Assembly (NCBI GenBank): GCA_047495785.1
Contig: JBLDXI010000004.1
Coordinates: forward strand, 620,001-684,000
DNA: 64,000 nucleotides
Reading direction: 5' to 3'
Origin: Lepidodermella squamata
Taxonomy: Eukaryota > Animalia > Gastrotricha
Shown piece by piece: positions 1-64,000 of this stretch (position 1 is its first letter; the number at the start of each line of letters is the position of its first letter). The position numbers and the translations under genes were made by a program. Under the pieces are notes generated by a model, which ran no database searches, had not been told where the DNA came from, and saw nothing but the letters and a program-made list of their open reading frames with translations.

Positions 1-24
1 CAAGAGACGGCAGAAGTGGTAATC

Positions 25-1632
25 TCACAACTTGCGGATGCGCTTAACGCGATTGACGCGACTGTGGATCGGGCTGTGCCGCAGGCTGCTGCCGATGTCG
101 CAATTGATGGCGGCGATGACAATAACGACGAGGATGCGCCGCAACGTGTTCCGTGACATCACTCCAACACCGATATAGAACAGTCGACCGTAGAGTTGTG
201 AGATAACCAGGGTTTCCAACACAGTGTTATTCGACTGATTCGTATTCACCGTAAAATCGAGCTCGTCAACACTTGCAATTTCGATTGGCGCCATCGAAAG
301 ATTGTCCATACAGTTGGATCCAACAACCATCAGCGGTAGCTCGTCGGCAACTTGGAGCGAGCCACCACACGGAATTTGCATCACCGTACCAGCCGGTGCC
401 AACTCCTCGGAAACGTTCTCCCCTTTCGTAAACTTGACCCGGGCATCTCCAGTCAACAACACGGTATCTCCACTGATTCGAATCGTTTTTAATCTCGGGC
501 ACACCACTGACTCGCCATGCGCCAGAACATCGAGTGAATGGGCGTTCGGCCGAACTGTAACTCGGGATTGGCTTGCGGCGTTATCGCAAAGATAGGTTCT
601 GGCGTTGGCTTGATGACATTGTGCCAGCCGGCTCTCTTCAAAATAAAAGTACTTGTCAACACATTTCAAAATTAACTTGCCCTTGTAAGCGTCTTCGGCA
701 GGTCCTACACAACCGCGGTTTGTTTTCAACGTCACTGGTGACAATCGGAAGACATGGCAATTCTCCATCGCGACGATTGGTAGCGACGCCCTTAGTTGGA
801 AGCTTACTTGTGACTGCTCGGTAACCCACTGGAAGTGTGGTCGTTGGAAGATCGGTGCGTGCCCTAGGACCATCGCCCGCGTAAGTTCCGAACCGTTAAT
901 GTGGTTGATCGCAGAGATGACGACTGTTTCGAATTTAGCACGTACAGCGTTCGGCAAATCGCTGACTGCAAAGCTTCCCATGCGACTTGCAGCCTTCAAC
1001 CGTTCGATCTGGTCCCAAACGGTGCGTTGTTCGACGAAATTCGATAAATGCCACACTGCTAGTAGTAATTGAGAATCGACCGCATTGCCCACTCCACCTT
1101 GATAATAATTAGTGAGAAAATCCTCAATGTCGCCCACTTCACTATGGAGTTGATGAGCCTCCGTCGACAGTGTTGCCGTCTGGTCATTGATTATTCGGGC
1201 TACGGTGTTTTCGCGTTGAAGGGTGTTGGCTTCATCGAGTAGCGCTTCTTTGGCGCCCCTGCCCAATATCGAGCATTTTCCATTGAAAAGTTCATAGAAC
1301 CATCGTAGCACCGCATACTCGCAAACGTCCCGTTTGGCTCGACGGTTGTCGTCGACGGTATCGGTGAATATTGGGGTTAGTTTGGGGAAATTGGCGTTCC
1401 ATTGGTCAATCATAGCTTTGAGGGCCTTCCACTTGAACATGCCGGCTCGGATATGGAGTGGTCGGAAGTGGAGGTCGTGGTGGAGGACAACAGGGACTTC
1501 AGTGTCATACCATGCGATCATTTCATGACTGCGACCAAGAAGTAACAGCTTCTGCCAAAATTCCTGCTCGACGGGCGTCGCTACCGTTCCAATTATCGTC
1601 GCACTCCATATAACATAAGATAAAATATTCAT
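25..1632 (-). CDS. env: Env-like glycoprotein (putative fusion protein)
   Basis: 535-aa ORF after integrase; N-terminal hydrophobic signal; furin-like RRAKR followed by a heptad-rich helix; Cys-rich ectodomain; pyrimidine tract plus AG directly before the ATG (splice acceptor). Confidence 0.75.
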   Translation of the reverse strand: MNILSYVIWSATIIGTVATPVEQEFWQKLLLLGRSHEMIAWYDTEVPVVLHHDLHFRPLHIRAGMFKWKALKAMIDQWNANFPKLTPIFTDTVDDNRRAKRDVCEYAVLRWFYELFNGKCSILGRGAKEALLDEANTLQRENTVARIINDQTATLSTEAHQLHSEVGDIEDFLTNYYQGGVGNAVDSQLLLAVWHLSNFVEQRTVWDQIERLKAASRMGSFAVSDLPNAVRAKFETVVISAINHINGSELTRAMVLGHAPIFQRPHFQWVTEQSQVSFQLRASLPIVAMENCHVFRLSPVTLKTNRGCVGPAEDAYKGKLILKCVDKYFYFEESRLAQCHQANARTYLCDNAASQSRVTVRPNAHSLDVLAHGESVVCPRLKTIRISGDTVLLTGDARVKFTKGENVSEELAPAGTVMQIPCGGSLQVADELPLMVVGSNCMDNLSMAPIEIASVDELDFTVNTNQSNNTVLETLVISQLYGRLFYIGVGVMSRNTLRRILVVIVIAAINCDIGSSLRHSPIHSRVNRVKRIRKL

Positions 1633-1742
1633 CTAAAAACAAAACACATACACCTTGCGCTGGCGCTTGACGCCGCGCAGCAACCACTTTTTTTTAATCT
1701 TACTACATACTAAGGGTTTCGGGGTTACTGGTTACTACTGTT

Positions 1743-3992
1743 TCATTTGTGAATTGGCAATCCTTGTAGTAGTCGATCCGTTTCCTCCAGGAAGTCGTCC
1801 GTGAATGATCTGATCGGAATTACTCGTTCGTCACTTCTCGCCGGTGCAGGTTGCTCGACCGTCGGTCGCTCCGACTGTTCCTCGACATTGTGACTTGCCC
1901 AGAATTCTGGCCAATTGGTTGATTCGTCGGGGTCTTCAGCGATTACGTCGAGGTCGTCACTGCCAACATTTTCCGTCCATTGTTTAGTCGTTGTCGGTGG
2001 GCATCCGAAATACGGTTTCAATCGATTGTGGTGTACAACTTTCTCCGGTCCACTGCCATCAAACAGTCGAATCAAGTAGGTGCTGTTCTTCAACGGTGCC
2101 AGTACGGTGAACGGGCCTCGCCAACTGAGTAGCCATTTGCGACCTTCGTTATTTTTCGTGTTTACCGTGCGTAAATTGAGCCAAACCAATTGTCCCGTTA
2201 CGTAGTTTGTCACGTTCTCCTTTTTGTCGTACTGGTCCTTTTGGCGTGCTTGCGCTTTCAAGAGTCTTTGCCGTGTCGCTTCGTACGCATCGCGCAGTGC
2301 TGCCCATGTTTTCGTAGCATAGCCTTGTGGGTCTTCTTTCGATGGGGTAAGACCGCTGGCGTGATAGGGTTCGTACAGTTGCAAGGCATCGATCGGAATG
2401 CGTGGCGGTCGTCCATACCATAGGAAATATGGCATGTACTTCGTTGATTCGTGCTCCGAAGTGTTGTAGGCGAACACTGCAACTGGCAGGTAACTATCCC
2501 ATTCGCGCTGTGACTTGCCGTGAAGGTACTTGGCTAGCATGTTTTGAAGGTTCCGATTCTGTCGTTCAACGAAACCATTTGTTTGGGCGTGGTAGCTCGA
2601 AGTTCGAACGTGTTTGATTTTCAGCATCTTGCAAACCTGTTCAACAACTTCAGAATTCAGAGAACTACCTTGATCATTCAAAAGTTTTTGAGGTACTCCG
2701 TGGCGAAGCATAAAACCGTTGAGGTGTTTTAGCAGTGTTTCCGACGTGTAGTTTTTCATTGGGAATGCTTCGATGTATTTGGAGAATAAGTCGCCAATGA
2801 CGAGAATGTACTGGTGACCACTCGACGATGTTGGCTGTATCGGTCCCATGACATCCCATCCGACGATTTCCATTGGTCGGTTGACCACAATCGGGTTGAG
2901 CGGGGCCACAGGGGTTTTTGGTGGGTTCTTGCGGCGTTGACATTGTTCGCAACATTTGACGTAGATTTCGGTATCGAGTTCGAAACCGCGCCAGTAGAAT
3001 CGTTCGCGTAATCGTTGAAGGGTTCGTTCGGTGCCTAGGTGACCCATATCGTCGTGGATCGCCTTAAGAATTTTAGGTCTTAACGCCGGCGGGATAACGA
3101 TTGCTCCTTTTTCACCTCTGTAACGATAAAGAACATTGTCAGCTAATTTTAAACCATACTTTTCGCCGATCGCTGGATTCTCTTCCAATTGCTTTATAAT
3201 CAAATTCAGTTCTTCGTCTTCTCGTTGTGCGATTTTAACGTCGTCGCGGTTGATGTCTGGTTGTTCGAACGTGATGATTTTTCCGACCATTGGTAAAGCT
3301 TCAAGGTCGGGTCTTCGCGACAGACTATCGGCATTAGAATGGTCGATGCCTTTTCTCCATTTGAACGTGATTTCATAGGGCATCAGTTGATACTCGTATC
3401 GTGCTAGCTTTCCTCCGCGATCTTTCAAAGCGCGTAGACTTGTCAAAGGGTTGTGGTCGGTCCATAGCTCGAATGCTCCACCTTGCGCTTTGGATTTCAA
3501 GAATGGTGCGAATTGCGCCACACCCCACGTTGCAGCCAAGAGTTCTCGTTCCGTCGTCATGTAGTTTCGTTCAGCTTGGTTCAATGTTCGGCTCGCGTAG
3601 GCAATGACTCGTTCTTGTCCGTCATGTTTTTGACTCAGGATGGCTCCGATAGCAAAGTTTGAAGCATCAGTGTCGACTCTGAAGGGTAACTCGAAGTTCG
3701 GGTAGGCCAAGATCGGGTGAGTAACCAGTTTGTCACGCAATGTTTCGAAGGATTGTTTTGTTTCTGTTGTCCAGTTGAATTTCTCGCCTTTCTTGAGGAG
3801 ATTGTATAGTGGTTTCGCAATGTCGGCGAATTTTGGAACAAAACGCCGGTAATAATTGGCTAGGCCCAGGAATGATCGCACTTGTGCGGCACTATTAGGT
3901 GTCGGCCAGTTTTTGACAGCTGAAATGCGATTCGGATCGGGTTTGATGCCATCTTTCGAGACGACGTGTCCCAAGTAGGTAACTGAAGGACA
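1743..3992 (-). CDS. pol: Pol C-terminal part: RT thumb, RNase H, integrase
   Basis: [30 protein letters not shown]; HHCC (HDDMGH...CEQC); DDE core (WDVMGP, NDQG, VER); GPF motif. Rejoins in frame (CNFL-CPSV) after removing the insertion and 2-bp TSD. Confidence 0.95.
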
Positions 3993-3994
3993 AA

Positions 3995-6900
3995 CATTAT
4001 GTTTCCGATTTTCCGGGTCAAAGTCCATTGTCAGCCATTGCTGTCATCCATCAGCCACAGTCAGCTCGCGTGTTGTCGTCCAGAGAGCTTGGTGACTTGG
4101 TGACTTGGTGACTTGGTCGTGTCATTGCAATTTTCAATGCAATTTTCGCATTATTTTTCCAGGTGTTACTTATTACACTGCAGCACCTATAATGTGTTCA
4201 GAAAATGATCGGGAAGTCTCTTGCAACCTGCTATCAAGAAACGGGTGATTTGCGGTTACGTCTATGTTAACCTCTTGCTTTTAGTTCGGAATGAGTTTTT
4301 CAAGTAATTTAGGGACTTTTAACCACTGTTTAAAAATATGGCCAACGATGGTGGATCAAAATGATGCAATTAAACATTTTACAGGTTTGGTGCTACAAAA
4401 TCATGACAAGAGTAAGACTGAGATTAAAGATTTGCCAAGCGGGCGCAACTCAATGTTACCATGTGTTAATTCGATGATTTTGCGCTAAAGGCGACCAGCG
4501 AGAAAAAACCTCTATACAGAGTACTGCGCACTATAAACAGTACTACGCGCGCATAATATTATAAGATATACTTATAGCCCGCATTCTGTGTGAAAAATAA
4601 TGAATGCACTGGACAAATGACCAACAAATATAATGCGCTTTTGTGGATGTTACCATGAAATTTTCGGATTACCTGGTAGAGAACAGTCGAACGTATCCAG
4701 AAATTGATAAAAATGCATGTGTAACCGTGGGTTTTCTGCCGTTAGGCGACCTGATAGCGATCCGAAAGCGCAAAAACCTTGGAAAAATGCAAATACTGGC
4801 GCCTTTAGCGGCGTTTCTGCGAGGAACAAAATGGGTTCAACCACAGTTTTTTCCCATTCCCTAGCAGAGCACATGGAGAGCCTATCAGCGAAGTAAGAAA
4901 TAGCCAGTTAATATGGTTGTCATCCACGACTTTGAAGTCTTTTCCTTCCCGGCTTGCAAAACGAGGAAAAAGTGAAAATGGTGTGTTTTAACCTGTCTTA
5001 TCTCGAAAAAACCCATGGTTGCACCGTAGCTTTTTGTAGTCAAATAGGAGAAGGCACTGGGAGGAAGGTTTTGACAGGGAAAGCAGCAAGAACCACCCCA
5101 ACTTGTCCAAGACTTTTTTGTCCCGATTAGCACTCACTACGTCAGACCCAACACCTCGAAACTGCATGACATGGCGTCTTTTGGGGCATTGCTGCAAGAA
5201 ACAGATTGGTTTCAACCACAGTTATTTCGCGTTCTCTAGTAGAGCACAACAAGATCTTACTAAGGAAGTAAGAAATTTCCAGTAAATGCGGTTTTTATCC
5301 ACAGTTTAAAAGCCTTTTCCCTCCATATCCGATTCAAGTTCGAATCGAAGAGAAAGTGAGCATTTTCATCTTTCATGGCACTTATCTTGAAAAAACCCAT
5401 GGCTGCACCATAAGTTTTTGTATTCAAAAAGGAGAGGAGATTGAGAAGAAGGTTTTAAAAGAGAAAACAGCAAGAACCACGTCAACTTATCCACGACTTT
5501 TTCGCCCTGATGGGCAATCACATTTTAAGCTCAAAATCGAGTTTCAAAATTGGGCTGTTCCGAGACCTTATACAGCAGAGCCCTTTTTCACTTGTAACAA
5601 GTTGAAGGAAGCGCATACTTCTTATAAAATAGCAAATATGCGGGTGCTACCACGATTTGCTATCCATTCGGTCCCAGACTGCGGTAACAAGATGGTTGAG
5701 GTAAGGAGTCATCCGATTTTAGTCCGATTTCAGTTGCTCGTTTCCGTTTAGCTGCTTGGTAAAGATGCGTTCCCCATCATAGTTATCCACACCCGTTTTA
5801 ACTTGCATCGTATCCAAGACATTTTGGTGGTAAAACCGTTAGTCGGAAAAGTATCACTGTAGTGGCCTACAATGGCCCTCTGATTCATTGTAGCGGCCTC
5901 GGTTGGCCCTTGGGCTGGATCCTGCAGCGGGCATGCTCGGCCGTACTAATAACCACTGGCAACTTTTCTCGCTTTCGAGTTGCAGCCATGGTTTGGCTGA
6001 ACGATTTAGTTCTCTAAAACCTTCCATCCACCGAGCTTAACTAAATTACCCAAATGAGTCTTTTGATGGTAGACCTTACTACTGTTCAAGCGACAACGGC
6101 AGTCTCCCCGTGGCGGTAGCGGGCAACGTAATTCACGGCAAATGTTGGGTCGGGTCGCGTACGCCCTGCTGTCGTTGAAAGTGGACTCTCGGCGAGTGAA
6201 AAACGATCGTCTAGGAAAGCCTCCACGCGTTAGCTAGCTAGCTACCAGCAAATTGGGAGACTTGGTCTTGGTTTAAAAGTGACGAGTGACCGTCATCTCC
6301 TGCCTTGGCGGGGCCCCAGTGCTTTACATGTTCACAACATCGAACTACAAGGAGATGGATGTGGAGGTATCGGGCTACGGGAGTCTCCCCTCTGGTCCTA
6401 AGTCCTAACCAAAAGCAACCTACCCAACTTGCATACAACCAGCTGCCCCCAGATTATGCTTCCCATTCTAAAGGCACACGCAAGCTACTTTGCTCTTTGA
6501 ACATGAAGCTAAAAATTTGACGGTGGGCGGCGCCAACAATAGAACGCGATTGACGCAGTTGAAAAAAGTGCGGATCAAGGTTTTTCTGCGGTTTGGAAAG
6601 TGCACCGTTGAGTGAAATGACTCAAAAGCAAGGATTTTAGCCATATTAGATGGCACTCTATCACGTTTTAGCGCCAACGGGGAAAAGTTATCCCAATCCC
6701 TAGGCAGTCCAACAGCGCAACTCGACAAAGAGGCCAGTTGTCGGTGGTGCGGTGGTGCATGTTGTAGGCACTCATGCTGTTGCAAGATCAAGGCCAAGAC
6801 CAAGGGCCAACCGCGGCCGCAACAATGAATCAAACTGCCATTGTGGGCATTTTAGTAAATCTTGTCCGCGTTCTTGATACAAAGTGAAGACTACCATAGT

Positions 6901-9333
6901 GTCAAAATGGTACCTTTACCACTCCTACTAAATCAAAGGGAAACCAACTTACTTACATCTCACAAAGAGCATTCCGCAGGAGTAATTAGCAAAATCTACT
7001 GGTTTTACCACCGTATTTTCTTTAAGTTGATGCAAGCGAGCATGAGAGTCAAGAAGGATAATCGGAAACCTATCTGTGTACTACGTCAGTCCACAGATAC
7101 CAGGGATTTAAATGGTATGGGTCCGCATCTCGAGCGTCTTGTTGCCGCGGTCAGGGCAACGGTTCAGGCCGGAATGCATACCCCAATTCATGGTATCACC
7201 GGCATATTAGTTATCCTTATAGAAGAAGGCACTCTTATCAACTTGTGAGACTTCGAATAAAGTCTCTGCGTTGTGCGGTTTCAGAATAGAACGGCTTCGA
7301 ATCTCGATTTTGTGCTTGAAATGTAATTGCTAAGCATTACGAAAAAGTCGTGGATAAGTTGTGGTGGTTTTTGCTTTTTTCCCTTTTAAAACCTTCTTCT
7401 CAATTGCCTCCCCCATTTGACTACGAAAAATTACGGTGCTGCCATGGTTTTTTTCGAGATGAGTGCGATGAAAGATCCTAAATGCTCACTTTTCCTTCGA
7501 TTCGGACTTGATTCGGAAGTGGAGGGAAAAGACTGAAAAGCAGTGGATAAACACTACATTTACTGGGACTTCTTTCTTCCCAAGTTAGATCTTGTTGTGC
7601 TCTACTAGGGAATTTGACAAAACTATGGTTGAACCCATTCCGTTTCTGCAGCAGTGCTCCAAAAGACGCAAGGTCATGCATTTTCGAGGTGTTGGGTCGG
7701 ACGAAGTGAGTGCTAATCACGACGAAAAAGTCGTGGATAGGCTGTGGGGATCCTTGCTGCTTTTCCTGTCAAAACCTTCCTCCCAGCGCCGTCTCCAATT
7801 TGACAACAAAAAGCTATGGTGCAACCATGGGTTTTTTCGAGATAAGAGCGACTGAAAACACCAAATTTTCATTTTCTCACTGATTTGCAAGCCGGGAGGG
7901 AAGCGACTGAAAAGCCGTGGATAACCACCATATTAACTAGCTATTTCTTGGTTCCCCACAAAGCCTTTTATGTGCTCTACTAGGGAATGTGACAAAATTG
8001 TGGTTGAACCCATCCTGCTTCTTGAAGAAGCGCCGCCAAAAACGCCAGTGGGTGCATTTTTCCAAGGTTTTTGCGCTTTCGGATCGCTATCAGGTCGCCT
8101 AACGGCAGAAAACCCACGGTTACACATGCATTTTTATCAATTTCTGGATACGTTCGACTGTTCTCTACCAGGTAATCCGAAAATTTCATGGTAACATCCA
8201 CAAAAGCGCATTATATTTGTTGGTCATTTGTCCAGTGCATTCATTTTTTACCACAAAATTGCGGGCCAAGTATATTTCATAGTATTATGCGCGCGCGTAG
8301 TACTTTTTATAGTGCGCAGTACTCCGAATACGCGCTAGTAGCCCTGCATACTTTTATGTAAGCTGCAGAGTTTTTTGAGCGTGTATGCGATTGGTCTGTT
8401 ATAGCGTAAAACCATCGAATTGGAGTCAAATCAAAGCTAATTTCCGTCTTTTAGGTGAAAAGGAGACATCACACCAAGATGTATGCTTATTATCAAACAG
8501 AATATTTTTAGGAGAGCCAAATTTGCTTGTTGTATACAATATCCGGGTGGATATCATTGATGGATATTGGCCTGAAGGCAAGAAGGCTTTCTATGTGGGC
8601 CAGGGGCGCAGCCGAAGGCCGGAATGGTGGCCTGAAGGACGAATATCCATCGCTGTCCACCGATAACACCCGTATATGGTTGTTATCCGGCGTCAAAAAT
8701 CATAAAATCCGGATAACGGAGCCTAAGTTTAGATCCTGGCACCATAAACGCAACCAAGTTAAAAGCAGTGACTTCTTTAAAAATGCAGGCAAATCAGGCA
8801 AAGCAGGCCATGATCTCAAAGCGATGATCAGGCCTTATGCAGAAAATTGTTTTGGATTTCTGCTTATCAATCGCGATATTCCAGAAATATTTGAAAATTC
8901 ATTACTTCTGCAAATGCATTCTGCTTCCCATCTTATTCGGTTTTACCCCAAGCTAAAAGTCAGTAAAAAGTGAAATCAAATATTTATGTTTTCCTTTCCC
9001 CTAAATTCAATTTCTCAAAACAATTTGTTTGTACTTAAGTCATCAAAGCATAGATACCTTGACCTGAAAAATTATCAAAACGAAAAGCTGATCGATGATG
9101 TCATGGTTATTGATGATACAGGTACAAAATAAAGGTTATAGGTGCTGCAGTGTAATAAGTAACACCTGGAAAAATAATGCGAAATTTGCATTGAAAATTG
9201 CAATGACACGACCAAGTCACCAAGTCACCAAGTCACCAAGCTCTCTGGACGACAACACGCGAGCTGACTGTGGCTGATGGATGACAGCAATGGCTGACAA
9301 TGGACTTTGACCCGGAAAATCGGAAACATAATG
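3995..9333. mobile_element. Non-autonomous TIR DNA transposon inserted in pol (~198-bp TIRs, 2-bp AA TSD; CMC/EnSpm-like by TSD size)
   Basis: 3995-4192 is the near-perfect reverse complement of 9136-9333; termini CATTATG...CATAATG; removing it plus one AA restores the pol frame. Confidence 0.9.
4517..8326. repeat. Nested ~3.8-kb imperfect palindrome (foldback-like)
   Basis: About 4600-4790 is identical to the reverse complement of about 8054-8245; similarity continues with decreasing identity to about 5990/6710; ~385-bp sub-repeats in each arm. Confidence 0.85.
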
Positions 9334-10929
9334 AAGAAAATTGCATTTAGATGGTTTAATTTTCAAACCTGCATCACGCAGTCGAATGAAAACTCGTTCA
9401 AGACGTTCGAGTTGCTCTTCAAGTGTCTTGCTGAATACGATGATGTCGTCGAGGTACACCAAAACTTCGCGGTATAACAGGCCGTTTAGTACGAACATCA
9501 TCAATCTTTGAAACGTGGCTGGGGCGTTACACAGCCCGAATGGCATGCGGTTGAATTCGTAGAGTCCGAAGGGTGTGACGAACGCGGTCTTCTCCTTGCT
9601 TGATTCTTCGAGTTCCAATTGCCAGTATCCGCTGGTAAGGTCCATAGTACTGTACAGTTGCGATCCTCCCAGTGCTTCCAATATGTCGTCGGTACGTGGT
9701 AGTGGGAACGCATCTTTCTCCGTGACGTCGTTGACTTTGCGCAGGTCGACACAGAATCTCATTTCGCCCGACTTTTTGGGTACCATGACGATCGGTGATG
9801 ACCATGCAGATGAACTGGGGCGAATTACCTTTTTCTTAAGCATATCCTTGATTTTCGACTCGACTTCTTCCAGTTGGCTTCGTCCCAGGCGGTAACCGGC
9901 TTGACGGATTGGGCCGCCATTTGTTCGGATTTCGTGCTTGACGTAGGTGGTGTACCCGAAATCGTCGTCCGAGACAGAGAAGATTTCAGGGTATTTTTCT
10001 GCTAGCTGGTAGAATTTCTCGGCGTGTTCTTTCGGGATGTCGCTGTGTAGTTTGATCAGCTGGCGGAGGTTTGGCTTTGGGAGTTGCTTTCTTTCGGTTT
10101 CGGTCGCACGTCGGAATTTACCGATCGTTTGGATGGTTGCTTCTTCGACCTCTTCATACCCTGCAATAGGTTCATCTTTTTCAATGCTTACCGCTTCGTC
10201 CATCAGATTGACATAAAGTACGTTGACTTGTCCGTACGGTGTCTTTGTCAGGCTAGGGATAACTTCGCACATTTTCTGATTGCAAGTGTTTTCGGCGCCG
10301 ACAACGATGCCTGTTCCGTACGATTTCCGTTTACCATCACCAATGGTACCTCGGATCGCTTTGACACTGAACGCTGGGATCTCCACTTTTTCGCTAGCAT
10401 GTACGGCTGCCAACATTTTTCGCCTTGATTGGACTTCTTTGAGTTTTACTGGACCTTCCTTGAATTCGAGCGTCTTGCGTTGGAAGTTGATACCGTTGGC
10501 GTTTTGCTTCATGAAGTCGAACCCGAGTAGTCCGTCGGTGCACAAACCTTCGACAACCAAAACTTCGTCCTTGTATGCTTGACCATTTTCCGGGGTAACT
10601 TCGCACTTGGTTTTTCCTCGCACGCTGAGGTCTTGACCGTCTGCACCGACTGCTAACGCTGGTTCCAGGGTTGTTGACTTCGGGACATGTTTGCTATTGA
10701 TACAACTAATTTCTGCGCCTGTGTCTAACATAAACAACAAATTTTTCGATATATGTTTTCCTACATCACTACTATTAAATGAAACATCAGCATGTAATCC
10801 GTAACCCGCCACCTTATTGTTATTTACATTGTTTACCGTCATACATGCTTCCGGGTCGTTCGTATCGTCTTGTTGCTTGGGTCGTTCCGCTACTTTCCCG
10901 GACAAGGGGTCGACCCGTTTGCGTTTCCC
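9334..10929 (-). CDS. pol: Pol N-terminal part: aspartic protease and reverse transcriptase
   Basis: LDTGAEIS protease motif; RFCVDLR, MPFGLCNAPATFQR and YLDDII RT motifs; stops at the insertion after KPSKCNFL. Confidence 0.95.
10871..10929 (-). promoter_or_regulatory. Putative -1 ribosomal frameshift signal (G GGA AAC plus downstream pseudoknot-like pairing)
   Basis: Heptamer GGGAAAC at 10929-10923 in the gag frame; a -1 slip enters the pol frame (GKRKRV); GGGTCG/CGACCC and CTTGT/ACAAG pairings follow. Confidence 0.7.
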
Positions 10930-12020
10930 CATTCGTCGACTTGCGGTTGCCAGTAGATCGGATCTTCCGTGACTTGTTGTACGTTCCATGGCTTTACTGT
11001 TGCGTCGGGTTGGTTTTGTGGGTAACGGTCGTTCGGTGTCTGGTTTGTAGGTGCTTGACTTCGACATTGGGCTTGCACGTGTCCTCGACGTCCGCACTTG
11101 TAGCAAGATCTTCCGTTGTTACAGTTTCTCGCGATATGGCCGTGGCGTCCGCAATTGTAGCAACCCGCTGTAGGTGGTCTCGGCTGTTGTTGACCGTTTC
11201 GTCCGTTTTGCTGTTGTCGTGGTGGGTATCGGCGGTTGTTATTGCTAAACTGTCGTTGATCGGGCTCACGATTATTGCTCCGTCCGACTAACGATTTCAT
11301 AGTTTGTAGCATCTCGTTTTGATCGCGTACCAACTGAACCAGTAGCTTCACGGGGTCGTTGGTTCCGATGTCGTCCGGTGTTGGCCATACTTGGGCTACA
11401 ACTGCTCCGTTTTCGCTTAGTGTCGTTGAATTCAGCGCGGCTTCTTCTAGGGCTGCTAGTTCATACGCGCTCTGTAGTGACTTCGGTTCGCCGTGCCGGA
11501 AGACTGCCACCCGTAGTGCTGGTTTAATTCCCATTAGGAAACGTTGTGTCAGGCAGTACTCACGTTCGCTTTCCGTTTTGCCCATGTGTTGCATTATGCG
11601 TTTGAGGTCGCCGATGTAATCACGTACCGTTTCGTTTGTGCCTTGTACGCGTGAGAAGAACTGCTTCGTTGCTCTGCCTGCTGTCAGTCTTAGGTTGAGG
11701 CCTTCCTCCAGTACTGCTTTTGCTGTTGCTAGCGTTTTGATGTCGTCTCGGTTACCTTCATACCAGACTTGAAGTGCTTTTCCCCGTAGGAACGATCCCA
11801 GGATGTTGACAAAATATTGCATCTTCTCGACCTTGGATTTTTGTGGTTCCGAGGCATTTGGGTCTGCTCCACTCGTTGGTATCGGCAATGGGTCGGCGCC
11901 ACCACAAGCGTGAACGATATCGACGAATTGTCGCCACTCATTGTCGAATGCCATCCATGATTCGCCGGTGATTTTCGGGATGATCGTCGTCGCCTTGTCG
12001 ATAGACAGAGTTGTCGTCAT
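10890..12020 (-). CDS. gag: Gag (capsid-like region plus two CCHC zinc knuckles)
   Basis: ORF open from 12194, first ATG at 12020; CYNCGRHGHIARNC and CYKCGRRGHVQAQC. Confidence 0.92.
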   Translation of the reverse strand: MTTTLSIDKATTIIPKITGESWMAFDNEWRQFVDIVHACGGADPLPIPTSGADPNASEPQKSKVEKMQYFVNILGSFLRGKALQVWYEGNRDDIKTLATAKAVLEEGLNLRLTAGRATKQFFSRVQGTNETVRDYIGDLKRIMQHMGKTESEREYCLTQRFLMGIKPALRVAVFRHGEPKSLQSAYELAALEEAALNSTTLSENGAVVAQVWPTPDDIGTNDPVKLLVQLVRDQNEMLQTMKSLVGRSNNREPDQRQFSNNNRRYPPRQQQNGRNGQQQPRPPTAGCYNCGRHGHIARNCNNGRSCYKCGRRGHVQAQCRSQAPTNQTPNDRYPQNQPDATVKPWNVQQVTEDPIYWQPQVDEWGNANGSTPCPGK

Positions 12021-12227
12021 TGTTGTTGCTGCTGGCTTCTTCTGCGCGCTGGTTTTCTGACCAAGTCTCTTTAGGGTAATTGCAAGGAGGTCGGTGGATG
12101 GTTTGCTTGCTTCCGCTTGGCTTCTTCTGCTAGTGTTAGTAGCTTGGTTGCTTGCTTCGGTTTGGTCTTGCTCGCTGGGGTCGACCGGTTCCAACTTGAC
12201 TGCGGGATCTGCCGTTCTTGGCTAGAG

Positions 12228-12242
12228 CCACTTCTGACACCA
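12228..12242 (-). promoter_or_regulatory. Primer binding site complementary to the tRNA-Leu 3' end
   Basis: TGGTGTCAGAAGTGG, 3 nt after the LTR; matches the ...CCACTTCTGACACCA end of eukaryotic tRNA-Leu(CAA/CAG). Confidence 0.85.
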
Positions 12243-12245
12243 AAA

Positions 12246-12572
12246 TGTAACAGGGGTTCGACACTAGGCAAGAGACGGCAGAAGTGGTAATCTCACAACT
12301 TTATTATACTTGTATAACTTGTTGTTTTATCGACAAATTACATCAGCTTAAATACTATCAGGATGGGTTGTTTTTCGAGGCCGCGTTGGTTCCGGATGAT
12401 GAAAGCCGGTCATGCAAAACATCAGCTACTGTGTCGGCTACAGGGATCGCGCTAACACGTCGGTGAGCCGTAACGGTGTAAGCCGAGTGGAACCGCACTA
12501 CGATGCCGGTGATGCGTAGCATGTCGACGATCTGAGCGGCGGTTCGTCATGGCCGACTTCACACCGGTTACA
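12246..12572 (-). repeat. 5' LTR (327 bp)
   Basis: TGTAAC...GTTACA inverted termini; AATAAA on the minus strand at 12300-12305; immediately followed by the PBS. Confidence 0.9.
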
Positions 12573-12821
12573 GAACAGCTTAATGCACTGATGATCTTTC
12601 AACTCGTTTTAACTGAACTTGAAATCATTGGATCTTTCAAACCCACGACAACGCACCGCAAGGTTTCCAGGAACGCTAAATTTTCACACTTAATTTTTTT
12701 AATTTATCGAATAGTTATTTTTTGTTTAATTAAAATTTTACAACTAATTTATTTAGCGGGGTCCACAAATCGATGACTACTAACGGGGGTGTGCAGATAG
12801 CGGGGTTGCAGTTATCGGGGG

Positions 12822-13264
12822 CATGTGACGTAGATAGGACGCCGCACTAAGAGGTTTTCGGACACGAAAAACTGAAGTCAGACTAATAAGGGGCAAAGTT
12901 CATCGTTTCAAATTTAATGAGATGAATCATGTCATTATTTCCCACCCAAATATTTCCTGTGCTATTTTTGTGTAATTTTGAGCAGATGGTGCCATTTCAT
13001 CAGCTCAATTCATCTTTGAAGATGCATCTCCTCTTTGTAGCGTCTCCGAAACCGCGCCAAATCACTACTTTTTGTGATCTTTGAAACTTGAACTAATTAA
13101 TTTTAAATGTTTAAATTTTAATTATTAATCAAATTCGAATTGAGCCCCACCATTTTATTTTTTTTTAAGCTGCAAAATATTCTGAATATTAATGAGGAAA
13201 AAAGTGAACACGTCTTCTTGTCTGCCGGCGTGCTCTGAGTGCGGCGTCCTATCTACGTCACATG
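12822..13264. mobile_element. MITE with 27-bp TIR and 8-bp TSD (P or hAT superfamily), inserted into a pogo-like TIR
   Basis: CATGTGACGTAGATAGGACGCCGCACT at both ends; ATCGGGGG duplicated at 12814-12821 and 13265-13272. Confidence 0.9.
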
Positions 13265-13308
13265 ATCGGGGGAGCACTGTATCTTGCTGGCAGCCACCGC
13301 GATGCATA

Positions 13309-13493
13309 CAGTGCTCCCTCGATAACTGCACCCCCGCTATCAACACACTCTCTTTAATTTGTTTTTTGGACTCTAAACGGTCGCGTGGCACCATCTGTTT
13401 TAAGCAAAAAAATGCAAATCCCTCGTTGACTGTTTCCCTCGATAATTTCACGGGTCTGGACCCCGACCCTGTGCAGTTATCGAGGGAGCACTG
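13309..13493. mobile_element. Tc1/mariner-pogo type MITE (TA TSD)
   Basis: TA-CAGTGCTCCCTCGATAACTGCAC...GTGCAGTTATCGAGGGAGCACTG-TA; related TIRs at about 12805-13279, 40285 and 49910. Confidence 0.88.
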
Positions 13494-13862
13494 TATCAGG
13501 ATTTTCTCTTATGAAATTGATCCGGATTCGTGGTTTTCTCGCGGCAACAGAAAGTCCAAGAACAAGGTAGAGCAGGATTTGAGGCGTCAATTACTGCTTC
13601 GACGTCGATTGGCGAATTTGACTCGAATCAAGGATTCATTGCCGCCGCGACTGGGATACGACAGCTTATAGAAATTTCAGCCCAACAGAATTGTTCTTCG
13701 AGATGTCAAGACTAGGCAAAAGTGTCCCACACCCTATCACGTATGACTCGAAGCTTTGATGGAACGACTAGAAAAATAACTTTTTCTTATTTGCTGACAC
13801 TGTTGAAAGTTGCGAGGAGTCGTCGCATTGCGTTTGAAAGGAGCCACTATTTTAAATTTTCT

Positions 13863-16800
13863 TGATGGTTGCGCACCAACGGTCCCACAGGGACGGAGTC
13901 CCCATAAGCAATAGAGTACGGCGCATCAGCCACTGCTGATGCGGATGAGGTTATAGGCCGATTCGCGGAAACTCCTAGGGAAACTCCTGTGATAGCTGTA
14001 AAATTCCAAAAAATACCAAAACATCGGCCATGTTTCAAAACCTCCAATAATTTTTCTTCAAACATACCGAGCAAACTACTGATTTTTAAACAATTAAAAA
14101 CGAAAAAATCGCTTCTTCGGTTACGCTTTTGCGCAACTAACTTGACCTAACGGCGTAAGGTCACCGGAGCCGGTCGCCACCACCGCGCGCTGTCGCGCGC
14201 GCACACGACCACACACGCGTAATCACCGGCGCTCATTATAACCGCGCGCACACTGTGGCTGCGCCACTGCGCCGTTCTTTTTGTTTATTGCCGTTAAAAA
14301 CTTTTTATGAATTACCGGCTGCCTCCCTCCCCCGGGGGAGGGAGCATCAGTTATCTTTCTTAAAAAACGTGATATTTAACTCCGGATTGGAGGGTGGGGG
14401 AAATAAAAACCGGCCGATCTTATTTCATCTATAACTTCACCAAAAATAATCCGAATTTGAAAATTTTTGCGGCAACCGGCAGCTGGTGCCCCGTTTTTCT
14501 AGATGGTTGCGCACCAAAGGTCCCACAGGGACGAAGTCCCCAATAAGCGACAGAGTACGGCGCATCAGCGACTGCTGATGCAGAAGGGGTTATGGCCGCT
14601 TTGGAATACCTTGCTAGGGAAATTCCTGTGATACATGTAGAAAATCTAAAAATACCGAAAAATCGGGCAGGCTTTCAAGTGGCGGGTAGAAACTTTTCAT
14701 TTTTGCCGCATCAATTGCTGATTTTTAAAAAATTAAAAACGAAAAAATCGCATTATTTATTACGCAATTGCGTAACTACCTTGACCTAACGGCGCTAGGT
14801 CACCGGAGCCGGTCGCCACCGCCGCGCGCTGTCGCGCGCGCGCGCACACGACACCTCTTGCGTAATCACCGGCGCTCTATTGTTAACTAACCAGCGCTGT
14901 AGCAGCGCTAACAGCGCAACTGGTATTGGCGCTCGAAACTTTTTATATGCCGTTAAAAACTTTTTATGAATTACCGGCTGCCTCCCTCCCCCGGGGGAGG
15001 GAGCATCAGTTATCTTTCTTAAAAAACGTGATATTTAACTCCGGATTGGAGGGTGGGGGAAATAAAAACCGGCCGATCTTATTTCATCTATAACTTCACC
15101 AAAAATAATCCGAATTTGAAAATTTTTGCGGCAACCGGCAGCTGGTGCCCCGTTTTTCTAGATGGTTGCGCACCAAAGGTCCCACAGGGACGAAGTCCCC
15201 AATAAGCGACAGAGTACGGCGCATCAGCGACTGCTGATGCAGAAGGGGTTATGGCCGCTTTGGAATACCTTGCTAGGGAAATTCCTGTGATACATGTAGA
15301 AAATCTAAAAATACCGAAAAATCGGGCAGGCTTTCAAGTGGCGGGTAGAAACTTTTCATTTTTGCCGCATCAATTGCTGATTTTTAAAAAATTAAAAACG
15401 AAAAAATCGCATTATTTATTACGCAATTGCGTAACTACCTTGACCTAACGGCGCTAGGTCACCGGAGCCGGTCGCCACCGCCGCGCGCTGTCGCGCGCGC
15501 GCGCACACGACACCTCTTGCGTAATCACCGGCGCTCTATTGTTAACTAACCAGCGCTGTAGCAGCGCTAACAGCGCAACTGGTATTGGCGCTCGAAACTT
15601 TTTATATGCCGTTAAAAACTTTTTATGAATTACCGGCTGCCTCCCTCCCCCGGGGGAGGGAGCATCAGTTATCTTTCTTAAAAAACGTGATATTTAACTC
15701 CGGATTGGAGGGTGGGGGAAATAAAAACCGGCCGATCTTATTTCATCTATAACTTCACCAAAAATAATCCGAATTTGAAAATTTTTGCGGCAACCGGCAG
15801 CTGGTGCCCCGTTTTTCTAGATGGTTGCGCACCAAAGGTCCCACAGGGACGAAGTCCCCAATAAGCGACAGAGTACGGCGCATCAGCGACTGCTGATGCA
15901 GAAGGGGTTATGGCCGCTTTGGAATACCTTGCTAGGGAAATTCCTGTGATACATGTAGAAAATCTAAAAATACCGAAAAATCGGGCAGGCTTTCAAGTGG
16001 CGGGTAGAAACTTTTCATTTTTGCCGCATCAATTGCTGATTTTTAAAAAATTAAAAACGAAAAAATCGCATTATTTATTACGCAATTGCGTAACTACCTT
16101 GACCTAACGGCGCTAGGTCACCGGAGCCGGTCGCCACCGCCGCGCGCTGTCGCGCGCGCGCGCACACGACACCTCTTGCGTAATCACCGGCGCTCTATTG
16201 TTAACTAACCAGCGCTGTAGCAGCGCTAACAGCGCAACTGGTATTGGCGCTCGAAACTTTTTATATGCCGTTAAAAACTTTTTATGAATTACCGGCTGCC
16301 TCCCTCCCCCGGGGGAGGGAGCATCAGTTATCTTTCTTAAAAAACGTGATATTTAACTCCGGATTGGAGGGTGGGGGAAATAAAAACCGGCCGATCTTAT
16401 TTCATCTATAACTTCACCAAAAATAATCCGAATTTGAAAATTTTTGCGGCAACCGGCAGCTGGTGCCCCGTTTTTCTAGATGGTTGCGCACCAAAGGTCC
16501 CACAGGGACGAAGTCCCCAATAAGCGACAGAGTACGGCGCATCAGCGACTGCTGATGCAGAAGGGGTTATGGCCGCTTTGGAATACCTTGCTAGGGAAAT
16601 TCCTGTGATACATGTAGAAAATCTAAAAATACCGAAAAATCGGGCAGGCTTTCAAGTGGCGGGTAGAAACTTTTCATTTTTGCCGCATCAATTGCTGATT
16701 TTTAAAAAATTAAAAACGAAAAAATCGCATTATTTATTACGCAATTGCGTAACTACCTTGACCTAACGGCGCTAGGTCATCGGAGCCGGTCGCCACCGCC

Positions 16801-16900
16801 GCGCGCTGTCGCCGGCGCTCTATTGTTAACTCACCAGCGCTGTGGCAGCGCTAACAGCGCAACCGGCAGCTGGCGCCCCGTTTTTCTAGATGGTTGCGCG
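13863..16900. repeat. 659-bp tandem array, about 4.6 units, central units essentially identical
   Basis: Identical 65-aa ORFs at 14592, 15251, 15910 and 16569; first unit diverged, last partly deleted. Confidence 0.97.
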
Positions 16901-19200
16901 AACCAACCCGATAGGGTTCCCCTAGAGGCGGAGCCGCAGCCTGAACCGGAGGTCCAGCGCCTCTATCTCAACTTCGCCGGTCGAGGCGGCTATGGTAGAG
17001 GCGTTTTGCGCTGGACGAAAAACAAAGCTAGGGAAACGAATTTTAACGATAAAAATATAGAAAAATAAGTCGTAGATAGATCTTTTTTCGAAGTTATGGA
17101 CAAACTTTTTTTTGCTAGTTTCACCATACGGCTGATTTTTGGCGATTTGTATTCATAAAAAAAATGGAGAACTGCTCATTAATATTCATAATGCATCACA
17201 CGCGAGAGCCGGGTCGTTGCGGTGCGTCTCTTCGAAATTTCAATTTAAAACCAGTTTGGCGGCCCTCCCTGGGGGGAGGGCTGCATCAATGACATTCTAC
17301 GGAAAATTCTGCATCGAACGGTATAAACTTTATATTGATACGATCAACGGTTGATTTTATATCGAATTTACGCGCGCACATGAAAAAGTGGCCCTCACTG
17401 ACGGTGTGTGAAATTTTCAAGGCGCGGGTGACACCCTTATATGTGCATAATTTGTCGTGACAAAGTCGGATGTTTAGATACTAGAAAGGACGGCCAATTT
17501 TTTGGTACCAAAACCGCCGCAAGTTTCGCAAGATATCCTTTGAATACAGCGTTTGCCGGGCGATTGATTTTTAGTGAAAATGAAATTTTTAATTTTTTCG
17601 ACTTTGGTCAATTATTTTGACATCCCAACCTCGTAGCGCTCATATTTGAATGCACCTAGATTGTAGCAAATTTTGCGCTGAATTTTTAGAGACTAACCTC
17701 GTTATCACAGCCCTCATGGTTGTTGAGCCAGACGAGGCGCGGTAAATCGCATTTTTCAACCCATATTTAGTGCGCGGCGGCGCTCACACACTCACTCAGA
17801 GTCGATTTCTGTCAAATTTTCGACACGCTTAGCAGTTTTGTGCGCACATACACATTGCATAGGTCGACGTAGAATTTCAAGACGAATCGAACGAGACTGG
17901 GCCCTTCGTCGTAGCCCTCATAGTTTTTAGTCTATATGAGGCGCGGCCGATCCACCTTAAAATTTCAAAATTTCGAATTCTCAATGTTTTTATGAATTTT
18001 CTCGCGATCTCGAAACATCCTGGTGTTATTTGATAACCCTCTCTAGTGCGAAATTTCACGGGCTATCCAACGGTAAAAATTGCAAAGCGATACCGCTCAC
18101 CGTTTTTTACCACGCGGTAAAATGTGAGATAAAAAACAAACCTGGTAAATTTCGAAATTTCGCTTTTACAATTTCGTGACTTATTTTACTGCGACTTCAG
18201 TAGTTTTAATGAGATATAGGTTTTCGGAGGCGCCAATACTTGATGATACATGCCTCACGTTCACAGGACACACCCATTTGACGCAACGCCCATGTCAATG
18301 TCAAACTTTTTAAACTTTGATGACCAACTTTGCACTCAAATTTTCCCATTCAGCGGATTTGTGCTGATATATTAATGATTTAAACGCGTAAAGCATAGTC
18401 AGGTACAAATTTTGAGACCAGGCTGGTCGTTGTAGCCGCCGTAGTTATGGCGTTTTTCACCGCGCGGTAAAGCTTGTTATGGCCATATTTTTAGTGTGCA
18501 CACTTACAGTTGGGCTTTCTCACTTGCATTTTTAGCCTGTATGCAATATTTGTGCGCAAAATTAATTAGAACCATCCGCTGCAGAAAAATGCGAGGAATC
18601 AAACGATACTACGCCCTTCGTCGTGGCCCTCATAGTTTTCTGCCTATGAGGGGCGGTAGAATTTGTTTCGACCCACCTTAAAACTCGAAAATTTCGAAAT
18701 TTCAATGTTTTTGTGAATTTTTTCGCGACGGTGTAGAAGCGTCCCGGCGTAATATATTAGCCATGTCTACTACAACATTTTGCGGGCTATTTTATGGTGA
18801 AAACCGCATGTCAATACCCCTCATGGTTTTTTGCCAATAACGCACGCGGTATAATTTGAGATAAAAAACAGACAAAAAAGTAAATTTTGAAATTTTGCTT
18901 TACCAATTCCGGGTCATTTTTATCTGAAATTGTAGTGACGAATTTTTATGACAAATAGGTAACTAGAGGCGGCCTATCGAATGGAATATGCCCCATGTTC
19001 ATGGGCCGCACAATGTGGGCAGCACACCCTTTGTTAAGGTCAAATTTTATCGGAGCTGCGCCTACATGCAAATGAGTTTCATATACGTATCGTATATCAT
19101 TCGATAGCTTGAAATAATTGCTGCACCTTTGAAGCGGTTATTTGTCAAATTTAGACAAAAAAATTGACAAAAAAATGATTTTTTGATTTGAAAATGACTT

Positions 19201-20932
19201 GTCATGTCGCTCCTTTTGCCCTATAAAGTAACTCTTCCCTTTTCCACACCCATTTTCTGTTGAGAAGGCGAGTTTTTGCCTCATCGCTTATTGCATTATC
19301 GCGGCGCGGGACAGTACTTTTATTGCAAGAATGCGCGGCTCGATGCCTTATATTCTGCAGAATGAATTCATTGTAAAAAGGGTTTATTGCAGTTATATAT
19401 AGACCGCTTTGCAGAGAATCAAGCAATATATTCGCCAAAAAAACACTTTTTATGCAAGATAAATTCTCAGATTTTGTTAGTTTTCTCCTTGAAACTCGAA
19501 ACTTTTGCGATTTGTTGGATTTTTCGTTTTCTTAGAATAATGAAACCACCAGTTCCTGCCACCGTCAAGGTGTTTGAGAAGGACGTTGGCTTCGAGGAAG
19601 TCAAATCATGGGTGAATAACAATTTCCCATTACTCAGAATCAAGTTTTCAGGACATTCGGCTGGCAAACGCTACGCATACTACAAGTGCGAATATTTCAT
19701 GAAGCATGGCTTCCTTAGGTGCCCGGCGTCAGCGAAAGTCGTTGAGAACAGCGATGGATCTGTAGCTTTCGTTTCTCAAAATCCAGAACATAACCATGAG
19801 CAAGATCCCAAAGCGACGAGCAGCAAGTTCTTGCGCATTGACCGCACGGCATCTGCTGTCGTGAACAATTTCCTCAAAGGCTCTAATCCGATTGTCGATG
19901 GAGAGCGGTTGCAGTCATCTATCGCAGCAAGATACAGATCGATGGGTCTGAAGAACCCGCCAGTGCCCACGATAAGTCAATTGAGAAAGGCAATTGCTAC
20001 AGAACGAAAAAAACAGAGAACGAGGAGGCGCCGATTGGAGATCCATCAGAATAAGATCCAGATTCCGAACAGTACAGTAACAGTACGCGATACGGATTCC
20101 GAAAAACGCAAACCATCATTAGCTGCTAACATCCTCTGCGTGGCATTTCTTGTTTACACCGACTTTCGCCTCCTGAGCTAATGAGCGACTTCAAAAAGCA
20201 GAGCCTCGAGAGCCCCTAAGGCAGTGACACAAAACATGGTGCATGTTAGCATGTTACTTGCCTGTCGAACGTACGCATGCTTCGAGAATGAATCGTTTCA
20301 AATTTTTCAATCTGCGCCTGACTTAGGCTGAGTATAGGCCATCAATTATCCCCAATGTATCTAAATAAAAGTTTTTAAGTTCTCTTGAAGAGACACCCGT
20401 CCAGTATTTGAAATAATTATGATTCTTGACACAATGCCATCGAAACCATACAACCCATTTGTGATTGACTGTGCAAGGAATATATTCAAAACTTAGCAGT
20501 CAAAACTCCAGTTTTCTGTTCAGCTGGCAAGGGAGTACACTATCGAAGGCCGATTTGCCGTGAAACACCCATTGAAAACGACTTTCATAAGGAATTAATG
20601 ATATTTTAGTTGACTTTCTGCAGAATACCGGGTACCAACTGCAAGAAAGCCCGGTTTTTATGCAGAAAGTCTGAATTATTATGCAAGATAACCGCTGCCG
20701 CATTGCTCATCATGCATAAAAAATGGAGCGCACGTGCGTTTTTATGCAAGATAACTTACTGATTGCTCGCATCTTATGCGAAATAATAGGGAACAAGGGT
20801 AACGCTTCTGCCATACTTCTGCTGCCCGAGAAAAAAATTACGCCGCTCGCAAACATATGAATTACTGCGCGGCTGCGCTCATACATGGGTTTATGAAAAC
20901 GTTCCCTTATAGGGCAAAAGGAGCGATGTGAC
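19201..20932. mobile_element. TIR element carrying a WRKY/FLYWCH-like zinc-finger ORF
   Basis: TIR GTCA(TG/CA)TCGCTCCTTTTGCCCTATAA; possible 5-bp TSD GACTT/GACGT; repeated TTATGCAAGA subterminal motif. Confidence 0.75.
19540..20181 (+). CDS. WRKY/FLYWCH/FAR1-like zinc-finger protein (MULE-associated type)
   Basis: From ATG MKPPVP; YYKC-x10-CPASAKV...EHNH; basic C-terminal stretch; no DDE domain visible. Confidence 0.6.
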   Translation: MKPPVPATVKVFEKDVGFEEVKSWVNNNFPLLRIKFSGHSAGKRYAYYKCEYFMKHGFLRCPASAKVVENSDGSVAFVSQNPEHNHEQDPKATSSKFLRIDRTASAVVNNFLKGSNPIVDGERLQSSIAARYRSMGLKNPPVPTISQLRKAIATERKKQRTRRRRLEIHQNKIQIPNSTVTVRDTDSEKRKPSLAANILCVAFLVYTDFRLLS

Positions 20933-22828
20933 GACGTGAAATTTTGTTGGAAATTTGACATGAGAAAACAATTTTTATATTTTTCGATCACGGTTCAACT
21001 CAACTTCAAGCCCAAGTCCGTTCACCTGGTTTTACCTTAATTCCAGGTAATAATTCCAGGTAAGTTTCGCAAGATTTCCTTTGACTACAGCGTTTTGCGC
21101 GCGATTGATTTTTAGTGAAAATTTCAATTTCAATTTTTTCGAGTTTCGTCAATTTTTTTGACACCTCATCCTGGTAGCGCTCGTGTTTTAATGCACTTAG
21201 AATGTAGCAAATGTTCCGCTGAATTTTTAAAGACCAAGCTCGTCTTTGCAGCCCTCGTGGTTGTCGAGGAATAAGAAGCGCGGCAAATCGCGTTTTTCAG
21301 CCTATTTTTAGCGCGCGGCGGCGCTCACACACGCACTCACACGCACTTTCTGTCAAATTTGAAACACATGCAGCAGTTTTTTGCGCACAAACACGTTACA
21401 CAGGCCGACGTAGAATTTCAAGACGAACCGAACAAGACTAAGCCCATCTTCGAAGCCCTCGTAGTTTTTTGCCTATAGGAGACGCGGTAGAACTTGTTTT
21501 GATCCACCTTAAAACTTGAAATTTCGAGATTTCGACGTTTTTGTGAATTTTTTCGCGACAATACAGAAGCGACCGAGCGTAATTGAATAGCCATTTCTAG
21601 TACAACATTTCGCGGGCTATCCACGGGTGAAAACCGCAAGCCGATATCAGCTGCCGTTTTTTGCCCGTAAGCCTCGCGGTAAAATTGGAGATAAAAAACA
21701 AGCCCCATAAATTTCGAAATATCGCTTCTGCAGTTCTGAGTCATATTCAAATGCGAGTTCAGTGGCGAATTTTCATGAGAAATGGGTAATTCGAGGAGCT
21801 CTATCGAACGGTAAATGTCTCATGTTGACAAGGCGCACCCATTTGACAGCACACCCTTTGCTAAGGTCAAAATTTGAACGGGGCCGCGCTTGCATAAAAA
21901 CAAGTTTCACTCAAGTATCGCATATCATTCGATAGTTGTGTTATTCAGGCTTTCATGGGAGTGGTTATTTGTCAAAAAAATAAAGTTTGACGCCGCAATT
22001 GACCAACAACTGATATTTGACATTCGATATCTCTCCGATCAGGCGCCCGTAATTTTTGCTCATGTTTATTTTGAAAACTAAAATTCGATGTTTTCATCAT
22101 GGTTGAAATTGAGTTATAAGCCTGTTCCCCCGTTTTTAGCTGACTTCAAGGTAGCAAAGCACCTCGTTATTACTTCTGAATAATGAAATCATATTGAGTG
22201 TAATGAAAGTGTGCGCCGCCGCGGTTAGCCGGACCATGAACAAGATAACCGAGTCACACGACGTGGATAGAGTTATAGAGTTATTGGGACATCGATCCCG
22301 GTTGCTGCCATTCTCGAGGGAATGTTGAGGATTGGGGAGGGGCGAAAAAAGTTCCCCTCCAAGATGGCTAGGAGGGGAATTTCAAGGGGTAGTGATTTCA
22401 ACCGACTTAACCGTTCATGCTCAGCGCAAAGCTGCCAAAACGAACCAAATTAATGTCCTAGCATGGTTTTTTACTGGATGGATTTCTTAAGAATAATAAA
22501 GATTGAGTGGCTCCTTTCAAACGCAATGCGACGGAGTGTGTGGAACATTTCCCGAACTGATTGATTGCCGATACAATGGTAAAACAGTGACGGACGATCA
22601 AAAGGGGCGTTTCTTACTCAATACCGAAAAGTATTGAGTAAGAAACAGAAAGAAAAACAGAAACAGAATACATGTATTAAAAGTAAACAATATTCAACAG
22701 AATATTAATCTGTATCTGTATTGTTTTTAGCCTCAATCATAGGAGAAATTTAATAGAGTTCTTAGTTACGTGTCATAACGTGTCACTATTGTATGAAATG
22801 GTTACGCTGTAATAACGAGAATCAAATG

Positions 22829-23205
22829 TTAATATGAAACGCAATCTTTCTGTTGCGAATCTAAGCGGATCCTATTTCTCCCGATGCTACAACCAGCCTC
22901 GATAAAGTCAAGCCGATCGTATTTTCGCCTGAAATAAAAACAAACTAAATACATGTAATTGCAACAACTATCAGGGCGAAACTTACACTGCGCTTGCAAG
23001 CTTCATAACACGTCGATCGAGTGAGCTGATCCAAAGCTTTGGTGACCATAGCTTCCACCCGCATCAGCTCATCATCAGTGAGGCTCGCCAATGCGGTGAG
23101 ATAATCATCGCGGCTCATCATGGTTCCACTATCGGGCCTAGATATAGTCCTAGCCATCAGAGATGCAGTAATGTCTACCAGAAAAAGTCTCGTTATTAAA
23201 CGCAT
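22829..23205 (-). pseudogene. Secreted 4-Cys family member A (exon 2 apparently frameshifted)
   Basis: Exon 1 23205-22987 (LASLTDDELMRVE...LDQLTRSTCYEACKRS) then GTAAGT; splicing to the TTTCAG acceptor at 22929 gives an early stop, while the family tail RLDFIEAGC lies in another frame. Confidence 0.65.
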
Positions 23206-23522
23206 GGCGCTAAATGCAGAAATTAAAATAGTGCATTCACAATGGCAGTGTACTTGTGTAATTACAAGAAAATTATCACACCTATTGACGTAGTGGTATG
23301 ATTGACGTCATGGGAAGCTTGCGAAATCAATTCCTACTTTTAACGCATTTAATTGATGCCAATGGCCAAGCAATTGACGTTGGCTGATTGACCTAGAAAC
23401 CTAGTTGAAGGACGCATCTTTGCTTTGGGTAATTGTCCACAAATTACGGTGGCGAATCAACTTCACTTAACTATACGGGTTGTTATATGACGAGGAAATA
23501 ATATTTTCTAGATCGAGATTTC

Positions 23523-24580
23523 CATAGAGATGATAGAGTGCTCACTCCCCACCAAAACCATACAACGCTATGGGGGCCATATGGCAGGGGATTAACTCAT
23601 TGTCCTGGAGTACAAAACTGAACTAATTACAAATCAATCGATCGCACAAATCGCTGGCGCCAGCGCTTCGATTATCGGTGGCAGGGTCGGGGTTTGGGTC
23701 ATCGCTAAACTGAGAGACGGCCGATTTTTTTATGCTAAATTTATTCAGGTAGCATTTTTAGAAGTGGACGATAGGCGACCGTAAAGTCAACGTCCCTTTT
23801 CGACCTTTTACCTTTGAAGCGGTCCACACCTGGATCTAAGGTGAAATTGAACGACCTTTTGAAGCCAAGTTATTCATCAGGTGGGGGCGATCATTTTGAC
23901 TCCTGATTTAGATCTGGAACCCCCATATTTTGAACGGTGGAAATTTTCGAATTAAAATCACTCTTAAAAAGAACTTTTTTGACTGTTTTCAGCAGTTTTT
24001 CACTGAGTAAACACTGTTGCGTAATTATTGAAAAAGAGTTTTTTTGCGCAAAGCTTATTTTTGAACATCCAATTTTGATGACTCATGGTCGTTCGCTCGC
24101 ACAAAATTACGATTTTTGGCTTAAAGAATTGCTTTTTAAGGGTGAATTCATTTTGAAAATTTGCAACGGTCAAAATATGGGGGTTCCAGATCTAAATCAG
24201 GTGTCAAAATAATCGCCCCCACCTGATGAATAACTTGGCTTCAAAAGGTCATTCAATTTCATCTTAGATCCAGGTGTGGACTGCTTCAAAGGTAAATGGT
24301 CGAAAAAGGACGTCGACTTCTCGGTCGCCTATCGAGCACTTCTACAAATCCTACCTGGATAAATTTGGTATCGAAAAATCGGCCGTCTCTCAGTTAAGCG
24401 ATGACCCAAACCCCGACCTGGTAACCGATAATCGAAGCGCTGGCGCCAGCGATTTATGTGACCGATCGATTTGTAATTAGTTCAGTTTTGTACTCCAGGA
24501 CAATGAGTTAATCCCCTGCCATATGGCCCCCATAGCGTTGTATGGTTTTGATGGGGAGTGAGCACTCTATCATCTCTATG
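23523..24580. mobile_element. Foldback MITE with ~410-bp TIRs and 8-bp TSD (P/Galileo-like)
   Basis: CATAGAGATG...CATCTCTATG; GAGATTTC duplicated at 23515-23522 and 24581-24588. Confidence 0.92.
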
Positions 24581-25566
24581 GAGATTTCTGATTAGCGGTC
24601 TGTGTTTTTGCACCTAATTTATTTGTCTAGTAGCTGCTCAAACTACCCATGGACATTTTCGAGCTAGCGCCATCCAAGCCACTGAATAATGCATGACATA
24701 TCTGAATAGCAGACGAGATTAACGAATAACGAGTGTGTCTTGACACATATTCAAACTCCTCGTTCCGGTGAAAATTATAGCTTCAGATTATAGGTTGCTA
24801 TGCCTAGTCCCTGACGCAATACGCGATATTTTTAATCGACTTCATGTATGCCGCTGCAAAATATGTGTATAACGTCGATAGCTGTTCAGCCCCTCCGAGG
24901 GTTGAACGTAAATTTTTGAACTTGAACTTCCTTGTTGTTGAACTTGAGCTTTTTCACGAAACATTTTTTACAGAATTTTCCTAATCTCATTTCAATTTCA
25001 GCTGAGCTTTCCAACGATATTATGTCACCTGGATGTATGGCTCATAAATAAATAAATAAATAAATAGCACATTAGGATCAGTTTCATTGGTGATATTAAA
25101 AATCATCCAGGTCGGAAAGGTTTTGACGAACTAGGGCCACACTCGTCACATCTGTCTAGCTTGATTAATGTCTTGCCCGGTTTCCTGATTGTTCATAATC
25201 AGGCCTTTCAAAATGTCTCCTATACCATGAAACCTTCATTATGGCAATCATCATAATTAGATATCAGCTATGAATTTCTTGTCACTCTCAAACCTATATT
25301 GGGCTGGAGTCTTAATATATTTTGTTTGAGGTGATTCCATTTGGAAATCGGACTCAACCCTAAATTTAGGGACCCTAGGCTGGGAAAATGTCCCAATAAA
25401 CACCTATAAATTATCTTCGATTGGACTTGTTTAACGATAAATAAGCGTGGCATTGTCGCACTTCTGAGAGGCGCAATAATAACAATTAACCTACTTAAGA
25501 TCAATTTAAACTACAGGCATTCCTCAAGGTATTTAAACCGAAATATGAGCAACTGATCCTTGAAAA

Positions 25567-25945
25567 ATGTTTTGCATGGTGATGATGAAGATTATGATTT
25601 TGGCTGCCCTGTTCGCCGAAGTTATTGGCAAACCCTCAGCCAGAATTCCTTCCGGTCAATTAGGCGATCGGAGTGTATTTCTGCTCGCTCTCAATCTGAT
25701 GAGCGAATCTCAGCTGGCCGAATTGGAGACTAAGGCTGTAGCAACGTTGGAAAGGCTGACCGCGCGTCAGTGTCGAGTGCTTTGCAAACGATCGGTAATG
25801 TGATGAAAATGTCAAAATTGCTTCTTTAATTTCATTTTCACAGGTCAAAGTAATGAGTTGCCTCGGTGAGAAACCAGCTCATCGGCAACATTTTATGAAA
25901 GCCAACTGTACCAACATTTCAGCGCCGAAGTTTCATCAAGGTTGA
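25567..25945 (+). CDS. Secreted 4-Cys family member B (109 aa; exons 25567-25794, 25844-25945)
   Basis: Signal peptide; 49-nt GT-AG intron; CRVLCKRS|VKVMSCLGEKPAHRQHFMKANC; TATTTAAA about 35 bp upstream. Confidence 0.85.
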
Positions 25946-26139
25946 ACGCATATTCCACTGACTCTCTTTTCAAGTATTCACTCCAATATCCAATACAACT
26001 CTCAATTCTTGTAACAGTATTGTGGAAGCTTCATTTCGCGTTATATTTTAATTTTTAATTGTTCAACACTAAAATGAGAGGAGGAACCCATCATTACGTT
26101 CGAAGCTTCACATAAAAAATACAGGAGTAAAAAATACAC

Positions 26140-26695
26140 ATAAAAAATGAGTTGGGTTTACGCGCTGAGAGATAAGCCGCAAGACGCTCAGACTTTGTTT
26201 TGGCGGGTGATAGCTAGCGTGGCCAAAGGAACCGGTAGTAGTGATTATCGCGTTGTCATTGAAGATGAAGATGGACGAATATTATCCGATGAGGTGGAAG
26301 TAGCTGAAAGATGGCGGTGGCACTTCATGGGTGTCGTTGCCGGAACCGAAATTCAGGCTAGTGAGCGGGGCGATACAGGAGATGCGAGGGATCAGGTGGG
26401 CTCAGGGCTCCTTGCCCTATAACCAGGAAGGATATAGAAGATGCAATCGCTAAAGAGAAGTTGGGCAAATCGCCATGGCGGGGACGAGATCAGCCTCGAA
26501 ATGCTAGATGCGCTAGGGAACTCTAAAAATGACTGGGTGGAAGCACTTATTAGTCGAATATGGGAGGAAAAAAGGGTTCCGAATGATTTCCTCAATTTGA
26601 TTTTAATACCCATTCCGAAGTAAGGCCATCGTAACAAATGTTCCAATTACAGAGACATCAGTCTAATCAGCATAGTAGCGAAATGCTACGCGCGA
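26140..26695 (+). pseudogene. Degenerate fragment of a LINE ORF2 related to the element at 28135-32809
   Basis: YALRDKPQDAQTLFW and IWEEKRVPNDFLNLILIPIPK closely match ORF2; contains stops and frameshifts. Confidence 0.9.
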
Positions 26696-26818
26696 TTTAT
26701 ATATTTATTAATTTATTCGTTTCCTCAAGTGAATGTTGCATGTGTATGCAATTCAGCTAGTCAGGCGCCTCACTGAGGAAATTAAGTATTTCTCCAATTT
26801 AGAGTCATCATTGATATA

Positions 26819-27375
26819 CCGTATTTCTCGAAAATATACCGCACCTCGAAAATATCCCTCACCCAGAATACAACCCTACAAAACTTATCGTTTGATCATA
26901 AATATACCGCACCTCGAAATTCTACCCCATGTTATTTAAAAAAATCAGAGCGCAGTATCAATTTACTATGAGAACAAAATAAGCACATCATCAGGCTGTT
27001 GCTTAGCTTGGGCTGGGCATAAGACTGTCAGTAAAAACTCTATTGAGGCATGAAGGGCGAAGCGCTGGATCATTTTGAATGTTATAGTCAATTCTTTACG
27101 ATGGTACTGATTTGATGGCTGATATCGTGTTCCGATCGCTTAGAACTAAAACTAACCGATAAAACATCAATAATTGCGCAAGATATCCTTTTTTCCACCT
27201 TTCAGTCCAATAAAACAAAAGCGCGTTGCTAGCAGTATTTATCATATTTCTGAAAAATTGTCGATGCCTCATAAATATACCGCACCTCGAAAATATCCCC
27301 CACCCCGATTACAACCCTATAAAATTTTTGGTTCATTCACAAATATACCCCGGTGTATATTTTCGAGAAATACGG
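26819..27375. mobile_element. pogo/Tc2-like MITE (TA TSD)
   Basis: TA-CCGTATTTCTCGAAAATATAC...GTATATTTTCGAGAAATACGG-TA; internal repeats of AAATATACCGCACCTCGAAA. Confidence 0.88.
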
Positions 27376-28386
27376 TAGTTTTAAAAAACGTTTTATTTCA
27401 AATCGTTTATAAAGCGACGCTTTTCCAAGGAGACACTTCCACTACTTTTCATTAAACTTTCGTAAGTAAGCGGTAAGCTGCAGTTGATAAGCAGAAACAT
27501 TCTTGCATGGCGAAAAGCCTCAAGGTCTCTGGGCCCAAGGTTATCCAATTACCGCCGCGCTGCTCCTCTTGCGGAATAAAATTTTCCCAATATCAGTTGG
27601 AATTCTGACAACAGCCATCACCGGAAAAAACAGGTGTTAGAATCGACCGACCAATGTATTTATTTCAGATTATATCCAGGCTGTTCCATTTGTCCTATAT
27701 TCTATTTGTTTTGCAAACTTTTTAAAACACAAGGGATCAACAATTTAAGAAGAAAATCGTCGCAATAATAACAGCTTCTAAAATGCCACTGTTCAAATTA
27801 AGAGGTCAACTAAGTGCATGTTTACGATGACTGAATTGTTCAGTCGGCAGCTTTGTTTGATTGAAAAGCTGACACTTGGTCTGTCGTGCAAATCTGTCAT
27901 GAGTGAAAATCATGAGTGGATTGAGTCGTTAATAAAAAGAACTCTTGATCAACATGACACGGTTACGGTTCAGGTTACCCAGCTCATCAATCTAATCATT
28001 GTGGATCTGTGTACAGTGTATTAAATTTACTACTTGGCGGCTATAAAACAAGGCAATTTGCTACCAAGGGTCATATCTCAAATTTTCAACTTATAATGAA
28101 GATCCTATACCCCGTTATTTTATTGGTTGCTTGTAGCATAGCATAGCATAGCATTTTCTTTATTTTATCTTTTCCTTGATCAACAATAACATAATAATAA
28201 CAATTGAGTTCAAGTATAGAAACGAAGAAACAAAAATGAGAAGGAAAAATGATAAAATAAAATTCACTCCGGTGTACCCAATTCGCCGGGCGTGATGTAA
28301 ATTTTGTTCACGCCAAGCGAACCGAGTGTCGGAGGAGGACCGGTAGCAAGCTACCTATCCTGATCGTCAACCGCAAAAACTCATCC

Positions 28387-31300
28387 TTACTCTGATATTT
28401 CAATTTCACCAAAATAACTATGAATTTTTTGTCTCCAAGTAGTTCTATCCTGGGCCAGGGCGTCGGCCTCCTCAAAATTGTTAATCCCTAATTTGTTCAA
28501 ATGTTTTTTGATGCAATCAATCCACCTTAATTTTGGTCGCCCTCGAGGTCTACTCCAAGTATCATCCGGCGGCTGCCAGTACCGCATCTGGCTTGCCAGC
28601 CTTACGGGGTCCATGCGAGCGACGTGCCCGTACCAGCGAAGTTGCCGCCTAGCAATTTTGAATGTAAATTGTTCTGAACCACACATATTTCTGATGACCT
28701 CATTGCGAATCCTGTCCCTAAGTGTTACTCCGCATATCTTACGCAAATAACGCATATAGCCTACATCGAGTCGCCTCGCATCCTCAGAAGTTAACGTCCA
28801 ACTTTCGCTGCCATGCATGATAGTCGCATCCACAACGCCCTTTAAACATTTCATTTTTTCTTTAGTCGGGACAGATCGATTGCCAAAAATATACTTACGC
28901 ATAGCGCCAAACGCTTTGTTGCCTTTTTCTAAACGAGTCCTTACATCAGCCTTACACCTGCCGTCAGACGTGATAACACTTCCCAAATATACGAATTCAT
29001 CAACTTCTTCAATGTACTGCCCGTAGATGGAAAAAGGTAAATGTAAATTGCAGTCATTTTTATTAACTCTCATGAATTTGGTTTTTGGAACATTAATTTT
29101 CAAGCCCAAGTGTCCACACGCCTCAACAAAAATATCTATAATCAATTGCATTTTCTCCGAATCTTGCGATAATAAAGCAGTATCGTCCGCGAATGCTAGT
29201 AACATCAGCCACTCATCGTCAGTTAGGGGGATACCTGTTTTTTCTAATTTAACTCGCTTGCAAACTACATTAAATACTGCTATGAATAACAGGGGCGACA
29301 ATGGGCAGCCTTGTCTCAGTCCCTTGGTCACCCGGAAGGGTTTCGCGCTAACGCCATTTACTCGCACAGTAGCAATGCTATCCCTGTATAATGCCTTAAT
29401 ATTATCTATAAGATCGCGAGAAACTCCTAGGTCTTCGAGCGCTTTCCAAACTTGATCGCGGTCGACAAAATCGTAAGCCTTTTCCAGGTCCATAAAAGTT
29501 ATAAAAATGCTCCTGTTAAATTCAATAATTTTCTCCATTATTTGCCTTAATATGAAGGTGCAGTCACCCGTGCCTTTGTTTTGCATAAAACCATGTTGAA
29601 ATTCTTCCAGTTTTATATTTATTTCATCGCGAAGCCGCTTTTCAAGAATTCGCGCGTAACATTTTGCAACGATACTAATTAGACTTATGCCGCGGTAATT
29701 ATTGCACTTATTTAAATCTCCTTTTTTTGGCACTGGGATCAGAATTAAATTCAGAAAATCATCAGGAACGCGTTTTTCAGCCCATATTTTATTGAAGAGA
29801 AACTCTAGCCATTCAATTTTCGAATTTTGTAGCGCATTAAGCATTTCTAATCTAATTTCATCGAGACCGGGTGATTTTCTTAATTTTTCCTTTGAAATTG
29901 CGAGCTGAATCTCGTCGCGTGTTATCGGTTTCATGAAGCGCGTTTCACATTTACTAGTAAATTCTAAATTTTCATTCAATTTATTTATTTCCTCAGCTAA
30001 TATTTCCACCCCATCTACAATTCCCATAAAATAACGTCTCCATCTGTCTGCTACTTGAATTTTGTCTGATAAACTCCTCCCATTTTCGTCTTCGATTACA
30101 ATTTTATAGTCGTGCTTGCCCGACCCTTTAGTTAGAGAAGCTATTAGATGCCAAAAGAACGACTGTGCTTCCTGAGGCTTATCTCTGAGCGCGTAGAACT
30201 TATTTCCAAGTTCCTTTTTGACTTCGTCCTTAGCCTGTCTTATAACCTTCTTTTCGCTGTTGCGCTCCTCAACGTAATCGTCCCACAGTTTATTCAAATC
30301 TGCGCTAGTAGCAACGCCGAGTTCATCTAACCGTTTCCTTTCCTTCGCGAATAGTTTAAATTTTCGCTTTTTCGCCGCTGCTTTTTTCCTAGTTTTATTG
30401 CCCCACCACCTAGTTCGCTTACCATTTTTCCTAACTCGTTTTTTCCCGCAGATTTTTGCACTTTCCGCCTCCAGCGTCTTCAGTTTTAGCCACACATCCT
30501 CAGCTGAAGTTGTCCTATCTACGTCACTTAATTTCTGGTCCATCACCTGCTTCAATTTATTAGAAAAAGTTGGCTGTTCTAGCCGCTCATGAGCCGTGCG
30601 CCATGCCTCTTCAACTATATCATTTTTGCGGTCCAGTTCGAATCTCATCCGTACACATAATAACAAATGATCAGGGCCCAAACAAGCATCTGCTATCGTT
30701 TCGCAGGCGAAAACGTTTTTTCTTAAGTATTGAGGTAGCAATAAATAGTCAATAAATGATCGTCGAGTTTCTCCAGTGGTTTTGTGGTGCCGAAAGAAAG
30801 TGTAACCACAATTTGGAAAGAAGGTATTTATGAAGCAGTAGCCATTTCGGCTGGCAAAATCGAACCACCGTTCACCTTTTTCGTTACCTGTTTGCGAAGC
30901 GTATTCACCTATCACCTCGCTTTCCTCCACACCCTTAGCTATTTCGCCATTCAAATCACCGCCAATAAGAATAATTTCATCGCTGTCTTTAGATCGCTCA
31001 AGCTCCTCTAGTTTACTCTCTACTTTTGCAATGAAAATATCCAACGCTTCTGTCCCAGATTCCGCAGGCGCATATATGTTCATTATTATAATTTTTTGGT
31101 TGCCAATTTTTAATTTCACAATTTGCAGTCGCTCATCGATCATCTCATCAACGGTAATTAAAATTTCGGGATTCTCCGCTGTAAAAGTTACTACTCCATC
31201 GCGGTTTCTCGCGGCGCTCGCATCGACCCCTGAATGTAAAACGCAAATACCATTCACCGATTTTTTTCCCTTACCTTTTTTGCGAAATTCTTGCCCAATC

Positions 31301-31638
31301 AAAACATCAATTTGGCGGTCTTTCATTTCTTGAGCAGCAGGAGCTGTTTTATCTTTTCCTGTGCTGAAATTTTGAGTACCCCAAGTAAATTCGAAAAATT
31401 CCTTATGATTCAAAGCACGATTTGATTTTCGATGTTTTCTATTTTTTCGCACCCTCTTTTTCTTAGCTAATTGATTTTGTTTCCGACCTGACTGCAAATT
31501 TAATTTTGAACATTTTTTCTCCTCATTTTGGTCATTATCAACAAAATTATTATCAACAAAATTATTATTAACAAAATTATTTACATCCGTACAATCAACA
31601 ATGTCATACCGATTGTAGTCGCAGTCAGGTCCGTTTCC
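28387..31638 (-). CDS. LINE ORF2: AP endonuclease plus reverse transcriptase
   Basis: GQE, NIYAP, GGDLN, IDY, DH endonuclease motifs; NYRGISL, DLEKAYD, GLRQGCPLSP, FADD; RTE-type C terminus WYGHVARM...RPRGRPKLRW; frame is open up to the ORF1 stop. Confidence 0.95.
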   Translation of the reverse strand, partial: GNGPDCDYNRYDIVDCTDVNNFVNNNFVDNNFVDNDQNEEKKCSKLNLQSGRKQNQLAKKKRVRKNRKHRKSNRALNHKEFFEFTWGTQNFSTGKDKTAPAAQEMKDRQIDVLIGQEFRKKGKGKKSVNGICVLHSGVDASAARNRDGVVTFTAENPEILITVDEMIDERLQIVKLKIGNQKIIIMNIYAPAESGTEALDIFIAKVESKLEELERSKDSDEIILIGGDLNGEIAKGVEESEVIGEYASQTGNEKGERWFDFASRNGYCFINTFFPNCGYTFFRHHKTTGETRRSFIDYLLLPQYLRKNVFACETIADACLGPDHLLLCVRMRFELDRKNDIVEEAWRTAHERLEQPTFSNKLKQVMDQKLSDVDRTTSAEDVWLKLKTLEAESAKICGKKRVRKNGKRTRWWGNKTRKKAAAKKRKFKLFAKERKRLDELGVATSADLNKLWDDYVEERNSEKKVIRQAKDEVKKELGNKFYALRDKPQEAQSFFWHLIASLTKGSGKHDYKIVIEDENGRSLSDKIQVADRWRRYFMGIVDGVEILAEEINKLNENLEFTSKCETRFMKPITRDEIQLAISKEKLRKSPGLDEIRLEMLNALQNSKIEWLEFLFNKIWAEKRVPDDFLNLILIPVPKKGDLNKCNNYRGISLISIVAKCYARILEKRLRDEINIKLEEFQHGFMQNKGTGDCTFILRQIMEKIIEFNRSIFITFMDLEKAYDFVDRDQVWKALEDLGVSRDLIDNIKALYRDSIATVRVNGVSAKPFRVTKGLRQGCPLSPLLFIAVFNVVCKRVKLEKTGIPLTDDEWLMLLAFADDTALLSQDSEKMQLIIDIFVEACGHLGLKINVPKTKFMRVNKNDCNLHLPFSIYGQYIEEVDEFVYLGSVITSDGRCKADVRTRLEKGNKAFGAMRKYIFGNRSVPTKEKMKCLKGVVDATIMHGSESWTLTSEDARRLDVGYMRYLRKICGVTLRDRIRNEVIRNMCGSEQFTFKIARRQLRWYGHVARMDPVRLASQMRYWQPPDDTWSRPRGRPKLRWIDCIKKHLNKLGINNFEEADALAQDRTTWRQKIHSYFGEIEISE

Positions 31639-32772
31639 TCAATGCATATGACGCCTGTTCATCCCTTCCAGTATGCCGCTTATCAATGAGATCAGGGCCG
31701 CCTGCTCGTTTCCTTGGCCATGAGGCCGATGACGATGTTGTTGATGTTGGTGCTGGTGCCGGCGTGAGCTTGATCCGTTCATGCGCTGATTGCAATCTCT
31801 TGCGTAATGACCCATGTTGAAACATTTGCGGCATTGCGTTTTCGCCAGATTTATCTTGCACGTGGCGATCAGATGGTCAGTTTCACCGCACTCATAACAA
31901 GCCCGGCTGTTGCCCTTATCTTTGTCTTTGTCTTTGACCTCGTTTTCGCTTTGACCTTCTTCTTTTGACCCAGTTTCCGGGACAACCGGTGGCCCGGTCG
32001 ACATTCGAGTGTTCCGACCCCGGCCCGCCCGGACATTGGATTCTTGCTGCTCTTCGCCCGTTTCCTCCTCGACGTTTTCGCATTTGTTTTCTGGCATCGG
32101 TACAATTTTTTTCTGAAATGATGAGTAACGCAAATGCGGTTCGTTGTTTTTTCGAATTTCGGCTCCGAATCGGGTCAAACCCTGGTTCGGGTGATCGGAT
32201 ATATAATCGTCACAGATTTTCATATATTCGAGCTCGTGTTTGACGCGATAGAAGTCGACTCGATAGCCCCACGATTTCAATTCTCGAATTGCTGCCGTGG
32301 TTTGTTGTTGATCAATGAATCGAACCCGGAGGAGCTTTCCTTCACGTCTGATGTCGACAACTGTGAAGCCGTCGTTTTTCAGCTGTTGTCTGACATGAAG
32401 TATGTCGTCTTCGTTCTTCGTGAAAACAGCCAATACATTTCTTGCGAGCTCCTTCTCTGTCAAGTGAATCCTGGTCTCGAGGGCTCCGATTCTCTTGTCG
32501 AGATCTTCGAAGCGCTCGCCATGGCTGCCCTCCGCTGGTTGTTCGGCACTCAGGCGTCGGTACAGTTTGAGTGCCTCGTCTTGGCTGCTCTTCAACATGT
32601 CTTCCGCCTCGTTCAGTTGACCAAGCAGCCGTAGATGTTTCGCTCGAACTGCTCCAAAGCCATCTCGAAGGCTGTCTCGGTTTACTCCCAAGCTTTCGAG
32701 CTGCTCGTTTGTAGCCAAATCGATTAGCCTGTCGATAAGGTTCAAAGCTTCGTCCGTTTCCAGTAAATACAT
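31639..32772 (-). CDS. LINE ORF1 (coiled coil, two CCHC knuckles)
   Basis: CYECGETDHLIATC and CRKCFNMGHYARDC; first ATG at 32772. Confidence 0.88.
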   Translation of the reverse strand: MYLLETDEALNLIDRLIDLATNEQLESLGVNRDSLRDGFGAVRAKHLRLLGQLNEAEDMLKSSQDEALKLYRRLSAEQPAEGSHGERFEDLDKRIGALETRIHLTEKELARNVLAVFTKNEDDILHVRQQLKNDGFTVVDIRREGKLLRVRFIDQQQTTAAIRELKSWGYRVDFYRVKHELEYMKICDDYISDHPNQGLTRFGAEIRKNNEPHLRYSSFQKKIVPMPENKCENVEEETGEEQQESNVRAGRGRNTRMSTGPPVVPETGSKEEGQSENEVKDKDKDKGNSRACYECGETDHLIATCKINLAKTQCRKCFNMGHYARDCNQRMNGSSSRRHQHQHQQHRHRPHGQGNEQAALISLISGILEGMNRRHMH

Positions 32773-34379
32773 TTCAGTAAAAATCTTAGACACAAATCAA
32801 ATTCGCAGATGGTTGCTTGTCTCGTAGCTATGTCCTCGTGCAGACCCGCAATAGCAAGGAACGGGCGATTCGGCGATACAATTTTCCACGCATTGAAGCA
32901 GTGTTCGAACCACGAAGAGGCTTGGCGATCTGCTCCGTCGCTCATCACGCCGTGCATCGGAAAGATCGAACACTTTCAATGGCCTGACGCTTCCACGGCG
33001 GCGCAGTTTGAACACCAACAGGGGCAGCTCCCTGTCATGTTTCTCCAGAATGAATTCGGCACTGTGAAAGAGCTTAATTGAACACTGGATACCTTTTTCA
33101 TTTCTTTATCGTTACTTAATCTGCAAGTGAGGATCAGCATATCTTTGAATAAACAATTTATTAGCTTTTAAAACACTTCGCTGCACACCATCAGTAGTAA
33201 GAATTATGGGGGATTCGTACCACTGTGTTCGAGAGCTCCAAAACAGGTCAAACAGCCAATAAAATCCAACAATCGAGCAGCCTGCGGAAAGAGGTCTTAC
33301 AGACTGTGTCAGGGAAACATCAAGACTTGTCCAGGCGCTACTCCATGCTACTTTATTGTGAGTGAATCGAACATTGCTATTTGGAATTCAAGGCCTTAAA
33401 TATTAGTGATACAAATCTAAGTCGAACACGCGATCACTTCCTAATTAGCTATCACATGAGAATCACAATATTGTTCTTAGTCGTTGCGTTGATGCCAGCC
33501 GCCAACCGGCACATCGTTACAGACTGAATTTTAGATTCAACCTGTTCAGTCTAAACTCCTTAATTTGATCCGATGATCTGAGTTCGTTGGTAGATCAGAG
33601 CTGGAATTATCAACCACATTATCTACAAATGTAAGAAGTACAAATCGAATGGAATGTTTTCGTGCACCGAGATATTTTTTGTCTAAACATTTTCCAATAG
33701 TTTTTATTGACACGTTGAATTGGTTAATCATCATTGTTTATATTTATATGTTTACAAACCGACAAATGACACAGTTGTGAAATTATTAATGTATCTTTTT
33801 CACGATGTAAACCACATGAGCCGGTGAGTAATATCATTAAACGCCCATAAACTTCAGATAGCGAGTTGAGAAGAATATTTCATAACTTCAGCAGCCAACA
33901 TCGTGCATGTCTGGGAAATAGTACCTGACCCGACCTGATACCTGAAATGATTCCGCGATACAGCTACGTTGTCGATCATATTTCTTCGAACATTTCCGGC
34001 GTACAATTGTTATAAGCCGTCCGATGCGATCACGCACGGTCATATTTTTATATCTATAGAGCTAATTGAATTATGAAACTTCTTTCGGCATTGGATCCTG
34101 CTCCTCCCTTCGGTCGTAGTAGGAGCGCCGGGTGAAACCCAGAACTTGAAATTATGGACAGGCTTTTCTTCAGCTTTCGTAAAGGTCTTCCCACAAACTC
34201 ATTTCTTTTTTCCCATGCGTATGCGCGTAAACACATACGCATGAGAAAAAAGCACACAGCCCCCGTTCACAAGCAGGATTTTTCCTGGCCGAAGAGGCCG
34301 CTGAAAAAAGGGCAGGCGGCACGTCGAATCGAACCCTTGCCGACATCGCACACATCGATAATTATATCGACGTGGCTAA

Positions 34380-35181
34380 TGGTGCTTTCACAAATGCGTC
34401 CGACGGTGAAAACTTCGGCTAGCAACTCGCAAACTTCGGTAGAGTGAAGCGAAACGTCGGAGAGCGTTATCAGTGGCACTTCGGACGCGCGCGCGCGGTC
34501 GGGCGCCCGAAGTCTCTATTGTTTAGTCGCCGAAGTTGCTGAAGGTCACGCACTTGAGCGCGCGTGCACACGAGTGGCAGGCTAGGTACCGGGGTCAGGC
34601 AAAAAAATTTCTATTTTAGCGTAAATGCTGAATTCAACTAAATAATGAGACGTGAAATGCGACGCGGATCATAAACATCTAAATTTCATCGAAAAATTAT
34701 GTGATTAAGTAATGTGATTGATTATGTGATCAATTTTTTCTTACCGCACCGAGCTCGGTTTCGCCGGCCTTAGTTTTACGGCGTGCGCGGCTCTTGAAAA
34801 ATTGAAAAATCGGTAAATTTCGAACTCATTTTCATGACTTATCGTAATTCAAGACGGCTTGGGTGTTTTACAGCCAGTCAAGCAGTCAAATGGCCGCACG
34901 AGCGCGCGCGCTTATATCTATTGGTGCGCGCTACAAACTTCGGTTCGGACGCACTTCGGACGGTAGTTTTGGGGGCCTCCGATCCGACGTTCTTTGTTGT
35001 GCGTGCGCGCGCCGCGTCAGACGCGCTATTGTTTGAACTTCGGGCGCGCGGGCCGAAGTGCGTGCGTTTGTGAAAGAAAATCTAAACGTCGGACAACTAT
35101 TACGCTACTTCGGGTGGCTATTACGAAATTTCGGGCGCCGAAAACGTCGGACGCTCGTCGGACGCATTTGTGAAAGCACCA
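34380..35181. mobile_element. PIF/Harbinger-type MITE (TAA TSD)
   Basis: TAA-TGGTGCTTTCACAAATGCGTCCGACG...CGTCGGACGCATTTGTGAAAGCACCA-TAA. Confidence 0.88.
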
Positions 35182-36559
35182 TAAGCCGTCAAGCTTAATG
35201 TGTGACTTAATGTGTAGAGGGTGATGACACCAAAGTTATCCCGCACTCGTTGAATAGGTTGCGATTTTTCGTCAGTAAGAGTATGTTATCATACAAGCTC
35301 TGGCCGATAGCCGCTCGTACTGAATTTTATCTGCCGAAGCGTCAGCCGCGTCAATAAAATTTTGACGAGGCGCCAGCCGAGTCCCAAAAAGACGAGGCGT
35401 AGCCGAGGGGGTACGAGCGGCTATTGCAGAGAGCGAGGATGCATAACAATTCGTATACGCATTATACTTCCGTTTTGCAGGTCAACGGTCACACGTGCAC
35501 ACGTGATCAAAACGAGTGATCAAAACACTTGACTTTTAGGTTGTTGCTAGTGTGGTAGTTTCGTCATTTCGTCATTTCGTCATTTCGTTACCATGAAAAA
35601 AAACATTTGGTTAGACATGGATCCACTCAGCTCCGAGCGCGAAAGCTGGCCTTCGCCCTCGTCTTTCTGTATGGGTCACATTCACCGAAATTTAGGACCG
35701 AGTAGGTTGTTGTCACGAAATTTATTAGTAGTTCGTTTCTTTTCCGAGAGCTAAAATTGAACATGGGCCCTGTGCTTAATTACAACTACGACTACAAACT
35801 TTAAACGTCATTGTTTTGAAGCAATACGAATTTGAATTGAATGAAATAGGAATTGAGCGACTTTGCCAAAAAACGAATTACTTGTCACCTATCACCTTGA
35901 AGTGGATGTAAACAAGCCTAAATCCGAGTTATTCAACGACGTTAACGATATGTGGGGAATGATAACCTCATTTCAAAACGAAGAGACCATAATATAATAC
36001 AGTGGATGAGATTCAGACAAAATGAACAATGACCTATCTTTTCAGTTATAGCGCGGATAGGGTGTATATTTTCATATTGCCCCAGCCCCATGATCCCTGG
36101 CTATGTTATTTTTGAAATGGCAAGTCTTCGAAATACCGTATTGCTGCAAATACTAACCCGGGCTTATGCAAAGGTGGAAGGCCGAAAATCACCCAAAACT
36201 GGGCTTCTATTTGAGGGTGGGGTTATACAACTAGAGTTTCCGAAATTTCCAAGGACTTTGTTCATCAAACCATGAAATTGTCAAAATGTTCCTCATAAGA
36301 TGCTTTAAAACCCTGAGCGCAAGCGCCGGAAAGGCTCAGCGTGACGTCTTCGTGTGCGGATTAACGCCACTCACGTATTTGTTTATCTCCGCACTTCAGT
36401 GAGGCCTCGGAGTCGCTACGACACTGTGCGGCGTAATCAAGTAACTCCTTGGGGCTAGCTGTCCTTCATCACCTGCGGGTTAAGGCCTTCCACCCGGCTT
36501 TAACCCGGGTTATTAAACGAGGGTGGGGTTATGTATCTGGCTCATCAATTTGCCTGGGT

Positions 36560-36872
36560 TATAATAATTAATCATTTCTTTTTCAAAGCGAACTTTGAGG
36601 ACTAGAAGGGCATGCCGCTTACTCTAACCCTAGGTCTTAACGTAAGTGAGTAGGATGAACATTTCCGTAAGACGGATTTCGACTGGTGCAGTCTAGCTGA
36701 CACTCCCAGCCTACCAATTTTCTATTTTGTAAAGCGATGGATTGGTAAAACCACCGCGGGGCCGAGGGGGGACTCGATCCTGGTTCCGTCACTAGGACTT
36801 GAACCCAGTCCCGAGCGATATCCCCTCTGATACACAGTAGCTCAACGACCCAACTGAGCCACCGTGCCTCCC
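36560..36872 (-). mobile_element. tRNA-derived SINE
   Basis: A box TGGCTCAGTTGG, B box GGTTCAAGTCC, (TTA)n tail; second copy at 51262-52561. Confidence 0.85.
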
Positions 36873-37239
36873 TTCAATTTCTTCAATTATTAAATGAGGT
36901 GGGTTACTAAACGAGCGTGGGTCAGTATTTGCAGCAATACGGTAATCGACTTTTTAAAAAATAAGTTGGAAGATCTTTGCCAAAAGGCTTCTTTCTTTCT
37001 TTCTTTTTACAATAAAACGGGGAGCCTTTTAGCCACTGATGTTCTTCTTGAATTCAAAATAATCAGTAATCAGCATTTACCACAGAATAAGCTAATAACA
37101 ACGATTAGCCACGCCTACTTATGTATACCTATTTTAATGAGAATAATGAAAATTTCTACTATGATGGCAGAGCGCATATTCGCTACCAGTACTTTTGGCT
37201 TGCGTTATTTTCGGACGAAATTTTATGGAATTTTGATCG

Positions 37240-37500
37240 CGGATTAGACCTATCAATTACTGAAAACCGCATCGAAAAATTTCTGATTGTTATCGAGTAA
37301 TCGGAAGAATTCGGAGAAATAAATGTGCCTACTCATCGCTATTTTTGTGTGCACACGGCATTTTATTGAAGGTGTGCGGGTCAAGTGCGCGCGTGCGCGG
37401 CTTCAGACAAGCGGACGGACGGACAGACGGACAGACAGACGGACGGGCAGACGGACGGACATTTCTGACTGTATAGTACCGGGTTTCACCCGGCATTGCT
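37240..37500 (+). mobile_element. Possible Helentron/DINE-like non-autonomous element end
   Basis: (GACG/GACA)n microsatellite followed by the hairpin CCGGGTTTCACCCGG; boundaries uncertain. Confidence 0.4.
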
Positions 37501-37935
37501 TAGCTGGCTTCTTGTTACCAAACTCATAACTGCATTGTGTCCTGTAAATCAAGATCTGGAGATCTGGCGACAGATTTGAGTTATTTAATAATTTTTCTGT
37601 TATCATTTACTTACCTATTCTGTTATCCGCAGAATCAGCGATTTCTAAAGCAATGGCGAATGAAAACTGGGAATTGCTCTCCGATTTCGTTCGAAATATT
37701 CGAGCGAAACGGCGTGAGATTCGAATGCAGATGTGTCTCGAGTTGTGGAAGTCAAGAAATATCTGCGGTGGAAAGCTAACATTACATTTCACAGCAAATT
37801 TATGCTCGCAAAATGATGAACACTGGATTATTCAGAGACTAACGAATCAGTCTTTTGACGATCAGGTTTTTTTAAATTTATCAATAAACTAATTCGGTAA
37901 CAAATTCGCTTTACAAATAGAAATGCTTTCCTTTC

Positions 37936-38070
37936 GGGTCAATACATATAAAATTCGATTAATATAAAGAAAGTACTACACTAATAAAGGAAAAAGTACG
38001 TAGCAAGAACATTTTCTATTATTAGTGTAGTACTTTCTTTATATTAATCGAATTTTATATGTATTGACCC
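37936..38070. mobile_element. Small hairpin MITE (52-bp TIR, 3-bp TTC TSD)
   Basis: GGGTCAATACATATAAAATTCG... is perfectly inverted at the other end. Confidence 0.75.
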
Positions 38071-38661
38071 TTCCTACGCAAATCGCAGTTCAGAGCAACT
38101 TCATCGCTCACCTTTGAATGGCAATAGTCATAATCAAAGTGGCAGGTAGAGATGCCAATCTTGTACCCTTTCAATGAAATATTCAGTGAATCAACCCAAT
38201 CGACATCAAAAAACCCATCTTGCCAAATGCTCGGCGACATGCATGCAATTTGCTCGGATAAAGTGGTGGTGGAATCTTAGTGAAGATATCGTAGGTTGAA
38301 GCTCTCGGACGAAAACTAACCTACCAGTTATTCAACGACGCTGGCGAAATGCCCTCTATGACGTCCATGAATCAGGCTGTTGGCTATACCTTGATGTTCT
38401 AATCCAGATTTCTTTAGATCAATTCATTCTTGGATTCAGTTATTTGTTTCGAAATTTCGCAGCATTTCAGTAATCAGTCTGATGCGGACATGACTATCAT
38501 CTCATACAGGGTGTTCGCGTAGTAATACTCTGGCTATTTTTAGTAAAGAACAAAGTCCAAGATAAAAATAGGCTAACTAACGACGCAGCGTGGCGCGATT
38601 TTTTTTGTTCTGCAACGGCCTCAAAATCGGTCATTCAGTCGATTTTTATTTTCCTTTAAAG

Positions 38662-39227
38662 ATGCCCCGCTATCGACGGTATACAGCTGTTCAACGTGCT
38701 GAAATAATGGAATGGTACTTCACCAATAACAAAAATGCCCATGAAGTCGAGAGAATTTATAAAGCTACATATCCGGGCTCCACCATTTCACATCATACAA
38801 TTCTCTATCAGGTTAGCAAATTCCGTAGAACAGGTGATTTGAAAGATCACAAGCAGCCCGGTCGTGTTGTGATCTTTCAAATCACTCCTGAAAACGAAGA
38901 CATTGTTTTGAAATTCATCGAAACAAATCCAAAATATTCTTTGACGGATATGGCGCGTTCAATGCCTATTGGTAGAACCTCCACCACAAAATACTATCTT
39001 TGAATAACTTTCATCCTTACAAGCTAGTTTTCACTCAGGCTCTTCAAGCCGAAGACTATCAAAAGCGGCTAAATTGCGGCTAAATTCAACGGATATGTAA
39101 ACAAACGGATATGTAAACAAAACAAACAGGCTATCACACCTGCAATGTTGCGTAACGTGCGAAAGAATTGGATAAAAAGACTTCGGATGTGCAAGTCAGT
39201 GGAAACAATTTTGAGCAGTTCTTGTGA
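38662..39227 (+). pseudogene. Mariner-like transposase remnant (HTH N terminus and C terminus; catalytic core deleted)
   Basis: YTAVQRAEIMEWY...KFRRTGD...GR; FHPYKL...DYQKRL; ITPAMLRNVRKNWIKRLRMC. Confidence 0.85.
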
Positions 39228-39300
39228 GCTTTATTTGTTCAAAACCTTCATCATCAAAGCAATCATAACTCTTCGAAGAAATAAAAAACGAGGGAGATGT

Positions 39301-39712
39301 TCATTTTTCTTGTGCGAGTTGTTTTCTTAATTCTTTGATGCGCTGTTCCGATCGAATTTTGCGGTAAAGACGTTGGGCTTTCGAAACAACCTGTTCTTCA
39401 GTGCGACCCGGAAAACGCAACATGAACCATTTATCACGTTTCTCGTACCGCCGGAGACGGCCTATTGTAGGATATGCGTGGGCCTTGACACAAGCGTCAA
39501 CAAAAACGTTCAACTCGGTTGTTTCTTCGTCACCCCATGAATTGGTCGAGGAAATTACTACAATAATAAAGTGTTTCAGTTATTTTACGAAAAATTGTTA
39601 AAAAAACCTTACGAAGATCAGCTGCTTCTACGGGATCGTCAATAAGACCGGGTCCCGGGGGAACCATAAGGACAGGCTCAGGCTCAGCAGGTTGAGCTTT
39701 TTTAGGACCCAT
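39301..39712 (-). CDS. Myb/SANT-like protein, 118 aa (exons 39712-39613, 39557-39301)
   Basis: A 55-nt GTAAGG...TGTAG intron joins two ORFs in frame; SWGDEETTEL...FPGRTEEQVVSK resembles a Myb repeat. Confidence 0.72.
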
Positions 39713-40721
39713 GATTCCAGATCTTTATCTTCCAAAAATGTTCGAGGAACTGAATTAAATTTTCAGCAGTTTTGAGGGCTTAAATACATCCATCTGATCG
39801 GCAGATCGCACGGATCGCGCAGATCGATTGGGTCTTGCCAACGTTTTTTTCATTGATTTTTCCCTGTCACGTCGATGGCTTGACCTCATTAGTGATAACT
39901 TTTTTTTATTCTATTTTGGTCGGAGTATTACTACGCGAACACCCTGTATTTCTGTGGTCGCATTTCTGAAAATATTCTTGCAATAAAATCACCACCATCC
40001 TCCTACGAACGAGCGAACTGCGGCGCAACAAAGCCTACGATTCATTTTCCAAACAGTCATTGACAATGAATGGTTGATATGCCACCACGGTCCTATCGAT
40101 TATCGGCGCCTGGATTATTGATGAGGGAAGACGTGAAAGCTGGAAGTATTGGAATGGAAGTCATAACCACCTCCAGAATGTCCTGAAGCCATGGTCTCAT
40201 AATTAAATGAGGCCATGAAACAATCTTTTGTAGCCAATAGCCAATAACTAAAATCCCCGGAATAGGCCTGAAGTCGAATACATACAGTGCTCCCTCGATA
40301 ACTGCACCCTAGATTATTGCAATTCCCTAGCAAACTGCCAGCCAAAAACCGGTCCCGCATTTTAAATTTATTTCAAAATTTATTTTATAATTAAAAATAA
40401 TTACAGTCGCAGGTTACACAAGGTTACAGCTGTGCATTGAAGCGAGACGGTGGAACAATTTATAGGTTTATTTTCATTTGAAGCAACAAGAAAACATTTG
40501 TAATTACTTCTCACCTTAAATTGTCGATGGGAAGGCATCCTAGCTTACTTCATGCTCACTTTACTCTTATTGGGCCTGATCCCAAAAGTACCGCCAAAGA
40601 ACCACCAATCCTCTGTAAATGTAATTACTGCCCATTTCATTCAAGTTAAGAATTATAATTTGAGAAAATTAACAAACTTGGACTACCCTAAAATTGGGCC
40701 GAGAAAATAAAATCCAATATA

Positions 40722-41662
40722 CCGTCAGTTGGGGCTATCCGGACGGCGAAAAAAAATTACCCCCTGATTTTTTTGCATTTTTACACGTTTCAGAAGGTCC
40801 TGATTCCAATGGAACCAGGATTCCGAATAGCCCCACGGATGGGGCTATTCGGACAGGTGTGGGGCTATTAATGATACATAAATATTCAATTCAAATGTTA
40901 CTAATATGCTGTGTTCAGTGGTCGAGTGGCTTGGGATGTGCTTCTAGAAAGCATAGCAAGTACGAAAGCAGGGTTCGAGTCCACGCCGCGGAGCAATTTT
41001 TTTCCGCAAAATTTTTTTATTATTATTTTTGATGCCCAAGAATTTGATTAAACTAAAACACTGATTTTTAGTTGAATTATTTGTCAATTATAGTCGTAAT
41101 TAATTAATTGGCACTGTCGTATGACACCAGTAAATTCGTCTTCTGCAGCCTTTCCAGCTCATTCAAAAATTATAATGGAAATGAAGTTAAAGTCCGCATT
41201 AATCAGTAAGAAACTTGTGAAGAACGCAGTTCATTAGCATATTCAAATGGCAGACCGAATAGCCCCACAACATCATTTTTTCGTGGGGCTAAAAGGACGC
41301 AATTAATTAGACAAAAGTACGAGTCGGATCGGGGCGTTTTTAATTTTCATGGGTGCCCTAGCGTCTGTAGATTCAGGAAAAATTGGGCGCAGGTCCAGCA
41401 AAATTCTCTTCGGGTCCAGGTAATTCAACGCAGAACAGTGCTTAAACTGAGTCAAACTTACACCTGAAAGGTAAGGCCATATCTTTACAACCACTTACTC
41501 TCAGGCCATGAAATTTTTATAGCATATGGGTCATCTTTCCACCTAACTCCGTGCAAAATTTCACTGCTAACGGCCGGGTAGTTTTTGAGCCATGCTCATT
41601 CTCCCGTTTTCATGAACATTCGTCCGAATAGCCCCACTGACCCAGATTACCCCAAGTGACGG
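40722..41662. mobile_element. pogo-like non-autonomous element (TA TSD)
   Basis: TA-CCGTCAGTTGGGG...CCCCAAGTGACGG-TA; repeated CCGAATAGCCCC motif. Confidence 0.82.
40908..41003 (+). ncRNA. tRNA-like Pol III unit (degenerate, Leu(TAG)-like) inside the DNA element
   Basis: A box TGGTCGAGTGG, stem-loop GTGCT-TCTAGAA-AGCAT, long variable region, B box GGTTCGAGTCC, T7 run. Confidence 0.5.
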
Positions 41663-42401
41663 TATGGCAGTAAATTTTGAGCGTAAATTGCGTGGGAATG
41701 AAATTTTGAAAATAGGCAGAATTTGTATTTTCCGTATTTTATTATAGCAATTAATTCTTCATTTTTTCAAGTCGTCAAATAAACGAAAATTTTCATCAAT
41801 AATTCAAATTTTCTCATTTTTCGCCGCAATTTTTCTTGGGCCAAATAGGCAGGATTTCCTACATCTAATAAGCAATTAATTTTTGTTAAGTAGCTAATAT
41901 TATGAAAATTTAGTTTTTCAATCTAAAAATTCGCAAAAATGTGGTACATGCCTGCCATTGGCTTTCGCCGAATGTTTATAAAGGCAAAGCAATTTTTTTT
42001 AAATTGTTGAGAAATTGAAAAGCTTGAAATACTTAAAAAATTCATCGAAATTCATTTTGAGATTTGACGAAGTTGAATAAAATAATTGTTTGCTTATTTC
42101 AAAACGACACCTTAATAATTGGCAAATTGGGTCATTATTGACGTTCCACAGCTTGCCAACCGAATCGATATCAACCAGAGAGCAGATGGGTTGTCTTTCG
42201 CGTTAGCCAACCAGTGTCAAGCGCCACCTGTCCCACGAAGAACCGCCTACCAAATTACGCCTCTTGTCACAAGTTTCGTACAACAAAAAGAGGTGGACAA
42301 GCAGTTCGTTCGAGGTATGGTCTCTGCGAGGCTGCCTTTCAGAATTGTTGAAGATTAAGAATTTCGCAAGTTGGCCGAAATGATGGGGTACTGCCTGCCT
42401 T

Positions 42402-45400
42402 CCCGGACAAAAAAGTGTGAGTAAATTAACATTGTAAATTCCTGTATTCTTGTGTAAATTGCAGTTTATTTTGGTATTTTCATGTAAGCAGATCAGGAAC
42501 CAGCTCAGCGATCCGGAATTAAGCGTTGTAAAACAGGGTTTGTCCATTTTCGGCTGAGGAAACTCATGGAAATTCGTGTAATCCCTGAAATTCGGTCATG
42601 TAAACTCATGGATTTCCGTCCTTCAGTTATTTCTTCGATGTATTTCAATGGAAGCTGAACGATTTTTCGACTGGAATATCTTCACATGATTTTACATCCG
42701 GAAAAAGACGTTGTATTCTCATGTAGGAAGATCGATTGAACAAAAAATAAATAAATTTTGGAAATTCAGCCGATAATACCCTCATTTTACTGCTCGAATT
42801 TTCAAGTCCGAGCCGCAATTGACTTTACATGAAATTACACGATCGGAAATTTCATGGAATTGCATAGAAATTTCTGCTCTTTCTATTTCGGGAGAAACCG
42901 AGGGGTTACACGAAAATACACGGAGTTTAAATGATGTATACTGGCAATTTTTTGCTCAATAAACCACCGTGTAAATTCATGTAGACAGATTTTATAATAA
43001 AGAATCGAGAAATAATGAAATTGTTGATTAAAATTTAGGTATTTTTCGCAAAAAACGAAGTTACGTGATTTCAGTCTTAATGATGCAAAAATGTTGGAAA
43101 AAATCGGCGAGGTTGAATTGTAGCGGATGTTTTATTTACGCCAAACGGTGAGATCGTGAAAATGACGCAGTTTGGAATTGAGCGCGAAAATTCGAAACAA
43201 ACGTTCTTTCGCGTGAAGCCTTTGCTTCAGGAATTCAGAAATATTTGAAAATGCTTTCCTTCCAAGTTTTAGCTTATTTTTGTACAGAATCGTGCAAATT
43301 TCGCTGTGTTTGCTTTATTTTCGCGTGCTTCATTTCGAATTTTTTGGGATTTTTAGAAATTTCAGAAATTTATCAAAATTTCAAAATTCAGAGGAAAATT
43401 CAGGAATTGAATTTGGGTCCTCCTGTTAGCGGAACCAAATTTTGGACTTTTCTAGTGGCCTGAAATCGCTTTTCGGATATTTATTTCATGTCAAGATTGG
43501 CCACAATAATTTGTTAAATATTCATCCACTGCGAATTTTTTATATGTCATGGAATTGATTTGTCTGAGCTATTTTTCGCCATTTTAAAGCGGTGTCTTTG
43601 GTGACCGATAATTGCTTTCAAATGTACCAAAAATCATCTTTATGGGTGTAAATTAATTGCTGAAATTATATATATTTATTTCAAGCCATCGCGCTTCATC
43701 CAAATCTCGAAGTAGGTTGCGCATTTAGTGATCAACAAGATCCCTCAAGGTCGACTAAAATTTAAAATTAAAATAGAAATTTCAGAAGATTAAAAACAGC
43801 TCAACATTATTTTCTTATTACGCAACAGTTAAGTTTAGCAATGATGTACTTTATGCCAAAACTTGGGACTAAATTAGAGATAAATTTGGAGAAAAATAAA
43901 CCGGAAAATTCAGAGAAAATAAATTTCGAAAAAAGGAATGTTTAGAAGTAATGTATGCTTTTTGGGAAATATTTAGCTATACATATTTGTGCGAACATAT
44001 TTTTGGTGTAAAAATATCATAGGAAGAATGAAAAATGCCAAAGAATGCCACGTTTCTCCAACTTTGAAGGCGCATAGATTCGAGTTCTAAAAATGAAGGT
44101 GCACGTGACCAAGCCGGCATTTCAAGCCTAATTGTAAATATCGAAATTGAAACTCGATACTCAAACGCTTTGCCAATGGATAAATTTTCGAGAAAAAAAT
44201 TCTTTAATTTTTCGTTATAATTTAATAGCATTGAAGACGTAGCGTTTCGATAAGATTCTACTTGCACGCAGAAAATGTACAAGCCGCTGAATAATTTATA
44301 CGTCATGGAAAGGTTCCCTTGAAAATGATAAATGAGAAGGATCGATAATGTGAAAAAATTGAATTAAAAACAATTTTAAATAAAGCGTGGCCTTGTGTTA
44401 CGTGTCATCTGGCACGTGAGGCTTAGGACAAACTTAGCGGAATGAGGGCCACACAGTCATTCGCTATTTGTTCGTCGTTTGAAATCAGGTCAATTTTTTA
44501 TTACATGCTGCTCGATGTTTCATTGAACAAACTGGCCGGCCTCGTTTCGATTCCGAGGTGCCAAGTCAAAGGTGAACAGGTAAAGCAATTTATTCTCGAG
44601 ATTCTTTTACTGCCCGCTATGGTCGTTGTTTATATTGGCCGCGCCAGATCAAGCCCTTTCGCCTATTCGATATTCAATCTCACGGGAACATTTCCGCGTG
44701 TATTCCAGCTTGTCGATGCCAATTTAATTATTCTACCTAGTAAGTGATAATTTCGCCAGGTAAATGACTAAAACTAAATACAACGTAGATAGTAGGTAGA
44801 AGTCGTATGGAATTTAAAAAGCCCATCCATGTAATTAGCAGTTTATTTTGGACACCTTTTTGCCTCGATTTTTAAAATTTGCCATCGCCATCGTAGCTGC
44901 TTAGGCCTTAAATATTTCTGAAGTTTTACCCCGGTATTATTTTTCAGGATTTTTAATTTATAAAACTTGAAATTATGAGGATACATAGGGTGTAGTGATC
45001 GAAGCTTTTTTAGTTAAGGAAATCTCATCGCCGCTAAATTATGCTTATCGTTAAAATTAATTAAATTTTAAGAATAGAGATGATTAAAGAATTAAAGAGA
45101 ATTTTATCCCAGACTTTTAAAGCCATTCCAATTTTTGCGTTGCCTGCTACACAGTTATATGCAATATACCATTTAACTGGACAATTTCTGAAGAATTATG
45201 AATTATTTGCTGAGTTGTGATAACATGAAGCTACGACCAAAATTATTTTTGTGTTTAAGGATGAGAAACTAATTTTTAAGGAGTAAAATAGACTGGATGA
45301 CTACACACATAATGTTGTTAGAAGTCGTTAGTTTGAGACGACATTGGGAAAGGTGAGGCATTAATTTCAATGGCTTTGCCCCACGCCTATGCAGCAAAGC

Positions 45401-47469
45401 ATGCAAAAATATATAAAAAATTGCTTACAATTTAAAGGTTAAATGACTTCCCAAAATTCCCAAAAAATTTATTTTCAAAATTAAAAAAAAATCCCTTTTA
45501 GAATTTGGATTTGAAAGTAAAAAAGCATTTGGGTTCCGCATGTTAAAAGCTCTTTTCCGAATTTTTCCAATAATATCTGATTTTGTCCAGCGAAATTCGA
45601 CATTTGTTCAACCATAATTCATTTTCAAGTTTTTCAATTAAAAAAATGGAAACCTGCATAATAATTAAATATTAACTAAAAATATCATTTAATAGTGGTT
45701 TTGTCTCATTTTTTAATAAATAAATTATTATCATATTTTTATGGCAAAAATCTGAAAAACTGATTTTTTGTTTCCATAATTTAATTTTGACTTTGAATCC
45801 CTATAGATTGTCAGCAATGGCTCATGACTTCTCGAATTTCCTGAAATTTGGTGAGTTGCAAACCACCATGAATTTATTTGATCATTAAGTTTTCACTTTG
45901 TCCGCATTTCATGTCCTCGAACGACTGCACTATGGACGGTGGACGGTTTCGTTGTTGAACAAAACCGAAAACAAACCGCAATGAAGGTTAGAAGTCTCTG
46001 ACAATTTTAGAGACAATTTTTCATCCAAAAAATGAATGAATATAACCATTTTCAGGCAATCTTTAAGTTTGTGCTCACTTACATCAAGCTGGTTCAGCCT
46101 GTGGACACGACCCTCGGCGATTTGAAACCGGTTGAAAAGGCGAGTTAATTAATCAATTTTAGCATGCAAATTTAGTATATCTGATGAACAAACTTTGCTG
46201 ATAATTTTCCCTTAACTCAATTTTTAAAGTAAAATTAGGTTAAGAAAAATTCCCAGAAAAAATGTTTCATGAGCTGATTCCTGTAAATAATCGATTATCG
46301 GTCGCGAGTAGAATTTCGACAAGCTGGTAAAATGAGCAAAGCCTGCCTTCGAATAATTTTAGGTTATTTCGGCGTTTTACCCAAAATTAAACAACAATTT
46401 AAATGATTTCATCTGAATTCTGTTGCTTGTGGCTTGAGGAATCATTTTGGCGCATATTTTCATTCCATATTCAGTTTAATTGCGAAACTGTTGATTTTCA
46501 GGGATTTTGCACAAGATCGGCAAGATCGAAGTAAATGTCCTGATGCTGCTGCTGATTTTGAAATTCAGGTGATCAAACGTTGATGTCACGCTGTTACTTC
46601 GACTACATTTTCGGTTACTTTCAGTTGAATCCTGTTGCTGAAGCTGTTCACGTTAGGCTGAATTCCTGGCTGTTCGTCATGGGTCATTGGTCACATTTTA
46701 GCGCAAAAGATGCGCCAAGGAACAGACAATAAAATAACGATTTTTCTCGATTTTATTGCTTTTCGCGAAATCTGTGAAATTTGATAATTTCATGAAAAAT
46801 GCCGTTGATGTGAAAATCGTCATTTCTGTGGAAATTGCAATTTTCTCTTTGCTGTTTTCATGCTGCCATTTTTGCGTTTATCCCACCAGTTTTCACGATT
46901 TTTCTCCCATTTTTTCGAATTCTGTGTGAAAATGTGTTTTCCTATACGTTTTGCTGTGCCTGTGGTTACACGGAATTACACGATGTTCCTCGACTTTTTG
47001 TGCCATTTTCGCGCAGTCTGTGTGAAAAATGCTATATTTTTGAGCCATCTCTCTGCGCTTCCACGGAATTACACGGAGTTGTGAGTCTGGTTGATTTCGC
47101 CGGAAACGCTGGAAAAACTTGTCTTGACTTGCTTTTCTCGGCTGAATCTTCTTACATGAGTTTACAACGGCGAAATGTCGTTGGAAACTTAAGTTTGACG
47201 ATTCAGCTGGGAGAAGCAAGTCAAGACAAGTTTTTCCAGCGTTTCCGGCGAAATCAACCAGACTCACAACTCCGTGTAATTCCGTGGAAGCGCAGGGCGA
47301 ACGGCGGCCAATTATGGTCTAAATGTAAATTCGTGTGAGCTGAATCAATAAAATGATCATGTAAATTCATAGGAGTCGTTACCATTTCTACCTGATTTTA
47401 CAGCAAAATACACGGACGTGTTTTCACCCCATTTACACGAGTTTACAACATGAAACTTTTTAGTCCGGG
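42402..47469. mobile_element. CMC/EnSpm-like non-autonomous element (2-bp TT TSD)
   Basis: CCCGGAC(A/T)AAAAAGT TIRs; excision restores the hAT reading frame; AT-rich interior; TTACACG-type subterminal repeats. Confidence 0.85.
47053..47295. repeat. 82-bp perfect inverted repeat
   Basis: 47053-47134 is the reverse complement of 47214-47295. Confidence 0.9.
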
Positions 47470-49059
47470 TTGTCGCGTTACTGTCACCGAATTATTGAAC
47501 GTCGTCTATGAAGAGGACAAAGCTGGTGCCGACAAGGCTTTGAAAGGAGACTATGGAACGATTATGTAGGATGGCTGGAGCACAGGTTCCAATGGAATAG
47601 TCCCAGCGGCATATTCCGGCTCGTCTTGTCGCTACATTCGATCAGATCCGATCGCGATTACTGAGGAGCCTCGGCAGAAATTTGTCTGGGTTTTCTCGAG
47701 ACTGCATTGGCCGAAGTTGAACAGTTGAAGGCGAACGTTGTTGCATTTGTAAGTGATAGCGAAGCTAAAACGAAAAAATTCCGCGAGCTATTAAAACAAA
47801 AGCGGCCAGATTTAGCTGTTTTCGGCTGCTCGATACACGCAATGGATTTGGAGCTGGAGGAAATGAGAAGTTTTTTTCCGGGTCTGCTGGCTGAAATAAA
47901 AAGCTGCCAGTTAATTTTTCGCACACATCGCCTTTCTTCTCGCCTCAAGAAAATTCCCGGTGCACTGGCAGCAAAATTTCCGCCTGCAACTCGCTTGCAC
48001 TTTTGGGTTGATGTCGTCCAGAATTGGAAGCATCATCGCCTGTTTTATCTGCAAGTTCTTCAATCAAAGCCTGAATTGAGCAATTAATTCGCGCCTGAGT
48101 TGAAAGTTCAACAAGATCCCATTATCCTTTCACGAGCTGAAGAATTACTGATGGTGCCGATTCCTGCTGTACTTTTGCGGTACATTAAGCGGCACTTTTA
48201 CGGTACTTTTACGGTACAAATCCCGAAATGAAAAAACTCAGCCGAAGTTGGGGTTGTACACTGGGAAATTGTTAAAATTTTTGAAACGGTCCGACAACTC
48301 TGACAGTCCGCACGATTCTTCACAAGATATCAGCGATTCGAGTCCCAAAAACGCGCCGCTCGCGCAAAAATCATGTCTTGAAAGTCGCATTTATGGGCTT
48401 CTATGACTGTCTTGGCTATATATAATACTGATATAATTGATCAACACGGCCTGCAATAAAATTGTTTTGCTACATACCATGAAAGTACTTGGCCCAAATT
48501 TTTTACCCCATTTTTGTTGCGCATTTTCTTGCGGTACGTCTGCGGTACCGAAATGCCGAAAAAGTACCGAAATAATCGTACTATGACCAGTAATAGTTCA
48601 AAGTAATTTATTCAATTATTTAATTTTAATTTTAAAATTTTAAAATTTTAAAATGGTGCGAATCTGTGAAGATCGATTGAAATCGCGTGCGTGATAGTAG
48701 ATTACGAATGGAGTAAGCTTCAAGCCTATAACTAATAACAAAAAATGGCCACACACACTCAATTATCGATGACATTTTAGTAAACAGCGCTGCGGGTTCG
48801 AAGCTTCTTTCACTAAACAATCTTGATTAGACATTTTCACGAGGGATAATACAGCCTAAAAATCGGGATCATCTGCTCGAATGTTTAATAAATGAGGAAG
48901 CACCGGTCAGACAATGCAATGTTTGCGAAATTTGAAATGTTTGAAAAAGATCAACACCGCTTTAATAATTTCCATCATTTTTTCCTTTTAAATTATGTGG
49001 AATCGTTTGGTAGTTTTTCTTCCACGTTCAAAATATGGCTGAGTCGCATAACCCATAAT

Positions 49060-49460
49060 CATAGAGAAAAAAATGACCAGAGTAAGCACTCAAGCTAAAA
49101 TTTCTGAATCGTAATTGTTATTCAAAGTTGACTTTCTCAAAATCATTTTCCACTAAATTTTGCATGCCCATAGAACGCGAGCTGCTCTTTCACGTGGTAT
49201 AAGATTTGAGGTGGGCAACCCAACCGTTGTTAAGATGCAGAAACCTCGTTTTTACTATGGTTTCATCTATTTTCATGAGATCAAGACTGAGCAGCAATAG
49301 CCCACCACAAATCTTATACCACGTGAAAGAGCAGCTCGCGTTCTACAGGCATGCAAAATTTGGTGAAAAACGGTGATATCCGTTTTGAGAAAGCACTTCT
49401 ATAATAATGCAGATCAAAATTTTAGCTTGAGTGCTTACTCTGGTCATTTTTTTCTCTATG
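49060..49460. mobile_element. P-like foldback MITE (8-bp TSD CCCATAAT)
   Basis: CATAGAGAAAAAAATGACCAGAG... inverted at both ends; long imperfect arms. Confidence 0.92.
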
Positions 49461-51261
49461 CCCATAATTTAATTTTGCGTGGCGAATCATTTTGACCGCA
49501 TGGAATAAAAGAGCCGATAATCTGGGTCTAAAGTAGCTTCTTGAAATAAACATTTCAGGCTATACTCATTATCGCAATGATTATAAGGCATTCACAGCTT
49601 GTCCCGACAGTTATTCTTTTCGCAGCTTTCGTAGGCAATTCAATTTTTTTACTTAAACCTACTGGTAGAATCTTCCGTTTTATCCGCAGTTATACTAAAG
49701 AAATCCCAGAAAACTCAGATGGTAAGGGGCTGAGAAATTTGCTGTGCTTATCTGCGCGGCAATAAAAACATTAAACAATATTAAAGTTTTTGAGCGTATG
49801 GCTAACCAAGAAAAACATCGTCGCCGTAGTAACTAAGAAAAAATAGCCCTTTATTCGCCCTTGATAACTGCTTCCCGGGATAACTACACGGCCTCCAGCC
49901 CCGCCCTCATGCAGTTATCGAGGGAGTAGATCTTCAAAGATTAATGGTCATACACTCCGTATCCATGAGGGCTCTTCCTGATGTAAGCATTTTTTGAACT
50001 TGAATTTCCAAGCGTAAATGGCTTGTTATCCCTGGTACTGAGAATCTGACTAACTTCCTGATTGCTGAGAAACACTCACTCGACACTTGATCACGAATTA
50101 AAGGTACACGCACTCAGAGATCTAATTACAAGTCCCATTAAAATATAGAGCCTACTTTTGCGAAGATGATAATACTTCATCATCATCATCATTTGGTTTT
50201 ATTTATCGTCGTTTTGCGTTATTGCTGAGGCATACAAATAAAGTTTAACGACAGCGAGAGCGAGTAGTCAAGTAGAAGGGAGCAAGTGGTCGAGCGGTCC
50301 AAGCACCTCACTGGCGGCGAAGAACTGTAGGACGCCATTCACCGGCAATAACATCGATAAGCAATAATCGATAACCGCTACGAGATACAGGCTGTACGAT
50401 TACAAATTCGAAATCTACGAGACAGTTCACCCTAGAAACGCCATTTGGGCCCGCGGCATCTCTAGAGCTTATCACTTTCAGCCAACGACACAGCAATACT
50501 GTTTTCGATAGGCTGGGACAGGTTTCTGGCCACCAAGGCCGCGGCGAGAACTATAGGGATCACTAATGCAATAGTGCACACGTATGACTGTGAAAACATG
50601 CGAACCTAGAATGGCCTTATATGAAGACCGCCTGTCTCGAAATCACTAGGCTAGAATAATTAAATTTCCCTGTCTTCATCGACAAAATTATCACGAGAAT
50701 AACTAACATATCTAGCACTAAAACGAACGTTCTCATTCTCCAACTGGGCAAAATATGTGCAGGTATCTGATTAGGTTAACACTAGGCCTATTCCTCAAAT
50801 TTAAATGAAAGCTAGTTAATTTCCTTTCTAATTAGTTAAAATCTGGCACTTTGGAAATGTAGCGAATTTGTCGAAAATGGGAGTGTCCATTGTAGGCGGT
50901 GCTTGCAGGGTCGAAGTCCATTTTTATTTAATGCGTCGATGGTGCGGTGGTGAGGTGGTGAAGTTAGTTGTGGTAGTAGTTTTTGCAAATATTTTTCATT
51001 CAGCTCCATCTCTTAATTAATCAGCAAAAAAGTAACCGACCCCTCGACCGCACCACATAGCAAGCGAAGAAAAAACACAGGGATTCATCATTGAGGTCAC
51101 TATGAAAAACAACACCTACAATGCCCTAATTACTCATGATTTCTCCTCCTGATTTCCACCATGGAAAGGCTGAACCAGCGTGCGACTGTCAGGGGCCAGT
51201 CATTAAAACAATGAGAATTTATCCCACTGTTTTGGTAATTTTGAGGGTTTCGGAGCGTGTT

Positions 51262-52561
51262 TTATAATAATAATAATAATTTATGTTTCAAAGCGAGCTT
51301 TGAGGACTAGAAGGGCATGCCACTCACTCTAGCCGAATGTCTTATCGTCAGGGCTGCAAAACATGCAGGATCGCACGGTAAAAATTTCCCGCCAAACCCG
51401 CTCGCTCGCTTTATTTAATTCAAACATCAGCCCATTACCTAGCGTCCATTTCTCAAGACTAAATCTTTTAACGTCTTCTACTTCGTCAAAGCACGCAACT
51501 GCAAATTTACCACGAGAAATCGCGTTTTAAATGGTTTAACTAACGATTTTATGGGGATATTTTACTAAAATTTATAGTTGCTCATGTTAATGTAAATCCG
51601 TAATTCTTTAATGCATCTCTTAAGTCTGAGTTTTCATGGTCGAATCGGCGCGCGACCTTCACGCGAATATAACTTAGAAAGTCGAAATGAAGTTTTGAAC
51701 GGTGCGGAATATCAAAACACAAATTAGATATTCTGATTCAGCGTTAAACGTTAGGTAATTGTACCTTTCAAAATGATGAAGAAATGCGGAGGAAAAGTTT
51801 ATCAGAGTGAGCGCGCGCGCTCAAAAACAGTGCGTGTGCAGCGCTCTCCTGCGCTCTGCCAAGTGTAAGCGAGAGAGACTGTGCGGGCGCGTCAGCAAAC
51901 ACAAACCGCACACTCACACACACGCGCGCGCGCGCAAACAAGCGAAATTCTGATTTATTTCCCCCTATTTATTCCCCAATTTTAATCATAGCCGCACGCA
52001 AATTTGCAGTCTAGCTCAACTTTTTACGCTGAATCCAAATCTCTGATTTGTTTTTTGAAATTCCGCACCGTCGTAAACTCGAGTTTTTCATATAACTTGC
52101 ACTAATTTCAAATGTTTAGAATTTCCTCGGAATTTTTAGTTTCTATGAAATGTCACTTAAAATAATACCGCGCAAGTTCAGTTTCCTATGAGGATATTAA
52201 TTTCCAAGTATTTCCCGCGGATGATTTTCCACATTTCCCGGTGATTTGTTATACTTTTCAAGGCGAAATTTCCCCAAAATTCCCTGCTGCGCGGCAAAAT
52301 TTCCCCCGCCATTGTGCGCCATTTTTGCATGTTTTGCGGCCCTGCTTATCTTAAGTGAGTGAGATTTCCGTATGACTGGATTCGACTGGATTCGACTAGC
52401 TGACACTTCCAGCCTCCCAATTTTCTATTTTGTAACGCGATGGATTGGTAAAACCACCGCGGGGCCGAGGGGGAACTCGATCTTGGCTACGTCACTAGGA
52501 CTGGAACCCAGTCCCGAGCGCCGAACGATATCCCCTCAGATACACAGTAGCTCAGCGACCA
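51262..52561 (-). mobile_element. Second SINE copy, 5' truncated and split by a hAT MITE
   Basis: 52353-52561 and 51285-51348 match 36580-36852. Confidence 0.85.
51349..52344. mobile_element. hAT-like MITE (8-bp TSD CTTATCGT/CTTATCTT)
   Basis: CAGGGCTGCAAAACATGCA...TGCATGTTTTGCGGCCCTG. Confidence 0.88.
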
Positions 52562-52847
52562 AGTCATTTTGGCAAATATAGCATTCGCTCACATTCTCCG
52601 CACTCGATTAGATCATGCCGACTCGGCTCCGCCTCGCCAGCATGCCCGCATCTCATGCTACGAATCTCAGATATAAATGAAACACTCGTATACATCATAT
52701 ATCATACAAATATAGCAACACAAATGTCCATCCCTGGCAGTTCAGGGACCCTGGGCTGAACAGTTTACAATTGGAAAATTATCCTCACTTTCCTATCTCC
52801 AAATTTATTTCCGAATTCAACCAAAATAATGGAATCAAAGAGCATCT

Positions 52848-53204
52848 TTATGATATGTAGTTCGGAATTGGATTGTAGCCACATCGATTCTGGATATATT
52901 TTGGAAGTTTTTCAGGAGATCGTCTAAGACAGCGCCGAACGTATTTCTGGTGAGAGTGAAATCGTTAACTATAGAACTTGATTTGATTATCGTAGCAACT
53001 TACGTCGTGTATGCACAACTTTTCGCACTGAGTTGAGGTAACCTTGTCAAGTCCACGAAATGTTAACGCTTCTAGTTCGGCTAGTTCGGCATCGTTGAGA
53101 AATCGCAGCCCATTGAGCATCGCACCAAGCTCGGCGTTGAATCGATCAGGGGCGGTGAGACACGGAGCTGCCATGGCAATGAAAATAATTACGAAGATTT
53201 GCAT
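52848..53204 (-). CDS. Secreted 4-Cys family member C (99 aa; exons 53204-53004, 52946-52848)
   Basis: Signal peptide; 57-nt intron; CEKLCIHD|KYVRRCLRRSPEKLPKYIQNRC; TATAAA upstream, AATAAA downstream. Confidence 0.88.
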
Positions 53205-53733
53205 TTTACAGTGATTAATTGATTTCTTACTGAATCCTATCAGCTTGGCGCTTTATAACCTTGCTTCATGCACCGTCAGCTTTGCATTCAGTACAGCGGG
53301 GTTGATGTTTTTGTCACGCTGTCCCTTGATCAACAAACAATTAGTCTCCTCGTAGTTTGATTGAGAGCGATTAAGAGACATGGGCGATTTGGATGCATTG
53401 CGAAGGTGTGTCCTCGACTTGCGGTCGACTAAAAATGAATATCCAAAAAAGGCAAGTTGACACGCAGGTTTCAGGCATTTAGATTCGAATGGATAATTTC
53501 ATTAAACAAAAACTCATACATCGACATTGAGGTCCGCTGTTTGATGAACGAAAAAATCTAGTTCGAGTAAAAGACTGTTCGTTTGATCCATGCCAACCTT
53601 ACATTTTACTTGATTAAAAAAGTTGAGGTTCGAGTAACGCCTAACTTGAGACGTGACATCGCTAAGAAAAAAGGCAGCTAATTAGCTCGGATAAAAACTG
53701 GAGTGAACGATTTGCCAAATTTCAAATCCCAGT

Positions 53734-54034
53734 CATTGTGTTTGAGGTTGTAAGTTGAAAAAAATCTGCACGCTGATTGGTCAGTTGGCTCGTATCCATG
53801 ACTCCGCCTTGCTACTTGATCGTGCGATCCATAAAATGTTTGCAAAAAATATCTTTTTATGAATGGTTTTACGCATTTGTTGGAAACGCGTGCTACGATA
53901 CGGCCTTCATAAAAATAATAAAAGCCACAAATTATATAGATCGCACGATCAAGTAGCAAGGCGGAGTCATGGATACGAGCCAACTGACCAATCAGCGTGC
54001 AGATTTTTTTCAACTTACAACCTCAAACACAATG
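53734..54034. mobile_element. MITE with ~96-bp perfect TIR and 3-bp AGT TSD
   Basis: AGT-CATTGTGTTTGAGG...CCTCAAACACAATG-AGT. Confidence 0.9.
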
Positions 54035-54946
54035 AGTGCCCAAAACTTCTTTTGTCCGTCTACTAATTCCGTAATTAGCTCAAATTGTGCATGCAATTCG
54101 CTGACTCTATAGTTTTGCTTGGAGCTCATAAGATACTTTTTCCAAGTGTATCTTCTCTTTTGATGGCATCGCTTCAGCGTAGGACAACTTTGAACTTGAA
54201 ACTTGATCTTTCATATGGAAAATCCGTTTCATGCATTGAGTTTCATGGGACGCCATATCAATCAGATGTTTTGAATCTGAATCGCAATGAATCTGAATGT
54301 TTTGAATCGCGCAAACAGCTCACAGGCGGATTTTTTCCATTATGGCATCTAAATTAATCTAAATCTAAGGAAGAAAATAAATCAACAGAGGCCTAAAATA
54401 TTGCCTTGTGGTAGCGTTCCTTCAACTTGTTTATTGGAGCTTCTCGTTTAGGATCGCCTTCGTCATCGCCATCTTGAACAAATCGTCGAGATGCCATCAA
54501 AGAAAGAAAGAAAGTAAGATTCATGAATTGGGCAGCAATTCGCCATTTCGACGGCGCATACGATCTTAAGAAAGAAAAGAATCGCTTTCCCCTATAACCT
54601 AAAACACACGTTTTACCATCATCGCGCGAGTTCCTTCAAAACGCATGTTCCCATACGACCTGCGTCAAATCCGCGCTAGAGGATGCGCTTTGCCCTAGAT
54701 GAACGTGCGTTACCCTAAAACATGTATATTTGTCAGCAAACAAATCTGCGAATTCTATGCAGCTTGTAATTTAGACAACTCAAACATTTGACCAGGCTCA
54801 TCTGACATTTTATTAGCACACTGGCATCAACATTCAACTTGAACTTGAATTGAGGCTGAAGCTAAGGACGTTAATAAGTTAGCTTAGAAGTTGGTAATAA
54901 AACTATGATTCGAATAGGCGTTTTACCATGTGTATAACACCATCTC

Positions 54947-55240
54947 TCATCGGTGCTTGTTAAGAGCAAGCTGAAGAAAACCAATTTGTCTGCGACAGCT
55001 GAGTTTGATGAAAGCTAGCCGTTCTTCAACAGAGCGCTGGGAAAGGCATTTCAGCATGCGGTGCGTATTTCTCCTGAGACAATGTACACATAGCGTCGAT
55101 GCCATCTCGTTGATATCTTTGGTTTCGGCCCCATAGTAGCGTTTCAGATCTGAAATGGTAGAATTTGCTGATAACGTTGAGTGAATCACTGCGACAATGA
55201 GGACGATAATAGCAAGTGCTTGGCTCGAAGCAAAGGCCAT
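54947..55240 (-). CDS. Intronless divergent secreted 4-Cys family member E (97 aa)
   Basis: Strong signal peptide; C-x2-C-x10-C-x16-C with CL...RLAFIKLSC, similar to CL...RLEFIAMMC of member D. Confidence 0.72.
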   Translation of the reverse strand: MAFASSQALAIIVLIVAVIHSTLSANSTISDLKRYYGAETKDINEMASTLCVHCLRRNTHRMLKCLSQRSVEERLAFIKLSCRRQIGFLQLALNKHR

Positions 55241-56841
55241 CGATATGATTTTGCTCTAAGTATAATTTAGAAGTGTTTTTCGCCCATGTAGAAAAGTGAA
55301 GCCTTTTAATGCCCTCTGACAGTTAGATTCTTACGCCGACAGAAATCAACATTGACAGTTGTCCGCATTTCAAGAACACCGCTGTACAGATTCAGCACGT
55401 GTGTGTCAGAGCTGTGGCAGCTACTTCAAGTATGTCGTCCGCAGCTCAGTTCAAAAATTGTCTCTAGATAATGTACAGACCATTTGATATAATTGGAGAC
55501 TGACATCAGATTAGCTTGGACCCTAATTTTCCGCCAGCCTCAAAAATTATATAACGCTTGGAATCGCGTGTGGTCTGCTGCAGCTAGGGCCTATCCATCA
55601 GCTCGGCACATGGTGGCTATTTTGTAATTCCCAGAATCGTGCAGGTTATGTAGTTAACAGAAAAACCCCCGGAATACGTCTGCGGGAAAAAACGATGCAC
55701 GCTTTACCCTTATATGTCATTGGACGCAACGGGTGGATAATTTAGAAATTCATCAACATGACGACCATATGATATTTACGGTGAGCTGGTCAGCTGCCGT
55801 GACACAGACAGAATATCTTGCACTCGAGAACAACAATTCGACTTCAAACAGGTGATAGTACTAAGCAAACTTCGAATGTGTTTACATCAGTGAATAATAC
55901 GCCTGAATGCAAAGTTTGACCAGTGTAGAAAGTAGGAAGACGTCAAAGGTACGGATATCGGCACCTTTGGTGACAAATCCACAGGGGGGACCCTTACACT
56001 CCGCGAAAAAAATTTCAATTTCCCAAATTTGCATTCTCATCACTTAGTCAACTTTTGCTAATCAGTATGTTATAAACTAAAAACTGAAACATCGTTTTTC
56101 AGAGCGCATCGGGGTTAAGAAGACGTGGCCCCTGATTGGGTCCATGATTACATTATGCCGAGTCTTTAATGAAGCGGACTATGGGAGTGGCATAATTGCC
56201 CTTGTTTCTTCTAACTGTCACGTTCTTTTGTGAATTTCAAAAGTAGAAAGTAGCTTTGTCGTTACCAACGTAATTTGATTTTTGTGAAGAGACGATGTTG
56301 TCAACAAATCAGTGTATTACTACCGTGATTATTTATACAAATCAAGTGTCTACACGCGTACTAAATGGCTGCTGGGTGAACAGGGGGAATTTTTTTGAGT
56401 CTGTTTAGATGGTAATTATTTGTCTAGGTGATTTTGATTTGTTTAATATTTGATTCGTTTAATAGGTGAAATCTGAGCGCCGTGATGGACACTGGCAGTC
56501 AATAAGTCTAATTAGCAGTCAGTTTGATGATTTTTTTGTCTGACATTAAGTTTTATATCTATGGAACCCAATTAATTTCAAATGTTGTTAACTGGGTTTT
56601 CGATTACCTCACATTGCGCTCTGCAAGATATGGTCTGAATGTCAATTTAGAATATTTGCAACAAACAGACAATTTTGATTTGAATTGTAATTGAATTGAT
56701 TGATTGTAATTGATATTAGAGTGATTTCAAATTGGATTGACACACTGCGAACGTCGCTTTGAGGTATTTATTCTGGTAAGTAATGTCAGATAATTTCATT
56801 GTACTTGAACTAAAAAAGCATTTGTAGTTTCTCGGACAAAT

Positions 56842-57214
56842 ATGAATACTAGGTTGCCATTTCTCCTAGTTGCTTTCGCAACATTGCTTCAACCGATTGC
56901 AACAGCTCGCCTTGATAAGAAAGTGCGCTTAATCTTCGAAGCACTGAAAGGTATCAGCAATGAGCAGGTCGCGAAGTTGTTATCTAAAATGCACCACACT
57001 CTGGACGGTTTGACAAAATCGCATTGTCTCAGGGCCTGCAATCACATGGTAAGTTATATTCAAATGAAACGAGTAAATTTTCAAAAAATCAACTATTTTT
57101 CCGCAGCTACAGTTACGCGCATGTTTACATATCGTTGTAGAAAATCGGCTGGAATTTATAGCAATGATGTGCTTAAATAACTCTGCTGTCTTTAATGGAC
57201 TTCCAGTGAAGTGA
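56842..57214 (+). CDS. Secreted 4-Cys family member D (104 aa; exons 56842-57048, 57107-57214)
   Basis: Signal peptide; 58-nt intron; CLRACNHM|LQLRACLHIVVENRLEFIAMMC; AATAAA near 57282. Confidence 0.88.
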
Positions 57215-57536
57215 GCTTTGATCGTCGGTGAATGAAATCGTCATGCCATCCGGTTCTGTCTATAATTCGTAAAAATAAGGAAATAAAAGTTACCGGCCGC
57301 AGGCAGTCACTATGGGCTCCTAAAATTTCTCACAGTATTCCACCTGAGAATAGGCAAGCGGTCAGTCTGAATTTCAGCAAATAAACATAATTGGCTATAG
57401 ACTGCTTACTCACGAGGAAAGGTTGCTCGCAATGGAGACCAGGAGGTCAAAGGTCAACTGATTGCCAAAACTTGTATTCTTCAGAATTCAGAAATCATGA
57501 TTCTCCAATATGATGCTGTGATACGGAACCTTGAGC

Positions 57537-58480
57537 TCATGATCCGCTGGTTATAGGTTTCCCTCGAGCTGTTCGCTCGTTCCAATCATGTCTTGTTTCA
57601 GCTCGGGCGTATTCAATATCAAGGTCATTCAAAATGTTGCTCATGGCACAATCGGTGGCGGCTTGAGGTCTGGGTTTTTGACTGGCTGGGTCTGTTTTTA
57701 CGAAAAACGACTTCCTAGCGTAAACACAGCTGCTTTCAGTCGGGAAAGCAGTGATAGGCGGGAACTGAGTTTCTGTAGCCATACAGCCGCCACCATTAGT
57801 ATTCGCTCGGCAAGTGCGCTTTCCATCAGACGCCTCGCATCGATAAAAGCTTGGAGAAAACAAAATTAATTATTGAGCTAGGGAAACTCACGAGAAACTC
57901 ACTTGATTTTACAGGTCGGAAAATTGTCGAAAAGGAGACCGTAACCCCAAGAATGCTAAATATATAGACCAAGCTTGGGTATTTTTTAATTTAGATAGAT
58001 ATGTATACTGTTAACTCTGGGCAGTTGATGGAATTCGGGACGCAGACTACGGCAGAATCTAGCGCGACATTCACGCATTTGATATGCTGACCCTATTAAA
58101 AACGCAGTCAGCGTAAAAATATGATGAACAGTTGGACAAATTACTCGAGTCAAAGCCAGGCACGCGAAACTATCTGCAAAAAGGCCTTCGGTTGAGCCGA
58201 TTTTCCCGAGCTGAAAATTGTTGAAAACACGTTGGAAAGCTTGGGGAAATCTGAATTGTTAATTGTTACGTCATATTTTCCAAAATCTACTTGACAAGAG
58301 CTCAGGCAGCTGCCTCCACTTTCCGAATCGTAGCATAGTTGGATAGTCTGGAATTCTGAAATACATTTTTCACCAAAACATTAAATGGACCTTACCCCTT
58401 TCTCTCTCTTCAAAATCATGAAGATTGGTCCTGAAAAGACCCCAATAGTTCGAGGATCCTTCTTCGCGCGCTGCTTGTAA
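57537..58480 (-). CDS. Multi-exon cysteine-rich protein, 5' end unresolved
   Basis: Phase-compatible exons 58347-58270, 58210-58145, 58092-58009, 57955-57903 and 57849-57537 with GT-AG introns of about 50-60 nt, plus an upstream exon ending at 58396. Confidence 0.72.
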
Positions 58481-58503
58481 ATATGAACAAAGTCAATGCA
58501 ATA

Positions 58504-58619
58504 CAGGGCGTTCGCGAGATAATACTCTGACTGAGCTAAAAATAGCTAGAAAAAAGCTAAAATGCGTGCAAAAAGCAGCATAGCTATTTCTAGCAGAGTA
58601 TTATTACGCGAACGCCCTG
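58504..58619. mobile_element. 116-bp MITE related to the mariner family at 38507
   Basis: TA-CAGGGCGTTCGCG...CGCGAACGCCCTG-TA. Confidence 0.88.
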
Positions 58620-58629
58620 TATTTCAGGG

Positions 58630-61005
58630 AGGCGATCCACATGGCAAACACACTATGGCGATCTTATTATAGCTCAATCACTATGGCACAGTTTTACTTT
58701 GGCTTAAAAGATCTTGAAAATTTTGTATTCATTATGGCAAATAACGTTGTGGAACAGGAGGTTATCGTTATGGCACAAACCAAATTATAGCAAAACGAAT
58801 TTATTATTTTATTTACAACCTATTTCCAACAAAAAAGGGAAAAAGATGAAAATGTTTATTCGTCGTCCTCCTCCTCGCCGGAGCTCTCCTCATCAGGGGG
58901 GTAGCTGAATTTGCTGACTTGTAAGTCAAACTTCTTTGCGATTGTGTTGATGTAATTCAAGATGCCAGCCACGTCATCATCAGCAGGCAGCGGCGCCTCC
59001 TTAACGAATTTAGCCAACGCCTCGTTAGATCAACTCATTGATATAATTGTTATATACCTTGACCTGTCAAAAGCCTTCGATGTTGTGCCGATCTCTTTGT
59101 TACTATCCAAGCTCTCAGATATCAATATTTGTGGAAACCTGCACGCCTGGATAAAGGCTTTCTTGAGCGACCGATTTTTCAGGGTAGCAGTGAATAACAG
59201 TGTGTCATCATGGTCGGCGGTCACTTCTGGAGTACCTCAGGGCTCTGTTCTAGGGCCGCTGCTGTTCTTGATTTTCACGACAGAAGTAAATGTGTTGGTC
59301 GAGAGATCGATTGCAAAATTCTTCGCCGACGATACGAAGCTATACCGGGCGATCCGTTCTTTAAGCGATTGCATCGAACTGCAGAAAGACTTGGATGAAA
59401 TCATCAACTGGTTTGACGCTATCTGTGAATTCGAAAAAATGCGTCGTGCTTATACTCGGGCAAAACAAATTTATGTTCAAATTCAAAATTAAAGATGTCG
59501 AGCTTGATGTTGTGGACTCAGTGAAAGACCTCGGAATAATTATTGATAAAAATCTCACCTTCTCTGAGCACTGTAACGCATTGGCAACTAAATGCCACAG
59601 AATTAACGGTGTTATTTGTAAATCGTTCGCCTCTAAATCCTTACGTCTCAAAGCCTATAAAACGTATACTTTATCTCGTCTTGACTTTTGCCCGTCTGTT
59701 TACTCACCTTACCTAATAACAGATATTGAAAAGGTCGAATCGATTCAAATCCGCTTCACAAAACGTTTGCTATATCGTAGTACCTACTACTCATCGATCG
59801 AAGGCTCCTCCTATGAAAAACGACTAAAAAAGCTTGGGTTGTGTTCACTCGAATTAAGACGCTACCAACACGATCTTGCGTTATGTCATAAAATGTACCA
59901 GCGTGCTGTGGACTTAAATTTCTCTGACTTCTTTAATATTTCCACTAATCCGCGCTTACCGCATCATTCTGTTACAATGGAAAGCTACAGTCATGCCAGC
60001 TCTCAGTTTTCATTTGTGAGGCGAGTGCGTCCAGCTTGGAACAGGCTACCATCTTCCGTCGTTAATAATTCATATTCTTCATTCTTGAAATATCTTAAAT
60101 GTATTACTGACTTGGGAAAATTCACAATTTCTGTGGTGAGGCGCCATAACTTAACGTATTGTTAATTCCTAATTGCTAAATGTTGAAAGACAAATTGCAA
60201 AATAAAACAGTGACTTGACCAGAACACCATGATGATAAATACCGACGAAGGTTCTCTGGAAATAGCGGAAAAACTTGGCTAGATCATGAACTGTGGCGAG
60301 ATCGGATGCAATAAAGAGTCGGAAAAATCGTGCCGTGTGAATGGATGTGAAGCGTATACAGCTGAGTAAATTGTGGCGAGGCAATTTTGAAAGTTCCGTC
60401 GCAACTAGCATGGCCGCCGAGGCGTAAAAGACGCGATAGCATCGCCATTGTGCCGAAAATAAGAAACCGCATAGGGTCACTCGGTCCAGAGTCGTGCAAC
60501 AAAAATCTAAACAAATAAACAAATAACCGCAATTAAGCCATAATGATAACTAAAGGAATAAATGCTACATAGCTACTCATTAATTGAGCCGAAATGAGTC
60601 CTAAGATATAAATAATGTTAATTTTGTTTACTTTTCCCCTCTAGGTCGTTGTCAGTTGTGCGGGTACGTCGATATCGGCGAATGTAGTGGGCGCCTTGGG
60701 TAAATTGACCAGCTTTTGTCGCGCTCGGAAAACGCGTTGCATGGTTGCGCGCTCGCTAGGTAGACGGTCGGTGACGTCTAGCGGTTTGCCAAAAGTGACG
60801 TTAGTCCTAATTTCAGTATGCTTGTCATGCGGTCGCGCGACTAACCTAAAACAAAACATTGAAAATTAAAAAAAAAGTTAATTGTTAAGAAATTAAGTAA
60901 TTTCTAACAAATTAAAGGCTGATAAATAACAAATAATAATCTGGCTCAGTTGTGCCATAATGATTAATTTCAAGATCGGAAGTGTGCCATATGTTTTTTC
61001 GTCGT
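58630..61005 (-). mobile_element. MULE (Mutator-like) relic with transposase fragments
   Basis: CDGTFKIASPQFTQLYTLH (60284-60532), LPKAPTTFADIDVP (60641-60859), acidic C terminus at about 58856-59030; TATGGCA repeats in both ends; boundaries approximate. Confidence 0.78.
59035..60165 (+). pseudogene. 5'-truncated CR1-like LINE RT fragment nested in the MULE
   Basis: YLDLSKAFD, SGVPQGSVLGPLLF, FADDTKLY, KDLGI, IESIQIRFTK-like motif, WNRLP; one frameshift near 59420. Confidence 0.92.
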
Positions 61006-62989
61006 CTTGAGTTGTCTTGACAAGTGTCATCTAGAATGTGTGTGCGCGCCACCTTAATCTTCGAAGTGTAAACAAAACCAAGAAATCGCCACCTAATCTT
61101 GAATTATGTCAACAAAACCTTGAAAACGCAGCGCTGAACTTGAAAGCGCCTCTAAAGACTGTAAATCGTAACCCGCGCACATGAAATTGTCAACTTTTTC
61201 AGAGAATTGTAAACTAAACCCTAGCCAACAGAAACTAATGGAAAAAGGCAAAAAGACAAGGGGGTTCGGATGAGTCATAGGTAGATAGCGCCTAGTTTGG
61301 CCGGGCCGGGCTGGGTACGGTGACCACGGGCCGGGTCTGCTTGTTGGACTCCTTTGAAGGGCCTGGCCGGGTTAAAAAATCTCGGAGCGACCGCGTTCGA
61401 GCGGGGTAGCGGGGATTTACCACTCCTCAGGCCGCTCTAAAACATGCCCGCACGCGACGCTTGCAGGAAAAATGACGAATTCAAACTGGTCTCGCCTTAT
61501 TGAACGATGGCCGGCATATGTGTTTTCATCATCGTATTTTCATCATCGTCTCACGTATAGGGGAAAATTCTGTCTAATAACGGCTAGGGCTATCATGTCA
61601 ATAAAAAAATTATATCCCTTTTCAGGAATATTAGTAAAATTTTTGAGATCTTTTTCTCCTTGTCCTAAATGATTTTACGTCACTGGGTTAGCAATTAAGT
61701 GATTCTCCCAGGGTAATAATAAAGCAGAACAAGAGATCAAGGAAGCTAGTTTTCTCTTCCGCGAACGTCACCAGCTGCGCGCTCGTGTGTTGTTTGTACA
61801 CAATAATGATCGCTGGGAGTGGACACCCACATTTCAAAACCATGTGTGCGAGTGTGGAATAGCGCTCGTTGGACGGATGTCTGTAGGATTGAGGACTATT
61901 GTAAGCCGGACAGGATTAACGATTATTGCCCACCTAAAGGTTTTTGTGTCATCAGCTCATTTTGAAGCGAATATTGAACCATAAAAATTCGAGACCTTTT
62001 TAGCCAGGATGGCCTATCAAAAATCAAAAATGAAAATAAGTCAAGAATAGTATTTCTATTACTATCATTGTCGGCTTGGCGGATTTTTATGGTTGCTGTC
62101 ACTTTTTTGAGGTCATTGGTCGATGATGAGAGACGTAGCAAGCGAATTCGGCCCTATCTCTGTCTTTACAGTCATTTGAAAAACAACAGCTGACGCAAGG
62201 TCATTATTGCAAAACACCCGATTTTCAAATGAATATGAAGCGGGGTTGTCCCTGGATCGGGTTTGGTCCGGGTCGGTTCGGGTACAATCGGGTCCTCAGA
62301 GGCACACAACCTAGCGGGTTGCCGCCAAGCTGTGGAACAGTTCGCATTGCTTACTGCTAAGATCTCATCCATGTGTGAGGCCAAGACGAGGCCGACAGCC
62401 ACTTGGGCAGGAAATAACAATAATAGCAGTTGCCGGCAGAGAGTGTTTGAATGTCCTTAATGTCGCGGCTACGCTGAAGGCAGCCTGACGACGGCACTGG
62501 CATTAGGCAACCAACAAGATACCTATAGCACTTCCAGGATTTCCCTGGCAGTGAGGCCTTGGATCTTTAGCTGGTCAAGCGGTACCACCACGTCAAGGTT
62601 CCAGTGCAAAGGTCCGTTTTTTTTTTTGTTAAGGACACTGGGTCGGCGGAGCGGGCCACATTGTGGTACCCTCAAGTGAGCCATTAGCTCACAAGTCCAA
62701 TCAAACACACAAACCAACTGCAAACTTAATGCAGTCAAGAAAAGCCGTACGGATATGGCGTACCAAGAGTTGGCACGCACGTGCAGTGCGCGCAACTGGC
62801 GCACACCGCCACGCTCTAACATAGGGCATTAGCCCAAGTGAGAGTTGAAGCCAGGATGCGTACCTGGCGGCTGCTACCAGCCAAGCGGGCATTGCCTGCT
62901 TATGGGGTCCTGCCCTCAGGACCGGAGGCTCACCTAGGGCGCGGACTCCATCCGTAACGTCCTTTTAGCAGATGTCAGGGCGCTAAAGT

Positions 62990-63652
62990 TTAAGGGATCC
63001 CACGCCTCGTTGAGGACGCCTGACGCCGTGCGTAAAGGGCCTCATAGCTCGCAGTCTGTTCACAAAAGCAGTGTGGCCACCGTACATTGTCAGGGTGGTG
63101 GGTGGTGTCCTTCTTCCACCACTCCGCACAGATGCGCTTCCAGAAGTTCCGGAAGATGCAGCACGCCCGTGGGTGAGCGTTAATAAAATGTAGGTACATG
63201 CCGTGGATATTACGACAGCGGTAGTCGCATCTGCGAAAACCGCAGCGGAGTTCCTCAGAGATCGCCTGATAGAACGGTGTCGCCTTCTTCTGCTCCCAAA
63301 TTTTCAACCAGAAGTGATAGCGTGACATCGCCCGGTCACCCCCCGTCACAGGGGACATAGGTCTGGGGCGTGACGCGAGCTGGCTAGACTGAACGGAAGG
63401 CGGGAGTTCCACTACTTCCGGGGGCGTGGGACATTGGGGTTTACGCCCAGCAATGGGGAACATGAGACTTTGCCCAGCTGTGAAAAGAGACAATTTGCAC
63501 ATCAGCGTATGTTTATTGACAGACAGTACAACAATACTGAGTACACAGTTAGTATACATGAAAAGGTCTGTTAGCGCTCGGGCAGTGCCCATAGTGGCGC
63601 TCGCTTCAACGCGTACGCTGGTTCTTCTTCTGGGGGTCGCCAACGGCGCCAC
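62990..63652 (-). CDS. Possible spliced gene with a C2H2-like zinc finger
   Basis: CGFRRC-x12-H-x4-H (CGFRRCDYRCRNIHGMYLHFINAH); candidate acceptors at 63653 and 63478; exon structure uncertain. Confidence 0.4.
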   Translation of the reverse strand: MAPLATPRRRTSVRVEASATMGTARALTDLFMYTNCVLSIVVLSVNKHTLMCKLSLFTAGQSLMFPIAGRKPQCPTPPEVVELPPSVQSSQLASRPRPMSPVTGGDRAMSRYHFWLKIWEQKKATPFYQAISEELRCGFRRCDYRCRNIHGMYLHFINAHPRACCIFRNFWKRICAEWWKKDTTHHPDNVRWPHCFCEQTASYEALYARRQASSTRRGIP

Positions 63653-64000
63653 CTGCAAGACAAAAAGATCATTTAAGAATGAATCTTGAACGTCGATAGC
63701 GTCTGCCAATCGACTGGTCCAACATGAGAGCCACTGGTACCCTCGCCCTGATCACCCGTAGGATTGGTAGCAGGGCTCGGTGGTATGTGAGCTTGTTGGT
63801 GGTGCGATGCACATTGTTAGGTCGCTTGGGTAACTTATAGGGCCAGTTTAGACCCTGCCTGTCCCGAGCTGTACTCTGGAGAGCAGTCACGAAGGAATGC
63901 CAAGAGTAGCCCCGTGCATGCAGCCTGATGGCGAGCTGCATGCATGCATGCATGAATGCCTGATGTGTCTGGCAGATGCGGAGAAAGCGCAGAATCTGTC

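Follow-up and report, generated by a model that had tools for sequence, protein, structure and literature searches.

The genes presented in this work probably constitute a taxonomically restricted multigene family of Lepidodermella squamata, whose members encode small and likely secreted proteins with four cysteines and three helices. The family comprises about 30-33 genes in about five clusters, including a sister group called here 'E-type'; its canonical members share one gene structure, evolve under purifying selection and have no detectable relatives, and their sequences and models suggest that they might be exported, disulfide-linked and active outside the cell. To our knowledge, Gastrotricha are represented by one published genome. 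With its clean conserved gene structure, its confident predicted fold and its lack of detected relatives, the family gives a concrete entry point to gastrotrich extracellular biology, be it defence, adhesion or signaling. Most newly sequenced phyla yield lineage-restricted secreted families of a comparable kind; the finding, solid as it is, is not exceptional until the function or the site of expression is known.

The window, i.e. the whole 64-kb stretch of DNA that was analysed, contains three intact two-exon genes (B, C and D). A preliminary description had drawn attention to them, and to a fourth copy (A), through four short open reading frames (from 23205 and 53204 on the reverse strand, from 25567 and 56842 on the forward strand), all of which were located at these positions. 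Gene B (25567..25945, forward strand, 109 aa) is made of exons 25567-25794 and 25844-25945, stop codon included, around a 49-nt intron (25795-25843). Gene C (52848..53204, reverse strand, 99 aa) has exons 53204-53004 and 52946-52848 (with stop) and a 57-nt intron (53003-52947), and gene D (56842..57214, forward strand, 104 aa) has exons 56842-57048 and 57107-57214 (with stop) and a 58-nt intron (57049-57106). Reading of the DNA, scripted splicing and a pattern scan reproduced the two-exon splicing and the identical cysteine spacing that had been proposed for the three genes. The introns start with GTAAGT or GTAATG, end with AG and lie in phase 0 exactly three codons past the second cysteine (Cys2), after which the frame stays open until the stop. 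All three spliced products carry C-x3-C-x8-C-x15-C and have in common the tail R-x2-[FY]-[IM]-x3-C. When the window was scanned for the strict architecture, B, C and D were the only matches; neither the reversed window sequence nor any of 100 block-wise shuffles gave one. Moreover, the exon-1 and exon-2 HMMs matched B (E=1.8e-18 and 6.1e-12), C (E=4.6e-18 and 1.4e-10) and D (E=1.1e-15 and 7.6e-9). A TATTTAAA box lies about 38 nt 5' of the ATG of B, and C has TATAAA at -53 and AATAAA 38 nt past its stop. We consider B, C and D confirmed as real, unannotated two-exon genes, with splicing predicted from conservation; the contig sets compared with them were of DNA type and contained no exon-exon joints. 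ORF-based views miss whole families through such short second exons.

Two broken family copies had also been reported in the window and were found again, with some revision of their lesions. A is a pseudogene of the 'A' subfamily (22829..23205, reverse strand), delimited by its ORF, the exon HMMs and DNA alignment with paralogs. Its exon 1 (23205-22987; exon-1 HMM E=6.8e-15) is intact from the signal-like N-terminus through C-x3-C and the three following codons; a 58-nt intron (22986-22929, GTAAGT..CAG) and an exon-2 remnant (22928-22829) follow, and the exon-2 HMM matches only the C-terminal half of the latter (E=0.16). Against its two closest paralogs, C1:4639054 and C1:4642257, exon 2 has a 26-nt deletion that takes out the Cys3 codon and shifts the frame. 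The frame shift attributed to A is therefore real, but it lies in an exon-2 deletion that also removes Cys3 and leaves exon 1 untouched. F (32809..33081, forward strand; tblastn and frame reading) had been described as a copy disrupted by a LINE. Indeed, the 5' end of a LINE retrotransposon (28387..32793, reverse strand), in which ORF1, a zinc knuckle (zf-CCHC, E=3.6e-6), and ORF2, a reverse transcriptase (RVT_1, E=9.9e-35), are both open, adjoins F; F itself, however, is only a truncated N-terminal remnant of a 'long form'. It matches the long forms of contig C1 over 32809-33018 (tblastn, E=2e-13 to 4e-10), retains their N-terminal extension with two extra cysteines and has a premature stop at its end; no C-x3-C core, exon 2 or other 3' part of F was found. 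As for the 35 kb of transposons in which the copies were said to lie, one full LINE and reverse transcriptase fragments were confirmed. Overall, four old subfamilies are represented in the window by one member each (intact B, C and D, and the broken A), along with one E-type gene and the long-form remnant F, all dispersed amid retrotransposons.

The genes of the window are no local oddity: they form one outpost of a family whose members, about 33 in number, are spread over about five clusters. We searched 121.2 Mb of genome sequence in 151 contigs, the L. squamata assembly being described as 122 Mb in 157 contigs (PMC11660948). The HSP70 of this genome shows no more than 75-83% identity to any library protein, and the host is most likely a gastrotrich and not an insect. 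The exon-1 profile gave 29 matches genome-wide (E from 1e-29 to 0.4), clustered on contigs C4, C1 and C20, and the family clusters were placed on C4 (two), C1, C20 (two) and C24. About 25 canonical copies look intact and have the same intron position, a set made of 22 strict two-exon models, two members with x7 in place of x8 and one member without the intron. Intron position and phase are common to all 22 strict models (49-60 nt, phase 0, three codons past Cys2). Without splicing, exon 2 would be out of reach: in 13 of the 22 models the intron length is not divisible by 3, and seven of the nine others contain in-frame stops. The product of exon 1 has a hydrophobic N-terminus resembling a signal peptide, followed by a variable linker and then by a long acidic helix ([FL]-L-x-D-A-E-L-A-E-L-E...L-D-x-L-T-x3-C-x3-C), and exon 2 encodes x5-C-L-x2-K-P-E-x-R-x2-F-I-x3-C and then a short tail; five 'long forms' have an additional N-terminal stretch bearing two more cysteines. 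The four cysteines are invariant across 24 aligned members of 15-85% identity, in agreement with the earlier suggestion that the cysteine scaffold and the intron position are kept while other residues vary. TATA-like boxes are found 40-56 nt 5' of many family ATGs, and AATAAA past many stops. The clusters, which include pseudogenes, show a tandem or segmental arrangement genome-wide; A, F and the E-type copy in L036 are broken, and the L015 copy may be broken as well.

Family members are constrained coding genes under purifying selection, since dN/dS is 0.18-0.66, below 1 in each of the 18 paralog pairs with more than 45% identity, and since pN is lower than pS in the exon-2 core alone (0.155 vs 0.469, pooled). 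For example, B gives a dN/dS of 0.50 with C4:1021121 (85% identical) and of 0.18 with C1:4669082 (69% identical), and gene C gives 0.37 with C1:4601330 and 0.27 with C20:1962915. The tree contains three well-supported subfamilies with one window gene each (B, C and D), each of them also present in other clusters; D and C1:4671289, for instance, form a clade with support of 100/97 (dN/dS 0.24). Chromosomal location shows no clustering on this tree. The preliminary description had spoken of birth-death turnover. The tree shows old subfamilies common to several clusters, and the strong divergence among the window copies reflects subfamilies that were already separate before the clusters spread, not fast local turnover. 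A paralog dN/dS comparison had also been suggested; given that all measurable pairs are below 1, there is no sign of diversifying selection at this coarse level. Such values, together with old subfamilies, suit arms-race effectors no better than they suit conserved ligands or structural products.

Every member has an N-terminal 10-residue hydropathy maximum of 2.3-3.3, which agrees with the small proteins with a signal-peptide-like N-terminus described before; judged by this hydropathy, the family proteins are probably secreted. AlphaFold2 (AF2) modelling of the intronless canonical member gave a mean pLDDT of 84, above 90 across the core, from an input alignment in which the exon-1 rows had their four final residues misplaced and exon 2 was given in separate fragments. 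The model has helices at residues 25-33, 37-62, 66-74 and 77-87, and for the conserved core of about 55 aa it predicts a compact bundle of three helices. In this model the long helix terminates with Cys1 and Cys2, the short middle one contains Cys3, and Cys4 comes directly after the last one. This helix geometry suggests a pairing Cys1-Cys3 and Cys2-Cys4, and two such disulfides would lock the bundle. Among 24 mature proteins, 18 are cationic amphipathic helical mini-proteins (pI 8.4-9.8). Five members are strongly acidic (pI 4.2-4.6) and do not fit a simple cationic-antimicrobial reading.

Database searches detected no relative. Pfam gave no match at E up to 10, nor at E up to 1 in a second search, and no relative was found among PDB sequences, in two word-based searches of 5.8 billion clustered proteins, or in an exhaustive HMM search of 1.84 billion protein representatives with the exon-1 profile only. 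Five matches from the latter search were discarded as tandem-repeat artefacts. The structural check proposed with the initial finding argues against a known family as well: with the three-helix bundle model as query, Foldseek returned nothing below E=1 in the PDB, an exhaustive structural scan gave only generic three-helix bundles (Z up to 5.2) and a search of the Atlas reached a TM of 0.51. In the searchable literature, we found no paper describing gastrotrich secreted proteins. The libraries searched contain next to no gastrotrich proteomes, and the orphan status may mean no more than that the phylum is unsampled.

The spacing had been said to differ from that of insect OBP, CSP, saposin and insulin, and the alignment and the Pfam searches support this. 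Insulins have a B chain with C-x11-C followed by an A chain with CC-x3-C-x8-C, the C-peptide between them being removed at dibasic sites. The gastrotrich proteins resemble insulin/relaxin in being helical and, as predicted, disulfide-linked, and their C-x3-C-x8-C sub-pattern equals the A-chain spacing. Unlike insulins, with their six cysteines including a CC pair, they have four core cysteines, no CC pair, no upstream C-x11-C and no Pfam match to PF00049, and this family was rejected; no spacer flanked by a conserved dibasic pair separates the cysteine-bearing segments, Cys2 and Cys3 being only 7-8 residues apart. Saposin-like proteins (NK-lysin, caenopores, amoebapores) recall the predicted features of the family, being all-helical, disulfide-linked bundles that are secreted and in many cases cationic, but they have six cysteines (three disulfides) and four or five helices; with four cysteines, three core helices plus a short N-terminal one and no SapB_1 or SapB_2 match, the family does not belong there. 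In CS-alpha/alpha toxins (kappa-hefutoxin) and small Tim proteins, C-x3-C on one helix face makes two disulfides to its partners, as predicted here. In those hairpins one antiparallel helix supplies the partners as a second C-x3-C, whereas the second pair here is C-x15-C (C-x16-C in the E-type), with Cys3 and Cys4 15 residues apart on different elements of the modelled three-helix bundle; moreover, small Tims have no signal peptide. Insect OBP, with a six-cysteine pattern, and CSP, with C-x6-C-x18-C-x2-C, were rejected by spacing and by the lack of a PBP_GOBP or OS-D match in the Pfam searches. Euplotes pheromones (Er-1 and relatives) and Aplysia attractin resemble the proteins as predicted here in being small, secreted from a signal-peptide precursor, formed of two or three disulfide-locked helices and multigene, with a conserved cysteine scaffold and a variable surface. 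They differ by six cysteines (three disulfides), mature lengths of 38-58 aa, other spacings and other host phyla, and neither sequence nor significant structural match (Foldseek, structural scan) to the gastrotrich family was obtained. The best structural matches were bundles of the protein A/albumin-binding-domain type (model residues 35-90, Z 4-5.2, rmsd 2-5 A), which are surface domains of bacteria and lack disulfides; any short helical bundle is expected to reach such a low Z, and nothing points to common descent.

The proteins would act extracellularly as stable binding modules, and host defence, antimicrobial or anti-predator, is in our tentative opinion the single most likely role, because of the cationic amphipathic character of most mature proteins. 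Saposin-like proteins, which are often antimicrobial, offer a functional analogy for it. It is a rather speculative view that the family represents a gastrotrich-specific class of disulfide-locked three-helix mini-proteins that make up a new family of effectors outside the cell, in host defence or as ligands of lineage-specific signaling. That the proteins are extracellular signaling ligands (hormone-, growth-factor- or pheromone-like), the old subfamilies being distinct ligands for cognate receptors, seems unlikely. Old, well-separated subfamilies each kept in several clusters under purifying selection, the differences in charge among them, some being acidic, and the predicted disulfide-locked helical bundle, similar in general form to other helical peptide signals, would agree with ligands; about 30 paralogs are nevertheless many for a hormone family, and there are no dibasic processing sites around a defined mature peptide. 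As reproduction of L. squamata is mainly parthenogenetic, a mating pheromone is less likely. It is quite improbable that gland or epidermal cells make these proteins in bulk for secretion or as structural material, for instance for adhesive-tube secretion, cuticle and scales, or egg shell: the proteins are small, compact and globular and show none of the repeats, low-complexity stretches or cross-linking motifs that characterise adhesives and cuticle proteins, even if they are mostly basic, come in tandem clusters and have TATA-box promoters with very short 5' leaders, typical of highly expressed terminal-differentiation genes.

Two further explanations concern the nature of the family itself. 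Small helical disulfide proteins diverge fast, and the coincidence with the insulin A-chain spacing might point to highly diverged members of a characterised family (insulin/relaxin-like, saposin-like, twin C-x3-C hairpins, etc.) missed by sequence methods. With only four cysteines, no CC pair, no B-chain or C-peptide layout, no sequence match in Pfam or the PDB and, in structural searches, only generic similarity at the Z and TM values given above and nothing from Foldseek against the PDB below E=1, we hold this to be very improbable. The surroundings are rich in transposons and two of the six window copies are broken, as would be the case for chance ORFs, decaying pseudogenes or transposon passengers; this explanation is hardly credible for some 25 copies that keep their frames, intron phase and all four cysteines despite dS up to about 1.4, that have dN/dS below 1 in every pair, exon 2 alone included, and whose architecture arose in 0/100 shuffles. 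A functional, lineage-restricted family of extracellular proteins remains our preferred reading.

The sister E-type genes number 7-8 in the genome, have a dN/dS of about 0.3 and lie inside the same clusters as the canonical genes. Gene E of the window (54947..55240, reverse strand, 97 aa, from the ORF list) is intact. It had been introduced as an intronless relative, and it is intronless, but its cysteine spacing is that of the E-type, C-x2-C-x10-C-x16-C, with a hydrophobic C-terminal helix in addition, and not the canonical one. The canonical exon-2 HMM matches E at E=0.002, hhalign aligns the E-type and canonical cores with all four cysteines (P=0.0011), and the E-type AF2 model has the same helix and cysteine order as the canonical model. 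Every main cluster contains E-type genes, in two cases tail-to-tail with a canonical one, and it might be speculated that the E-type and canonical proteins work as partners.

Three genes of the window, B, C and D, share one architecture. Reading the DNA and splicing it by script gives B at 25567-25794 and 25844-25945 on the forward strand (49-nt intron, 109 aa), C at 53204-53004 and 52946-52848 on the reverse strand (57-nt intron, 99 aa) and D at 56842-57048 and 57107-57214 on the forward strand (58-nt intron, 104 aa). The four short ORFs that had been reported are all present, and the claim of a phase-0 GT donor with introns of 49-58 nt holds in the sequence: the introns begin with GTAATG or GTAAGT, end in AG, and lie in phase 0 exactly three codons past the second cysteine. 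The predicted spliced products carry the identical spacing C-x3-C-x8-C-x15-C (hereafter canonical) and the R-x2-[FY]-[IM]-x3-C tail, as proposed. A strict scan for this architecture, requiring a Met-started ORF of at least 45 aa with C-x3-C-x3 followed by GT, and then a 35-260-nt intron to an AG and x5-C-x15-C ahead of a stop, matched B, C and D and nothing else in the 64-kb window. Since the same scan gave zero matches in 100 block shuffles and in the reversed window sequence, the observation is real and not due to chance.

These genes are not confined to the window. A profile built from four exon 1 translations and searched against the organism's own genome (121.2 Mb in 151 contigs) found 29 matching places: in the window itself (640-680 kb of its contig, C4), at 1.019-1.021 Mb of the same contig, in a large cluster at 4.60-4.71 Mb of contig C1, and in two places on contig C20 (1.95-1.97 and 2.21-2.23 Mb). 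Script modelling recovered this two-exon structure in 22 genes, the intron always in phase 0 three codons past Cys2 and 49-60 nt long, except for one of 236 nt. Two further members (loci L018 and L020) have x7 in place of x8, another, at L027:1360-1689, has the canonical spacing and no intron, and five long forms bear about 45 extra amino acids at the N-terminus with two additional cysteines. The rough core consensus reads [FL]-L-x-D-A-E-L-A-E-L-E-A-x-A-x2-A-L-D-x-L-T-x3-C-x3-C and continues with x8-C-L-x2-K-P-E-x-R-x2-F-I-x3-C. At two other loci on C1 (L017 at 4194606 and L029 at 4653799), exon-1-like ORFs encode the acidic helix and the first cysteine, and neither a C-x3-C donor nor an exon 2 could be recognised; each may be a decayed copy or a diverged member of different structure. 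The intronless member of L027 is directly adjoined by an ankyrin-repeat ORF (L027:1761-2279, reverse strand).

On the sequence evidence, the family members are constrained coding genes. Intron length is not a multiple of 3 in 13 of the 22 two-exon models and in-frame stops occur in 7 of the remaining 9, so that exon 2 can be reached by splicing only. Nei-Gojobori dN/dS, whose computation among paralogs had been suggested, was 0.18-0.66 in every one of the 18 pairs more than 45% identical, where dS reached ~1.4, and in the exon-2 core alone (22 codons; 12 non-independent pairs) pooled pN was 0.155 vs a pS of 0.469. A TATA-like box 40-56 nt upstream of the ATG and an AATAAA downstream of the stop are common among the genes. 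All members begin with a hydrophobic stretch (10-residue hydropathy maximum 2.3-3.3), and the proteins are probably secreted. In the assembly's own DNA reads, depth was uniform over the genes (~36-40) and no variants were found in them; comparison of the window with this set and two other contig sets, none of the three recorded as RNA, revealed no joints. One of the others, from a different organism, shares only a high-copy repeat at 53.7-54.0 kb, and the last shares nothing. This short repeat, at window positions 53640-54110, reaches a word depth of ~8000 in the genome's own run, vs ~36 in its flanks, and no other part of 52.7-57.4 kb occurs in the set of the different organism.

The preliminary description had presented the window as a hidden cluster with birth-death turnover, a picture that the genome-wide data do not bear out. 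A maximum-likelihood tree of 24 members places B, C and D in three separate, strongly supported subfamilies (99/98, 99/99 and 100/97), each of which also contains genes of C1 and C20; the window carries one of each. The nearest relative of B is C4:1021121 (85% identity), that of C is C1:4601330 (62%) and that of D is C1:4671289 (58%). Because the subfamilies are common to several clusters and the tree shows no grouping by chromosomal location, they predate the dispersal of the clusters. The window copies are more aptly seen as an outpost of an older, constrained family of ~33 genes. The divergent A-B pair has a duplicate on the window's contig at a distance of 375 kb (L015 and L005, C4:1.0195-1.0215 Mb); there the B copy has 85% identity and a dS of 0.16, and the A-like copy retains Cys3, with no obvious signal peptide upstream.

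The window also holds damaged copies. Copy A, which resembles C1:4639054 and C1:4642257, retains exon 1 and the intron, and the frameshift reported for it stems from exon 2, where 26 nt present in both close paralogs are deleted. The codon of Cys3 is lost and the frame shifted by this deletion; A is a pseudogene. Copy F had been described as disrupted by a LINE, which holds in part: a remnant at 32809-33081 (forward strand) resembles the long forms in their N-terminal extension alone (E down to 2e-13) and then meets a stop, and an apparently intact LINE at 28387-32793 (reverse strand), whose ORF1 (zinc knuckle, 384 aa) and ORF2 (reverse transcriptase, 1036 aa) are both open, ends at most ~16 nt from the first matching codon. 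A search for the 3' part of F at 27.9-28.4 kb and 47.6-47.8 kb was negative, both stretches having only chance-level similarity and no cysteine. Further reverse transcriptase fragments lie at 58962-60165 on the forward strand.

Gene E (55240-54947, reverse strand) is intronless as claimed, and its spacing is C-x2-C-x10-C-x16-C, followed by a hydrophobic C-terminal helix. The canonical exon-2 HMM matched it in the window at E=0.002, and core-to-core comparison with hhalign gave P=0.0011, with the four cysteines, C-L and R-x3-I-x3-C all aligned. With moderate confidence, we regard E as a diverged sister type within the same superfamily. Seven relatives of E were found in the genome, one with a stop codon, some within the clusters of C1 and C20 and others grouped separately on contig C24; their dN/dS is ~0.3 where measurable. 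No contig encoding E was found on record, in a search that may omit records of the genome from which the window comes. At C1:4.612 Mb (L018/L039) and C1:4.623 Mb (L020/L037), an x7 canonical gene lies tail-to-tail with an E-type gene a few hundred bp away, and this duplicated two-gene unit may reflect a functional link of the types.

The absence of a known family, in line with the preliminary comparison with insect OBP, CSP, saposin and insulin spacings, agrees with all our searches, for which the queries of the canonical type were exon 1, the intronless L027 member and two members with open introns. Pfam gave no family match near any cut-off, the rows for DUF3586 (E=0.13), CM2, Translin and BET lying far below the cut-offs, as noise. 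Among 5.8 billion clustered proteins, word-based searches with the exon-1 and E-type alignments found no match at E up to 1; PDB sequences gave nothing at E up to 10, and the best score of an ESM Atlas feature search with L027 (0.76) was noise. When 1.84 billion representatives were searched exhaustively with an HMM of 23 exon-1 rows, five matches came up, all of them long tandem-repeat or LRR proteins and hence artefacts. The preliminary interpretation finds partial support: the family is real and, by a profile of exon 1 only and in protein libraries not known to include other gastrotrich proteomes, novel. The insect frame of reference does not apply. A literature search found no paper on secreted Cys-rich families in gastrotrichs; a public L. 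squamata transcriptome is named in PMC11660948, which also describes a 2024 assembly of 122 Mb in 157 contigs.

The predicted fold is not where the novelty lies. AlphaFold2, given the mature intronless member and a mixed alignment of exon-1 and exon-2 fragments with a small misplacement, returned a model with a mean pLDDT of 84 (core above 90) and helices at residues 25-33, 37-62, 66-74 and 77-87. The long helix ends with Cys1 and Cys2, Cys3 sits within the short third helix and Cys4 lies past the last one, a geometry that would suit disulfide pairing of Cys1 with Cys3 and Cys2 with Cys4. Helices and cysteines follow one another in the same order in the E-type model (pLDDT 75, core ~90), which has an additional C-terminal helix. 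Foldseek found no match below E=1 in the PDB, an exhaustive structural scan gave generic three-helix bundles only (Z up to 5.2), and an Atlas shape search reached a TM of 0.51. The models thus point to an ordinary small three-helix bundle, and the novelty resides in the family and its putative disulfide framework.

As to function, 18 of 24 proteins are basic (pI 8.4-9.8) and 5 strongly acidic, in most cases the helix ahead of Cys1 is acidic and the segment from Cys3 to Cys4 basic, and the family mixes old conserved subfamilies with some pseudogenes. In our reading, these small proteins, predicted to be rigid, would be extracellular binding modules, and a role of such modules in host defence is the likeliest of three alternatives, which we put forward tentatively. 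The same proteins might instead be signalling ligands, which seems unlikely to us, or bulk secretory or structural products, which we consider rather improbable. We judge the finding on the family sound and new.

Two observations concern other parts of the DNA. The genome's intronless HSP70 has a best library identity of 75-83%, its matches coming from molluscs, arthropods, tardigrades and flatworms, which would suggest an animal of a sparsely sampled lineage. At window positions 14289-16925 there are at least 4 tandem 659-bp units, which show 100% identity across the 300 nt compared and which TRF missed because the period exceeds 500; this array could be a satellite, or an amplification or assembly artefact.
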